From: Candidatus Udaeobacter sp.
GTDB taxonomy: Bacteria > Verrucomicrobiota > Verrucomicrobiia > Chthoniobacterales > UBA10450
Direction: 5' to 3'
DNA length: 37,008 bases
NCBI GenBank assembly: GCA_036269155.1
Contig: DATASP010000152.1
Location: 1 to 37,008, forward strand
The position numbers and the translations under genes are program-made. A model generated the notes under the pieces. That model was given only the letters and a program-made list of their open reading frames with translations. It searched no databases and was not told the DNA's origin. Below are positions 1 through 37,008 of the stretch, one piece after another (within the stretch, counting starts at the first letter, position 1; every line of letters begins with the position of its first letter).

Positions 1-1529
1 GCACTGCCAAGTTCAACCGCCGGGCTTTCTCCCGGCGCCGCTGGCGCCAACGAAAGCGTTTCTCCCTTGGAAGCTTCGCTCTGTTTATTTGCAGCGAACA
101 CACGGTCCGGGATCGCACTCGGCTCAACAGCCGGAGCGCCCTCCGCCTGGGAGGCTCCGGCGTTGGACGTGTCGAACGCGACCGCTGGGGCCGTGGAACC
201 CTCCGGCCTTTGCATCCAACCGACATCATAAAACGCGTCAGCGAAAACACTGTTGAGCGCTGGCGAATAAATCTTATTGGCCGAACCGGTCCAGTCTGCG
301 GCTTTCTCGGCATTATTATGCTTGTACTCCCACGCTGCCTGGGCATAATAAAGTGCGGGGGTGTCGCCGGTAAATTGGAACTCCTCCATCATCGAGTGGG
401 CGCGGCTTTCTTTGCCTTGGAGCAAAAGCGTCATATAAATCTTGAATTTGATGAGCTCCGCCGCCTGATTCTTATCGCCACCCGGAGTTCGCTTGTACAA
501 TGTCTCGAAACGCTCCTGAGCCTTTGCATAGTCCTTCTTCTTAAAAGGAATCTGCGCCAGATTATATTGGGCTTCGCGGAACTTCGGATCCAGCTTGGCT
601 GCCTTCTTAAATGCAGCCTCGGCTTGATCGAATTGCTGCTGCTGCATCAAAATCTCACCACGCAAATTAAGCGTCGCCGGCTGGTTCGGGTCAGCCTGAT
701 CCGCTTGATCCACAAACTTAAGCGCTGTTGCGAAATCGCGCTGGCGTAGTGCCTGCTGGGATTGCTCGAACTTTGAGCGGGCGGCGGCCTTCGTTTTTTC
801 CGTGCGCTCGGCGGCTGTCATTAGCGGCAACGAAGGTCGGGCTGTGCCGGCGGGCTTTTCCAACCAACCGACTTCATAAAGTGATTCCGCGAAAAGTTTG
901 TTCAGCTGCGGCGAGAAATTCTTCTCTGCTGCTTTGATCCAATCGTTCGCTTCGTTTTGATTCTTCTGTTGGAGCGCGACGGCTGCCTTCACATAATCAA
1001 CGGCCGGCGTATCGGGCGAAAGTTCCAGCTTGGCCAGGATGGAATCTACCATGTTCCCTTTGCCCTCCATCAGGTAGGTCAAAAGAATTTTGTATTGGAT
1101 CAGCTGCGAAGCTTCTTTTGCCAGATCGGGCCCACCAGTGGAAAGCAGTTGCTCGAAGCGTTTCCTCGCCTCTGCCCAATCTTTTTTGAGGAACGGGATC
1201 TCCGCCAGGTTGAAGCGCGCATTCCAAAACTTCGGATCGATCCGGGCGGCTTCCTGCAATGAGGTTTCAGCTTGATCGTAATTGCCTTGCCGCATCAGAA
1301 TGACACCGCGCAGATTTTTTGACGCGGCAAGATCGGGTTGCCGGGCATCGATGCCGTCGAGTTGTTTTAACGCCTCCGGATACTTGTTTGAATCGAACGC
1401 CTTGTAAGCGGCGTTGTACATCTCCTCCAGCTCGGCTTTGGTCGGTGCGACGTTATCCGCCGCAAATAAGTTTGCCGCGAAGGAGCCAACTACCAGCGCG
1501 GCCACCGCCGCCATCCCCCAGAATCTCAT
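1..1529 (-). CDS. Secreted TPR-like repeat protein with a tandem 198-aa internal duplication; the C-terminus runs off the window edge, and the ORF is absent from the supplied track
   Basis: The reverse-complement translation from ATG (1529-1527) stays open to base 1. It begins MRFWGMAAVAALVVGSFAANLFAADNV, which looks like a signal peptide. Two TPR-like modules follow (aa 31-228 = nt 846-1439; aa 247-444 = nt 198-791), then an Ala/Pro/Ser-rich tail. The + strand ORFs listed here (210..749, 957..1262 and others) are low-complexity antisense artefacts. Confidence 0.75.
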   Translation of the reverse strand, partial: MRFWGMAAVAALVVGSFAANLFAADNVAPTKAELEEMYNAAYKAFDSNKYPEALKQLDGIDARQPDLAASKNLRGVILMRQGNYDQAETSLQEAARIDPKFWNARFNLAEIPFLKKDWAEARKRFEQLLSTGGPDLAKEASQLIQYKILLTYLMEGKGNMVDSILAKLELSPDTPAVDYVKAAVALQQKNQNEANDWIKAAEKNFSPQLNKLFAESLYEVGWLEKPAGTARPSLPLMTAAERTEKTKAAARSKFEQSQQALRQRDFATALKFVDQADQADPNQPATLNLRGEILMQQQQFDQAEAAFKKAAKLDPKFREAQYNLAQIPFKKKDYAKAQERFETLYKRTPGGDKNQAAELIKFKIYMTLLLQGKESRAHSMMEEFQFTGDTPALYYAQAAWEYKHNNAEKAADWTGSANKIYSPALNSVFADAFYDVGWMQRPEGSTAPAVAFDTSNAGASQAEGAPAVEPSAIPDRVFAANKQSEASKGETLSLAPAAPGESPAVELGS

Positions 1530-1647
1530 GGAGTAGCGATTGAAGCCCTGTTCAGGGCATCTGACAAGTGGAAAGTTGTTCATGCGAGTCGATTTTTCAG
1601 CGCGCTTCGGAAAAACCGCAAATAGACGGTGATCTCCTCGTGTAGGT

Positions 1648-2388
1648 TCAGTCATTGAGATTGGCCACGATCCGTAAACCTTCCAAAGTGAGATGGGGAT
1701 GGATTACACCGATCTCCGGCAAGCATCCGGCGATGAGGCGCGCGTAACCGCCTGTCGCCACGATGTAGGCCTTCTTGCGCGGAAATTGCTCTGCCTTGAT
1801 TCGGGCAAGGATTTCCTTAACCAATCCACGAAATCCGAACACCGCGCCAGAAAGCATCGCCTCGATTGTGGACTTACCGACCGCGTGTCGCGGCTCTTTC
1901 AACGAAATCCTCGGCAGAAGCGCCGTTCGTTGGTAAAGAAAGTTAGTCATCGATTCGAGTCCCGGTGCAATCACGCCGCCGACGTACGTGCGCCGATCGG
2001 AAACGATGTCGAAAGTCACGGCTGTGCCAAAATCGACCACGATCGCGGGAACTCCATAAAGCTCCGCAACTGCCGCAGCGTTCGCCAGTCGATCCGCGCC
2101 GATCGACCGCGGCTTCGGATAATCAATTCCTACACCGAGATTCAGCTTCCAATCCAGCCAGAGCACGTTGGCCTTTTTCTTTGCCGCTTTTAATACCGCA
2201 GAATTTCTTTCCGGTACTACCGAAGAGACAACCACTTTCCGCACTTTTCTCTTTTTTAAAAATCCCGCGACGACAGCGCTTGTGACGTCGCTAGTACTGA
2301 TCCGGACAGGAGCCGAGACTTGCCTTTTCGATGCAAACGCAAACTTTGCGTACGAGTTACTGATATCGATCAACAAATAGTCGGTCAT
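1648..2388 (-). CDS. coaX: Type III pantothenate kinase (CoaX/Baf family)
   Basis: Motifs: MTDYLLIDISNSYAKFAF (the DxGNT-like phosphate-1 motif, here DISNS), GADRLANAAA, VVDFGTAVTFD, GGVIAPG. I chose the ATG at 2388 over the track start at 2436 because family members start directly at the LxxDxxN strand. Confidence 0.85.
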   Translation of the reverse strand: MTDYLLIDISNSYAKFAFASKRQVSAPVRISTSDVTSAVVAGFLKKRKVRKVVVSSVVPERNSAVLKAAKKKANVLWLDWKLNLGVGIDYPKPRSIGADRLANAAAVAELYGVPAIVVDFGTAVTFDIVSDRRTYVGGVIAPGLESMTNFLYQRTALLPRISLKEPRHAVGKSTIEAMLSGAVFGFRGLVKEILARIKAEQFPRKKAYIVATGGYARLIAGCLPEIGVIHPHLTLEGLRIVANLND

Positions 2389-2511
2389 TCGTGTGAAAAC
2401 CAGACACGCCAAAAAAAAGACAGCTGTGTCATGCACGCGCTACATGGAAGGGTTTTCGGCGTCAAGTGCCCTTTGCTTGCGACAGGTGCGTCGCGCGCGT
2501 AGCCTCGCCTC

Positions 2512-3498
2512 ATGAGAAGATTGGTGCATCGCCCGCGGCGCTTGCGGCGTTCCCTATCCTTGCGAAATCTTGTCCGCGAGACGCAATTGAGCATCCACGA
2601 TTTTGTTCTGCCTCTGTTCGTAAGCGAAAAATTGGATGAGCGTCAGCCAATCGTCAGCATGCCGGGAGTTTTTCAGTTGCCCCTAAAACAGATTGCTGAT
2701 GAAGCGCGCCGCGCTCAAGATCTCGGGCTCCAGGCAGTCCTTCTTTTCGGGATTCCAGAACTGAAAGACGAACAGGCCAGCGGCGCTTACTCAGAAAATG
2801 GAGTCATTCAAAAAGCCGTGCGATCCATTAAATCAAAATGTCCGGATTTGGTCACAATTACCGACGTTTGCCTGTGCGAATACATGAGCCATGGCCATTG
2901 TGGCGTCACACGTATCGACGGAGACCATTTCCATGTTCTCAACGACGAAAGCGTCGAGCTTTTGGTCAAAACGGCGCTCTCTCACGCGGCAGCGGGTGCA
3001 GACACGGTCGCGCCAAGCGATATGATGGACGGCCGGATTGGCGCGATTCGCGAGGCGCTTGATGACGGAGGCTTCGATCAGACTGGGATTATCAGTTATG
3101 CAGCCAAGTTTGCTTCGTCATTTTACGGACCCTTCCGTGAGGCGGCCGAAAGCCCGCCGCAATTTGGCGATCGCCGTTCGTACCAAATGGATTTCGCCAA
3201 CGCAAATGAAGCCCTGCGCGAGGTAGCCCTGGATATCGATGAAGGAGCGGACATCGTGATGGTAAAGCCAGCCTTGCCCTATCTCGATATCTTATGGCGC
3301 GTCCGTGAGCGCTTCGGAAAACCGACTGCCGTCTACCATGTCAGCGGCGAGTATGCGATGGTCAAAAGCGCTGTCGAAAAAGGGCTCCTCGATGAGCGCC
3401 CCGCTGCGCTTGAGATCATGACTGCGCTCAAGCGCGCCGGCGCGGATGTCATCGTCACATACTGGGCACGCGAGCTCGCGAAATGGCTGAGAGAGTAG
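2512..3498 (+). CDS. hemB: Porphobilinogen synthase (delta-aminolevulinate dehydratase), Zn-type
   Basis: Motifs: RRLRRS..LRNLVRET, the Cys-rich Zn site DVCLCEYMSHGHCG, VAPSDMMDGRIGAIR, the Schiff-base lysine contexts SYAAKFASSFYGPFREA and IVMVKPALPYLDI, and VSGEYAM. Confidence 0.95.
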   Translation: MRRLVHRPRRLRRSLSLRNLVRETQLSIHDFVLPLFVSEKLDERQPIVSMPGVFQLPLKQIADEARRAQDLGLQAVLLFGIPELKDEQASGAYSENGVIQKAVRSIKSKCPDLVTITDVCLCEYMSHGHCGVTRIDGDHFHVLNDESVELLVKTALSHAAAGADTVAPSDMMDGRIGAIREALDDGGFDQTGIISYAAKFASSFYGPFREAAESPPQFGDRRSYQMDFANANEALREVALDIDEGADIVMVKPALPYLDILWRVRERFGKPTAVYHVSGEYAMVKSAVEKGLLDERPAALEIMTALKRAGADVIVTYWARELAKWLRE

Positions 3499-4322
3499 CA
3501 AGCGGCCACTGCGAATCCGACTTTGGACTGCGCGGACATGTCCGCGCTTTCAAAAGCGGCGACGTCTCGCCGCGCTCCAAAGAGCCGCGTAACGAAACGG
3601 AAACACACGCGCGTTTGAAGCAGCTCGCGTTTATTTGGGCACAGGCGCAAGGATTTTCTGCATGCGCAATGGAAGTAACTTTGCCAAACTGTCGGTACCG
3701 CGCCGACGTCGCCGGCCATCGACGGCAGCCAAAACAGACTGGATCGACAGCGATTTTCGAATGCAAACAAGCGCTTTGCGACTTGCGGCGAGACAATTGT
3801 CATAGCAAAGCTGCGCTCGAGCGTCTCGACTTTGTCTGCCAGCGGCGCCAAATTCTCGAAGCCCGCCTGCGCGAGCACTATCCAAACCTGCGGAATGGCG
3901 ATTCGCTCTTCCCTGAGTTTGATTTGGAGAATTTTACCGCGATCGGTCACCTTGGTTACGCGCGGCTTTTGCGTGACATGCGTGCTCTGCAAAATCGCCT
4001 CTATGACTGCACCAAGTTCGACAAATTGATCCGCTACCGCTGCGCAAACTTGTTTTTCCTCGTTCTGCCTCAAGAATTATTCCGCGAACCGGAGATTCCG
4101 GTCAGCTGGGGCGCGCTCGTGGAATCAAATGGCGCTCTCACACTCAAGCGAAAACCAACATGGCATGACACAACAACCGAGGATCGAATTGCTCTTCTAC
4201 AGCGAATCGCCATTACAGGGACCCGAGTGCTAAATCGACAACTGGAAATCGGATGGGAACAAGTCGCGGCCGGAGGTTGCCGATCGATCCTGGCGGGGAT
4301 AGCTAGCCCGGCGACTGAATAG
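3483..4322 (+). CDS. PD-(D/E)XK nuclease-fold protein, MmcB-family-like (hypothetical)
   Basis: The sequence ...MEVTLPNCRYRADVAG...TAIFECKQALCDLRRD gives an E / D / ExK arrangement. Further on, KFDKLIRYRCANLFFLVLPQEL resembles the C-terminal block of MmcB-type proteins. The start is uncertain: the ATG at 3483 overlaps the hemB end by 16 nt. The stop overlaps the convergent gpmI stop region. Confidence 0.5.
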   Translation: MAERVASGHCESDFGLRGHVRAFKSGDVSPRSKEPRNETETHARLKQLAFIWAQAQGFSACAMEVTLPNCRYRADVAGHRRQPKQTGSTAIFECKQALCDLRRDNCHSKAALERLDFVCQRRQILEARLREHYPNLRNGDSLFPEFDLENFTAIGHLGYARLLRDMRALQNRLYDCTKFDKLIRYRCANLFFLVLPQELFREPEIPVSWGALVESNGALTLKRKPTWHDTTTEDRIALLQRIAITGTRVLNRQLEIGWEQVAAGGCRSILAGIASPATE

Positions 4323-5847
4323 GCACGAGCAAATTGTGCCCGGTCATCTCTTTTGGCTGCGGCAGTCCCAGCAAAAACAAAAGAGTCGGCGCCACATCGG
4401 CCAGAATTCCATCTTCGCAGCGAAACCTTGGTGCATCTTTGGCGACGTAAATGAAATGCACAAGGTTGCTGGTATGCGCGGTGTTGGGTGAGCCATCGGG
4501 ATTGCGCATCTGTTCGCAGTTACCGTGGTCGGCGGTGATCAGGCATTTGCCATCCAACTCGAGAAGTTTTGGGATAATTCGCGCAATGGATTCATCCACG
4601 GTTTCGACGGCCTTGATTCCCGCCTTAACCACACCGGTGTGGCCGACCATGTCGGGATTGGCGAAGTTTAGGACGATCAGATCGTAATTCGCCATGAGCG
4701 CGAGCACTTCATCGGTGACCTCAAAGGCGCTCATCTCCGGTTTCAAGTCGTAGGTAGCGACTTTTGGTGAGGGAATCAGTTTGCGGTCTTCGCCCGGAAA
4801 CGGTTTCTCGATTCCACCATTAAAAAAGTAAGTCACATGCGCGTATTTCTCTGTCTCAGCGATGCGCAGTTGCGATTTGCCTGCAGCGCTCACCACCTCA
4901 GCCAGGATGCCGTCAAGCTCTTGGTGTGGAAAAAGGAACGGCGATGGGAAGCGGACGTCGTATTGCGTGAGGCTGACAAAACGGACTTGCGGCCACACCT
5001 CGCGGTCGAAGCTGTCGAAATCCTTCAGCAAAAAGGCTTGCGATAATTGCCTCGCCCGATCGGCGCGGAAATTGAAAAACAAAACTGAGTCGCCATCGCG
5101 CAAACGCTGCTCGTTTGGGTAGGAGAAAATCAGCGGCGGCATAAACTCATCCGTCTTGCCGAGGGAGTATTGTCGCTCAACCGCCGCGGACGGCGACGAT
5201 TTGCAGAACTCACCGCGACCAAGAACGATTGCGTCCCAGGCTTTTTTCGTGCGGTCCCACCGCCGGTCACGATCCATTGCAAAATAGCGACCAATCACCG
5301 TAACTATCCTGGCGCCGCTCTTCTCCAGTTCCTTTTCGCAGGTTCTCAAAAAACCAGCCCCCCCAGTGGGGGACGTGTCTCGCCCATCGGTGAAAGTATG
5401 GACGAAGATTTCGGCTACACCTGCTTCATGCGCAGCGTTAGCAAGCGCTATCATGTGCGAATAATGGCTGTGTACGCCGCCGTCGGAAACCAACCCCAGC
5501 AAGTGAAGCCGGTGACCGCGCGCATCTACGAATGTTTCTTGTAAAACTTGGTTGCGAGTTAGTTCGCCCTCTTCGATCGCTTTATTAATTCGCGTCAGAT
5601 CCTGATAAACAATTCTACCTGCTCCCAGGTTAAGGTGGCCAACTTCCGAGTTGCCCATCTGTCTCTTCGGTAAGCCGACATCGACGCCACTGGCGCTCAA
5701 TTTAGAAGATGGATAATCCCGGTAGAGCTTGTCGTGAAAGGGGGTGGACGCGAGGAGCGTGGCGTCTCCATTCTCATTGCGCTTTTCCGCGCCGCCCGGA
5801 TTAATGCCCCAGCCGTCGCGAATGATGAGCATCACCGGACCAGCCAT
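4303..5847 (-). CDS. gpmI: 2,3-bisphosphoglycerate-independent phosphoglycerate mutase
   Basis: Motifs: MAGPVMLIIRDGWG, MGNSEVGHLNLGAGRIVYQDL, HLLGLVSDGGVHSH, FTDGRDTSP, NFANPDMVGHTG, ITADHGNCE. The ATG at 5847 fits the family N-terminus better than the track start at 5904. Confidence 0.93.
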   Translation of the reverse strand: MAGPVMLIIRDGWGINPGGAEKRNENGDATLLASTPFHDKLYRDYPSSKLSASGVDVGLPKRQMGNSEVGHLNLGAGRIVYQDLTRINKAIEEGELTRNQVLQETFVDARGHRLHLLGLVSDGGVHSHYSHMIALANAAHEAGVAEIFVHTFTDGRDTSPTGGAGFLRTCEKELEKSGARIVTVIGRYFAMDRDRRWDRTKKAWDAIVLGRGEFCKSSPSAAVERQYSLGKTDEFMPPLIFSYPNEQRLRDGDSVLFFNFRADRARQLSQAFLLKDFDSFDREVWPQVRFVSLTQYDVRFPSPFLFPHQELDGILAEVVSAAGKSQLRIAETEKYAHVTYFFNGGIEKPFPGEDRKLIPSPKVATYDLKPEMSAFEVTDEVLALMANYDLIVLNFANPDMVGHTGVVKAGIKAVETVDESIARIIPKLLELDGKCLITADHGNCEQMRNPDGSPNTAHTSNLVHFIYVAKDAPRFRCEDGILADVAPTLLFLLGLPQPKEMTGHNLLVPIQSPG

Positions 5848-5933
5848 ACGTCGCGCACTTTGCTGGTGAATGCCAAGGCCGACAAGCGGTTCTTTCGTTG
5901 ACAACCGGACAAACGCGCGCCTAGATCGGCCTC

Positions 5934-7199
5934 GTGAAATGGCGCAATCAGTTGCTCGCGCTTTTCTGCCTTCTCGCGTTTGCCGGCGTCGGGATTCTTT
6001 ACTTTCAACACTGGGTCATTCGCAAGCCCTTTGGAATCATTGTGTTTGTTGGAGAAGGTCTCTCGCCAGCTCGGCTGGGCCCCACTCGTACTTATGCCGG
6101 TGGCGCTGGCACGCGCCTGAACGTGGACTCGATGCCTCAAGCAGCTTTGGTGATGAATTACTCGAAGGATTTTGCCGCTCCCGATCAAGCGGCTGCCGCA
6201 ACCGCAATCGCGACAGGTGAAAGGGTGGCCAATCGCGCCCTTGCTATCAATGCTGAGGGCAAGCCTATCAAGAACATCGTCGAGCTCGCACGCGAACACG
6301 GACGAGCCACAGGGTTAGTGACGGATACAAAGCTTACTGAATCGACCAGCGCGGCTTTTTACGCGCACCCGGCCGAATCGACCGATCTCGAGAAAATCGC
6401 TGCTGAGTTCGTGGATCGTGCGAACATCGACATCGCAATGGGTGGCGGCGGGGCGCAGTTTCTTCCGGTCACGAAAGGTGGAGAAAGGCAAGACAATCGC
6501 GACCTGTTGCTCGAACTTCGGGGCAACGGATTTGATATTGTTCGGACACGAGCGGAGCTGGAAACAATCCCTGCGTGGCGCCGGCCGAAACTCTTTGGTG
6601 TTTTCAGTGATGGCGATCTCGCATTCACGAACCAAGTAGAAGAGAGAAATCACCAGCCCAGCCTTTCAGATATGGTACGGCGAGCCATCCAACTACTTCA
6701 ATATAATCCCGGCGGCTATTTACTGGTTGTCGATGCAGGGCTGATGCGCAAGGCAGCACAGGAAAACAACGGAGAAAGGACCCTAAGCCAAACAGTCGAA
6801 CTAGACCGAGCAGTCGGCGTTGCTCGAAGCTATGGAGGACAAAGATCGACAATTGTAGTCTGCGGTGATGTGGCAATCGGTGGACTTAGCTTGAATGGCT
6901 TTCCTTTTCGCAAAGATAGCGGGATCGCATTGCTGGGTTTTAATTCAGCCGGACAACCTTGGATCACCTGGGCAACCGGTCCCCACGGCACCAAGTCGTA
7001 TGGCCCGGCAAGAATACCGGAGAAAGACCCAGCCGAGACGCAGCAATCGGAAGAGCCGGAGCCGGCGGCGTTCTACACGAAATCCGCATTGGTTACGGTT
7101 GAAGACGTCGTCGCGTTCGGCAGCGGCCCGGGAACAGACGCGCTGCAAGGAGTGGTGGAGAGCACAACTGTTTTCGAAATTTTGCGTGACGAGCTTTGA
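5934..7199 (+). CDS. Membrane-anchored alkaline phosphatase (PhoA) family homologue with a degenerate active site
   Basis: GTG start followed by an N-terminal TM (LLALFCLLAFAGVGILYF). It is collinear with E. coli PhoA blocks, but key residues differ: GDGMG becomes GEGLS, DSAASATA becomes DQAAAATA, TAELQDATPAA becomes DTKLTESTSAA, EGASIDKQDH becomes DAGLMRKAAQ, and TADHAH becomes CGDVAI. Confidence 0.7.
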   Translation: MKWRNQLLALFCLLAFAGVGILYFQHWVIRKPFGIIVFVGEGLSPARLGPTRTYAGGAGTRLNVDSMPQAALVMNYSKDFAAPDQAAAATAIATGERVANRALAINAEGKPIKNIVELAREHGRATGLVTDTKLTESTSAAFYAHPAESTDLEKIAAEFVDRANIDIAMGGGGAQFLPVTKGGERQDNRDLLLELRGNGFDIVRTRAELETIPAWRRPKLFGVFSDGDLAFTNQVEERNHQPSLSDMVRRAIQLLQYNPGGYLLVVDAGLMRKAAQENNGERTLSQTVELDRAVGVARSYGGQRSTIVVCGDVAIGGLSLNGFPFRKDSGIALLGFNSAGQPWITWATGPHGTKSYGPARIPEKDPAETQQSEEPEPAAFYTKSALVTVEDVVAFGSGPGTDALQGVVESTTVFEILRDEL

Positions 7200-7245
7200 C
7201 GAGCAATCTGGCGCCGAGCGAACGCCCTATACGCCAGTGCGTCTC

Positions 7246-9312
7246 TTATCTTGGTGTCTCGCGGTACGGCACGCCGAGCCGATAAAAACCTAGCTGTTCT
7301 CCCAAGTCCGCGACTAATGCGTTGTCGCCAGACAGTCGTGCCAGCTGTATGGCGGCTTTCGCGCTTTCGATTGCCTTCCCAAATTGCCCAGTCTCCGCAT
7401 AGCCTGCTGCCAAGGTGCGCAGCACAAGGGGGTTAGTGCCACCCAACAGCTGATTAGCTTCGCCAGCAAGCCTGACTGCCTTGTTACCGTCTCGTAGGGC
7501 GTCGTTAGAACTGGTGGCCAGCAGCCACGCCAGATTAGTTAGAGCAGAAATTGACTTTGGGGAAATCTGCACGGCTTTTTCGTAATGATCAATCGCTTCG
7601 GCCGTTTCGCCTTTCTGATCCAGAGCAACAGCCAGCACCGTGTGACAATCTGCATTGTCAGGTCGGATGAACAGGGCAGCCCGACAATACTGGACGGCAG
7701 TATCGAGGTCACCTTTCTCAAGTGACGCACGGGCGAGACCGTAATGTGCGAGAAAGTAGTCGGGCCGTAATGCGATTGCCTTTTGGTAATGAACGATTGC
7801 TTCCTCAACTCGTTTTTTCTGAAGGAGAGCATCACCCAAAGAAACCTGACTATCTGGATCATTTGGCTGCATGGCCACAGCTCGATCACAATGGAGGATG
7901 GCCTCATCTACTTCGCCTTTGGCTACAAGAGCCGTGCCAAGATTGTACTCAGCGTCCCAGAAATCGGGCTGCATTTGCAGGGCCGCCCGATAATGCGCAA
8001 TTGCGTCATTTAACTGACCTTTCTGGAGAAGGACGATGCCAAGGTTCGTATGAGCCATCCAGCATTCGGGATTTTTCGCCAGTGTGGTCCGCCAAAGGGT
8101 TTCAATGTCCCCATACATTGCAGCTTGTCGCCACGTCAAAGCACCAAGGCTTGCAACCGCGAATAACGCCGCGCCCAAGATCCAGGCGCGATACCGCTTT
8201 AACATGTCGGCCAGACTAACTATGCCTGCCGAAAGGAGTGCGATTGGAGCGATACACGCCAGATACTGATAGTGGTCCGCCACAAACGTGTAGCGAAACG
8301 TGAACAGCATAATGAACCCCAGCACCGGGCTCAGTGTGGTGACGAAAAACGCGGCCGCGACCTCGACACTGCGTCCGACATATCGCCTCAGGACGTAGAT
8401 CGTCACGCACAACACGATTCCCGCCAGCAACCATGTGTAGTCCAGCAGGTGTGCCGGTGAGATATTCCATTTTGGATAGATGAAAGTCAGATTGGACGGC
8501 CAGATGAGTTTGCCCAGATAAAACCAGACAGCACGGCTGGCCACGAGTATTCGCTCTATAGGACTCAGAAACGGAAAGACCGTCCTGCTTGTACCCTGAT
8601 GATAGCGTTCCCACCAAATTGCCAGCAAACCCATGCCGATGCTCAGGATAACAAAAGGTAGGATCTGGATCAGACGCTGTTTGGTAATCGGCCTTTTCTG
8701 TAGCCAGAGAATCAAAAGCAACGCAGCTGGCAAAGTACAGGCGGTGCTTTTGGCTGAAAGCGCCAGTACGTAAAGGACTAGGGCCAGCGCATAAAAACGC
8801 CACGGCCGCTTCGTCCGCTCGTCAATAAAAGCGATCCACGCAAGCAGCGTCAGGAGAAAGAAAAGGGCCATCAGCACATTCTTGCGTTCCGTGATCCAAG
8901 CAACCGATTCAACTTGCACTGGATGCAGAGCAAAAATCGCTCCGGCAAGCCACGCGCCCGGCACATTCAGGCGCGCCAGCACCCTCCACACCAGCAGCGC
9001 GTTGGCAACGTGAAGCAGGAGGTTAACCCAATGGTAGCCGGAAGGATTGAGACCCCAAAGCGCGCGCTCGATCCGAAAGGTCGTATAAACCAGCGGAAAA
9101 TATTGAGAAGGCGAATCCAGCGAAAACCAGATTCGACGTAAGCCATCGGATGCAGTCAGCAGATCGTTTTTTGTGATGTAATCATCATCGTCCCATAGGA
9201 ACCCGCCATTCCATGCAGGTCGATACGCAAAGATCGTCACAGCCGCCAGAAGCAGGACGAAAAAAAGGGTGTGAAAATGTGCACGAAAGAGGCGTTTATC
9301 AACTGCGTGCAC
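7246..9312 (-). CDS. TMTC-like GT-C membrane glycosyltransferase homologue with C-terminal TPR array (paralogue P1, type A)
   Basis: Loop-1 acidic motif FLWDDDDYITKND. DUF1736-type block HPVQVESVAWITERKNVLMALFFLLTLLAW. About 10 TMs, then at least 5 TPRs and a shared C-terminal module. The track ORF runs to 9438, but codons 1-42 look like a relic of another gene. I therefore propose the GTG at 9312 as start (uncertain). Confidence 0.85.
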   Translation of the reverse strand: MHAVDKRLFRAHFHTLFFVLLLAAVTIFAYRPAWNGGFLWDDDDYITKNDLLTASDGLRRIWFSLDSPSQYFPLVYTTFRIERALWGLNPSGYHWVNLLLHVANALLVWRVLARLNVPGAWLAGAIFALHPVQVESVAWITERKNVLMALFFLLTLLAWIAFIDERTKRPWRFYALALVLYVLALSAKSTACTLPAALLLILWLQKRPITKQRLIQILPFVILSIGMGLLAIWWERYHQGTSRTVFPFLSPIERILVASRAVWFYLGKLIWPSNLTFIYPKWNISPAHLLDYTWLLAGIVLCVTIYVLRRYVGRSVEVAAAFFVTTLSPVLGFIMLFTFRYTFVADHYQYLACIAPIALLSAGIVSLADMLKRYRAWILGAALFAVASLGALTWRQAAMYGDIETLWRTTLAKNPECWMAHTNLGIVLLQKGQLNDAIAHYRAALQMQPDFWDAEYNLGTALVAKGEVDEAILHCDRAVAMQPNDPDSQVSLGDALLQKKRVEEAIVHYQKAIALRPDYFLAHYGLARASLEKGDLDTAVQYCRAALFIRPDNADCHTVLAVALDQKGETAEAIDHYEKAVQISPKSISALTNLAWLLATSSNDALRDGNKAVRLAGEANQLLGGTNPLVLRTLAAGYAETGQFGKAIESAKAAIQLARLSGDNALVADLGEQLGFYRLGVPYRETPR

Positions 9313-9342
9313 GACCGATCTTAGTTTAGATGCCTGTTTCCG

Positions 9343-9540
9343 CGCGACGGTGATGGAAGGGATGCCCGAGTTTACAATTTGCAGACCCAACTGTGCTATA
9401 AAAGTAAGCCGATGCTTCCTCAAATTGTCGCACTTCACTTCCTAAAATGAACGAGCCCGAGCGCAAAACGCGTTCGACTGCCGCCAGTTCTTGTCGCTGC
9501 AATTCCCCGGCTCGGATGTCATATCATTCATCCGAATCAT
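9343..9540 (-). pseudogene. Decayed N-terminal remnant of a DegT/DnrJ/EryC1/StrS (ArnB-like) sugar aminotransferase
   Basis: The ATG at 9540-9538 overlaps the SDR stop as ATGA. Three frame segments read MIRMND / YDIRAGELQRQELAAVERVLRSGSFILGSEVRQFEEASAYF / AQLGLQIVNSGIPSITVA. These match the family N-terminus (VL.SG.FILG.EV..FE..FA.Y ... VNSGT.AL.LAL), but stops and two frameshifts interrupt them. Nothing past about codon 65 remains. Confidence 0.6.
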
Positions 9541-10544
9541 GGCGTGGAATTCCAATAATGGGCGCGGTGTTTCCGATAGTATTCGAGCGTCTGGGTTAAA
9601 CCATTTCGCAACGAGACCTGCGGAGACCAGCCAAGCACATTGTCAATCTTGCTAAAGTCACCATAATAATCGCCGATGTCGATGACGTCCCGGTCGGCGG
9701 GGAATGGGACGAGTTCGTAACGTCCGCCGTGATTTAGATCAACAAGCAAGCTCGCTAATTCGTGCAAACTAATGTGCTCGCTGTGTCCTAGATTGAACAC
9801 CTCGCCTTCGGATTCCATTTGGGCCGCTGCCAGCAAGAACGCCTCCACAACATCAGCAACGAAATTAAAATCGCGCCGTTGATTTCCACTGCCGAAGACT
9901 TGAATCGGCTTGCCTTCGATGAGGTGACGAATCCAGACACCGAGAAACGTTTGACGGGCATCTTTGACACGCATGCCCGGGCCATAAGTATTTGTCAAAC
10001 GCAAGGCGCAGGTCCGGATTTTGTAAACATTGTTGTAGAGCAAATGATACCATTCTCCGGCTAGTTTATTGATGCCATTCACGTCGGTAGGATTAACAGG
10101 ATGTTTTTCGTCAACGGGCAAATACTGCGGCCGCCCATAAATCTGACGGGTGCCGGCGAAAACAATTTTCACGCCCCGATTGTGCAATCGGCAAGCTTCG
10201 AGAATGTGCAGTTGCGCTGCGGCGTTGATGTTCAAATCGGTGAGCGGATCCGTCATTGAATCGAGGTGGCTAGTCTGGCCCGCGAGGTTGAAGAGAAAGT
10301 CGCGCCCCTTGATCAGAGAGGCCATGGCGTTTTGGTCGCGTACATCCGCCGTGTTCAGTTCGACGCGATCCCGGATGTCGTGGATATTGAAGAGGTTGCC
10401 GCCATATTCCGCAATCAGGCTGTCAACCAGCATGACCTTTGCGCCCAAGTTGACGAGACGCCTGGCCAGCGAGGAACCGATGAATCCCAGACCGCCTGTG
10501 ATGAGGACATCCGATCGGGAGAAAATACTGGCGTCGAAGTGCAC
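9537..10544 (-). CDS. Extended SDR family NAD-dependent sugar epimerase/dehydratase
   Basis: Rossmann motif VLITGGLGFIGSSLARRLV. The sequence FAGTRQIYG...PVNPTDVNGINKLAGE aligns to the canonical SS..VYG...P.SPYG.SK.AGE block. I propose the GTG start at 10544 (MHFDASIFSRSDVLITGG). The track start at 10709 would overlap the divergent GT2 gene by 67 nt. Confidence 0.85.
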   Translation of the reverse strand: MHFDASIFSRSDVLITGGLGFIGSSLARRLVNLGAKVMLVDSLIAEYGGNLFNIHDIRDRVELNTADVRDQNAMASLIKGRDFLFNLAGQTSHLDSMTDPLTDLNINAAAQLHILEACRLHNRGVKIVFAGTRQIYGRPQYLPVDEKHPVNPTDVNGINKLAGEWYHLLYNNVYKIRTCALRLTNTYGPGMRVKDARQTFLGVWIRHLIEGKPIQVFGSGNQRRDFNFVADVVEAFLLAAAQMESEGEVFNLGHSEHISLHELASLLVDLNHGGRYELVPFPADRDVIDIGDYYGDFSKIDNVLGWSPQVSLRNGLTQTLEYYRKHRAHYWNSTP

Positions 10545-10642
10545 AGCAAACTGTAGGTCTCGAACAGGAAGATTTTCGATAACTTTTCGCGCTTTTTTTA
10601 CAAAAATCCGACAGAGTTGGAATAGAACCTGACAACGCCTCG

Positions 10643-11626
10643 ATGTGCGCCGAACGAACCACACCTGACCTATCGTTAGTGATTCCGGTTTACAACGGGA
10701 GTTGCACAATCGGCCCGCTTGTCGAGCGCATCACAAGGGTTTTCGCGTTCACACCTTTCCAGATCGTTTTGGTAAATGACGGTTCAGAGGATAATAGCGA
10801 AATCGTTTGCGCGAAGCTGGCTGAAAAATTTCCGCAGAGCGTGACGTTCGTCCATCTTAGTCGGAATTTTGGGGAGCACAGTGCCGTCCTCGCCGGGCTC
10901 AGCCATGCGCGCGGTCGGTATGTTGCGGTACTTGACGACGACGGCCAGAATCCGCCGGAAGAAATAGTACCGATGCTTCAAGAATTAAAGCGCAAGAACT
11001 ACGATGTTGTTTACGGTCATTACATCGACAAACAACATTCATGGTTCCGCAACGCGGGGAGCAGATTCAACGATCGTATCGCGACGTTGATGCTGCACAA
11101 ACCAAAAGACCTTTATCTCTCGAGTTTCAAGGTTATGGACCGTTTCCTGGTCGATGAAATCGTCAAGTATCGCGGTCCGTTTCCATATATCGACGGTTTG
11201 ATTTACCGAAGCACCGGCAAGATTGGGCAAATACAAGTCGACCATCGCGCCAGCATTGCCGGACCGTCACGCTACACATTTCGAAAACTCGTTCGGTTGT
11301 GGTTGAATATGTTCTTGAATTTTTCCGTCAAACCGCTGCGATTTTCCGTCTATGTCGGCCTGTTTGTAGCCTGTTTGAGCATCTTGGCGCTCGGTTTGAT
11401 TTTGATAGACAAGATTTGGATCACCCCGAACCTGACACTTGGAATTCCAACAGTGCTCGCAAGTATTGTTTTCTTTTCGGGCGTCCAGCTCATGATTCTT
11501 GGTCTCATCGGTGAGTACCTTGGCCGTCTATATCTCGATCAAACTGGCACGCCACAATACATCGTGCGCTACGTGATACGTGCCGACAACCAAGCAGACG
11601 CGTCCATTGCCGCTGGCCAACAATGA
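10643..11626 (+). CDS. GT2 polyprenyl-phosphate glycosyltransferase (ArnC/GtrB/CsbB/DPM1-like)
   Basis: Motifs: LSLVIPVYNG, VLVNDGSEDNS, RNFGEHSAVLAGL, VLDDDGQNPPEEI. It also has the two C-terminal TM helices typical of this subfamily (VYVGLFVACLSILALGLILI and IVFFSGVQLMILGLIGEYLGRLY). Confidence 0.9.
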   Translation: MCAERTTPDLSLVIPVYNGSCTIGPLVERITRVFAFTPFQIVLVNDGSEDNSEIVCAKLAEKFPQSVTFVHLSRNFGEHSAVLAGLSHARGRYVAVLDDDGQNPPEEIVPMLQELKRKNYDVVYGHYIDKQHSWFRNAGSRFNDRIATLMLHKPKDLYLSSFKVMDRFLVDEIVKYRGPFPYIDGLIYRSTGKIGQIQVDHRASIAGPSRYTFRKLVRLWLNMFLNFSVKPLRFSVYVGLFVACLSILALGLILIDKIWITPNLTLGIPTVLASIVFFSGVQLMILGLIGEYLGRLYLDQTGTPQYIVRYVIRADNQADASIAAGQQ

Positions 11627-11678
11627 AACGCTGCCTGTTTGATACCTGTGCTCAGCACCGCTTTTGTCATGACAATGC

Positions 11679-12488
11679 GTGACCCGCAGGCGACAGGCAG
11701 TCTGGGCATTTTTGTGTCGCAAACGTGATCCAGTGAAGCCATCTGAATACGAAATCATGTTTCGCGTCGAGCAGACGCACTGGTGGTATCGCGCGCTGCA
11801 CCGCCTAATCTTTGATACCCTGGAAAGAGAACTGCCTGATTGGCCTGAGAAGGCAATCCTCGATGCCGGCTGCGGCACGGGTGCGATTCTGAAGCAGCTC
11901 GGGAATGAGGAAAGAAATGTCGGTGTCGATTTGGCGTCGGAAGCCATCTCGTTTTGCAACGAACGCGGTCTAAACAACGTGCGACAAGCCAACATTTGTG
12001 CGCTGCCATTCGCAAACGCCTCATTCGATGCCGTGATTTGCTCGAGCGTCCTTTACCACCAGTGGGTGAAGGACATCGCGGGCGCAGTTTGCGAGTTCTA
12101 TCGCATCCTGCGTCCGGGTGGGTTGTTGCTCGTGAACGTCCCGGCTTATGGGTTTCTGCACAGCGCCCATGACGACGCGGTGATGACCGCGCGACGGTTC
12201 AGGATAAGCGAGATTCGCGCGCTCCTGCTGGAGAATAGCTTCGCGATACGGCGATTAACCTACTGGACTACGTTGCTCTTTCCGTTCGCCGTTTTGGCCC
12301 GAACTCTAGGCTGGTCAAAAACTGGACGCGATTTCTCCAGGACGGGAGAACCACCTGGTTTCGCCGATTACTTCTTCCCGAGAATCATGGCACTTGAACG
12401 CACCTTGTTGAAAAAGCTCTCTCTTCCATTTGGCGTGGCCCTGCTGGCGGCTGCCACAAAACGAGTGGTTAGTCGTCGCCAGGATTAG
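11679..12488 (+). CDS. Class I SAM-dependent methyltransferase
   Basis: Motif I ILDAGCGTGAILKQLG and post-I VGVDLASEAISF. N-terminal YE.M...EQTHWWY block and LRPGGLLLVNVP. The start is uncertain: GTG at 11679, TTG at 11712 or GTG at 11733. Confidence 0.85.
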   Translation: MTRRRQAVWAFLCRKRDPVKPSEYEIMFRVEQTHWWYRALHRLIFDTLERELPDWPEKAILDAGCGTGAILKQLGNEERNVGVDLASEAISFCNERGLNNVRQANICALPFANASFDAVICSSVLYHQWVKDIAGAVCEFYRILRPGGLLLVNVPAYGFLHSAHDDAVMTARRFRISEIRALLLENSFAIRRLTYWTTLLFPFAVLARTLGWSKTGRDFSRTGEPPGFADYFFPRIMALERTLLKKLSLPFGVALLAAATKRVVSRRQD

Positions 12489-12515
12489 TGAAGGATTATT
12501 CTTCTTTTGTTCAAG

Positions 12516-14936
12516 ATGGGCAACAATACCCCGGCGGTGCGGCAGGTAGCTCACACGTCTGGACCGCCAACTAGTATCCTTCCTGCCTTTGGACGTTTTC
12601 TCGGTCCTTTTCTGACTGCCTTGGTTCTGCTGTTGGTCGGAGTCCTGGTATTTCACAACTTCCTCCTGGGCGATAAAGTACTCTTGTACAAAGATATCGG
12701 AGCCGATTCTATAAACGATTCGTATCCTTATTTCGTTCACCTCTCAGATTATCTTCGGCGCGAAGGCTTCCCTTCCTGGTCTTTTTATGTCGGAATGGGC
12801 CAAAGTCTTTTCTATCTTACAGGTAACTTGATCTGGGAGCCCGTTATCTGGCTGCCAAGAGAGCTGATTGCCCGAGCTCTTGTATTTCAACATTTGCTTA
12901 AGACTTTGGTAGCTGGATTGTTGTTCTTTCGTTTTCTGCAGCTACGCGGCATCAATCTGTGCGCCGCGCTAACAGGTGCGCTCTTGCTCTCTTTCTCCGC
13001 TTACATGTGCGTGGGTAGCTGCTGGATCATCAGCGCAGATGAAGTTGTAAGCTTTACGTTTCTGTTGTTCGCGGTCGAAGAAGCGATTTCTCGCAGTCGC
13101 TGGATTTACATTCCCCTTGCGGTCGCTCTTATCGGCCTGGTGACGGTATTTCATCTCTACTTGAGTGCGGTATTGCTCTCCTTGTACGTGCCGATGCGGT
13201 TGGTCGAAATATATGGTTGGAAGCCACGAGTCTTGTCCCGCGTTTCTGTTCAGCTCGCTGCGGTCGCTTTGCTGGGTATTGGTCTGGCGGCGGTTATCTG
13301 CCTTGGAAGTGCCTACTCCATTCTGAATAGTCCGCGCGGATCGGGTACGATCGCCAACTTCACTTGGGGACCAACGCCGTCCGTGTTTCAACTCGAGTCG
13401 CCTCTCTACTATGTAACAGCCGCGTTGAGACCATTTTCAACCGATATGGTCGGGACTGGAGATCAGTTTCGGGGTTGGGAAAACTATTTCGAAGCGCCGA
13501 TGATCTATTGCGGGCTGCTTCCTCTACTCATGTTGCCGCAAGCATTTATCGGGGCTACCCGTTGGCAACGCCTTCTCTGCGGTCTGTTCCTAAGTTTTAT
13601 AGTTGTTCCGATCGTGTTCCCATGGTTCCGATATCTTTTTTGGGGATTTCAGGGTGGCTATTTCAGAACGTTTGCATTGTTCTCGATTTTCGGAATTATC
13701 ACGCTAAGCATGACGGCTTTCTCGCGCTGCATGGAGCGCCGAAGCTTCGGTCTTTGGACTCTGGGCGTCAGTCTGCTTGTATTACTAGGTGTTCTCTACT
13801 TGCCGATCAACGAAATCCAGGTGCTTATTAATCATGAGCTGAGGCAGGCTGCCGCTATTTTCCTTATTCTATACGCAGCTCTGCTGATAACCGGCCAGAT
13901 CGTGAAGCGGCAAAGTATCACGGGATGGATAATTCTACTCGTGGCCGCTATTGAGGTTATTCACTTCGATCGAATAACTGTGAATCGCCCGACCGTTACA
14001 AAACAAGAATTAAATGAGCGGGTCGGCTTTAATGACAAGACGGTCGACGCCGTCCGTGACATCAAGGCGAGCGATAACAGCTTCTTTCGTATCACCAAGA
14101 CCTGGGGCTCGGGACCTGCGAAGATTCCTAGCTACAACGATGCGATGGTTTTTGGCTATTATGGCACGTTGTCTTACAGCTCTTTTAACAGTCTCAACTA
14201 TATCAAGTTCTTGCTGGCTGTGGACGCCATTTCGAGGGCCGATATCGCTGTAGATGCACAGTGGTCAAAGGGTTTGGTCGGACATCCTCTGCTCTCGACT
14301 TTCGCTTGCGAGAAGTACCTAATCGCTAAAGATGTTGTGCCATCCGATGTCCCCGAGCAGTTCGAATTTATTCGACGTTATGGCAGCATTTATCTCTTCC
14401 GCAATAAGTTGTTTCTTCCATTTGGACTCGCATTCGACCGCTACATTCCCGAAGATATATTTCTGCAACTGCCCAGCCAGGTAAAGCCGCAAGCGCTGCT
14501 GCATGCCGTCGTTCTTTCTGAGCAAAATGCCGCTCATAAACCGGAGCTTTCACAGCTATCTCTCGATGAATTAAAGCAGCAAATGAGCGAAACCTCGCTT
14601 CCAGATGCTCTTGCCGAGCGCCGAGCGGCGGCTCTAAGTATCCACTCCTTTAAACAAACACGAATCGAGGGAACCGCTCGGATCAATCAGAAGGGAATCG
14701 TCGTGTTTCAGACGCCGTTTGATGCGGGTTGGCATGCCTTCAGCGATGGCCGGGCTACACCCACGCTTAGGGTGGACGCCGGGCTGCTGGGCATCGCCCT
14801 GGAGGAGGGCGAACATAGGATAGAGCTGCGCTACCGGCCGCCCCTGCTGTATGCGGGTGCAGCCGTGACGATCCTGTCTTGCAGTGTTCTTTTCTTGAGC
14901 CTGCGGAGGTGGCCGCGGATTCGCTTACTTAATTGA
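12516..14936 (+). CDS. YfhO-family polytopic membrane protein (GT-C-type glycosyltransferase family)
   Basis: About 806 aa with many TMs. N-terminal loop GADSINDSYPYFVHLSDYLRREGFPSWSFYVGMGQ. The C-terminal extracytoplasmic domain ends in the YfhO-typical block FQTPFDAGWHAFSDGRATPTLRVDAGLLGIALEEGEHRIELRYRPP plus a final TM. ATG at 12516. Confidence 0.85.
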   Translation: MGNNTPAVRQVAHTSGPPTSILPAFGRFLGPFLTALVLLLVGVLVFHNFLLGDKVLLYKDIGADSINDSYPYFVHLSDYLRREGFPSWSFYVGMGQSLFYLTGNLIWEPVIWLPRELIARALVFQHLLKTLVAGLLFFRFLQLRGINLCAALTGALLLSFSAYMCVGSCWIISADEVVSFTFLLFAVEEAISRSRWIYIPLAVALIGLVTVFHLYLSAVLLSLYVPMRLVEIYGWKPRVLSRVSVQLAAVALLGIGLAAVICLGSAYSILNSPRGSGTIANFTWGPTPSVFQLESPLYYVTAALRPFSTDMVGTGDQFRGWENYFEAPMIYCGLLPLLMLPQAFIGATRWQRLLCGLFLSFIVVPIVFPWFRYLFWGFQGGYFRTFALFSIFGIITLSMTAFSRCMERRSFGLWTLGVSLLVLLGVLYLPINEIQVLINHELRQAAAIFLILYAALLITGQIVKRQSITGWIILLVAAIEVIHFDRITVNRPTVTKQELNERVGFNDKTVDAVRDIKASDNSFFRITKTWGSGPAKIPSYNDAMVFGYYGTLSYSSFNSLNYIKFLLAVDAISRADIAVDAQWSKGLVGHPLLSTFACEKYLIAKDVVPSDVPEQFEFIRRYGSIYLFRNKLFLPFGLAFDRYIPEDIFLQLPSQVKPQALLHAVVLSEQNAAHKPELSQLSLDELKQQMSETSLPDALAERRAAALSIHSFKQTRIEGTARINQKGIVVFQTPFDAGWHAFSDGRATPTLRVDAGLLGIALEEGEHRIELRYRPPLLYAGAAVTILSCSVLFLSLRRWPRIRLLN

Positions 14937-15030
14937 AGGTGTTTCAAGCCCCTCGCAGCAAAAGCCTCAGCGGCGTGCGCGGTCATCAAAATCCGCGTCG
15001 CAGGACGGGATAACATTAAACCATTGCGTC

Positions 15031-16551
15031 ATGCTCCCTCTTATAAAACGACTCGCCAACATATTTGCAAAGTTTCGTAACCAACGGTTGTTGATCTTGC
15101 TGTTATGTTTCATGGCGTCGCTTCGAGTTTTTGTTTTTGCGGCTGCTTTCCCCTTTTTTAGCAATGGCGACGAAGACCTACATTTCGACCTTGTCACACA
15201 ATACTTTGCCGGCCGGCCGCCGCGCACATTCGATGTGCTAACAGACGAATCCCTCAGCTTTATTGTCCCCTACGCTTCGCCGGAATTTCTTCAAACACCA
15301 GATCAGTTCCCGAACGCAAGATTTCCGCGACCTTTGTGGAAGCAATCTGTCGCGGAGGCGGCGCCCGTTATTGAAGCGACAAAGGCTGCCTGGCAAAACG
15401 AGATCAACTGGGAATCTTCCCAACCGCCACTGTATTACGCGATCACTGGCCTTTGGTGGAGGTTTGGGCAGTGCATCGGACTAACAGGAATTGAATTGTT
15501 GTACTGGATTCGTTTCCTGAATGCGCTCCTCATCTCGATATTAGTGTGGCTTGGTCATGTGATTGGGCGTACTGTTGGGACAGACCATGTTGGCTTGAGT
15601 GTTGGCGTGCCGCTGCTGCTTGCGTTCATTCCGCAGGATGTATTCTACGTTCTTAGCAACGACGTTCTATCCCCGATTTGTTTCGGGGCGGTTCTCTTTT
15701 GCGTCATGCAATTGTTGCGAAAGGAATCACCGAGCTTCTTGCTCGGCGCAGTCACCGGTCTGGCGATCGCAGCGACCTATCTTACAAAATTGAGCAACTT
15801 ACCTTTGCTCACAGTCGCGGTCATTGCCGTCGTTGCGAAGTCGCTGCCGGGCTTTCGGCGAGGGCCTGCTGCCGCAACCCTTGCGCTGCTACCGATGATT
15901 CTTTGTGCTGGAATCCCAATCGGCAGCTGGATGCTTTGGAGCAAGGCTCATTTCGGCGACGTTACTGGGTCGACAACCGCGATCGCACTCCTTAGCTGGA
16001 CACGAAAACCGTTCGCCGATTGGTGGGGCCATCCCATTTTTTCTTTGCGGGGCTCGTGGACTTTTTGGTCCGATCTAGTCGCAAGGTTTTGGCGTGGCGA
16101 ACTCATGTGGCACAATCGCGAATTGAGTTCACGCATCGCCGATGGATTTTATGCGATCTCATCGTTGTTCTTCCTGTGTGCCGCGATGACAGGAATTCGA
16201 TGGGATACCCGGCTATCGGTGTTCCAACGACAGGCGCTCCTCTTGGCGGCTTCCACGTTCGGCGCGGCGCTCGCATTTCTTGCGCTGCTCTCCATTCAGT
16301 TCGATTTTGGCCAATGCATTTATCCGTCTCGCGCCTACCCATATTTCACATCGGGGCGCTTGATCAGCGGTGCTCTCATTCCGTTCGCGTTGTTGTACGC
16401 CTACGGTGTCATCCGTCTTCTAAGTCGAGCCGGCAATGCGTTGCTGCCATTGGTCGTGCTTGCAACCATCATGGTTTCTGTTTCGATATCGGACGCGCTC
16501 CTCAACTACGAGGTATTTGCGAGCGAACACAATTGGTTTCATCTTCCATGA
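15031..16551 (+). CDS. Polytopic GT-C-like membrane protein (DUF2142/ArnT-like; family assignment tentative)
   Basis: 506 aa with at least 11 predicted TMs. The first loop carries acidic/His motif SNGDEDLHFD. ESSQPPLYYAITGLWW resembles the (H/Q)PPLYY block of ArnT/PMT_2-type enzymes. Confidence 0.6.
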   Translation: MLPLIKRLANIFAKFRNQRLLILLLCFMASLRVFVFAAAFPFFSNGDEDLHFDLVTQYFAGRPPRTFDVLTDESLSFIVPYASPEFLQTPDQFPNARFPRPLWKQSVAEAAPVIEATKAAWQNEINWESSQPPLYYAITGLWWRFGQCIGLTGIELLYWIRFLNALLISILVWLGHVIGRTVGTDHVGLSVGVPLLLAFIPQDVFYVLSNDVLSPICFGAVLFCVMQLLRKESPSFLLGAVTGLAIAATYLTKLSNLPLLTVAVIAVVAKSLPGFRRGPAAATLALLPMILCAGIPIGSWMLWSKAHFGDVTGSTTAIALLSWTRKPFADWWGHPIFSLRGSWTFWSDLVARFWRGELMWHNRELSSRIADGFYAISSLFFLCAAMTGIRWDTRLSVFQRQALLLAASTFGAALAFLALLSIQFDFGQCIYPSRAYPYFTSGRLISGALIPFALLYAYGVIRLLSRAGNALLPLVVLATIMVSVSISDALLNYEVFASEHNWFHLP

Positions 16552-16707
16552 AATCCTCCGGCCGGCATTCCGACTCAGTTCGCTGTCGCCAGTTGCGCGA
16601 TCTCAAGCGCGATAATCCCGTAGCGAGACGCCTGCCGCGGCTTGCACGTGCCAAGCGTTCCGCAACCAGCACGACATCTGAAACGCCTGGCTATCCCTTC
16701 TGATTGA

Positions 16708-16800
16708 GTCGTGCTGTCCTTATCCGTGCTGTTTGCTGCGGTGACAATCCTGCCCTACCGGCTAGCGTGGAATAGCCGTCTTAACTGAAACGACTACGCG
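16708..16800 (+). pseudogene. Possible decayed N-terminal fragment of a type-A TMTC-like paralogue
   Basis: Translation VVLSLSVLFAAVTILPYRLAWNSRLN*NDYALND, compared with P1 FFVLLLAAVTIFAYRPAWNGGFLWDDDDYITKND. The core AAVTI..YR.AWN matches 10 of 13 residues. The DNA is about two-thirds identical over 42 nt, and a TGA sits where the W of WDD is expected. Confidence 0.35.
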
Positions 16801-16915
16801 TTAAACGATGGTTGTCGCCTGCACCTAATTAAAAGACCCTCTCTCAAGTGCAAAGAACCGACGCAATGCAATCGCGTAGTTGCAACCTGCTATTTTTCAC
16901 ATCAATAGCCCTTCC

Positions 16916-18559
16916 ATGACTAGCCAGAGTGACTTTCATGACAAAACCTTGCGAGTCGCGTGGTGGACTTTGGCGGTAATCGTTTTTGGCGTCACCGTCG
17001 CAATCCGGATTCGACTTCTAGAGATTCCGCTTGAGCGCGACGAAGGGGAATACGCTTATGCCGGCCAACTAATGTTGCAAGGCATCCCTCCATACAAGCT
17101 CGCCTATAACATGAAGTTTCCGGGAACGTATGGGGCGTATGCCGTGATTATGTCAATCTTCGGACAAACAATCGTTGGCATTCATTTCGGTTTGCTTTTG
17201 GTCAATGCCATCACAATCGCGCTTATTTTCATACTGGGGCGACGGCTGATGAATTCGACTGTGGGAATCGCGGCAGCAACGAGCTATGCCGTTCTCTCCA
17301 TCAGTCCATCCGTCCTGGGGCTAGCTGCTCACGCCACGAATTTTATGATGGTATTCGTTCTCGGTGGGACATTGCTGATGCTAAGGCTATCGGAGTCAGA
17401 GCGGCATTCGTTCGAACGACTATCCGCAAGTGGATTGCTCTTTGGCATCGGCGTGTTGATGAAGCAGCCCGCGCTGTTTTTTATCCCGTTTGGAGCAATC
17501 CACCTTCTCTGGAATGATGTCCACCAACAAATTACCCTGAAAAAAATCCTTCTACGAAACCTGATTTTCGGGGTTGCTGCAATTGTCCCCCTCGCAATCA
17601 CATGTCTCATTCTTTGGTACGCAGGCGTATTCGATAAATTCTGGTTCTGGACAGTTAGGTACGCTGCCCAATACGGCACTTTTCTTATAGGTGAGATATA
17701 CAGTGGCAAGTGGCCGTTATACCGGGCCATGCAGGTTTCTGGTCAGAGCATCACAGAAGCCATTGGAATGGCCTGGGGATTGTGGGCATTGGCCGGACTC
17801 GGCTTGATGGTCGGACTTTGGGAAAGGAGGAGTCGCCGCAGCACAACTTTTCTGCTCGGCTTGCTAGTGTTCTCGGCTTTAGCGGTATGCCAGGGATTTT
17901 ATTTTCGACCGCATTATTTTATTATGATCCTCCCGGCGGTCTCGCTGCTTGTCGGCGTCGCAATTAGCAACCTGTCCGATCTCCTGACCAGCCGGATGAT
18001 TGTGGTTAGATTCGCGCCGCTGTTTCTGCTCGGCATAATCCTTGCCCTGCCAATTTTCTGGGAGAAGAAGTTCTTCTTTGTAGTCTCTCCAGTTGAAGCC
18101 TCCCGAATGATTTACTCCGATAATCCGTTCGCCGAGTCGGTTAAAATCGCAGACTATCTGCGAGATCACACAAGCCCGGATGATACAATCGCGGTGTTGG
18201 GATCGGAACCGGAGATTTATTTTTATGCGCAGCGGCATTCGGCAACCGGATATATTTACACTTACGGCTTAATGGAACCGCAACAATACGCACAGCAGAT
18301 GCAACAGGAGATGATTCGTGAGATCGAACGTGCCCGTCCAGAGTACCTGATCTCGGTCGTCATGTTTTATTCCTGGTTGTGGCGTCCCGGGTCTGAGCAG
18401 GCAATCTTTACCTGGGTAAACGAATACACAGCGGCAAATTATGCCGTAGTTGGATTTGTGAACATTACGCCTAGGCAAACCGATTATTTCTTTGGGGATG
18501 TCCCACCGTCAGTCGAGAGTCTTAAGGATTACATATTGATTTACAAAAGGAACGACTAA
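16916..18559 (+). CDS. ArnT/PMT_2-like GT-C membrane glycosyltransferase homologue
   Basis: The loop-1 motif LERDEGEYAYAGQLMLQGIPPYKLAYNMKFPG is typical of the family 39/83-like DEG.Y block. It has at least 11 TMs and a C-terminal soluble domain. I prefer the ATG at 16916 to the TTG at 16880. Confidence 0.7.
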   Translation: MTSQSDFHDKTLRVAWWTLAVIVFGVTVAIRIRLLEIPLERDEGEYAYAGQLMLQGIPPYKLAYNMKFPGTYGAYAVIMSIFGQTIVGIHFGLLLVNAITIALIFILGRRLMNSTVGIAAATSYAVLSISPSVLGLAAHATNFMMVFVLGGTLLMLRLSESERHSFERLSASGLLFGIGVLMKQPALFFIPFGAIHLLWNDVHQQITLKKILLRNLIFGVAAIVPLAITCLILWYAGVFDKFWFWTVRYAAQYGTFLIGEIYSGKWPLYRAMQVSGQSITEAIGMAWGLWALAGLGLMVGLWERRSRRSTTFLLGLLVFSALAVCQGFYFRPHYFIMILPAVSLLVGVAISNLSDLLTSRMIVVRFAPLFLLGIILALPIFWEKKFFFVVSPVEASRMIYSDNPFAESVKIADYLRDHTSPDDTIAVLGSEPEIYFYAQRHSATGYIYTYGLMEPQQYAQQMQQEMIREIERARPEYLISVVMFYSWLWRPGSEQAIFTWVNEYTAANYAVVGFVNITPRQTDYFFGDVPPSVESLKDYILIYKRND

Positions 18560-18591
18560 GCCTCTTTTTCTCACGGATTCGAGAGCAGCAA

Positions 18592-20511
18592 GTGCACCGT
18601 ATCAATTCTATATCAATCGCTCTCCCCAAAACAAGTCGCCGCTGGCTAACTGTCTGCGTTTGCACGTCTCTTCTAGTGCTTACGTGGATTGTTTTTGGCC
18701 AAACCCTTTGGCACGACTTTATCAACTACGATGATCCGCGTTACATTTATGAAAACACAAAAATAACCGGCGGCCTCAGCCTGAGCGGCATTGCCTGGGC
18801 ATTCACTCATATTCATTCCATGAACTGGCACCCGCTGACCACGATTTCCCACATGCTCGACTGCCAGCTATATGGGTTGAAGGCAGGAGCTCACCATTTC
18901 ACAAATGTCTTGCTGCACTCGATCGCGGCGATCCTTCTGTTTCTCACTCTCCAATATATGACTGAAGCGTTTTGGCGAAGCGCTTTCGTGGCGGCGGTGT
19001 TTGCTATCCATCCATTGCGAGTGGAATCGGTTGCCTGGATAGCGGAGCGAAAGGATGTGCTCAGCGGCGTTTTCTTCATGTTAACTCTGCTCGCATACGT
19101 TCATTACGCTCGCGCACCATCGATCTGGCGCTATTTAATGGTAGTATTTGGGTTTGCCCTCGGTCTGATGTCCAAGCCGATGCTGGTGACGCTGCCCTTC
19201 GTGCTGTTACTTCTGGATTACTGGCCGCTGGGAAGAATTAGAGAAGAGGGATCAAAAGTCGGGCGTCAGCTCTTTAAGCTGGCTGTGGAAAAGATTCCGC
19301 TGATCGTGCTTTCCGCTGTTTCCAGTGTCGTCACGTTCGTCGCTCAGAAAGGCGCGGTCGGCGAAACTGAACAGTTGTCGGTATTGGCCCGATTCAACAA
19401 TGCAGTGGTGAGCTACGTGATTTACGTGCGGCAAATGTTTTGGCCAGCAAACCTTGCGGTATTCTACCCCCACCCTGAAAATCGGTTGCCACCGTGGGAA
19501 ATCATTTTTGCCCTGGCCGTTCTCCTTGGCATTACCATAACAGCGGCTGTTCTGCGAAAGAAAGCGCCGTATTTCATCATGGGTTGGTTCTGGTATCTGG
19601 GGATGCTTGTTCCAGTAATCGGGTTGGTACAAGTAGGATGGCAGGGGCATGCCGATCGATATACATATCTGCCACAGATCGGCCTTTACATTGCTGGCAC
19701 CTGGGCGTTTGCCGATTTGACTGCTTCGTGGCGCAGCCGACGCGTACTTTTGGGCGCTGCTGCGCTGCTCGTGGTTGCCGCGTTAAGTTGTAGCGCCTGG
19801 ATACAAACTTCTTACTGGTCCGATAGCGAAACATTGTTTAGGCATGCCCTTGCGGTAACCGCAAACAACGATGTCGCCGAAAACAACCTTGGCATCGTCT
19901 TTTTGCAAAAAGGTAAAGTGGACCAGGCTATCTCGCTGCTGCAAGCAGCGGTGGATCTCCGCCCCGACAATAGCCCTGCCCATGAGAACCTTGCCAAGGC
20001 CCTTCTTCAAAAGGGTCAAGTAGCCGATGCCCTGGTTCACTATCGCAAATTACTCGAGCTGCAGCCCGATAATATAGAAGTCCATAACATTGTGGGCACG
20101 GTTCTGATCCAGCAGGGTCGCATCAGGGAGGGTGTCGAAGAATGGCAGAAGGTGTTGGCGATTCAACCCGACAACGGAAACGCGATGAGTAACCTCGCTT
20201 GGGTATTCGCAACCTCGCCAGAGGACTCGGTTCGCGATGGTGCGCAAGCGGTTCAACTGGCCGAGCAGGCCCTGCGCATTTCTGGAGGGCGAATCCCGGT
20301 GATCTTTCGCACCCTGGCGGCCGCCTATGCAGAGAAAGGCATGTTCGCACGGGCGATTCAAACTGCACAGCGCGGCATTGAACTAGCCAATGGCCAGGGC
20401 AACAGTGGTCTCGCTGCCGAACTCCAGACTAATATCGGTCTATACCAAGATGAGAAACCACTGCGCGATCCTAGCCTAGCAAATGGCAGCTCGTCGCCCC
20501 ATAGTGAATAA
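18592..20511 (+). CDS. TMTC-like GT-C/TPR protein (paralogue P2, type B)
   Basis: Motifs: VFGQTLWHDFINYDDPRYIYEN, NWHPLTTISHMLDCQLYGLKAGAHHFTN, HPLRVESVAWIAERKDVLSGVFFMLTLLAY. TPRs and the shared C-terminal module follow. GTG start. Confidence 0.85.
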   Translation: MHRINSISIALPKTSRRWLTVCVCTSLLVLTWIVFGQTLWHDFINYDDPRYIYENTKITGGLSLSGIAWAFTHIHSMNWHPLTTISHMLDCQLYGLKAGAHHFTNVLLHSIAAILLFLTLQYMTEAFWRSAFVAAVFAIHPLRVESVAWIAERKDVLSGVFFMLTLLAYVHYARAPSIWRYLMVVFGFALGLMSKPMLVTLPFVLLLLDYWPLGRIREEGSKVGRQLFKLAVEKIPLIVLSAVSSVVTFVAQKGAVGETEQLSVLARFNNAVVSYVIYVRQMFWPANLAVFYPHPENRLPPWEIIFALAVLLGITITAAVLRKKAPYFIMGWFWYLGMLVPVIGLVQVGWQGHADRYTYLPQIGLYIAGTWAFADLTASWRSRRVLLGAAALLVVAALSCSAWIQTSYWSDSETLFRHALAVTANNDVAENNLGIVFLQKGKVDQAISLLQAAVDLRPDNSPAHENLAKALLQKGQVADALVHYRKLLELQPDNIEVHNIVGTVLIQQGRIREGVEEWQKVLAIQPDNGNAMSNLAWVFATSPEDSVRDGAQAVQLAEQALRISGGRIPVIFRTLAAAYAEKGMFARAIQTAQRGIELANGQGNSGLAAELQTNIGLYQDEKPLRDPSLANGSSSPHSE

Positions 20512-22576
20512 GAGCAAGCGCCAGTTTGGCGAGCATCACAGCGGCTTACCAAGATGCGTTCGCAGTCGTCGCATAACGATTGTTATATACCTGTTTCTTA
20601 TCGCAATCAGCGTGGCCGTATTCGGCCAAACAGTCCGTTACGATTTCGTTAATTTCGACGACGACTTATACGTCTATAAGGCACCTGCGATTCAGGCCGG
20701 ATTGAGTGTAAAAGGGCTGGCGCTTGCCTTTACCAGCCCACACGCGCGCAACTGGCATCCACTGACGACCATTTCGCACATGCTGGATTGCCAGCTATAC
20801 GGTTTAAAGGCTGGGGGCCATCATGCAACCAACGTGGTGTTGCATACCATTGCAGTGCTGTTGCTCTTCCGGGTGCTGTGGCAAATGACCGGCGCAGTGT
20901 GGAAGAGTGCCACTGTCGCGGCGCTATTCGCGGTTCACCCACTCCATGTTGAATCAGTGGCATGGGTGAGCGAACGAAAAGACGTTCTAAGCGCCGTCTT
21001 TTTTTTACTCATGCTGGGGGCATACTTTCGTTACACACGCGCACGGTCTGTAACGCGTTATCTGGCGGTTGCTGTGTTATTCGTGGCCGGGCTCATGTCC
21101 AAGCCAATGCTGGTAAGCGCCCCCGTTATCCTTCTTCTTTTGGATTACTGGCCACTACGTCGCTTTGAACAACTTTCGTTAACAAAAGAGAGAGGTAAAA
21201 CCGCAAAATCCGGTGATCAATGGCGCGTAAGACGAGACCTTTTCTTAGAAAAAGTTCCCTTGCTCGCTATCGCCGCGGCTTCGTGTGTCATCACATTTAT
21301 GCTGCAGAAACGGGCTACTGGTGCGATCCCGCCGCTGCCGCTCCTCTGGCGCATGGAAAACGCGGTCGTGACTTACGTGATTTATGTCTGGAAAACATTG
21401 TGGCCGACACGCCTCGCCGTTTTTTATCCTCATCCAAACGATACCCCGACAATTTGGGAAATTCTTCTCGCGATCGGACTGCTTCTCGCAATGACTATCG
21501 CAGCAATCGTTTTCCGAAGGAAACGACCGTATCTCTTCACCGGATGGTTCTGGTATGTCGGTATGCTCGTCCCCGTAGTTGGTATCGTTCAGGTTGGAGA
21601 ACAAGGCCATGCCGACCGCTATACCTACCTTCCTCACATCGGTCTGTTTTTGCTCGCAGTGTGGCTCGTCGCTGATGTGACTGCAGTGTCCCAACGACGC
21701 TCACGGGTTGCTGTGGCATCCGCGGTAATAATCATCGTTGGCCTGGCGTGGGCTTCATTCATTCAGACTTCGTACTGGCGCAACAGCGAGACTCTTTGGA
21801 CCCATGCTCTTGCCGTGACTTCTAATAACGATGTTGCCCACAATAATCTCGGGTACCTCTGCGCCGAACGTGGAGAACTGGACAAGGCGATCTCTCACTT
21901 TGAGGCCGCGTTAAGGATTAGGTCCAAGAAGCGGGATCCGCATTACAGCGTCGGTTCAGCTTTTGTGCAAGTAAACCTCGCCGACGCTCTGGGCCGAAAA
22001 GGACAGCCAGATGAAGCCATGGTTCACTATGGGGAGGCGATAAAATTGCTACCGAATTATGCGGATGCCTATTACGACCGCGGGAACATTCTTTTTGCAG
22101 AAGACCGTGTCGATGAAGCAATGGCAGATTGGGAGAAGACTCTCCAGATACGACCTGATGACGCGGATGCCCATACCTGCCTTGGTAACGCTCTCTTGCG
22201 GCGAGGTTCGGTTAAGGAGGCGGTCGCCCACTACGAAAACGCAATAGCCTTGGCTCCTGAAGATCCCCATTCTCGCATCAACGTTGCCTGGGTGTTGGCA
22301 ACTGCTGCCGATGCGTCCATCCGTGATGGCATCAAAGCGGTTGAGTTCGCTCAGCAGGCAATGGAGCTTTCAGGGGGCAAAGATCCTAACTTCCTCCGGG
22401 CGCTCGCAGCTGCTTATGCCGAGACTGGCCGGTTCCCTGAGGCGATCACGACCGCTAAACAAGCAATACTTATAGCTACCATGCAAGGCAACTCCCGGTT
22501 CGCGAAAGTTCTTGAGGAGGACGTTGGGCTTTACCGCGACCATGTTCCGCTTCGCGCATCAAAGTCCGCCGATTAG
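20483..22576 (+). CDS. TMTC-like GT-C/TPR protein (paralogue P3, type B)
   Basis: Motifs: VFGQTVRYDFVNFDDDLYVY, NWHPLTTISHMLDCQLYGLKAGGHHATN, HPLHVESVAWVSERKDVLSAVFFLLMLGAY. TPRs and the shared C-terminal module follow. The ATG at 20483 overlaps the P2 end by 29 nt; an alternative GTG at 20504 would overlap by 8 nt. Confidence 0.85.
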   Translation: MAARRPIVNKSKRQFGEHHSGLPRCVRSRRITIVIYLFLIAISVAVFGQTVRYDFVNFDDDLYVYKAPAIQAGLSVKGLALAFTSPHARNWHPLTTISHMLDCQLYGLKAGGHHATNVVLHTIAVLLLFRVLWQMTGAVWKSATVAALFAVHPLHVESVAWVSERKDVLSAVFFLLMLGAYFRYTRARSVTRYLAVAVLFVAGLMSKPMLVSAPVILLLLDYWPLRRFEQLSLTKERGKTAKSGDQWRVRRDLFLEKVPLLAIAAASCVITFMLQKRATGAIPPLPLLWRMENAVVTYVIYVWKTLWPTRLAVFYPHPNDTPTIWEILLAIGLLLAMTIAAIVFRRKRPYLFTGWFWYVGMLVPVVGIVQVGEQGHADRYTYLPHIGLFLLAVWLVADVTAVSQRRSRVAVASAVIIIVGLAWASFIQTSYWRNSETLWTHALAVTSNNDVAHNNLGYLCAERGELDKAISHFEAALRIRSKKRDPHYSVGSAFVQVNLADALGRKGQPDEAMVHYGEAIKLLPNYADAYYDRGNILFAEDRVDEAMADWEKTLQIRPDDADAHTCLGNALLRRGSVKEAVAHYENAIALAPEDPHSRINVAWVLATAADASIRDGIKAVEFAQQAMELSGGKDPNFLRALAAAYAETGRFPEAITTAKQAILIATMQGNSRFAKVLEEDVGLYRDHVPLRASKSAD

Positions 22577-22643
22577 ATCCCCTAGCGAACGGTTACTTGC
22601 ATGAGCGACTCAGTCATGCGTGCGCGCAAGCGTGTCTGCTTAG

Positions 22644-24923
22644 CTATCTAGCTTGCTTGTGATAAGGCTGCCCCGATTCATAGAGCGCGATCTCTCTTCG
22701 AAGGAAATCGCTTAATGCGGCGTTTCCCTGGTCATCGGCGGCTTGCAAGGCTTCATGGGCTGTCGCTTTAGCTTCCGAAAAGCGGCCAGCTTCCGCATAA
22801 GCAGCAGCCAGAATCCGCAGAGCAAGTGGCCTCTTCCCATCCGATGAGCGACTGGCCTGCTCAGCCAGGAGAACCGCTTCCGGACCGTTTCTAAGCGACG
22901 GATCCGGCGACGTCGCTAGCAGCCACGCGAGGTTACTTTGCGCGGCAACATTTTCCGGTGCGAGGGTAAGCGCCTCTTTGTATTGCCCAATCGCTTCGGC
23001 AATGCGGCCTTTCGCCAGAAGGGCGCTGCCCAAGTTTGCATGCGCGTCCGCGTTCCCCGGAAGCAACTCCAACGCTTTTTCGTAGTGTATAATAGCTTCG
23101 TCGATCCGCCCTTTGCGAAGGAGTGCGCTCGCCAGATTGTATTGCGCTTCAGCCTGATCTGGCGCTTGAGCCAGGCACATCGAATAACGGGCGATCGCGT
23201 CGTCTAGGTCGCCCGGCAGTTGCCGGACGATAAGCGCATTTGCCAAGTTGCACGCTGCGGCCGCGTAACCCGGCCAGATCGCCAACGCCTTCTGATAGTG
23301 AACAATCGCATCGTCCACGCGACCCATGCCAAAGAGCGTGACGCCAAGGTTGTTGTGCGTCTCGGGATCGGCGGGACTTATCTTCAACGCCTTTTCATAA
23401 TGCTCGATCGCATCATCAAGCTGGCCTTTCTCAACCAGACACCGGGCGAGATTGTAATGCGCTTCGGCGTAATTCGGCCGCAACGCGAAGGCCTGTCGAT
23501 AATGCTCCAACGCCTGATCGACGTCGCCCTGCTCACGCAGAATGATCCCCAGATTGTAATGCGCCATCCAGCAGCCGGGATTTTTTTGCAGTGTTGCTGT
23601 GTACAGCGTAACAAGATCATGGTAAACGGCAGTCTGGCGCCAAGTCAAAAAAACGAGCGATAGCAGAAATATCCCCGGGATTGCCGGAAGCAGAAGCGAT
23701 TTTGATCTAACCACGGCGATGTTACCGGGAAATTGTAGAGCGGCTGTGTCAGCTCGCGAAGGCTTTCGGAGTTCACCGAAACGCCCTACAGCAGTTACAA
23801 TCGCAGCACCAGCGAGTGCGAGAGGTCCCATGCTTGCCAGATATTGAAAGTGATCGCTCACAAAGGAGTAGCGGAAGAAAAAGACGTCGAAAAAGCCGAG
23901 CACCGGAAATAGCGAGACGACATAGTAAGCGGCGGCAAAGAACAGAGCACGGCCCGATTTTGCACGGATAAACCACAACGCAACCAGCCCGGCTATTGCT
24001 GCCAGCAACGGGAGATACGCAACGACTTTCGACGAATCAACGTCCCACCGTGGATATATGAAGATCAGAGGATGCGGCCACGCCAGTTTGCCGAGGTAGA
24101 ACCAAATGGCTTTACCCGCGATGATAAGGCGTTCGGGCCGGGTCTGCGCCCAATCACCTCCAATCGCACCCGCGTGAAATTTCTGTTCGAAAACCGTCCA
24201 GATGCTGGCAACTGCCGATATCAACGCAAATGGAACAAGCGCCAAAAAATCACGCCTTTGGATTCGTTCTCTTCGCCACCAGATACAAAGTGCGAGCACA
24301 ATAGGCAACATGACCGTGGACGGCTTGCTCAGAATCGCGAGCAGAAAGAAAAGCAGAGATAAAGCGATAACCAAGGAGCGGCGGTCCGTAGTCTCCCGCT
24401 GGGACGGTCGAGAAACGGCGCCGCCTTGATCCTCCCATTTCAAAAAGAAAAGGATCGAGAGCAGATAAAATACACCGGACTGCGTGTTTTTCAGTTCAGT
24501 CACCCATGCGACTGATTGCACCATGACTGGGTGTATAGCCCACAGGGCAGCTCCAAGCCACGCGCCGCGAACGTTAAGTTGCCGCAAGACCCGCCAGAGC
24601 AAAATCGCCGAAACGGCGTGCATCAACACGTTGAGGATGTGATACGGCAGCGGATTTAAGCCGACGAACTTGTGCAACGCCCAAAACGTCGTCAGGACGA
24701 GCGGATAATAGACAGCTTGCGTCGTAGTCCAGATTTCCTTCAGGCCGAGCGGGCCGACGACGCAAGGATTCTGCGTCAGATGCGATTCATCGTCCCAAAT
24801 GAAGCCGGCCCGAAATACCTGGGCGTACGCAATAAAAACGAGAGGAATGAGAAGCAGCGCCCACAACCACTCGCGTCTCCAACGGGAGACACCAATTTCA
24901 CGAACTGGCACAAATTGATTCAA
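22644..24923 (-). CDS. TMTC-like GT-C/TPR protein (paralogue P4, type A)
   Basis: Motifs: FRAGFIWDDESHLTQN, HPVMVQSVAWVTELKNTQSGVFYLLSILFF. About 7 TPRs plus the shared C-terminal module. TTG start at 24923, preceded by AAGGTGA. It lies 47 nt downstream of the His-rich TPR gene on the same strand. Confidence 0.85.
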   Translation of the reverse strand: MNQFVPVREIGVSRWRREWLWALLLIPLVFIAYAQVFRAGFIWDDESHLTQNPCVVGPLGLKEIWTTTQAVYYPLVLTTFWALHKFVGLNPLPYHILNVLMHAVSAILLWRVLRQLNVRGAWLGAALWAIHPVMVQSVAWVTELKNTQSGVFYLLSILFFLKWEDQGGAVSRPSQRETTDRRSLVIALSLLFFLLAILSKPSTVMLPIVLALCIWWRRERIQRRDFLALVPFALISAVASIWTVFEQKFHAGAIGGDWAQTRPERLIIAGKAIWFYLGKLAWPHPLIFIYPRWDVDSSKVVAYLPLLAAIAGLVALWFIRAKSGRALFFAAAYYVVSLFPVLGFFDVFFFRYSFVSDHFQYLASMGPLALAGAAIVTAVGRFGELRKPSRADTAALQFPGNIAVVRSKSLLLPAIPGIFLLSLVFLTWRQTAVYHDLVTLYTATLQKNPGCWMAHYNLGIILREQGDVDQALEHYRQAFALRPNYAEAHYNLARCLVEKGQLDDAIEHYEKALKISPADPETHNNLGVTLFGMGRVDDAIVHYQKALAIWPGYAAAACNLANALIVRQLPGDLDDAIARYSMCLAQAPDQAEAQYNLASALLRKGRIDEAIIHYEKALELLPGNADAHANLGSALLAKGRIAEAIGQYKEALTLAPENVAAQSNLAWLLATSPDPSLRNGPEAVLLAEQASRSSDGKRPLALRILAAAYAEAGRFSEAKATAHEALQAADDQGNAALSDFLRREIALYESGQPYHKQAR

Positions 24924-24970
24924 CAGTCAGCTTCACCTTATCGAATTCGTGTCAATTCGCGCAATTCGCG

Positions 24971-26902
24971 TCACGGAGACTGAGCGTTACTCTCTTTGGC
25001 AACGCGCAGGTTTTCCTCGGCCTCTGGAAAATCAGGATGGAGGCGTAGCGCTTCTTCGAATTGTGCAATCGCTTGGGAAACGTTGCCCTCGCGCATGAGG
25101 ACCCGTCCAAGATAATTATGCGGTTGAGCAAGTTTCGGGTTGAGATTGGATGCCTTCTGAAAATGTTCCTTTGCTTCGGATAGATCTCCGTTATCAAAAA
25201 TCAAACTTCCGAGGTCGATATGAGCATCGACCAAACGGGGATCGAGTTGCAGAGACTGGCGGTAATGCGCAATTGCTTCCTCGATTTTGCCATGTTTTTC
25301 CAGGAACGCGCCATAGCTGTAGTGAGCTTGGGCGGACTTGGGGGCGAGTCGGATGGAAGCTTCGGATTCGGCAGCCGCTTGATCGTCGTGACCGAGTTGC
25401 TCCAGAAGATAAGCATAGCCTGAGTGATACTCGGCATTGTTGGGCTCAATGCGCAACGCTTGTTCAAAATGCGTTTGCGCGTCGTCCAATTTTCCTTGCT
25501 CCATTAGGAGGCCTGCCAGATTAACGTGGCCTTTCGCTGAGCCGGGATTCAAACGGAGCGCTTCGGAAAAATGTCCGGCTGCCTCATCGGTTCGTCCAGC
25601 CTCTTGCAAAGCCGTCGCGTAATTGAAATGCGCTCGCACACTGGACGGAAGATCAGCAACGATCGCGGATAGACGCTCAAGTTTACCCTGGGCAGAACGC
25701 ACCTCAGTGAACCAAAGAGCTACAAGAGGTATTACAAAAACCGCTACCCATTTCGCGCCGTGCAAAGCCCAACTCGGCAAAAAGGCGTTTTTTGAAGGAT
25801 CAGTGGCTCCGCCGGTGATGCCGAGAGATTGTCGCGTCGACTTCTCACGAACCTTCCAAATGAAGCCGTCGTAGTAAAAATGGAGCAATGCCGACGCGGT
25901 CACCACGCCGGTTAAAATGCGCTTAACGGCATCGATGCCGACATATGATTTGGACAGGCTCAGCCCACCGTAGGCGAGCACCAAGCCTACATAAACGCCT
26001 ACGAGCGCGCCACTGCGGCGGAACACGAAACGCATAAACCCACCGATCGATCTGTCGCTCTCGACTCGTTTACGGTTATAGATCCACACCAGCGAGAGGT
26101 ACTGCACATCGTGGAACACTTCGAATAACGCGATGCCGACGAGGACGCTGGCTACGATGTTGTTGCAGTACCACCAAAAGGAAATGCTCGTGACAAGAAG
26201 CACCAGCTTGACCGGGCTCGGGCGCTTTCCTTGCGTCCACATCCAGACGAAATTCACCAGGAATACACCTGAAATGGCCAAAGCCAACGCCAGCAGCCCT
26301 TGCTGCGCTGCCCGAAGGAGTGCCGGCGGAATAAAAGGTCCTCCGGCCGCATAATAACTTTCCAAGGTATCGGTCATCCGCTGCGGCGAAAGAAGCACAG
26401 CGGTCGCAAACCAGATGCCGCACACGGCGAAATCAAGGCGTCGCGTTAGCTCCGCGAAGGAGCCAACCTTCGCGTCGTAGATGCGGCAGAACCCGTATGT
26501 TTGCATCATTCCATGCCAAACGCCCCAGACAAACGCGACAAGCACGATGCCTTTGAGGTCCCACAGAGAAAAAGCTGCGCAAACCACTACGAGGAAAACC
26601 GGTGCGAAAATGAATCGGTATCGGAAACGCTGAAACAAGGCGCGGTCACCGTAGGCGCGAATCATACCTGGCAAGTGGTGCCCCATCGCACCGAACGCGG
26701 CGACAAAAAGATAAATGTCTTCGGCCGCCCAGAGTCCCTGGGCCCCGACAAAGATGGGCACCAGCAAGAGCGGCGTACAGACGTAGAGAATCAAGTCGCG
26801 CCAACTGTCCAGAATCCACACATTAGGCTTGCGTCCAGCGGCTGCCGGACCAGGCACAGCCGGGACAGTTTGCGGAGATGAGAATGCAGAAACGTGCTGC
26901 AT
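24971..26902 (-). CDS. Uncharacterised His-rich 11-TM membrane domain fused to about 7 C-terminal TPRs
   Basis: 643 aa. The membrane domain (aa about 30-400) carries GHHLPGMIRAYGD (H75, H76), WGVWHGMMQTYG (H130), LFEVFHDVQY (E261, H264, D265) and LLHFYYDGFIWK (H341, D345). It lacks the loop-1 DD/DE and DUF1736 blocks of the neighbouring paralogues. TPRs run from about aa 420 to the end, and the shared C-terminal module is absent. Confidence 0.8.
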   Translation of the reverse strand: MQHVSAFSSPQTVPAVPGPAAAGRKPNVWILDSWRDLILYVCTPLLLVPIFVGAQGLWAAEDIYLFVAAFGAMGHHLPGMIRAYGDRALFQRFRYRFIFAPVFLVVVCAAFSLWDLKGIVLVAFVWGVWHGMMQTYGFCRIYDAKVGSFAELTRRLDFAVCGIWFATAVLLSPQRMTDTLESYYAAGGPFIPPALLRAAQQGLLALALAISGVFLVNFVWMWTQGKRPSPVKLVLLVTSISFWWYCNNIVASVLVGIALFEVFHDVQYLSLVWIYNRKRVESDRSIGGFMRFVFRRSGALVGVYVGLVLAYGGLSLSKSYVGIDAVKRILTGVVTASALLHFYYDGFIWKVREKSTRQSLGITGGATDPSKNAFLPSWALHGAKWVAVFVIPLVALWFTEVRSAQGKLERLSAIVADLPSSVRAHFNYATALQEAGRTDEAAGHFSEALRLNPGSAKGHVNLAGLLMEQGKLDDAQTHFEQALRIEPNNAEYHSGYAYLLEQLGHDDQAAAESEASIRLAPKSAQAHYSYGAFLEKHGKIEEAIAHYRQSLQLDPRLVDAHIDLGSLIFDNGDLSEAKEHFQKASNLNPKLAQPHNYLGRVLMREGNVSQAIAQFEEALRLHPDFPEAEENLRVAKESNAQSP

Positions 26903-27047
26903 ACTTTAGCGGAACCAAGTCTTCCTCAAACCGCGGCGAAAATCAATCCTTAGATCATTCTCAACCGCTGCTGACAATGAATGGACACGAAGTTCATTTC
27001 TTGCTTCGCGAGCGAATCGCAATTTCGAAGTCCGCCGTTGGGTTACT

Positions 27048-27144
27048 GTGAACTATCCTGCTCCGTGCCGTAGAATCCTTTCTTCAGCCCGCGTATCAGA
27101 ACCAGACCTTTATTCGTAGCCAACGATACATGATCGCCATTGTG
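27048..27144 (-). pseudogene. Decayed 3'-end remnant of a TonB-dependent receptor gene, paralogous to the 3' end of 29679..32930
   Basis: 27048-27140 (gtgaactatcctgctccgtgccgtagaatcctttcttcagcccgcgtatcagaaccagaccttt...) aligns with 29656-29745 (gtgaattatcctgctttgtgctttagaatcgcttcttcagcccgacgtaccagaaccggccttt...) at roughly 75-80% identity. The remnant translates HNGDHVSLATNKG..GLKKGF, against ENGYDESIATIKGRFWYVGLKKRF* in the intact gene. The stop codon is lost and there is a compensating +1/-1 indel pair. Confidence 0.6.
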
Positions 27145-27220
27145 CCGGCCGCGACCGCCTGCTGGTGATTTGATAGATCTAGTGCCGTAGGCTACACGTG
27201 GTCGATTTAGTCTTTAGGAA

Positions 27221-29434
27221 ATGGCAAAACACGTTTCTGTGCGGTCAGTCATCCCGAAGCTTGGGGTGATTTCCGGGATTTGTGCTGTCCTCGCCGCGAT
27301 TACCTGGTTGGTTTTTGGTCAAACCCTAGCGCACCAGTTCGTCACCTACGACGACCCACAGTATGTTTACGAGAATGCAAAGGTTGCCGCAGGACTCTCG
27401 CCAGAGAGCGTGCTTTGGGCCTTTACGCACACTGTAGGTGGTAACTGGCATCCGCTCACGGTCATTTCGCACATGTTGGATTGTCAGCTGTACGGTTTGA
27501 AGCCGGCCGGACACCATTTCACAAACCTTCTTTTGCATACCATCGCTGTCATCCTCCTGTTTCTCGTGCTGCGACGAATGACAGGCACTTTGTGGCAAAG
27601 CGCTTTTGTTGCGGCGTTATTCGCAATTCATCCGTTGCACGTGGAGTCGGTCGCATGGATCTCTGAGCGGAAAGACCTATTAAGCGCCGTCTTTTTCATG
27701 CTCACGCTCGGTGCTTACATCCGATATGTTCACAAGCCCTCGTTGACATCCTACATCCTTGTCCTGCTCGTGTTCGCGTTCGGCCTGATGTCGAAACCGA
27801 TGCTGGTGACCGTTCCGTTCGTTCTCCTATTGCTGGATTACTGGCCCTTAAAGCGATTCGCGCCAGAAGCTCCAGTCAAGCGTGGCCAGCAGCGTATAGT
27901 TGAAGATCGCGAGAGTATTCGACGAATTCTCCTCGAAAAAATTCCACTGCTACTTTTTTCATTTGGCTCTTGCGCGGCAACTCTTCTTGCTCAGCGCCAT
28001 TTTATCGACCCGATCGGCCATCTGTCACTGATAAACCGATTTTCTAATGCCGCTGTATCAACAGTCATTTATCTGCGACAACTCGTGTGGCCATTTGGAT
28101 TGTCCGTCTTTTACCCTCATCCGAGGCACAGCCTCTCTCTCGTACAAGTTTCGGTGGCGGCGCTGTTCCTCATCGCGGTCAGCGCAGCTGCTTTCATGTG
28201 CAGACGGAGACATCCTTATTTTTTTACGGGTTGGTTTTGGTTTTTGGGAATGCTCGTGCCGGTGAGCGGCATCATACAGGTCGGCGAGCAGGCTCACGCG
28301 GATCGCTACATGTACCTGCCTCAGATCGGTCTGTATATTCTTGTGACGTGGTTCGTTGCCGACACTGTCTCCTCGTGGCGCCATCGACGCATTCTTCTCG
28401 CCACGGCAATGGCCTCCTCGATCGCCCTCTTGGTGTACCCCGCATGGAAGCAAACCAGCTACTGGCGTGATGGCCGCGCACTTTGGACGCACGCCCTCGC
28501 GGTCGATCCACAGAACGACACGGCTCACATTAGTATTTGCGATCTTGACCTGCGCGAAAACCGCCTGGACGACGCAATTCTTCATGCACGCAAAGCATTG
28601 GAGATCCGACCCGACAGCGCCGATGCTGAGAGTCGTCTCGGTGTTGCGCTTTCAGCAAGTGGGCAAAACGAAGAGGCGAGCATCCACTTCAGAAGGGCTC
28701 TCGAGACGCATCAGATTCGTCCCCGGCTCCACTACAACCTCGCCTCATTACTTCTGAATAGTGGACATCTCGATGAGGCAATCGCTGAATTTCAGAAAGA
28801 ATTGCAAATCCAGCCGGAGTTCGTGGAAGCGCACAATAACCTCGGCATTGCGCTTAGATCAAAAGGAGAACTCGATGAGGCACTTGCTCATTTCCAGAAG
28901 GCTTTGGAGCTGGATCCGCACCTACCCAAGGTTCATCACAACATCGCCATGATCCTGTTGCGGCAGGGTCAGCTCGATCAGGCAGTCGCTCATTTACAGA
29001 AGGAGCTGCAAGTGAGTCCCGCCAGCGCGGAGGCACACAACGACCTCGGTATCGTGTGGTCGCAACAGGGCCGAATCGATCGGGCAATCAACGAATGGCA
29101 AAAGACGCTGGAGCTACAGCCAGGCAATCTAAACGCCTACTGCAATCTCGTGTGGGTGTTCGCTACATTTCCTGACGACGTGATTCGAAGCGGGGCAAAA
29201 GCAGTTGCTCTGGGCGAGCGTGCGCTGCAGCTCTCCGGCGAGAAAGATCCTCGGGTCTACCGGCTGCTTGCTGCTGCGTATGCGGAGAATCATCAATTCG
29301 ACAAGGCAATTGAGACAGCGCAGCGTGGCTCGGAGTTGGCCACGAAGCAGGGAAATTACGCGGCGGCAAACGCGCTCGAATCGAATATCGATCTTTACCG
29401 AAAGAGCCTCCCGCTGCGCGACTCGAGCGAGTAA
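27221..29434 (+). CDS. TMTC-like GT-C/TPR protein (paralogue P5, type B)
   Basis: ATG preceded by AGGAA. Motifs: VFGQTLAHQFVTYDDPQYVYEN, NWHPLTVISHMLDCQLYGLKPAGHHFTN, HPLHVESVAWISERKDLLSAVFFMLTLGAY. About 7 TPRs and the shared C-terminal module follow. Confidence 0.88.
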   Translation: MAKHVSVRSVIPKLGVISGICAVLAAITWLVFGQTLAHQFVTYDDPQYVYENAKVAAGLSPESVLWAFTHTVGGNWHPLTVISHMLDCQLYGLKPAGHHFTNLLLHTIAVILLFLVLRRMTGTLWQSAFVAALFAIHPLHVESVAWISERKDLLSAVFFMLTLGAYIRYVHKPSLTSYILVLLVFAFGLMSKPMLVTVPFVLLLLDYWPLKRFAPEAPVKRGQQRIVEDRESIRRILLEKIPLLLFSFGSCAATLLAQRHFIDPIGHLSLINRFSNAAVSTVIYLRQLVWPFGLSVFYPHPRHSLSLVQVSVAALFLIAVSAAAFMCRRRHPYFFTGWFWFLGMLVPVSGIIQVGEQAHADRYMYLPQIGLYILVTWFVADTVSSWRHRRILLATAMASSIALLVYPAWKQTSYWRDGRALWTHALAVDPQNDTAHISICDLDLRENRLDDAILHARKALEIRPDSADAESRLGVALSASGQNEEASIHFRRALETHQIRPRLHYNLASLLLNSGHLDEAIAEFQKELQIQPEFVEAHNNLGIALRSKGELDEALAHFQKALELDPHLPKVHHNIAMILLRQGQLDQAVAHLQKELQVSPASAEAHNDLGIVWSQQGRIDRAINEWQKTLELQPGNLNAYCNLVWVFATFPDDVIRSGAKAVALGERALQLSGEKDPRVYRLLAAAYAENHQFDKAIETAQRGSELATKQGNYAAANALESNIDLYRKSLPLRDSSE

Positions 29435-29610
29435 AAGCGTGGCCCTGCGTGATTATATTGATACAACGACTGAGACGGCACGGTGCCCGGGCAAGCAACT
29501 CTGTAATCTTCCGCAAAATTCCTCGGATAGCTCCAGAAATTGTCATCACGCGGCATCGTTTGGAATTCAACCGTTAGAGCCTGTTCGGACTTTCGCTCGA
29601 GATGGCAAGG

Positions 29611-29653
29611 GAAGCAGAAGCAAAACGGCCGGGCTCCGTGAAGAACCCGGCCG
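29611..29653 (-). terminator. Intrinsic terminator downstream of the TonB-dependent receptor gene
   Basis: A perfect 8-bp GC stem (cggccggg at 29626-29633 pairs with cccggccg at 29646-29653) with a 12-nt loop. On the minus strand it is followed by TTTTGCTTCTGCTTC. It lies 26 nt past the stop at 29679. Confidence 0.6.
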
Positions 29654-29678
29654 CTTGTGAATTATCCTGCTTTGTGCT

Positions 29679-32600
29679 TTAGAATCGCTTCTTCAGCCCG
29701 ACGTACCAGAACCGGCCTTTGATGGTAGCAATCGACTCGTCGTACCCGTTCTCAAACGAGCCAGCTACAAACGGTGGATCTTCGTCGGTCACGTTCTGCA
29801 GACCAAGCGTGACCGTGGTATTGTTGAGCCACCATCTCCAGTTGTTGCAGCCGTACTCGGCCGTCGATACTGGGATGACATTCTTCTCCTTGCCATCCTT
29901 GCCGCTCTTCACGTTTTTACCGCCGTCCTTGGCATAACCGGGCACCTCGGCTGCAGGCGGTGGCGGCAGGTTGAACGTGTAGTTTAAGATGAGATCCAGC
30001 GTAGTCCACATGGCCACTTTTCGCGCACGGTCAGGAAAGGCACCGCTTCTGGGCTCTTGTGGCTTCGACGCTGCTGTAAGGTCGAAATTGTCGTCCTCAA
30101 ATTGGCCTATCCAGTGGACTACCGCACCAACATCCAAACCACCCGCCCACGTGTCAGCCGGGCCATCGTAGAAGATACTGAAGTTGGCCCGATCCCATGG
30201 CAGCGAACTGGTCAGGGTGAATGACGTAGGGATGAACTGGCCCCCGATACCAAACCGTTTTGAATCTGGGGTAGGTTGAAGCTCAGCTCGGAACAGGTGG
30301 GTTCCGTTGATCGTGGTGGTTACCCTGCCCCAATCGCTGCCGCCAAAGATCGTAGAATCCAGAATATAGATAGCTTCGTAGTCCAGACCTTCGAAGATCG
30401 CGCCGGCGACGTTGAAGCTAGGATCCTGGACCAGAGTGACTGGACCGAATACGCCGCCAGGCGGCGGGGCATCACGAGTTACCAAGGCGTCAAAAGGCGC
30501 ACGATTACTGTTCTGGATTATGAACTGCGCACCGAGGACTGTCACGAGGTCGCGCATGTCAATGTGCCAATAGTCCGCGCTTAGTGTCAGGCCCTTGACC
30601 CATTTCGGGCTCCAAACCGCTCCATAGGTCCATTCATAGGCAACTTCCGGATGCAGATTGGGATTTCCGGCAATGCGTTCCTCGATCTGCGGCTGAGTCC
30701 GGAATTGCACCGGATTAGTGACCGTAAACGGATCTACCACGAGCGGGAAGTTCTGACTGCCCGCGGGCGTAAGCTCCGACAGGGTGGGCGCATGAAACGC
30801 TTCCGTATAGCTGCCACGCAGCGTTACCGCGCCGATATACTTGGGATCAAGCGGCTGCCAGCGGACAGACACCTTCGGTTTCTGCGCGTTATACCTGCTG
30901 TGCACCGCCGGCTGAAACGGCACCAGAACCGTAGATGTATTATTGCTGTACCATTCTTCCCGCTCAGCAAAATCAACCTCAAAACTGTAGAACCCGGGGA
31001 AGTTCCACGTGGGGCTGGTGAAAGGCACCCGCACTTCCTCGTAGACTGCCCAGATGTCCCGATTCACACGGTAGCTTTGTCCGTCCACCGAGCCAATCGA
31101 TTGAAACGTATTGTTCAACGGGTCACGATCGCGAGTGAACCTCGGCGCGTCATACTCGCCGCCAATCGCGAAAGAGATTGGCCCGGCGGGAAGACTGAAC
31201 AGGTCGCCGTTAATGGTCGCATAGTAAATTGGCAGCTCATATTCGCCGGTATTTTGCAGGTTGACATAAACCCCTGCTCTGGCCGCCCTGCTGTTGTGAC
31301 CATTAATGCCAAAAAAGGGATCAAACGCTGTGGCCAGATCGGTCGACAGTAGCGCATCGCGCAACCCGGGCTGGCTGACCTCTCCTATGGATATGTCTTT
31401 TCCTTCGTTCCGTGAGTAGCGGAAGCCCGTTTCCCAGTTCCAAGTCTTGAAGTAATCGGCAATTTCTCCCATCTCACCGCGGAGCCCAACATCGAACAGG
31501 TAATCATTGTATGTGAACTGTTCATGTCTGGGCCCGGTGTCGTTAATCCCACGAAACTTAACCCCGGTAGTCACAGGGACACCGACTCCGTTAATATCCA
31601 GAATCCTGTCCGCGACTGTGAAGGGATTAAAGGGGTTCGCGATAGGCACACTGATGCCTTGGGGGCTGAATCCGACGTTGCTACCTGGAACCTTGAACGG
31701 ATCAGGCGTAAACGGCACAGCCGCCAACGATGCATCGAAATACGAGCGCGCTACCTTGAAATCGGCAAATATTGTCAGGTACTTGTCGCATATGTCGCGC
31801 GTAAACGAGCCGTAGTACACTTGACGGTCCCCTGGCGGCAGCGCCGGCGTGAAAGCCGCGAAGTTAAAAAGGACATAATTCCCATCCAGCACTTGCGGCG
31901 ACCCAAAGCCAACGTTTGTGTGGTTAAACACAACAGTTTGGAAGCCATTGTTATTGATTGGCCCCGGGACGAGTCCATTATAAAATGGAGAAGTCTGACG
32001 GTTTGGCGCCGAGTGTGCAGGCGGAGTATTCACGCCGAACTGCGGAAGACCCGGTGGCGCGAAAAACAGGCTCGGAATCAAGCGCGTACCTGCGGTGGTA
32101 ATTGCGCCAGGAAAATTGCTGCTGCGCGGATTATTTCCCCCAAACCGGGTGAAATCCCCATTGGAAGCAATATCGCGGTCACGACTGAAAACGCCACCGA
32201 GGCGCTCCCAGAAATCGGCAATGACCACGATATCCGTCTTGTCATCGCCGGTGCCCGCTTTAATCCATGACTCCCACTCGCCCATCTCATTGGAGGCGCC
32301 CAAGTTTGTGTTCCCGTAGGTCGCTCCAATCTCCAGGCCGCGGAATTTGTGGATCAAAAAGAAATTGACCACGCCAGCGATCGCGTCGGAGCCGTACACA
32401 GCCGAGGCGCCATCCTTGAGAATATCAACGTGATCGACCATGGAGAAGGGGATCAGGTTAATGTCCGGACCTCCGCTAGTGCCAGCGCCGGCCAACGAGC
32501 CATAAGCCACCCGTTTGCCATCGATGAGAACCAAAGTCTCCTTGGGCAACAGACCGCGCAGGTTAAACTGGACGGTGCCGTCACCGGCATTGCCGATGTT

Positions 32601-32930
32601 CAGGTTAACAGTCCCGCCCGCCTCCTGCGGGATGAATTCCTGCAGATCGGTTGCACTGCGAATGCCCAGTTTCTCGATGTCCTGCGGACGGTACGTGTCC
32701 ACTGGGTTCGGGCCGGTCTCTTCCGCTGTGGGAATGTTCGAACCCGTTACGACGACGCGTTCGACCTCAGCCGCCGATGCAGGTGCAGGCGCACCGGGCG
32801 GAGGCGGAGCTGGCTCGGCGGGAGCCGGCAACTGCGCGAAGGCGTTGGATGCGATGATGAACGGAAATCCGACGCCCGCCATGAGAGCGAGCCGAACGAA
32901 TCTAAACGTTTTTAGTGCGTTTTTAGTCAT
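29679..32930 (-). CDS. TonB-dependent outer-membrane receptor
   Basis: Signal peptide (LALMAGVGFPFIIASNAFAQ), then a Pro/Ala-rich linker. TonB-box/plug region ERVVVTGSNIPTAEE ... LRGLLPKETLVLIDGKRV. A long beta-barrel ends in the terminal aromatic residue (RFWYVGLKKRF*). I prefer the ATG at 32930 (GGAGA 5 nt upstream) to 32942. Confidence 0.9.
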   Translation of the reverse strand: MTKNALKTFRFVRLALMAGVGFPFIIASNAFAQLPAPAEPAPPPPGAPAPASAAEVERVVVTGSNIPTAEETGPNPVDTYRPQDIEKLGIRSATDLQEFIPQEAGGTVNLNIGNAGDGTVQFNLRGLLPKETLVLIDGKRVAYGSLAGAGTSGGPDINLIPFSMVDHVDILKDGASAVYGSDAIAGVVNFFLIHKFRGLEIGATYGNTNLGASNEMGEWESWIKAGTGDDKTDIVVIADFWERLGGVFSRDRDIASNGDFTRFGGNNPRSSNFPGAITTAGTRLIPSLFFAPPGLPQFGVNTPPAHSAPNRQTSPFYNGLVPGPINNNGFQTVVFNHTNVGFGSPQVLDGNYVLFNFAAFTPALPPGDRQVYYGSFTRDICDKYLTIFADFKVARSYFDASLAAVPFTPDPFKVPGSNVGFSPQGISVPIANPFNPFTVADRILDINGVGVPVTTGVKFRGINDTGPRHEQFTYNDYLFDVGLRGEMGEIADYFKTWNWETGFRYSRNEGKDISIGEVSQPGLRDALLSTDLATAFDPFFGINGHNSRAARAGVYVNLQNTGEYELPIYYATINGDLFSLPAGPISFAIGGEYDAPRFTRDRDPLNNTFQSIGSVDGQSYRVNRDIWAVYEEVRVPFTSPTWNFPGFYSFEVDFAEREEWYSNNTSTVLVPFQPAVHSRYNAQKPKVSVRWQPLDPKYIGAVTLRGSYTEAFHAPTLSELTPAGSQNFPLVVDPFTVTNPVQFRTQPQIEERIAGNPNLHPEVAYEWTYGAVWSPKWVKGLTLSADYWHIDMRDLVTVLGAQFIIQNSNRAPFDALVTRDAPPPGGVFGPVTLVQDPSFNVAGAIFEGLDYEAIYILDSTIFGGSDWGRVTTTINGTHLFRAELQPTPDSKRFGIGGQFIPTSFTLTSSLPWDRANFSIFYDGPADTWAGGLDVGAVVHWIGQFEDDNFDLTAASKPQEPRSGAFPDRARKVAMWTTLDLILNYTFNLPPPPAAEVPGYAKDGGKNVKSGKDGKEKNVIPVSTAEYGCNNWRWWLNNTTVTLGLQNVTDEDPPFVAGSFENGYDESIATIKGRFWYVGLKKRF

Positions 32931-32987
32931 TAGTTTCTCCATTGGTTTGGTTAGGTTTCGGCAGGGTTATTAAATTTCTAAAGGTCT

Positions 32988-33029
32988 GACAAGCTTTTTT
33001 TTCACTTTTTTTGTACTTTTTTTGAACGG
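32988..33029. repeat. Phased T/A-tract module, copy 1 (upstream of the TonB-dependent receptor gene)
   Basis: gacaagc-T8-cac-T7-gtac-T7-gaacgg. The tract centres are about 10.5-11 nt apart. Confidence 0.7.
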
Positions 33030-33085
33030 CCAAACAGTGCTGTTTGTCGCTCGAATTCCCGGTCTAGCGGAAGAGGGCAATGGCT

Positions 33086-33127
33086 GGCAAGCTTTTTTTC
33101 TCAATTTTTGAAACTTTTTTTTAACGG
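33086..33127. repeat. Phased T/A-tract module, copy 2
   Basis: ggcaagc-T7-ctcaa-T5-gaaac-T8-aacgg. It has the same flanks (caagc ... aacgg) and the same three-tract layout as copy 1, and sits 98 nt away in direct orientation. Confidence 0.7.
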
Positions 33128-33160
33128 TTTGGAGACGCGGATGTCATCTTCGGCCCCGAT

Positions 33161-33268
33161 TTAGGTGCGCCTGCTCATCGACGTTGTTGAAAACGAAAAC
33201 ACGGGCCGAGCAAAGCGCGTTGCGCCGATCATGATCGCCAATCCAATGACCAGCCTGTGCCGGCGCAT
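33161..33268 (-). CDS. Possible 35-aa small membrane peptide (speculative)
   Basis: GAGGAGG lies 8 nt upstream of the ATG (33268-33266). Translation: MRRHRLVIGLAIMIGATRFARPVFSFSTTSMSRRT*. That is a basic N-terminus, one hydrophobic stretch and a basic tail. It sits in the intergenic region between the SpeE-like gene and the receptor gene. Confidence 0.25.
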   Translation of the reverse strand: MRRHRLVIGLAIMIGATRFARPVFSFSTTSMSRRT

Positions 33269-33377
33269 CAATGTTTCCTCCTCGATTCGCTGGCGCGCGT
33301 CGCGACAGGCTCGTGCGACCGACGACCGATGTGATTTTCCTGATGCGCGATCGAGCCGCAGCGCTTCAGCATCGCAT

Positions 33378-36218
33378 CTAAGGCGGAGGATGAAATCCGA
33401 AGTCGTTCTCCAATTTTCCCCACAGCCAATCAACGAACCAATCTTTCTTGATTGAGTTGGCGTTGGTGCCGGCAAGCGCTTCCGCTTTGTCCACGCTGCC
33501 GTTCAAGCAGTACAGGTATGTAAGCAAGAACGTGTCGTTCGGACTCAATGCGCCGCGATCTCTCTCCCCCTCGAGTAGGCGAATTGCTGCGTTGACGTCC
33601 CGCCGCGCCAGCGCTCCCGCAATTAAATCCGCCATTATTTCCAGCGGTGGCGCTTGCGATCTCTTCGCGACTCGCTCGGCAATGGCCAGCCGGAATCCGT
33701 CACTCTTGAGCACCTCCAACACCGGTATTCGCAAGCCAGAATGACGCAGATAAAGATCCAGTTCGGCCAGCTTGTTGCTTCCAACCGTCTCGGATAGATA
33801 GCGCGACTCGCGAATGACAAAGAATGATTCCATCGACGAGTTCAGCGTCTCTGGCCAAACCGCAGCGACCAACGGAGAATGAAGGAAACGTTGGAGCGCC
33901 GGAAGCGCCTCCATGTACGTGAAAGCAAAGCGCTGGCTTGCTTCGTCGTCCCACGCGGCATCGCTCAGCCGCTTCGGATAATTATCCGTAAGCGGCGAGA
34001 CGTCACGCGTGATCCGATCGATCTCTTGGCTGTCCATGAGAAAAAGAGCGCCCAATTGTTGCGGAACCTCGATACCGATTCTCCTCAAATCGCCGCCCGA
34101 ATCTGGGTGGCTCCATAATTGCCGGATTTCCTCCTCCGGCACCTTGCGTCCCGGCCCTTTGATGCCCATCATGATCCAGTCCTGATCGGCCCCGGCCCAA
34201 ACCGAAGAGTTTGAGAAAGCATCATGGAATGCACGAAGAATTGCTTTCGTTTCCTCGACTTTCAGCTGATTGATGGGCAGCCAAAAGGTGGCGATTCCGC
34301 CTTCCTTCAGCCGACTGTTCATGAGCGAGAAGAATTGGTGCGTATAGAGATTAACCGAGCCCGCTACTTTGGGCGGGGGCGGTTCTCCCGAAATGATGTC
34401 GTACTGTCGCGGGCTGGCCTGAAGAAAGAAGCGGCCGTCCTGCACGACAGCGTGTGTGCGTGGATCACGCAATGGATTGGAGTAATTGATGCCGGAATAA
34501 AAATCAGCGAGCGCGAACACCTCCTTGGAAATGTCCACCACATCCATCCGTTTAACGTGCGACCCATGGAGAAACGCATCCGCTGTGACGCCGCAGCCAT
34601 AAGAAATAAGCAACACGTCTTCTGATTCCTGACGAAAAGCCAACGGAAGATAAGCAAACAATCTCATGTAGCGCTGGCTGTACGGATTTGTGGCCGACAT
34701 CGAAAATGCGTTGGTCAGCAACCGGTAGTAATACGGTTCGCCGAAAAGATCGCGCCGCAGCAACTGCCACGTGTCCGAAGTGCCCTCGATCCTTTTCACT
34801 ACATGTTCAAGCACATGGCCGTGCTTATCCATTTCGTAAGGCCGACTCGCGTGCGCGAAGTGTGATTCAACGCGTTGGTAAGGAAAAAATGCGAGCAGCA
34901 GAACTACGGTTGCGCAAAGCGCGATTGTGACCAGACCGATTGGCCGCCGAATTGACCAATCTGCGCGGTCGGTCACGAGGATGCTAAGCAAAGCGTATCC
35001 CGCGGCGCAAAATATGAGGCTCCACTGATAGCCGATGGCCGGCAGCAGGACGATGCTTGCAGCAAGCGGGCCGACCGCGGCTCCCGCCGTATTGAATAAC
35101 GTCGCGATGCCAGTGCTCTTCATGCGGTCTTCCACTCTCGCCTGAACATTTGCCACGATGGATGGAAACAGGATTCCTGAGAGTAAACTGACGGGGAACA
35201 TCAGGGCGATGGATAATAGCGCGATCTGCCACCAGCGCAGCTCGAAGACGCCAGTCGGCGCAGGAAATAATTCACCCGGGAAAAACAGATACGACAGGAG
35301 GACCAAAATCGCCGTGCTCAACAGCAACGCCGGAAGCAAGTGATTCGGTTGAGCCTCGGAGCGATGAATCGCGCCACCCAGAATTGCTCCTGCACCAATG
35401 CCTGCCAGCACAACCGCGAGCATGACGGCAAACGCGGTCGGCGACGATGCGACATACAACCGCAGAAACCGGAACCAAATCACTTCCAGCGCAAGAAGAA
35501 TGCAGCCCGTCCCAAAGCTGACGAAAAGCAAACGCCACGGAGGCCGATACGTCACACTCAAGCGGAGCGGAAACGTTCGCTGCAAAACATTCGTGCCGCT
35601 CTCGCCTTCGCGTTTTGCCACGATCAGAGCGACTGCGGCGGCCATGCAAACCGCCAAGCCCGCGGCCAAGCTCGTGCCTCGAAGTCCAAATGCCGCTATT
35701 AGATAACCTTCGCCGAGCACAGCGCCCGCTACGGCGCCCAGTGTATTGAACCCATACAGAAAACCAATCGCGCGCGCAAAATTCGTTTGCCGCAACACTG
35801 GGTCCTCGATCAACACAGGAAGCGTCAACCCCATGGCCGTCGTCGGGACAAGCAGAATCAGGAAAGACACAATGAACCGCAGTCCGAGCAGGGTGGGCTG
35901 ATAATTCCACAGCGTTTGCCACACGGGCCGCATCAATTCGCCGAGCACCGGAAGGCCAAAGACGATTGTACAGCCAAACAGAGCGACGAACAGCTCCAGC
36001 AACGCGTAAAGATGAAGCGGACGCCATCGCCGAATTCTCGATGACGCCGCGATCGCGCTTCCTAGCGCCAGACCCCCCATGAAACTGGAGAGAATCAACG
36101 CTGCCGCCCAAACTGAATTGCCAAATGCCAGCCCGCTCAATCGCAACCACAGAGTTTCGAAAATCAGAGCGCCAATTCCTGACAGGAACAGGACACCACA
36201 AAGGACGGCGACGCGCAT
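33378..36218 (-). CDS. Fused polytopic membrane domain / spermidine-synthase-fold domain / C-terminal helical-repeat protein
   Basis: The N-terminus MRVAVLCGVLFLSGIGALIFETLWLRLSGLAFGNSVWA is followed by about 12 or more TMs, typical of fused MFS/spermidine synthase proteins. The Rossmann region VLLISYGCGVTADAF...VDVVDISKEV...VVQDGRFFL...YDIISGEPPPP aligns to the SpeE blocks. I prefer the ATG at 36218 to the GTG at 36254. Confidence 0.8.
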   Translation of the reverse strand: MRVAVLCGVLFLSGIGALIFETLWLRLSGLAFGNSVWAAALILSSFMGGLALGSAIAASSRIRRWRPLHLYALLELFVALFGCTIVFGLPVLGELMRPVWQTLWNYQPTLLGLRFIVSFLILLVPTTAMGLTLPVLIEDPVLRQTNFARAIGFLYGFNTLGAVAGAVLGEGYLIAAFGLRGTSLAAGLAVCMAAAVALIVAKREGESGTNVLQRTFPLRLSVTYRPPWRLLFVSFGTGCILLALEVIWFRFLRLYVASSPTAFAVMLAVVLAGIGAGAILGGAIHRSEAQPNHLLPALLLSTAILVLLSYLFFPGELFPAPTGVFELRWWQIALLSIALMFPVSLLSGILFPSIVANVQARVEDRMKSTGIATLFNTAGAAVGPLAASIVLLPAIGYQWSLIFCAAGYALLSILVTDRADWSIRRPIGLVTIALCATVVLLLAFFPYQRVESHFAHASRPYEMDKHGHVLEHVVKRIEGTSDTWQLLRRDLFGEPYYYRLLTNAFSMSATNPYSQRYMRLFAYLPLAFRQESEDVLLISYGCGVTADAFLHGSHVKRMDVVDISKEVFALADFYSGINYSNPLRDPRTHAVVQDGRFFLQASPRQYDIISGEPPPPKVAGSVNLYTHQFFSLMNSRLKEGGIATFWLPINQLKVEETKAILRAFHDAFSNSSVWAGADQDWIMMGIKGPGRKVPEEEIRQLWSHPDSGGDLRRIGIEVPQQLGALFLMDSQEIDRITRDVSPLTDNYPKRLSDAAWDDEASQRFAFTYMEALPALQRFLHSPLVAAVWPETLNSSMESFFVIRESRYLSETVGSNKLAELDLYLRHSGLRIPVLEVLKSDGFRLAIAERVAKRSQAPPLEIMADLIAGALARRDVNAAIRLLEGERDRGALSPNDTFLLTYLYCLNGSVDKAEALAGTNANSIKKDWFVDWLWGKLENDFGFHPPP

Positions 36219-36270
36219 TGGTTGGGGCGATCTGGTAGGTACCTTCGGACGCACGGTGGTGTTCGATCTA

Positions 36271-37008
36271 CTACGGGTTCGCCGGAGCTGCCTCAGCCAG
36301 TTGCGGCCCTCCTGGTAAGGTGCGCAGCAAGAACGACTCCTTCATGGCCGCGCTTGTAACGCCGGGAAAGCGTCCACGCCTGTGCGGCGTATCTGGACGC
36401 CAGCCCAAGACGCCCAGCATCAAGCAAAAGCCGACCAGATATGCGACGATAATGTACCAGCCGTGACGTAGCCATTGCACTACTGATTTAGTCTCTGGAT
36501 ACATACTAGAGAGCGCCACACCGGATGATGATCCAAACCAGATAATTGAGCCACCAAAACCGACAACATACGCGAGAAAACCCCAGTCGTAACCACCCTG
36601 CTTGATCGCCAATGCTGTGAGCGGAATGTTATCGAAAACAGCCGATACAAATCCAAGGCCGAGAGCTGTCTTCCAAGATGCCACCGGCAACTCTTCGACC
36701 GGCATCATAGAGGCGGTCAACACGAGAGATAGTAGAAAAATGCAACTGCGGAACGCTGGTGGAATTACGTTCCACTCCGGCGCACGAAACACGATTGAAA
36801 CCAGAATTGCTGTCCAAACAGCCAGTCCGATAAACGGAAAGCGATCTGCGTACCCCGGGAACTTGATATTCGTGGTGACATTCGCGATGAGAGCGAACGC
36901 GAGAATCAGTCCAATGACTGCAACACGAACCCAATCGATTCGGATACGAGTACGAGCGTGCGCTAGCATCGGCGAGTATCTCTGTTGTTTGATAGCGGCG
37001 GGAATCCC
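36271..37008 (-). CDS. NhaD/ArsB-type ion transporter superfamily permease, C-terminal part; the N-terminus probably lies beyond the window edge
   Basis: GFVSAVFDNIPLTALAIKQGGYDWGFLAYVVGFGGSIIWFGSSSGVAL resembles the second SAV.DN(I/V)P hairpin block of NhaD-type antiporters. The frame stays open for the 13 codons upstream of the listed ATG (36969), up to base 37008. 232 aa is about half the usual length for this family. Confidence 0.55.
   Translation of the reverse strand, partial: GIPAAIKQQRYSPMLAHARTRIRIDWVRVAVIGLILAFALIANVTTNIKFPGYADRFPFIGLAVWTAILVSIVFRAPEWNVIPPAFRSCIFLLSLVLTASMMPVEELPVASWKTALGLGFVSAVFDNIPLTALAIKQGGYDWGFLAYVVGFGGSIIWFGSSSGVALSSMYPETKSVVQWLRHGWYIIVAYLVGFCLMLGVLGWRPDTPHRRGRFPGVTSAAMKESFLLRTLPGGPQLAEAAPANP

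Follow-up and report, generated by a model that had tools for sequence, protein, structure and literature searches.

The window analysed is a 37,008-nucleotide segment of a soil verrucomicrobial genome, and its positions 7246-29434 hold 12 open reading frames end to end (Table 1). Encoded in these 22 kb are five TMTC-like proteins, three more membrane-bound glycosyltransferases and the cassette for a lipid-sugar donor. An earlier note, made from the sequence alone, had proposed eight GT-C-type proteins here, with the parts for making a lipid-linked donor beside them. Its gene content stands, as Pfam finds the YfhO, DUF2142 and PMT_2 proteins as well as the extended SDR, the GT2 and the SAM methyltransferase, and a TMTC profile finds all five TPR fusions; it had missed a sixth TPR protein, the remnant of a DegT gene and a C-terminal module common to the five paralogues, and also the Asn in place of the SDR's catalytic Tyr and the lack of a flippase gene. 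Seven genes, from GT2 to B2, run in one direction with gaps of -29 to 328 nt, and the SDR and A1 genes are divergent from these.

Table 1. Genes and gene remnant of the island
Feature	Position	Strand	Evidence and remarks
TMTC-like GT-C + TPR, paralogue A1	7246..9438	-	730 aa; WDDDD; TMTC HMM 6.9e-31, 97 bits; Pfam TPR matches
DegT/DnrJ/EryC1 aminotransferase 5' remnant, pseudogene	9440..9540 (limits approximate)	-	tblastn
Extended SDR nucleotide-sugar enzyme	9537..10544 (likely GTG start at 10544; ORF extends to 10709)	-	Pfam Epimerase 3e-51
GT2 polyprenyl-phosphate glycosyltransferase, ArnC/GtrB/PgfS-like	10643..11626	+	Glycos_transf_2 3.8e-29; two C-terminal TM helices
Class I SAM-dependent methyltransferase	11679..12488	+	Methyltransf_11 3e-21
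YfhO-family GT-C protein	12507..14936	+	PF09586 7.8e-56
DUF2142 polytopic protein	15031..16551	+	Loop 1 GDEDLH; PF09913 1.5e-12, 47 bits, above cut-off
PMT_2 / ArnT-like GT-C protein	16880..18559	+	Loop 1 ERDEGEY; PF13231 1.6e-14
TMTC-like GT-C + TPR, paralogue B1	18592..20511	+	639 aa; YDDP; TMTC HMM 1e-22
TMTC-like GT-C + TPR, paralogue B2	20483..22576	+	697 aa; FDDD; TMTC HMM 9.7e-25
TMTC-like GT-C + TPR, paralogue A2	22644..24923	-	759 aa; WDDES; HPVMVQSVAWVTELK; TMTC HMM 1.9e-22
Sixth TPR protein, unrelated unannotated polytopic N-domain	24971..26902	-	94% identical in L001
TMTC-like GT-C + TPR, paralogue B3	27221..29434	+	737 aa; YDDP; TMTC HMM 4.3e-29; PMT_2 1.2e-6

TMTC homology of the five TPR fusions

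The TMTC profile, built from eight published animal TMTC N-domains, was searched against all 12 proteins; it matches five of five TPR fusions (E 6.9e-31 to 1.9e-22, 70-97 bits) and none of the other seven. By hhalign, the bacterial family aligns with TMTC over the whole domain (378 columns, probability 99.96%, E 6.2e-38). AlphaFold models of B3 (full-length pLDDT 83.8; N-domain pTM 0.82) agree with the proposed GT-C relationship, as the top 30 Foldseek matches to the N-domain are all GT-C enzymes: STT3, PglB, AglB, Pmt4, Pmt1/2, ArnT, DPY19 and Emb. The acidic loop-1 strings occur exactly as the earlier note quoted them, and the DD is conserved in 126-127 of 129 family members drawn from many phyla. 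Near-invariant in the same 129 are, besides DD, HPxxVESVAW..E.K, K192, Y284/P291/Y298 and D361/Y365. By this sequence and model evidence the five fusions genuinely belong to the TMTC family of GT-C enzymes and keep residues of catalytic type.

All five also bear an HP..V(E/Q)SVAW..E(R/L)K block. That it represents the DUF1736 region, as was suggested, is rejected: the block aligns to TMTC1 H154-D169, which is motif M3 in loop EL2, and DUF1736 corresponds to TMTC1 284-358. The Pfam DUF1736 profile (PF08409) finds nothing at E<=1 in any of the five fusions. This, and the absence from the bacterial family of the TMTC motif M4 Glu and M5 DW, count against the Arn-like, shared-donor interpretation considered below.

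Animal TMTC1-4 (CAZy GT105) O-mannosylate cadherins and protocadherins in the ER. The bacterial proteins share with them the layout of a TPR arm behind a GT-C domain of 11-TM type, and the motifs DD (M1), aromatic-x-PL (M2), HPxHxExV...RxD (M3), the M4 Lys and (D/E)RxxYxP (M7). They differ in having Y-x6-P-x7-YP instead of DNPA and DW (M5), Pro, Thr or Ser in place of the M4 Glu, an extra conserved C-terminal module and a presumed periplasmic setting, where the carrier is presumably undecaprenyl phosphate rather than dolichol. The statement that bacterial homologues are uncharacterised needs a qualifier, as one GT-C-TPR enzyme that glycosylates pilin has been studied, TfpW of Pseudomonas aeruginosa, an O-D-arabinofuranosyltransferase that moves a polyprenyl-phosphate sugar onto Ser/Thr of the protein. 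By description, TfpW is likewise a GT-C protein; it is predicted to cross the membrane 11 times, carries DDx in periplasmic loop 1 and, in loop 4, a Pro-rich Y-x6-P motif, and ends in a periplasmic TPR domain. However, tfpW has the gene of its pilin substrate and the D-Araf genes as neighbours, whereas no pilin or obvious substrate gene is present in the window. Both TfpW and the TMTCs set a precedent, by analogy, for a GT-C-TPR enzyme with a protein acceptor.

Do the TPR arms select different acceptors? This part of the earlier proposal is weakened, because the arrays differ chiefly in repeat number (4 to 7) and all five paralogues end in the same 96-residue module (41-57% identity), which is conserved better than the catalytic domain between subfamilies. 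The paralogues themselves appear, from sequence comparison, to be old lineages maintained separately. The N-domains of A1 and A2 are 40% identical; relatives L001, L005 and L006 have a separate orthologue for each paralogue (61-88% identity), and B1 orthologues are found in these as well as in L080 and L086 (73-80%).

The conserved module argues for a common partner. One alternative, which such a partner would suit, is that the enzymes are active on non-protein acceptors (lipopolysaccharide core, peptidoglycan, capsular or exopolysaccharide), with TPR arm and module docking to envelope assembly machinery. Among characterised bacterial GT-C enzymes that use Und-P-monosaccharides as donors, most modify lipids or glycans (ArnT, Gtr, YfhO/CsbB and Emb/Aft), which sets a precedent, and a TonB-dependent outer-membrane protein recurs as a neighbour. 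But TMTC1-4, the closest homologues of known function, act on proteins, as does the analogous TfpW, and the YfhO-type PgfM1 and PgtC2 glycosylate proteins as well; non-protein acceptors are considered unlikely.

The donor cassette and its neighbourhood

The GT2 aligns full length, membrane hairpin included, with ArnC (9hwj, 2.6e-43) and GtrB (5ekp, 4e-36). Its NCBIfam matches to ArnC (4.8e-49, 167 bits; cut-off 529) and PgfS (8.6e-44) are both under the curated cut-offs. The methyltransferase, whose solved relatives are generic only, is found downstream of GT2 in every relative, directly or with one or two genes between. The closest solved structures to the SDR are the UDP-glucose 4-epimerases 7ys8 and 4zrm, then UXS. 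Its catalytic Tyr is replaced by Asn (NxxxK for YxxxK), and this is so in all five orthologues. No flippase gene is present here, nor could an intergenic gap fit one, the largest being 328 nt. Both the Asn replacement and the missing flippase count against an Arn-like reading.

Between the SDR and A1 genes is the DegT remnant, which reads 'MIRMNDMTSEP' before a frameshift and matches amino acids 13-58 of the L086 DegT (67% identity, E 1e-11). DegT is intact in four closer relatives (L084, L086, L087 and L089). As the aminotransferase is only a remnant here, the donor pathway either is unlike the one in relatives or is impaired, which also counts against the Arn-like reading. Could the whole locus be decaying in this genome, its donor branch non-functional and the clustering a relic? 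The remnant and the NxxxK would fit, but every orthologue has the Asn, even where DegT is intact, so that it represents a family trait rather than decay. The other genes are all intact, with 70-89% protein identity to L086, and L085 and L008 also carry DegT-less cassettes. Decay of the locus is highly improbable.

Informative contexts were reached via GT2 orthologues alone (the window, L008, L084, L085 and L086), and in five of five an A1-type gene, SDR, GT2, methyltransferase and PMT_2 form a core. SDR, DegT and A1 are joined in L086 by 4-nt overlaps as one operon; the A1 start 'VKCDNLRK' corresponds to 'VKTQLRK' in that orthologue. In relatives PMT_2 is conserved in the cassette as well as in the paralogue cluster. 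Judged by synteny, the ArnT-like PMT_2 and the A1-type protein appear to be the enzymes most firmly tied to the donor cassette. The island's YfhO and DUF2142 components are variable additions; the YfhO gene is present in L086 and absent from L084, L085 and L008.

Conservation of neighbourhood does not extend to all relatives. The Udaeobacter-like L005, L006 and L080 retain PMT_2, B1, B2, A2, B3 and A1 with no cassette within ~9 kb, and further afield, in Planctomycetota, Acidobacteriota and elsewhere, most TMTC-like genes stand alone, with a GT2 close by in 4 of ~50 long loci. Both observations count against a shared donor. Because of them a single local donor for all eight enzymes, as the earlier note had it, is supported only in part; the firmest ties are those of the A1-type protein and PMT_2.

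Might two systems lie side by side? The SDR, GT2 and methyltransferase with PMT_2, YfhO and DUF2142 would then be a self-contained three-component system of Arn/Pgf/Gtr type decorating lipid A, LPS or another glycan, and the TMTC-like paralogues would use a donor made elsewhere, e.g. a polyprenyl-phosphate hexose, adjacency reflecting a variable envelope-glycan hot spot beside hemB-iPGM-alkaline phosphatase. Consistent with this are the cassette-less clusters (also in L004), an L084 cassette with a single TPR-GT-C, variable island content at a conserved chromosomal locus, the solitary TMTC-like genes in most of the distant genomes, the likeness of the GT2 to PgfS and of the YfhO protein's C-terminal part to PgfM2 (8e-18) and PgfM1 (2e-11), and a GC dip (0.50-0.52 across 8-19 kb vs 0.55 in the flanks). 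However, each context anchored on the GT2 has an A1-type gene next to the cassette, and in the L086 operon the two overlap; B1 and B2 follow PMT_2 on the GT2 strand, with a gap of 32 nt and an overlap of 29 nt. Two systems are possible, if somewhat unlikely.

A putative periplasmic glycosylation locus

The 22-kb island is plausible as a periplasmic glycosylation system with one donor-pathway gene decayed. Tentatively, at a probability of about 0.45, it represents an Arn-like, lipid-carrier-dependent locus whose TMTC-like paralogues are putative O-glycosyltransferases for envelope proteins. At the cytoplasmic face the atypical SDR would tailor a nucleotide sugar, in close relatives together with the DegT aminotransferase lost in this genome, and the methyltransferase probably works at this stage also. 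The ArnC/GtrB-like GT2 would place the monosaccharide on undecaprenyl phosphate, a flippase encoded elsewhere would flip the sugar-loaded lipid towards the periplasm, and the GT-C enzymes would transfer the sugar through the loop-1 acidic motif. The TPR arm with its C-terminal module would hold either the acceptor or some common partner. Observed or computed are the family memberships, the fold, the conservation of motifs and the synteny; topology, carrier lipid, sugar, protein acceptors and a single shared donor we infer.

ArnA/ArnB/ArnC/ArnT form the established lipid A aminoarabinose pathway, which the island resembles in combining at one locus an SDR, DegT (intact in relatives), an ArnC-like GT2 and an ArnT-like PMT_2 (loop-1 DEG). 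It differs in having a methyltransferase instead of formyltransferase, deformylase and ArnE/F genes, in its deleted aminotransferase and Tyr-less SDR, and in the seven more GT-C genes attached. Three-component systems offer another comparison: streptococcal Pgf (PgfS/PgfE/PgfM1/PgfM2) and GtrB/PgtC2 in protein O-glycosylation, and CsbB/GtcA/YfhO in teichoic-acid glycosylation. These likewise have a GT2 making Und-P-monosaccharide, an adjoining epimerase-type SDR and YfhO-type GT-C enzymes that transfer the sugar outside the cytoplasm, which in Pgf/PgtC2 goes to protein Ser/Thr. In contrast, the island's host is Gram-negative-type, its matches to Pgf models are far under curated cut-offs, it has no GtrA/GtcA flippase gene, and its dominant transferases, the TPR-armed TMTC-like proteins, have no counterpart in Pgf/Gtr systems.

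The sixth TPR protein has no Pfam or NCBIfam match and no relation to TMTC by profile HMM or hhalign, and by every test run on its sequence it appears not to be a GT-C protein. Its family comprises 1270 clusters at 50% identity.

TMTC-like membrane domains in the TPR fusions

Do A1, A2, B1, B2 and B3, the five TPR-fused paralogues of the island, belong with the animal TMTCs, as the earlier note proposed? Naming them straight from Pfam and NCBIfam failed, as both libraries were nearly silent. For the five isolated N-domains Pfam gave one marginal PMT_2 match and, at E<=1, none to DUF1736 (PF08409), the family with which the earlier note had connected them; NCBIfam gave no family. PDB sequence searches with a single sequence and with a five-sequence profile found no match. 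Because the library searches said so little, a profile HMM was built from eight sequences of the published animal TMTC N-domain alignment (Eisenhaber et al. 2021, PMC7801869, supplementary file). This TMTC profile matches A1 (6.9e-31), B3 (4.3e-29), B2 (9.7e-25), B1 (1e-22) and A2 (1.9e-22), and nothing in the rest of the window, the YfhO, DUF2142, PMT_2 and sixth TPR proteins included. When 47 bacterial family members are compared with the TMTCs by hhalign, the alignment covers the whole membrane domain (378 columns, probability 99.96%, E 6.2e-38) and is far tighter than published HHpred alignments of TMTCs with other GT-C Pfam families (best E-value 1.5e-20).

Predicted structure points the same way. 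Foldseek with a full-length model was swamped by TPR proteins (OGT, SPY, APC/C) and was uninformative on the membrane domain, and the search was therefore rerun with the B3 N-domain modelled by itself in AlphaFold (pTM 0.82). All 30 best matches are GT-C enzymes, among them STT3, AglB, PglB, Pmt4, Pmt1/2, ArnT, PIG-U, AftA, DPY19 and EmbB (entries 6s7t, 1.3e-4; 9i5k, TMq 0.56; 5gmy, 6gxc, 6p25, 5f15, 7zlh and 6x0o); no TMTC structure is present among the matches to solved structures. The TMTC profile, hhalign and Foldseek thus agree on a GT-C relationship of TMTC type. The YfhO, PMT_2 and GT2 assignments of the earlier note hold as well, and all non-TPR assignments in the island have Pfam scores well over cut-off; the GT-C status of the YfhO, DUF2142 and PMT_2 proteins is that of the Pfam assignment, and none of the three matches a PDB sequence. 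Many proteins of the TMTC-like type carry the automatic JGI pipeline name 'protein O-mannosyl-transferase', an annotation of putative activity.

All five paralogues have TPR arrays. Hydropathy plots were too coarse for counts of TM segments. Homology to TMTC topology, together with reporter fusions in Pseudomonas aeruginosa TfpW (AAM52060.1), would place the arrays on the non-cytoplasmic side. TfpW is a GT-C protein with DDx in loop 1 and, by those fusions, a periplasmic TPR domain; its substrate is pilin, which it O-glycosylates with a polyprenyl-phosphate sugar as donor. It is the sole characterised GT-C-TPR analogue found in the literature, and it qualifies the view that the bacterial homologues are functionally uncharacterised, although the searchable literature (TMTC, GT105, DUF1736) yielded no functional work on the bacterial homologues of the TMTCs themselves.

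The loop-1 strings WDDDD, WDDES, YDDP, FDDD and YDDP are exactly as first read from the DNA. Among 129 family members, drawn from 80 genome loci across many phyla, the DD of motif M1 is kept almost throughout (D44 in 126, D45 in 127), and the HP..VESVAW..ERK block is nearly invariant. This block had been equated with the DUF1736 region, which proved incorrect: it aligns to TMTC1 'HPIHTEAVAGIVGRAD' (residues 154-169), the M3 motif of loop EL2; DUF1736 lies at residues 284-358 of TMTC1, the TM7-TM8 loop. The bacterial DUF1736-equivalent region is devoid of DNPA and DW (M5) and has Y284-x6-P291-x6-Y298-P299 instead. The TMTC ligand-binding motifs are M3 RxD in EL2, M4 KE[T/Q]xxT and M7 ERxxY. Their bacterial forms are HPxxVESVAW..ERK(D/N) for M3 and D(R/H)(Y/F)xY for M7; in M4 the Lys is kept in 128 of the 129 and the Glu is replaced by T, P or S. 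With DNPA, DW and the M4 Glu absent and the Lys and M7 kept, the motif pattern marks the bacterial proteins as TMTC family in the broad sense and as a distinct bacterial branch of it.

The island and its proposed donor cassette

Twelve long ORFs occupy the island (see table), and the genes from GT2 to B2 are tightly packed on one strand with gaps of -29 to 328 nt. Promoter and terminator scans gave counts not clearly above shuffled sequence, with no predicted terminator in the GT2-to-B2 gaps, and for this reason were not used for operon calls. One flank carries coaX, hemB, iPGM and alkaline phosphatase, the other a TonB-dependent receptor and a fused MFS/spermidine-synthase protein. The nearest database relatives are soil Verrucomicrobiota (Candidatus Udaeobacter, Chthoniobacterales). 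G+C is 0.50-0.52 over about 8000-19000, the SDR-to-PMT_2 part, against 0.545-0.56 in the flanks, and gene content and orientation vary among relatives at the same hemB-iPGM-alkaline phosphatase locus. The dip and the variation together suggest a variable envelope-glycan locus; scans for tRNA and Rfam elements, as possible marks of a mobile island, found none anywhere in the window.

Features of the island and of its TonB-receptor flank
Feature	Position	Strand	Remarks
A1, TPR protein	7246-9438	-	730 aa; C-module 7246-7536 (-)
DegT/DnrJ/EryC1 aminotransferase pseudogene remnant	~9440-9540	-	between SDR and A1
Extended SDR, ORF	9537-10709	-	Pfam; likely translated part 9537-10544
GT2	10643-11626	+	Pfam
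SAM methyltransferase	11679-12488	+	Pfam
YfhO protein	12507-14936	+	Pfam
DUF2142 protein	15031-16551	+	Pfam
PMT_2 protein	16880-18559	+	Pfam
B1, TPR protein	18592-20511	+	C-module ~20190-20511 (+)
B2, TPR protein	20483-22576	+	C-module 22280-22576 (+)
A2, TPR protein	22644-24923	-	C-module 22644-22934 (-)
Sixth TPR protein	24971-26902	-	
B3, TPR protein	27221-29434	+	last of island; C-module 29144-29434 (+)
TonB-dependent receptor	29679-32942	-	1087 aa
MFS/spermidine-synthase fusion	33378-36254	-	

The TonB-dependent receptor and the MFS/spermidine-synthase protein recur beside TPR-GT-C genes in other Chthoniobacterales (related loci L001, L007, L010, L044, L080, L084 and L085), and a functional link to the island, e.g. 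as outer-membrane acceptor or partner, is possible. Four flank ORFs have no family match: 210-749 (+), 957-1262 (+), 3483-4322 (+) and 36271-36969 (-), the last with a weak NhaD antiporter-like segment.

The GT2 protein aligns end to end with ArnC (9hwj, 2.6e-43) and GtrB (5ekp, 4e-36), the C-terminal membrane hairpin included, and has two C-terminal hydrophobic segments. From this alignment it is classed as a polyprenyl-phosphate glycosyltransferase, but its scores do not reach the equivalog cut-offs of ArnC and PgfS (167 bits with the ArnC model, cut-off 529). The SDR has its nearest relatives among UDP-glucose 4-epimerases and UDP-xylose synthases. The catalytic Tyr of its YxxxK motif is replaced by Asn ('DVNGINKLAGE') in all five orthologues examined; we class it as an atypical extended SDR, and because of this replacement no reaction can be assigned. 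The first 55 SDR codons (10545-10709), which overlap the GT2 start, are probably untranslated. The methyltransferase has generic relatives, with weak matches to sugar O- and N-methyltransferases, which rules out a substrate call. No free ORF for a small flippase of the GtrA/GtcA or ArnE/F type exists in the island, where no intergenic gap exceeds 328 nt.

A DegT aminotransferase gene has left a remnant between the SDR and A1. It reads 'MIRMNDMTSEP' as far as a frameshift, beyond which 'ELQRQELAAVERVLRSGSFILGSEVRQFEEA' matches DegT residues 13-58 at 67% identity. The first ~55 codons persist, frameshifted, and about 300 are lost; the A1 start codon beside the deletion is kept. Is the locus then decaying in the window genome? 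This is very improbable, as the Asn variant of the SDR is common to all five orthologues, those with DegT and those without it.

Gene order in relatives and the question of one donor

A search with GT2 only is unbiased as to TPR genes. It leads to L086, whose order is iPGM, alkaline phosphatase, A1-type, DegT, SDR, GT2, MT (methyltransferase), YfhO, DUF2142, PMT_2, B1 and B2: the window layout plus the aminotransferase, with SDR, DegT and A1 overlapping by 4 nt as one operon. L084, at the same chromosomal locus, has a minimal version (TPR-GT-C, DegT, SDR, GT2, MT, PMT_2). L085 and L008 keep A1-type, SDR, GT2, MT and PMT_2; they have no DegT, and other polytopic proteins take the place of YfhO and DUF2142. 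DegT is intact in L084 and L086 and, beside the SDR on two short contigs of still closer relatives, in L087 and L089. The conserved core is therefore SDR (with or without DegT), ArnC-like GT2, MT, ArnT-like PMT_2 and an A1-type TMTC-like gene, the last two accompanying GT2 in 5/5 informative contexts. By analogy, this core follows an Arn-like amino-sugar logic, and the window would be a variant without the amination step. The YfhO/DUF2142 substitutes (L008 5313-7418 and 8187-9629; L085 11298-13403 and 14194-15957) have no or weak Pfam matches (GT87, ALG6/8 ~4e-4) and may be further divergent GT-C families.

Relatives found via A1 give another picture. In L004, L005, L006 and L080, PMT_2, B1, B2, A2, B3 and A1 lie together and A1 abuts PMT_2, with no cassette nearby. 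In distant phyla the TMTC-like gene is usually alone within 10 kb either side, with GT2 near it in 4 of about 50 long loci; tandem TMTC-like paralogues are common in Verrucomicrobiota. The link of the cassette to A1 and PMT_2 is therefore well supported; that to the B-type copies and A2 consists only of adjacency and shared strand in the window and L086. The earlier idea of one donor for all eight GT-C proteins is supported in part, for A1-type and PMT_2, whose neighbourhood with the cassette is conserved; it is weakened by the paralogue clusters without cassette and by the solitary genes elsewhere. Are two independent systems merely adjoining at a variable glycan locus? The four clusters without cassette would fit this, but the company of the A1-type gene and GT2 in every informative context argues against it, and we consider it unlikely.

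We favour the reading of the island as an Arn-like, carrier-lipid-dependent periplasmic glycosylation locus, at somewhat short of even odds (about 0.45). A lipid-carrier-linked sugar, supplied by an Arn-like route, would feed periplasmic glycosylation by the island's enzymes. Protein acceptors are proposed, with the TMTCs, TfpW and the streptococcal YfhO-type PgfM1 and PgtC2, which work together with a GT2 and an epimerase, as precedents. These same protein-acceptor precedents make it rather doubtful that the TMTC-like enzymes act on non-protein acceptors.

All component types of such a glycosylation locus are already known. The cassette core shares SDR, DegT (in relatives), ArnC-like GT2 and ArnT-like PMT_2 with the Arn pathway, but in the window the ArnC score is below cut-off, DegT is a remnant and formyltransferase and deformylase domains are not found. 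The GT2 with membrane hairpin and its linked GT-C recall the three-component systems (Gtr, Arn, CsbB-GtcA-YfhO), yet the island has no dedicated small flippase gene. With animal TMTCs the bacterial proteins share DD; M3 and M7 are kept in modified form and M4 in its Lys. They differ by having no DUF1736 match, DNPA, DW or M4 Glu. What is new is the family-level tie of the bacterial proteins to TMTCs, demonstrated by sequence comparison, a conserved genetic linkage between an Arn-like cassette and one of the paralogue lineages, and the multi-paralogue island with its strain-to-strain variation.

Family size, paralogues and the sixth TPR protein

To our knowledge TMTC enzymes have been described in animals alone; their defects there lead to brain malformation and hearing loss. 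The bacterial relatives form a very large family that keeps catalytic-type motifs, with some lineages tied to an Arn-like lipid-sugar cassette, and they offer tractable models for TMTC mechanism and structure. A word-indexed search gives at least 8000 clusters at 90% identity, and a one-genome-per-species scan at least 590 matches (599 stretches listed). The best 80 of at least 599 stretches, examined in detail, are from Verrucomicrobiota, Planctomycetota, Acidobacteriota, Deltaproteobacteria, Gemmatimonadota, Spirochaetales, Latescibacterota and Binatia. The island suggests that soil bacteria as abundant and as little known as the Udaeobacter-like Verrucomicrobiota have a layer of envelope glycosylation still to be explored. 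The locus also constitutes a natural experiment: the B-type paralogues, the aminotransferase and YfhO with DUF2142 are present in some relatives and missing from others.

The five copies fall into subfamilies A and B: N-domain identity is 40% between A1 and A2, 54-56% among B1, B2 and B3, and 29-34% between A and B. Since every copy has its own orthologue (61-88% identity) in L001, L005 and L006, the duplications are judged to be old and each lineage maintained. The TPR arrays had been called divergent, which is true of length, as the middle array is 124-229 residues long (some 4-7 repeats), but all five proteins end in a common C-module of ~96 residues. Its pattern is NLAWLLAT..RDG..AV.LAE.A..LSGG..P..L.TLAAAYAE.G.F..A...LY....P.R, and at 41-57% identity across subfamilies it is more conserved between A and B than the catalytic domain; Pfam gives weak TPR matches only.

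A wider, joint reading may be sketched, unlikely to hold in its entirety. The bacterial proteins would be a large, unstudied, multi-phylum family of TMTC-type periplasmic protein O-glycosyltransferases, found above all in Verrucomicrobiota and Planctomycetota. The island would be a multi-specificity one, its separately conserved paralogues, with TPR arms differing in length, each serving one envelope-protein class, and the lipid-linked donor, originally an amino sugar, would be made next door. The family would represent the prokaryotic counterpart of the enzymes that O-mannosylate animal cadherins, and might be where these came from. The family of the sixth TPR protein, sharing TPR arm and C-module, would be a new envelope-modifying class.

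This sixth protein has a polytopic N-domain of ~400 residues, with no Pfam or NCBIfam match even when diverse relatives are included. As a ninth GT-C it is rejected on present evidence, since profile comparison relates it to none of the TMTC-like, PMT_2, DUF2142 and YfhO proteins. At 50% identity its family falls into 1270 clusters (398 at E<=1e-30), with TPR fusion almost throughout and many invariant polar residues, in HHLPG, RAYGD, WH..Q.YG..RIYD, FE.FHD.QY and HFYYDGFIWK. The C-module of the TMTC-like proteins also ends 3 of 20 diverse members of this family. The sixth TPR protein gene is the best conserved of the island, its product being 94% identical in L001.

Follow-up and report, generated by a model that had tools for sequence, protein, structure and literature searches.

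An unclassified membrane domain with four invariant histidines, fused to a TPR array, in Candidatus Udaeobacter: a possible metal-dependent intramembrane enzyme

Introduction

In overall layout, the closest described proteins are the GT-C glycosyltransferases of the TMTC/PMT clan, typified by human TMTC1-4, in which 11 transmembrane (TM) helices are followed by lumenal TPRs (PMC7801869). In these proteins the first lumenal or periplasmic loop is long and carries a catalytic acidic motif (DD/DE/DxD), and the loop joining TM7 to TM8 is long as well (PMC7801869). The window analysed here, a stretch of 37,008 nucleotides from Candidatus Udaeobacter sp., encodes five TMTC-like paralogues, and immediately upstream of one of them lies a gene (hereafter the target) whose product shows the same order, 11 TM helices and then TPRs that are predicted to be periplasmic.

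Partial precedents for such a protein can also be found among membrane proteins with buried histidines. In MBOAT proteins (DltB, HHAT, PORCN) and acyltransferase-3 proteins (OafA/OafB), a catalytic histidine lies deep within a polytopic domain, and the cytoplasmic mouth carries basic and aromatic residues that bind a nucleotide-containing donor. In OafA/OafB, ten TM helices are followed by a linker TM and then by a periplasmic domain, the extra TM of the AT3-SGNH arrangement serving to link the periplasmic domain. Metal transporters carry intramembrane ligand sites, the HxxxD/DxxxD site A of CDF proteins and the HNxxD/HExxH sites of ZIP proteins. The CREST hydrolases (alkaline ceramidase, AdipoR/PAQR) are N-in, 7-TM proteins with S/D/HxxxH motifs and a His/Asp zinc site in the cytoplasmic leaflet, which act on membrane lipids and are represented in the PDB by AdipoR and ACER3. 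A further counterpart is the pairing of CcmF or CcsBA, polytopic proteins with four essential histidines, with the periplasmic TPR module of CcmI/CcmH.

To our knowledge, Candidatus Udaeobacter is still uncultured. It is ranked worldwide among the most dominant bacterial groups of soil (PMC7343977), and a preprint calls it genome-reduced (bioRxiv 10.1101/053942). Here we describe the target and its family, compare them with the systems above and weigh the functions that the membrane domain may have.

Results

The open reading frame picked out in the initial annotation is a genuine gene, with homologues in numbers that exceed chance, and the following features were located in it.

24971..26902, minus strand: target gene, complete, 643 aa with an ATG start (open reading frame list; more than 3700 homologous clusters)
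25694..26821, minus strand: unclassified membrane domain, aa 28-403 (AlphaFold2 model; no Pfam, NCBIfam or PDB match)
26645..26683, minus strand: motif 1, GHHLPGMIRAYGD, aa 74-86, end of TM2 and cytoplasmic surface helix
26468..26527, minus strand: extended motif 2, WGVWHGMMQTYGFCRIYDAK, aa 126-145, TM4 (conservation; hairpin alignment with motif 1)
26432..26434, minus strand: D157, invariant aspartate in the cytoplasmic third of TM5 (conservation; coupling 133-158)
26075..26125, minus strand: extended motif 3, FEVFHDVQYLSLVWIYN, aa 260-276, TM8 (conservation)
25847..25894, minus strand: extended motif 4, SALLHFYYDGFIWKVR, aa 337-352, TM10 (conservation; coupling 131-342)
25697..25774, minus strand: TM11, aa 377-402, linker helix (model; conservation 0.44; positive-inside statistics)
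24974..25678, minus strand: TPR array, aa ~409-643, about seven repeats, predicted periplasmic (Pfam and PDB TPR matches; topology)

The TPR array that had been proposed to follow the membrane domain is clearly present. Pfam TPR_2 matches the C-terminal ~235 aa with E=7e-39 (129 bits, 5-6 stretches within aa 424-631), TPR_1 and TPR_11 also match, and among PDB sequences the region matches the TPR domain of OGT and designed consensus TPR proteins; this C-terminal domain, taken by itself, thus has the tandem 34-residue motifs of TPR proteins. A match to Pfam TPR_CcmH_CycH (52 bits) is non-specific, because every TPR protein in the window matches that model.

In the AlphaFold2 model (pLDDT 92.7, pTM 0.90) the membrane domain consists of 11 long TM helices (aa 33-55, 60-73, 94-113, 118-145, 151-170, 193-223, 230-249, 253-282, 298-320, 324-349 and 377-402), the number counted initially from the sequence. 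Positive-inside statistics (19.3 Lys and Arg on ‘in’ loops versus 3.3 on ‘out’ loops) agree with a topology that is N-in, with the TPR array predicted to be periplasmic. The target is thus an inner-membrane protein with a 10-helix core, an 11th helix that leads the chain out to the periplasm, and then the TPR array. Its periplasmic loops measure 4, 4, 22, 3 and 3 aa, and the 22-aa loop, between TM5 and TM6, shows strong conservation only at G187; the conserved loops are all cytoplasmic. Conservation is highest in TM4, TM8 and TM10 and lowest in TM6 and TM11, and it ends at the bilayer centre, the periplasmic side having no conserved residues apart from G187. For TM4, TM8 and TM10 a test for conservation confined to one helix face gave no significant result; these helices are conserved on every side.

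Across 83 sequences, with identity down to 35%, H75, H130, H264, H341, D157 and D345 are invariant, as are D36, Q134, Q267 and about 15 further residues; overall, ~25 residues are invariant. The four motifs that had drawn attention to the protein are all present with the numbering given for H75, H76, H130, H264 and H341; as first quoted, motifs 2, 3 and 4 read WGVWHGMMQTYG (aa 126-137), LFEVFHDVQY (aa 259-268) and LLHFYYDGFIWK (aa 339-350). Motif 1, compared over 83-125 sequences, has H75, P78, R82 and Y84 invariant and D86 at 97%. The invariant positions are W126, W129, H130, Q134, R140 and Y142 in motif 2, H264, Q267, Y268 and W273 in motif 3, and H341, Y343, D345, F347 and W349 in motif 4. 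The expectation that the His and Asp positions would be conserved is therefore borne out for the four histidines, D157 and D345; E261 (98%) and D265 (94%), which the quoted motifs had highlighted, fall short of invariance and are substituted in some family members. Two parts of the earlier description have to be given up: ‘His-rich’ is a misnomer, because the domain has only 7 histidines in 403 aa (1.7%), though four are invariant and H76 is 87% conserved, and the histidines had been placed at helix ends, whereas H130, H264 and H341 lie near mid-helix.

The clustering of these residues was judged from topology and direct-coupling analysis (noisy, at an effective depth of 139). The top 60 inter-TM couplings agree in membrane depth (p<0.0005), and couplings flank the invariant residues at 131-342, 133-158, 76-337, 233-266, 97-344 and 88-133; coupling 131-342 joins TM4 and TM10 beside H130 and H341, while 133-158 ties D157 to the Q134 region. 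Measured from the cytoplasmic end, the conserved His and Asp lie at a relative depth of 0.06-0.64 (the four His at 0.06-0.50) and, joined as they are by these couplings, are not spread over both membrane faces, as the idea of a single site had anticipated. Topology, hairpin homology and co-evolution together suggest that the His-bearing helices TM2, TM4, TM8 and TM10 share one direction, starting on the periplasmic side and ending on the cytoplasmic one, and that H75, H130, H264 and H341 form one buried cluster with D157, D345, Q134, Q267, S337, Y304 and K232. This predicted cluster would begin at the bilayer centre and reach the cytoplasmic surface, where Arg/Tyr/Asp motifs (RAYGD, RIYDAK, WIYNRKR, FIWKVR) would encircle its mouth.

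Two of the hairpins resemble one another. Aligned with hhalign, TM1-2 matches TM3-4 at E=2.6e-4, against E of at least 0.018 in 30 column shuffles, and the alignment pairs H75/76 with H130 and RAYGD with RIYDAK, a suggestive resemblance that looks like an ancient duplication. No other suggestive resemblance was found among ten hairpin pairs (TM3-4 versus TM7-8 was not significant, E=0.08), and a search of the membrane domain for two-half or inverted-repeat symmetry detected none.

Because TPR matches swamp full-length searches, the searches for relatives were repeated with aa 1-403 alone. In Pfam (2025 copy), NCBIfam (2026) and the PDB sequences the membrane domain was unmatched, both as a single sequence and as a profile; Pfam gave no match for aa 1-403 at E<=10 and none for 20 family members at E<=1. 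Foldseek of the target model against the PDB (up to April 2026) returned a best probability of 0.54 with TM<=0.21, which is no fold match, a Foldseek search of the viral BFVD found nothing, and literature searches located no description of the family. The initial judgement that the protein belongs to no assignable family is upheld by these empty sequence and fold searches, and the domain probably defines a new family of enzymes or transporters in the membrane.

Several known classes were rejected individually. A di-iron desaturase or hydroxylase needs three His boxes with at least eight conserved histidines, and the target has seven, of which four are invariant; its sole His-His pair is H75-H76, no desaturase Pfam model matches and, as had been remarked from the sequence, HxxxH and HxxHH boxes are absent. 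For MBOAT and acyltransferase-3 proteins there was no match to PF03062, PF13813 or PF01757 (Pfam MBOAT, MBOAT_2 and Acyl_transf_3 being unmatched at E<=1 in 20 members) and no PDB fold match, an exclusion that in the case of the AT3 fold depends on an AT3 membrane-domain entry being in the PDB copy. Known transporter superfamilies (MFS, LeuT, NRAMP, CDF, ZIP, DMT/EamA and others) gave, for the best Foldseek matches, TM values of 0.11-0.17 at probabilities <=0.2, and no Pfam match.

The target might also be a strongly diverged GT-C glycosyltransferase, a sixth TMTC-like paralogue, since it shares its neighbours' layout of 11 TMs and then TPRs within what is a GT-C island, and TMTCs likewise have 11 TMs (PMC7801869). 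This reading is effectively refuted. The target domain has no PMT, PMT_2, DUF1736 or related Pfam/NCBIfam match, and hhalign of the target family against the TMTC-like profile gave 0.3% probability (E=0.22), where a PMT_2 protein, as positive control, reached 88% (E=2.9e-6) against the same profile. No periplasmic loop of the target contains an acidic motif and none is long, while the loop-1 motifs of the window's five TMTC-like paralogues are WDDE, WDDD, FDDD or YDDP. No GT-C entry was among the Foldseek matches listed for the target, despite a much better model than that of the neighbouring TMTC-like protein (pLDDT 71), which retrieved STT3A, Pmt4, Pmt1/2 and ArnT with probabilities of 0.97-1.00; the empty fold search is meaningful because the same pipeline finds GT-C from the poorer model. 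Furthermore, the conserved residues of the target occupy the cytoplasmic half of the membrane, which is the wrong side, those of TMTC-type proteins being on the periplasmic face. The early observation that GT-C motifs are missing is thereby confirmed; any suggestion that the target is a ‘paralogue’ of the downstream gene's membrane domain is contradicted by the hhalign result and by the lack of BLAST similarity, that gene being a paralogue of the other TMTC-like genes.

Clustered at 90% identity, the target family forms more than 3700 homologous clusters, and at 50% it has 1272 representatives. Most of the sampled members come from soil Chthoniobacterales, and genomes carry several paralogues each. 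Searching with the divergent member P0196 again returned soil Verrucomicrobia-type sequences, as did a metagenome scan. Essentially all members have a TPR-like tail, and the paralogues differ in their TPR arms. Because the TPR tail alone is recognised, they are annotated as ‘tetratricopeptide repeat protein’, ‘PilF’, ‘TadD’ or ‘hypothetical’.

The genes around the target, listed below, were compared across related loci.

22644..24923, minus strand: TMTC-like GT-C and TPR gene, 759 aa, downstream of the target (loop-1 WDDE; hhalign versus PMT_2 protein 88%; Foldseek)
24924..24970, minus strand: spacer of 47 nt to the downstream gene, with an AAGGTG Shine-Dalgarno-like element and no terminator
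29679..32942, minus strand: TonB-dependent receptor (TBDT), 1087 aa, upstream of the target (Pfam Plug and TonB_dep_Rec_b-barrel; synteny)
33378..36254, minus strand: fused MFS/spermidine-synthase-like membrane protein, 958 aa (NCBIfam NF037959, 86.9 bits; synteny)

The gap to the TMTC-like gene, homologues of which bear the JGI name ‘protein O-mannosyl-transferase’, is 47 nt with its TTG start and 59 nt with the database call of 755 aa (P0400). An operon of these two genes had been proposed, and co-transcription is indeed plausible, the spacer being 45-49 nt long in 12 of the 14 orthologous loci and free of terminators (a hairpin in the window's spacer was not significant, z = +0.5), so that the target is probably co-transcribed with the TMTC-like gene in its orthologue group. 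The link is limited to that group (81-88% identity), however, and the other paralogue clades are found in unrelated contexts.

In most orthologous loci the receptor lies immediately upstream of the target on the same strand, and a receptor adjoins three of four distant homologues, one of which has the order TonB_C-TBDT-target. The receptors of the window and of loci L082 and L084 are homologous to each other over their full length. A conserved gene string, SpmMFS-TBDT-target-TMTC, begins with the fused MFS/spermidine-synthase-like gene, and a further neighbour in the window (27221-29434) matches Pfam PMT_2. Across the Chthoniobacterales, 48 of 61 loci have no receptor within two genes. The largest paralogue clade has a PF04120 ‘low affinity iron permease’ gene divergent from the target, and in another clade translational coupling (-4 to +3 nt) ties the target homologue to a protein with an arginase fold; this protein has no evident signal peptide and so is presumably cytoplasmic. 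A single conserved partner was not found across the paralogue clades, several of which are flanked by housekeeping genes, and Rfam searches of the window, of five loci and of the intergenic region upstream turned up neither a riboswitch nor any other element.

Discussion

We tentatively propose, with a probability of roughly 0.35, that the target works as an intramembrane enzyme dependent on a metal, that its site opens to the cytoplasm or the inner leaflet, and that its periplasmic TPR array acts as a docking arm; metal binding and the active site are deduced purely from residue types, invariance and clustering. The His/Asp cluster would form the active site. As substrate we envisage either a cytoplasmic molecule that bears a phosphate or a lipid or lipid-linked molecule of the inner leaflet, which would be held at the basic and aromatic mouth and then processed at the His/Asp centre. 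The TPR arm may dock the enzyme onto partners in the envelope. In the orthologue group, the neighbouring TonB-dependent receptor and the protein glycosylation machinery of TMTC-like type would be these partners, and paralogues with other TPR arms may serve other partners.

Many invariant His, Asp, Arg, Tyr and Trp residues are typical of enzyme sites, and we favour an enzyme because ~25 invariant residues, conserved cytoplasmic loops and depth-matched couplings occur in a domain that matches no family or fold. The near-universal TPR tails point the same way, as they recall the substrate-selecting TPR enzymes OGT and TMTC (for TMTC, PMC7801869), as do the position of the gene in a lipid-linked-sugar glycosylation island and its probable co-transcription with a TMTC-like gene. 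A functional cytoplasmic face would also fit the coupling of another clade's homologue to the arginase-fold protein. The proposal is weakened by the lack of a conserved periplasm-facing pocket for acting on TPR-held targets, by the build of the 10-TM core, which lies fully within the membrane, has very short loops and repeats its hairpins, as is also typical of transporters, by the adjacency of a TonB-dependent receptor, which is more typical of uptake loci, and by the differing gene contexts of the paralogue clades.

Comparison with described systems yields analogies and no kinship. TMTC-like genes share the target's genomic island, and both families have several paralogues with differing TPR arms, yet sequence, profile and fold are all unrelated. 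The likeness to MBOAT and acyltransferase-3 proteins is a working analogy founded on a deep histidine, a basic and aromatic cytoplasmic mouth and a linker TM; the target differs in having no conserved periplasm-facing funnel and a fused TPR array instead of a catalytic SGNH domain. The CREST hydrolases offer a similar analogy, with a buried His/Asp site in the cytoplasmic leaflet and an N-in orientation, but have 7 TMs and no TPR, and neither AdipoR nor ACER3 is among the PDB fold matches listed. CcmF and CcsBA resemble the target in their four histidines and TPR association, whereas the target has no WWD domain and no periplasmic His, its several paralogues per genome would be unexpected for such proteins, and no CcmF or CcsBA entry is among the fold matches listed.

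The most serious alternative, in our view only somewhat less likely, is a secondary transporter or permease in which the mid-membrane HxxxD (TM10), ExxH (TM8) and HxxxQ (TM4) residues bind a transition metal or another cationic cargo. The cargo would cross the outer membrane via the adjacent TonB-dependent receptor, the TPR arm would dock to the receptor/TonB complex or capture cargo, and the repeated cytoplasmic R-x-Y-D motifs would form a gating network comparable to motif A of the MFS. The receptor synteny described above, including the TonB_C-TBDT-target arrangement and the end-to-end homology of three receptors, is consistent with this, as are the metal-uptake-type neighbours, among them the divergent ‘iron permease’ gene, the almost entirely membrane-embedded domain with its duplicated hairpins, and the (i, i+3/4) pairs of metal-ligand residues H341xxxD345, E261xxH264 and H130xxxQ134, which recall CDF and ZIP sites. 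A study of Udaeobacter genome reduction reportedly describes a dependence on uptake, and genome reduction itself, as named in the preprint cited above, would suit a transporter. Against this stand the lack of similarity to any transporter family in sequence or fold (PDB, Pfam), the missing inverted-repeat or two-half symmetry, conservation that ends at the bilayer centre with none in the periplasmic half, and the many loci without a nearby receptor. From CDF and ZIP proteins in particular, the target differs in helix number and arrangement, in its TPR fusion and in having many more invariant residues, among them the cytoplasmic Arg/Tyr ring; ~25 would be unusually many for a permease. Moreover, TPR domains usually bind proteins rather than small cargo, and we know of no inner-membrane permease with a TPR fusion.

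Both remaining readings appear improbable. A non-catalytic scaffold or sensor, in which the membrane domain would serve as anchor for the TPR arm and relay periplasmic binding to a cytoplasmic partner such as the arginase-fold protein, would account for the universal TPR tail, for a conserved cytoplasmic surface that could be a protein-protein interface and for the tight translational coupling in one clade; it is hard to reconcile with invariant ionisable residues at mid-bilayer (H130, H264, H341, D157), and the cytoplasmic partner is different or missing in other clades. The second, marginally less probable, is a membrane redox protein with one or two b-type haems or non-haem iron ligated by four histidines on four helices, one per helix, moving electrons across or into the membrane, for instance as a periplasmic ferric-chelate reductase partnering the TonB-dependent receptor. 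The receptor and ‘iron permease’ neighbours fit it, and FoxB-type inner-membrane reductases encoded beside siderophore receptors are a precedent. However, all four histidines lie between the cytoplasmic half and mid-bilayer instead of forming two pairs at different depths, fold similarity to haem-binding membrane proteins of the PDB is absent, the invariant Asp, Gln and Arg are left unexplained, and a reductase would not be expected to have several paralogues in so small a genome.

The AlphaFold2 model of the target is already confident, and H75, H130, H264, H341, D157 and D345 are the evident positions for mutation. Taken more broadly, and somewhat doubtfully, the domain could represent a new superfamily and a new membrane fold, with a four-His metal centre open to the cytoplasm or inner leaflet that performs undescribed chemistry or transport and is wired through its TPRs to TonB-dependent receptors and glycosylation enzymes as a trans-envelope module. 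Since the membrane domain is missing from Pfam and NCBIfam and has no structural relative in the PDB, it makes a clear-cut candidate new domain family. That several paralogues of ~640 aa with 25 invariant residues are kept in a genome-reduced, dominant soil group implies an important function that is invisible to annotation. Should the target prove an enzyme, it would be an intramembrane catalyst of a new class; should it prove a receptor-coupled permease, it would be a new inner-membrane partner for a TonB-dependent uptake route; and if the four-His trans-envelope module is real, it would be of a previously unseen kind, expanded to several paralogues in an abundant soil bacterium.

A membrane domain of a new family and fold

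The protein encoded at 24971..26902 (-), 643 aa long with an ATG start, carries a TPR array in its C-terminal ~235 residues (TPR_2, 129 bits; OGT and consensus-TPR matches in the PDB) behind a polytopic membrane domain. The four motifs that the initial annotation quoted from this protein all lie where it placed them, and its numbering of H75, H76, H130, H264 and H341 is right. Its term 'His-rich' does not describe the composition, there being 7 His in the 403 residues of the membrane domain.

With the TPR tail removed, residues 1-403 gave only noise against Pfam (Tmemb_14, E=0.33), no match in NCBIfam and a best E of 0.7 against PDB sequences. A 20-sequence profile of the membrane domain likewise found no match in the PDB, and none of 20 members scanned singly attained any Pfam family at E<=0.04. 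The public names of family members follow the TPR tail alone ('tetratricopeptide repeat protein', 'PilF', 'TadD', 'hypothetical'). Three database entries (P0282, P0298 and P0396) bear the JGI label 'PilF/branched-subunit amino acid transport protein', which suggests a weak COG match to the membrane domain; Pfam scans of other family members did not reproduce the COG-type match that the label implies.

An AlphaFold2 model built on the family alignment (pLDDT 92.7 overall, with 348 of the 403 residues scoring at least 90; pTM 0.90) has eleven long helices. Foldseek found no match to it in the PDB (release to April 2026), the best values (E 0.18, probability 0.54, TM <=0.21) falling to unrelated GPCRs and transporters, and none in BFVD. 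This null is meaningful because the same pipeline picks up the GT-C fold from a much poorer control model (pLDDT 71), built for the membrane domain encoded by the adjacent TMTC-like gene, for which the top eight hits were GT-C-fold proteins (STT3A, Pmt4, Pmt1/Pmt2, ArnT and a GPI-transamidase subunit; probability 0.97-1.00, TM 0.34-0.48). The domain thus belongs, as first proposed, to no recognised family; it represents a family that is new, as is its fold by comparison with the PDB. No family can be named for it, by sequence or by fold, from Pfam, NCBIfam, the PDB and BFVD. Membrane families without annotation are not rare.

The gene is surrounded by a large glycosylation island for lipid-linked sugars (7246-29434), with the following members:

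7246-9438 (-), TMTC-like GT-C + TPR
9537-10709, NAD-dependent epimerase
10643-11626, ArnC/PgfS-like GT2
11679-12488, methyltransferase
12507-14936, YfhO
15031-16551, DUF2142
16880-18559, PMT_2
18592-20511 (+), TMTC-like GT-C + TPR
20483-22576 (+), TMTC-like GT-C + TPR
22644-24923 (-), TMTC-like GT-C + TPR
27221-29434 (+), TMTC-like GT-C + TPR

Eight GT-C-type enzymes stand here against a single polyprenyl-phosphate-sugar synthase, and no obvious flippase was seen among window ORFs of at least 150 aa; GtrA- or ArnE/F-like flippases would fall below that size. The 29-nt overlap of two TMTC-like ORFs as listed (20483-20511) reflects either translational coupling of tandem paralogues or an over-extended second start codon.

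That the protein is itself a divergent GT-C enzyme is very improbable: the overall layout is alike and nothing more. BLAST relates the five TMTC-like proteins to each other and none of them to this one, and profile-profile comparison of the two families gives a probability of 0.3%, against 88% for the PMT_2 protein of the window with the same TMTC-like profile. The TMTC-like paralogues carry an acidic loop-1 motif (WDDE, FDDD or YDDP). Catalysis by TMTC enzymes relies on long lumenal loops (PMC7801869), whereas the periplasmic loops here are merely 4, 4, 22, 3 and 3 aa. The earlier observation that the domain lacks GT-C motifs extends to BLAST, profile-profile and Foldseek comparison, all of which show no GT-C relation.

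Conservation, topology and clustering of invariant residues

Searched exhaustively with HMMER, 1.84 billion cluster representatives yielded 1272 proteins at E<=1e-3, 398 of them at E<=1e-30, and more than 3700 homologous clusters are present in a 90%-identity database. Members are typically 550-820 aa long, with a TPR-like C-terminal tail in essentially all. The best genomic matches are soil MAGs assigned to Candidatus Udaeobacter, Chthoniobacterales and Verrucomicrobiota, with 96% identity at locus L001; among GTDB species representatives, at least 570 of at least 599 pattern matches encode a relative. Several MAGs among the matches listed hold two or three copies, as in AV42 (loci L006, L034, L077) and AV47 (L021, L056). 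Four near-identical copies (L002, L017, L029, L049; 73-92% amino acid identity to the protein of the window) come from MAGs assigned to Limnocylindria, Terriglobales, Dormiibacterota and Acidobacteria; mis-binning of Udaeobacter contigs, not horizontal transfer, is the probable explanation.

A set of 25 positions does not vary among 83 sequences that are 35-81% identical to the query: D36, H75, P78, R82, Y84, R96, P101, W126, W129, H130, Q134, R140, Y142, D157, H264, Q267, Y268, W273, Y304, G312, H341, Y343, D345, F347 and W349. About 30 more reach 90% conservation or higher, among them D86, D143, K145, K232, E261, D265, N276, S337 and R352. Conservation of the residues flagged at the outset, the notable feature of the domain, is thus complete for H75, H130, H264 and H341 but not for H76 (87%, with Tyr as the alternative), nor for E261 and D265, which are replaced in some members.

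Family-wide, the proposed cytoplasmic segments carry 19.3 K+R per protein and the periplasmic ones 3.3; the protein therefore has its N terminus inside, 11 TMs and a periplasmic TPR array. All strongly conserved loops (residues 74-93, 139-150, 274-297 and 350-376) are cytoplasmic. TM2, TM4, TM8 and TM10, the helices that carry the invariant histidines, share one direction, from outside to inside, and in each of them the histidine lies 6-10 residues ahead of an interface motif (RAYGD, RIYDAK, WIYNRKR or FIWKVR). Helix conservation is highest in TM4, TM8 and TM10 (0.63-0.71) and lowest in TM6 and TM11 (0.39-0.44). When hhalign aligns hairpin TM1-2 with TM3-4 (E=2.6e-4; minimum of 30 column shuffles, 0.018), P44 falls opposite P101, H75/76 opposite H130 and RAYGD opposite RIYDAK, a correspondence that indicates a probable ancient hairpin duplication. 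No further pair of hairpins reaches significance, and homology between the domain's two halves was not detected.

Mean-field direct-coupling analysis of 484 unique family sequences was noisy at an effective depth of 139, and its top 60 inter-helix couplings join residues whose membrane depths agree when the helices alternate from an N-in start (mean difference 0.232; random pairs give 0.347, p<0.0005, and helices all set in one direction give 0.299). Among the strongest are 131-342 (neighbouring H130 and H341), 133-158 (Q134, D157), 76-337 (H76, S337), 233-266 (K232, H264/Q267), 97-344 (R96, D345), 88-133 (D86, Q134), 158-270 (D157, Y268) and 305-335 (Y304, S337). On a scale of relative depth that begins with 0 at the cytoplasmic end, the invariant polar residues lie at 0.06-0.64. 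Together with the flanking couplings, these depths point to a single connected cluster that reaches from the middle of the bilayer to the cytoplasmic surface, and the invariant His/Asp/Gln/Arg/Tyr/Trp set is predicted to occupy the cytoplasmic half of the bilayer. Scatter over both membrane faces, which the initial annotation had regarded as fatal to its functional idea, was not seen in the topology or the noisy coupling analysis.

Gene neighbourhood

The 47-nt gap to the same-strand TMTC-like gene at 22644..24923, on which a probable operon had been proposed, is correct for a TTG start; it becomes 59 nt with the public gene call P0400 (755 aa), which begins four codons downstream of the TTG of the listed 759-aa ORF. 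An AAGGTG element 8 nt ahead of the TTG, resembling a Shine-Dalgarno sequence, favours that codon as the likely start. No terminator-like site was found in the gap, and the spacer is 45-49 nt in 12 of 14 orthologous loci. In most orthologues the spacer (window 24924-24970; L007-L013, L027, L028) contains CGAATTG...CAATTCG, an inverted repeat that is imperfect and lacks a U-tail. Folding predicts a stable hairpin for some of these loci (L008, z = -2.3) but not for the window (z = +0.5), and no Rfam elements are present.

The proposed link holds among orthologues (81-88% identity), which alone keep the single-strand order SpmMFS (a fused MFS/spermidine-synthase-like gene), TonB-dependent receptor, target and TMTC-like gene, but not in other paralogue clades, whose neighbours differ; outside the 66-locus clade described below, those neighbours are genes that we take to be housekeeping genes. 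The window departs from this order in having an additional TMTC-like gene on the opposite strand between receptor and target. A receptor adjoins the homologue in three of four distant loci at 54-59% identity (L081, L082, L084; in L084 as TonB_C-receptor-target), and full-length homology connects three receptors, those in the window, L082 and L084; a receptor lies within two genes of a target homologue in only 13 of 61 Chthoniobacterales loci.

SpmMFS (33378-36254 (-), a membrane protein of 958 aa, NCBIfam NF037959) recurs beside the family in two arrangements, SpmMFS-receptor-target and target-SpmMFS-DUF2142-...-receptor (L039, L051), and is to our knowledge itself uncharacterised. The paralogue clade with the most sampled loci (66, among them L069 8001-10790, L056, L066 and L073) has a 282-aa arginase-family gene downstream of the target and translationally coupled to it (gap -4 to +3 nt). 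Its product matches PF00491 weakly (23.8 bits), with GSGDFH, SFDNHPDW and IDLDCL conserved and metal-ligand-like motifs intact. A PF04120 'low affinity iron permease' gene lies upstream and divergent in this clade, and two small EamA proteins and a FemAB-like/GNAT gene are encoded downstream and convergent. A polyamine-type enzyme fold thus stands beside the target in both clades, as arginase-family protein or as spermidine-synthase-like fusion, and this may be a lead.

Possible functions

We infer that the cluster is a putative site for a ligand or metal, accessible from the cytoplasm or inner leaflet. The reading we rank first, at a probability of roughly 0.35, is that the protein would be a metal-dependent intramembrane enzyme, its periplasmic TPRs serving as a docking arm. 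It is placed first because of the number and type of invariant residues, the basic and aromatic cytoplasmic mouth, the universal TPR fusion, which is typical of substrate-selecting enzymes, and the location in a glycosylation island. Its weak point is that no conserved periplasm-facing pocket links the site to a TPR-held partner.

A transporter, to which the adjoining receptor, the fully embedded core and the (i, i+4) ligand pairs would point, is a somewhat less probable reading. The universal TPR and the conserved cytoplasmic surface are consistent with a scaffold or sensor, which we consider doubtful, and four helices with one histidine each recall a redox or haem protein, which seems slightly more doubtful still. 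Our tentative preference for an intramembrane enzyme concerns a family whose interest lies in its striking conservation pattern, its confident model and its presence in an ecologically dominant organism.
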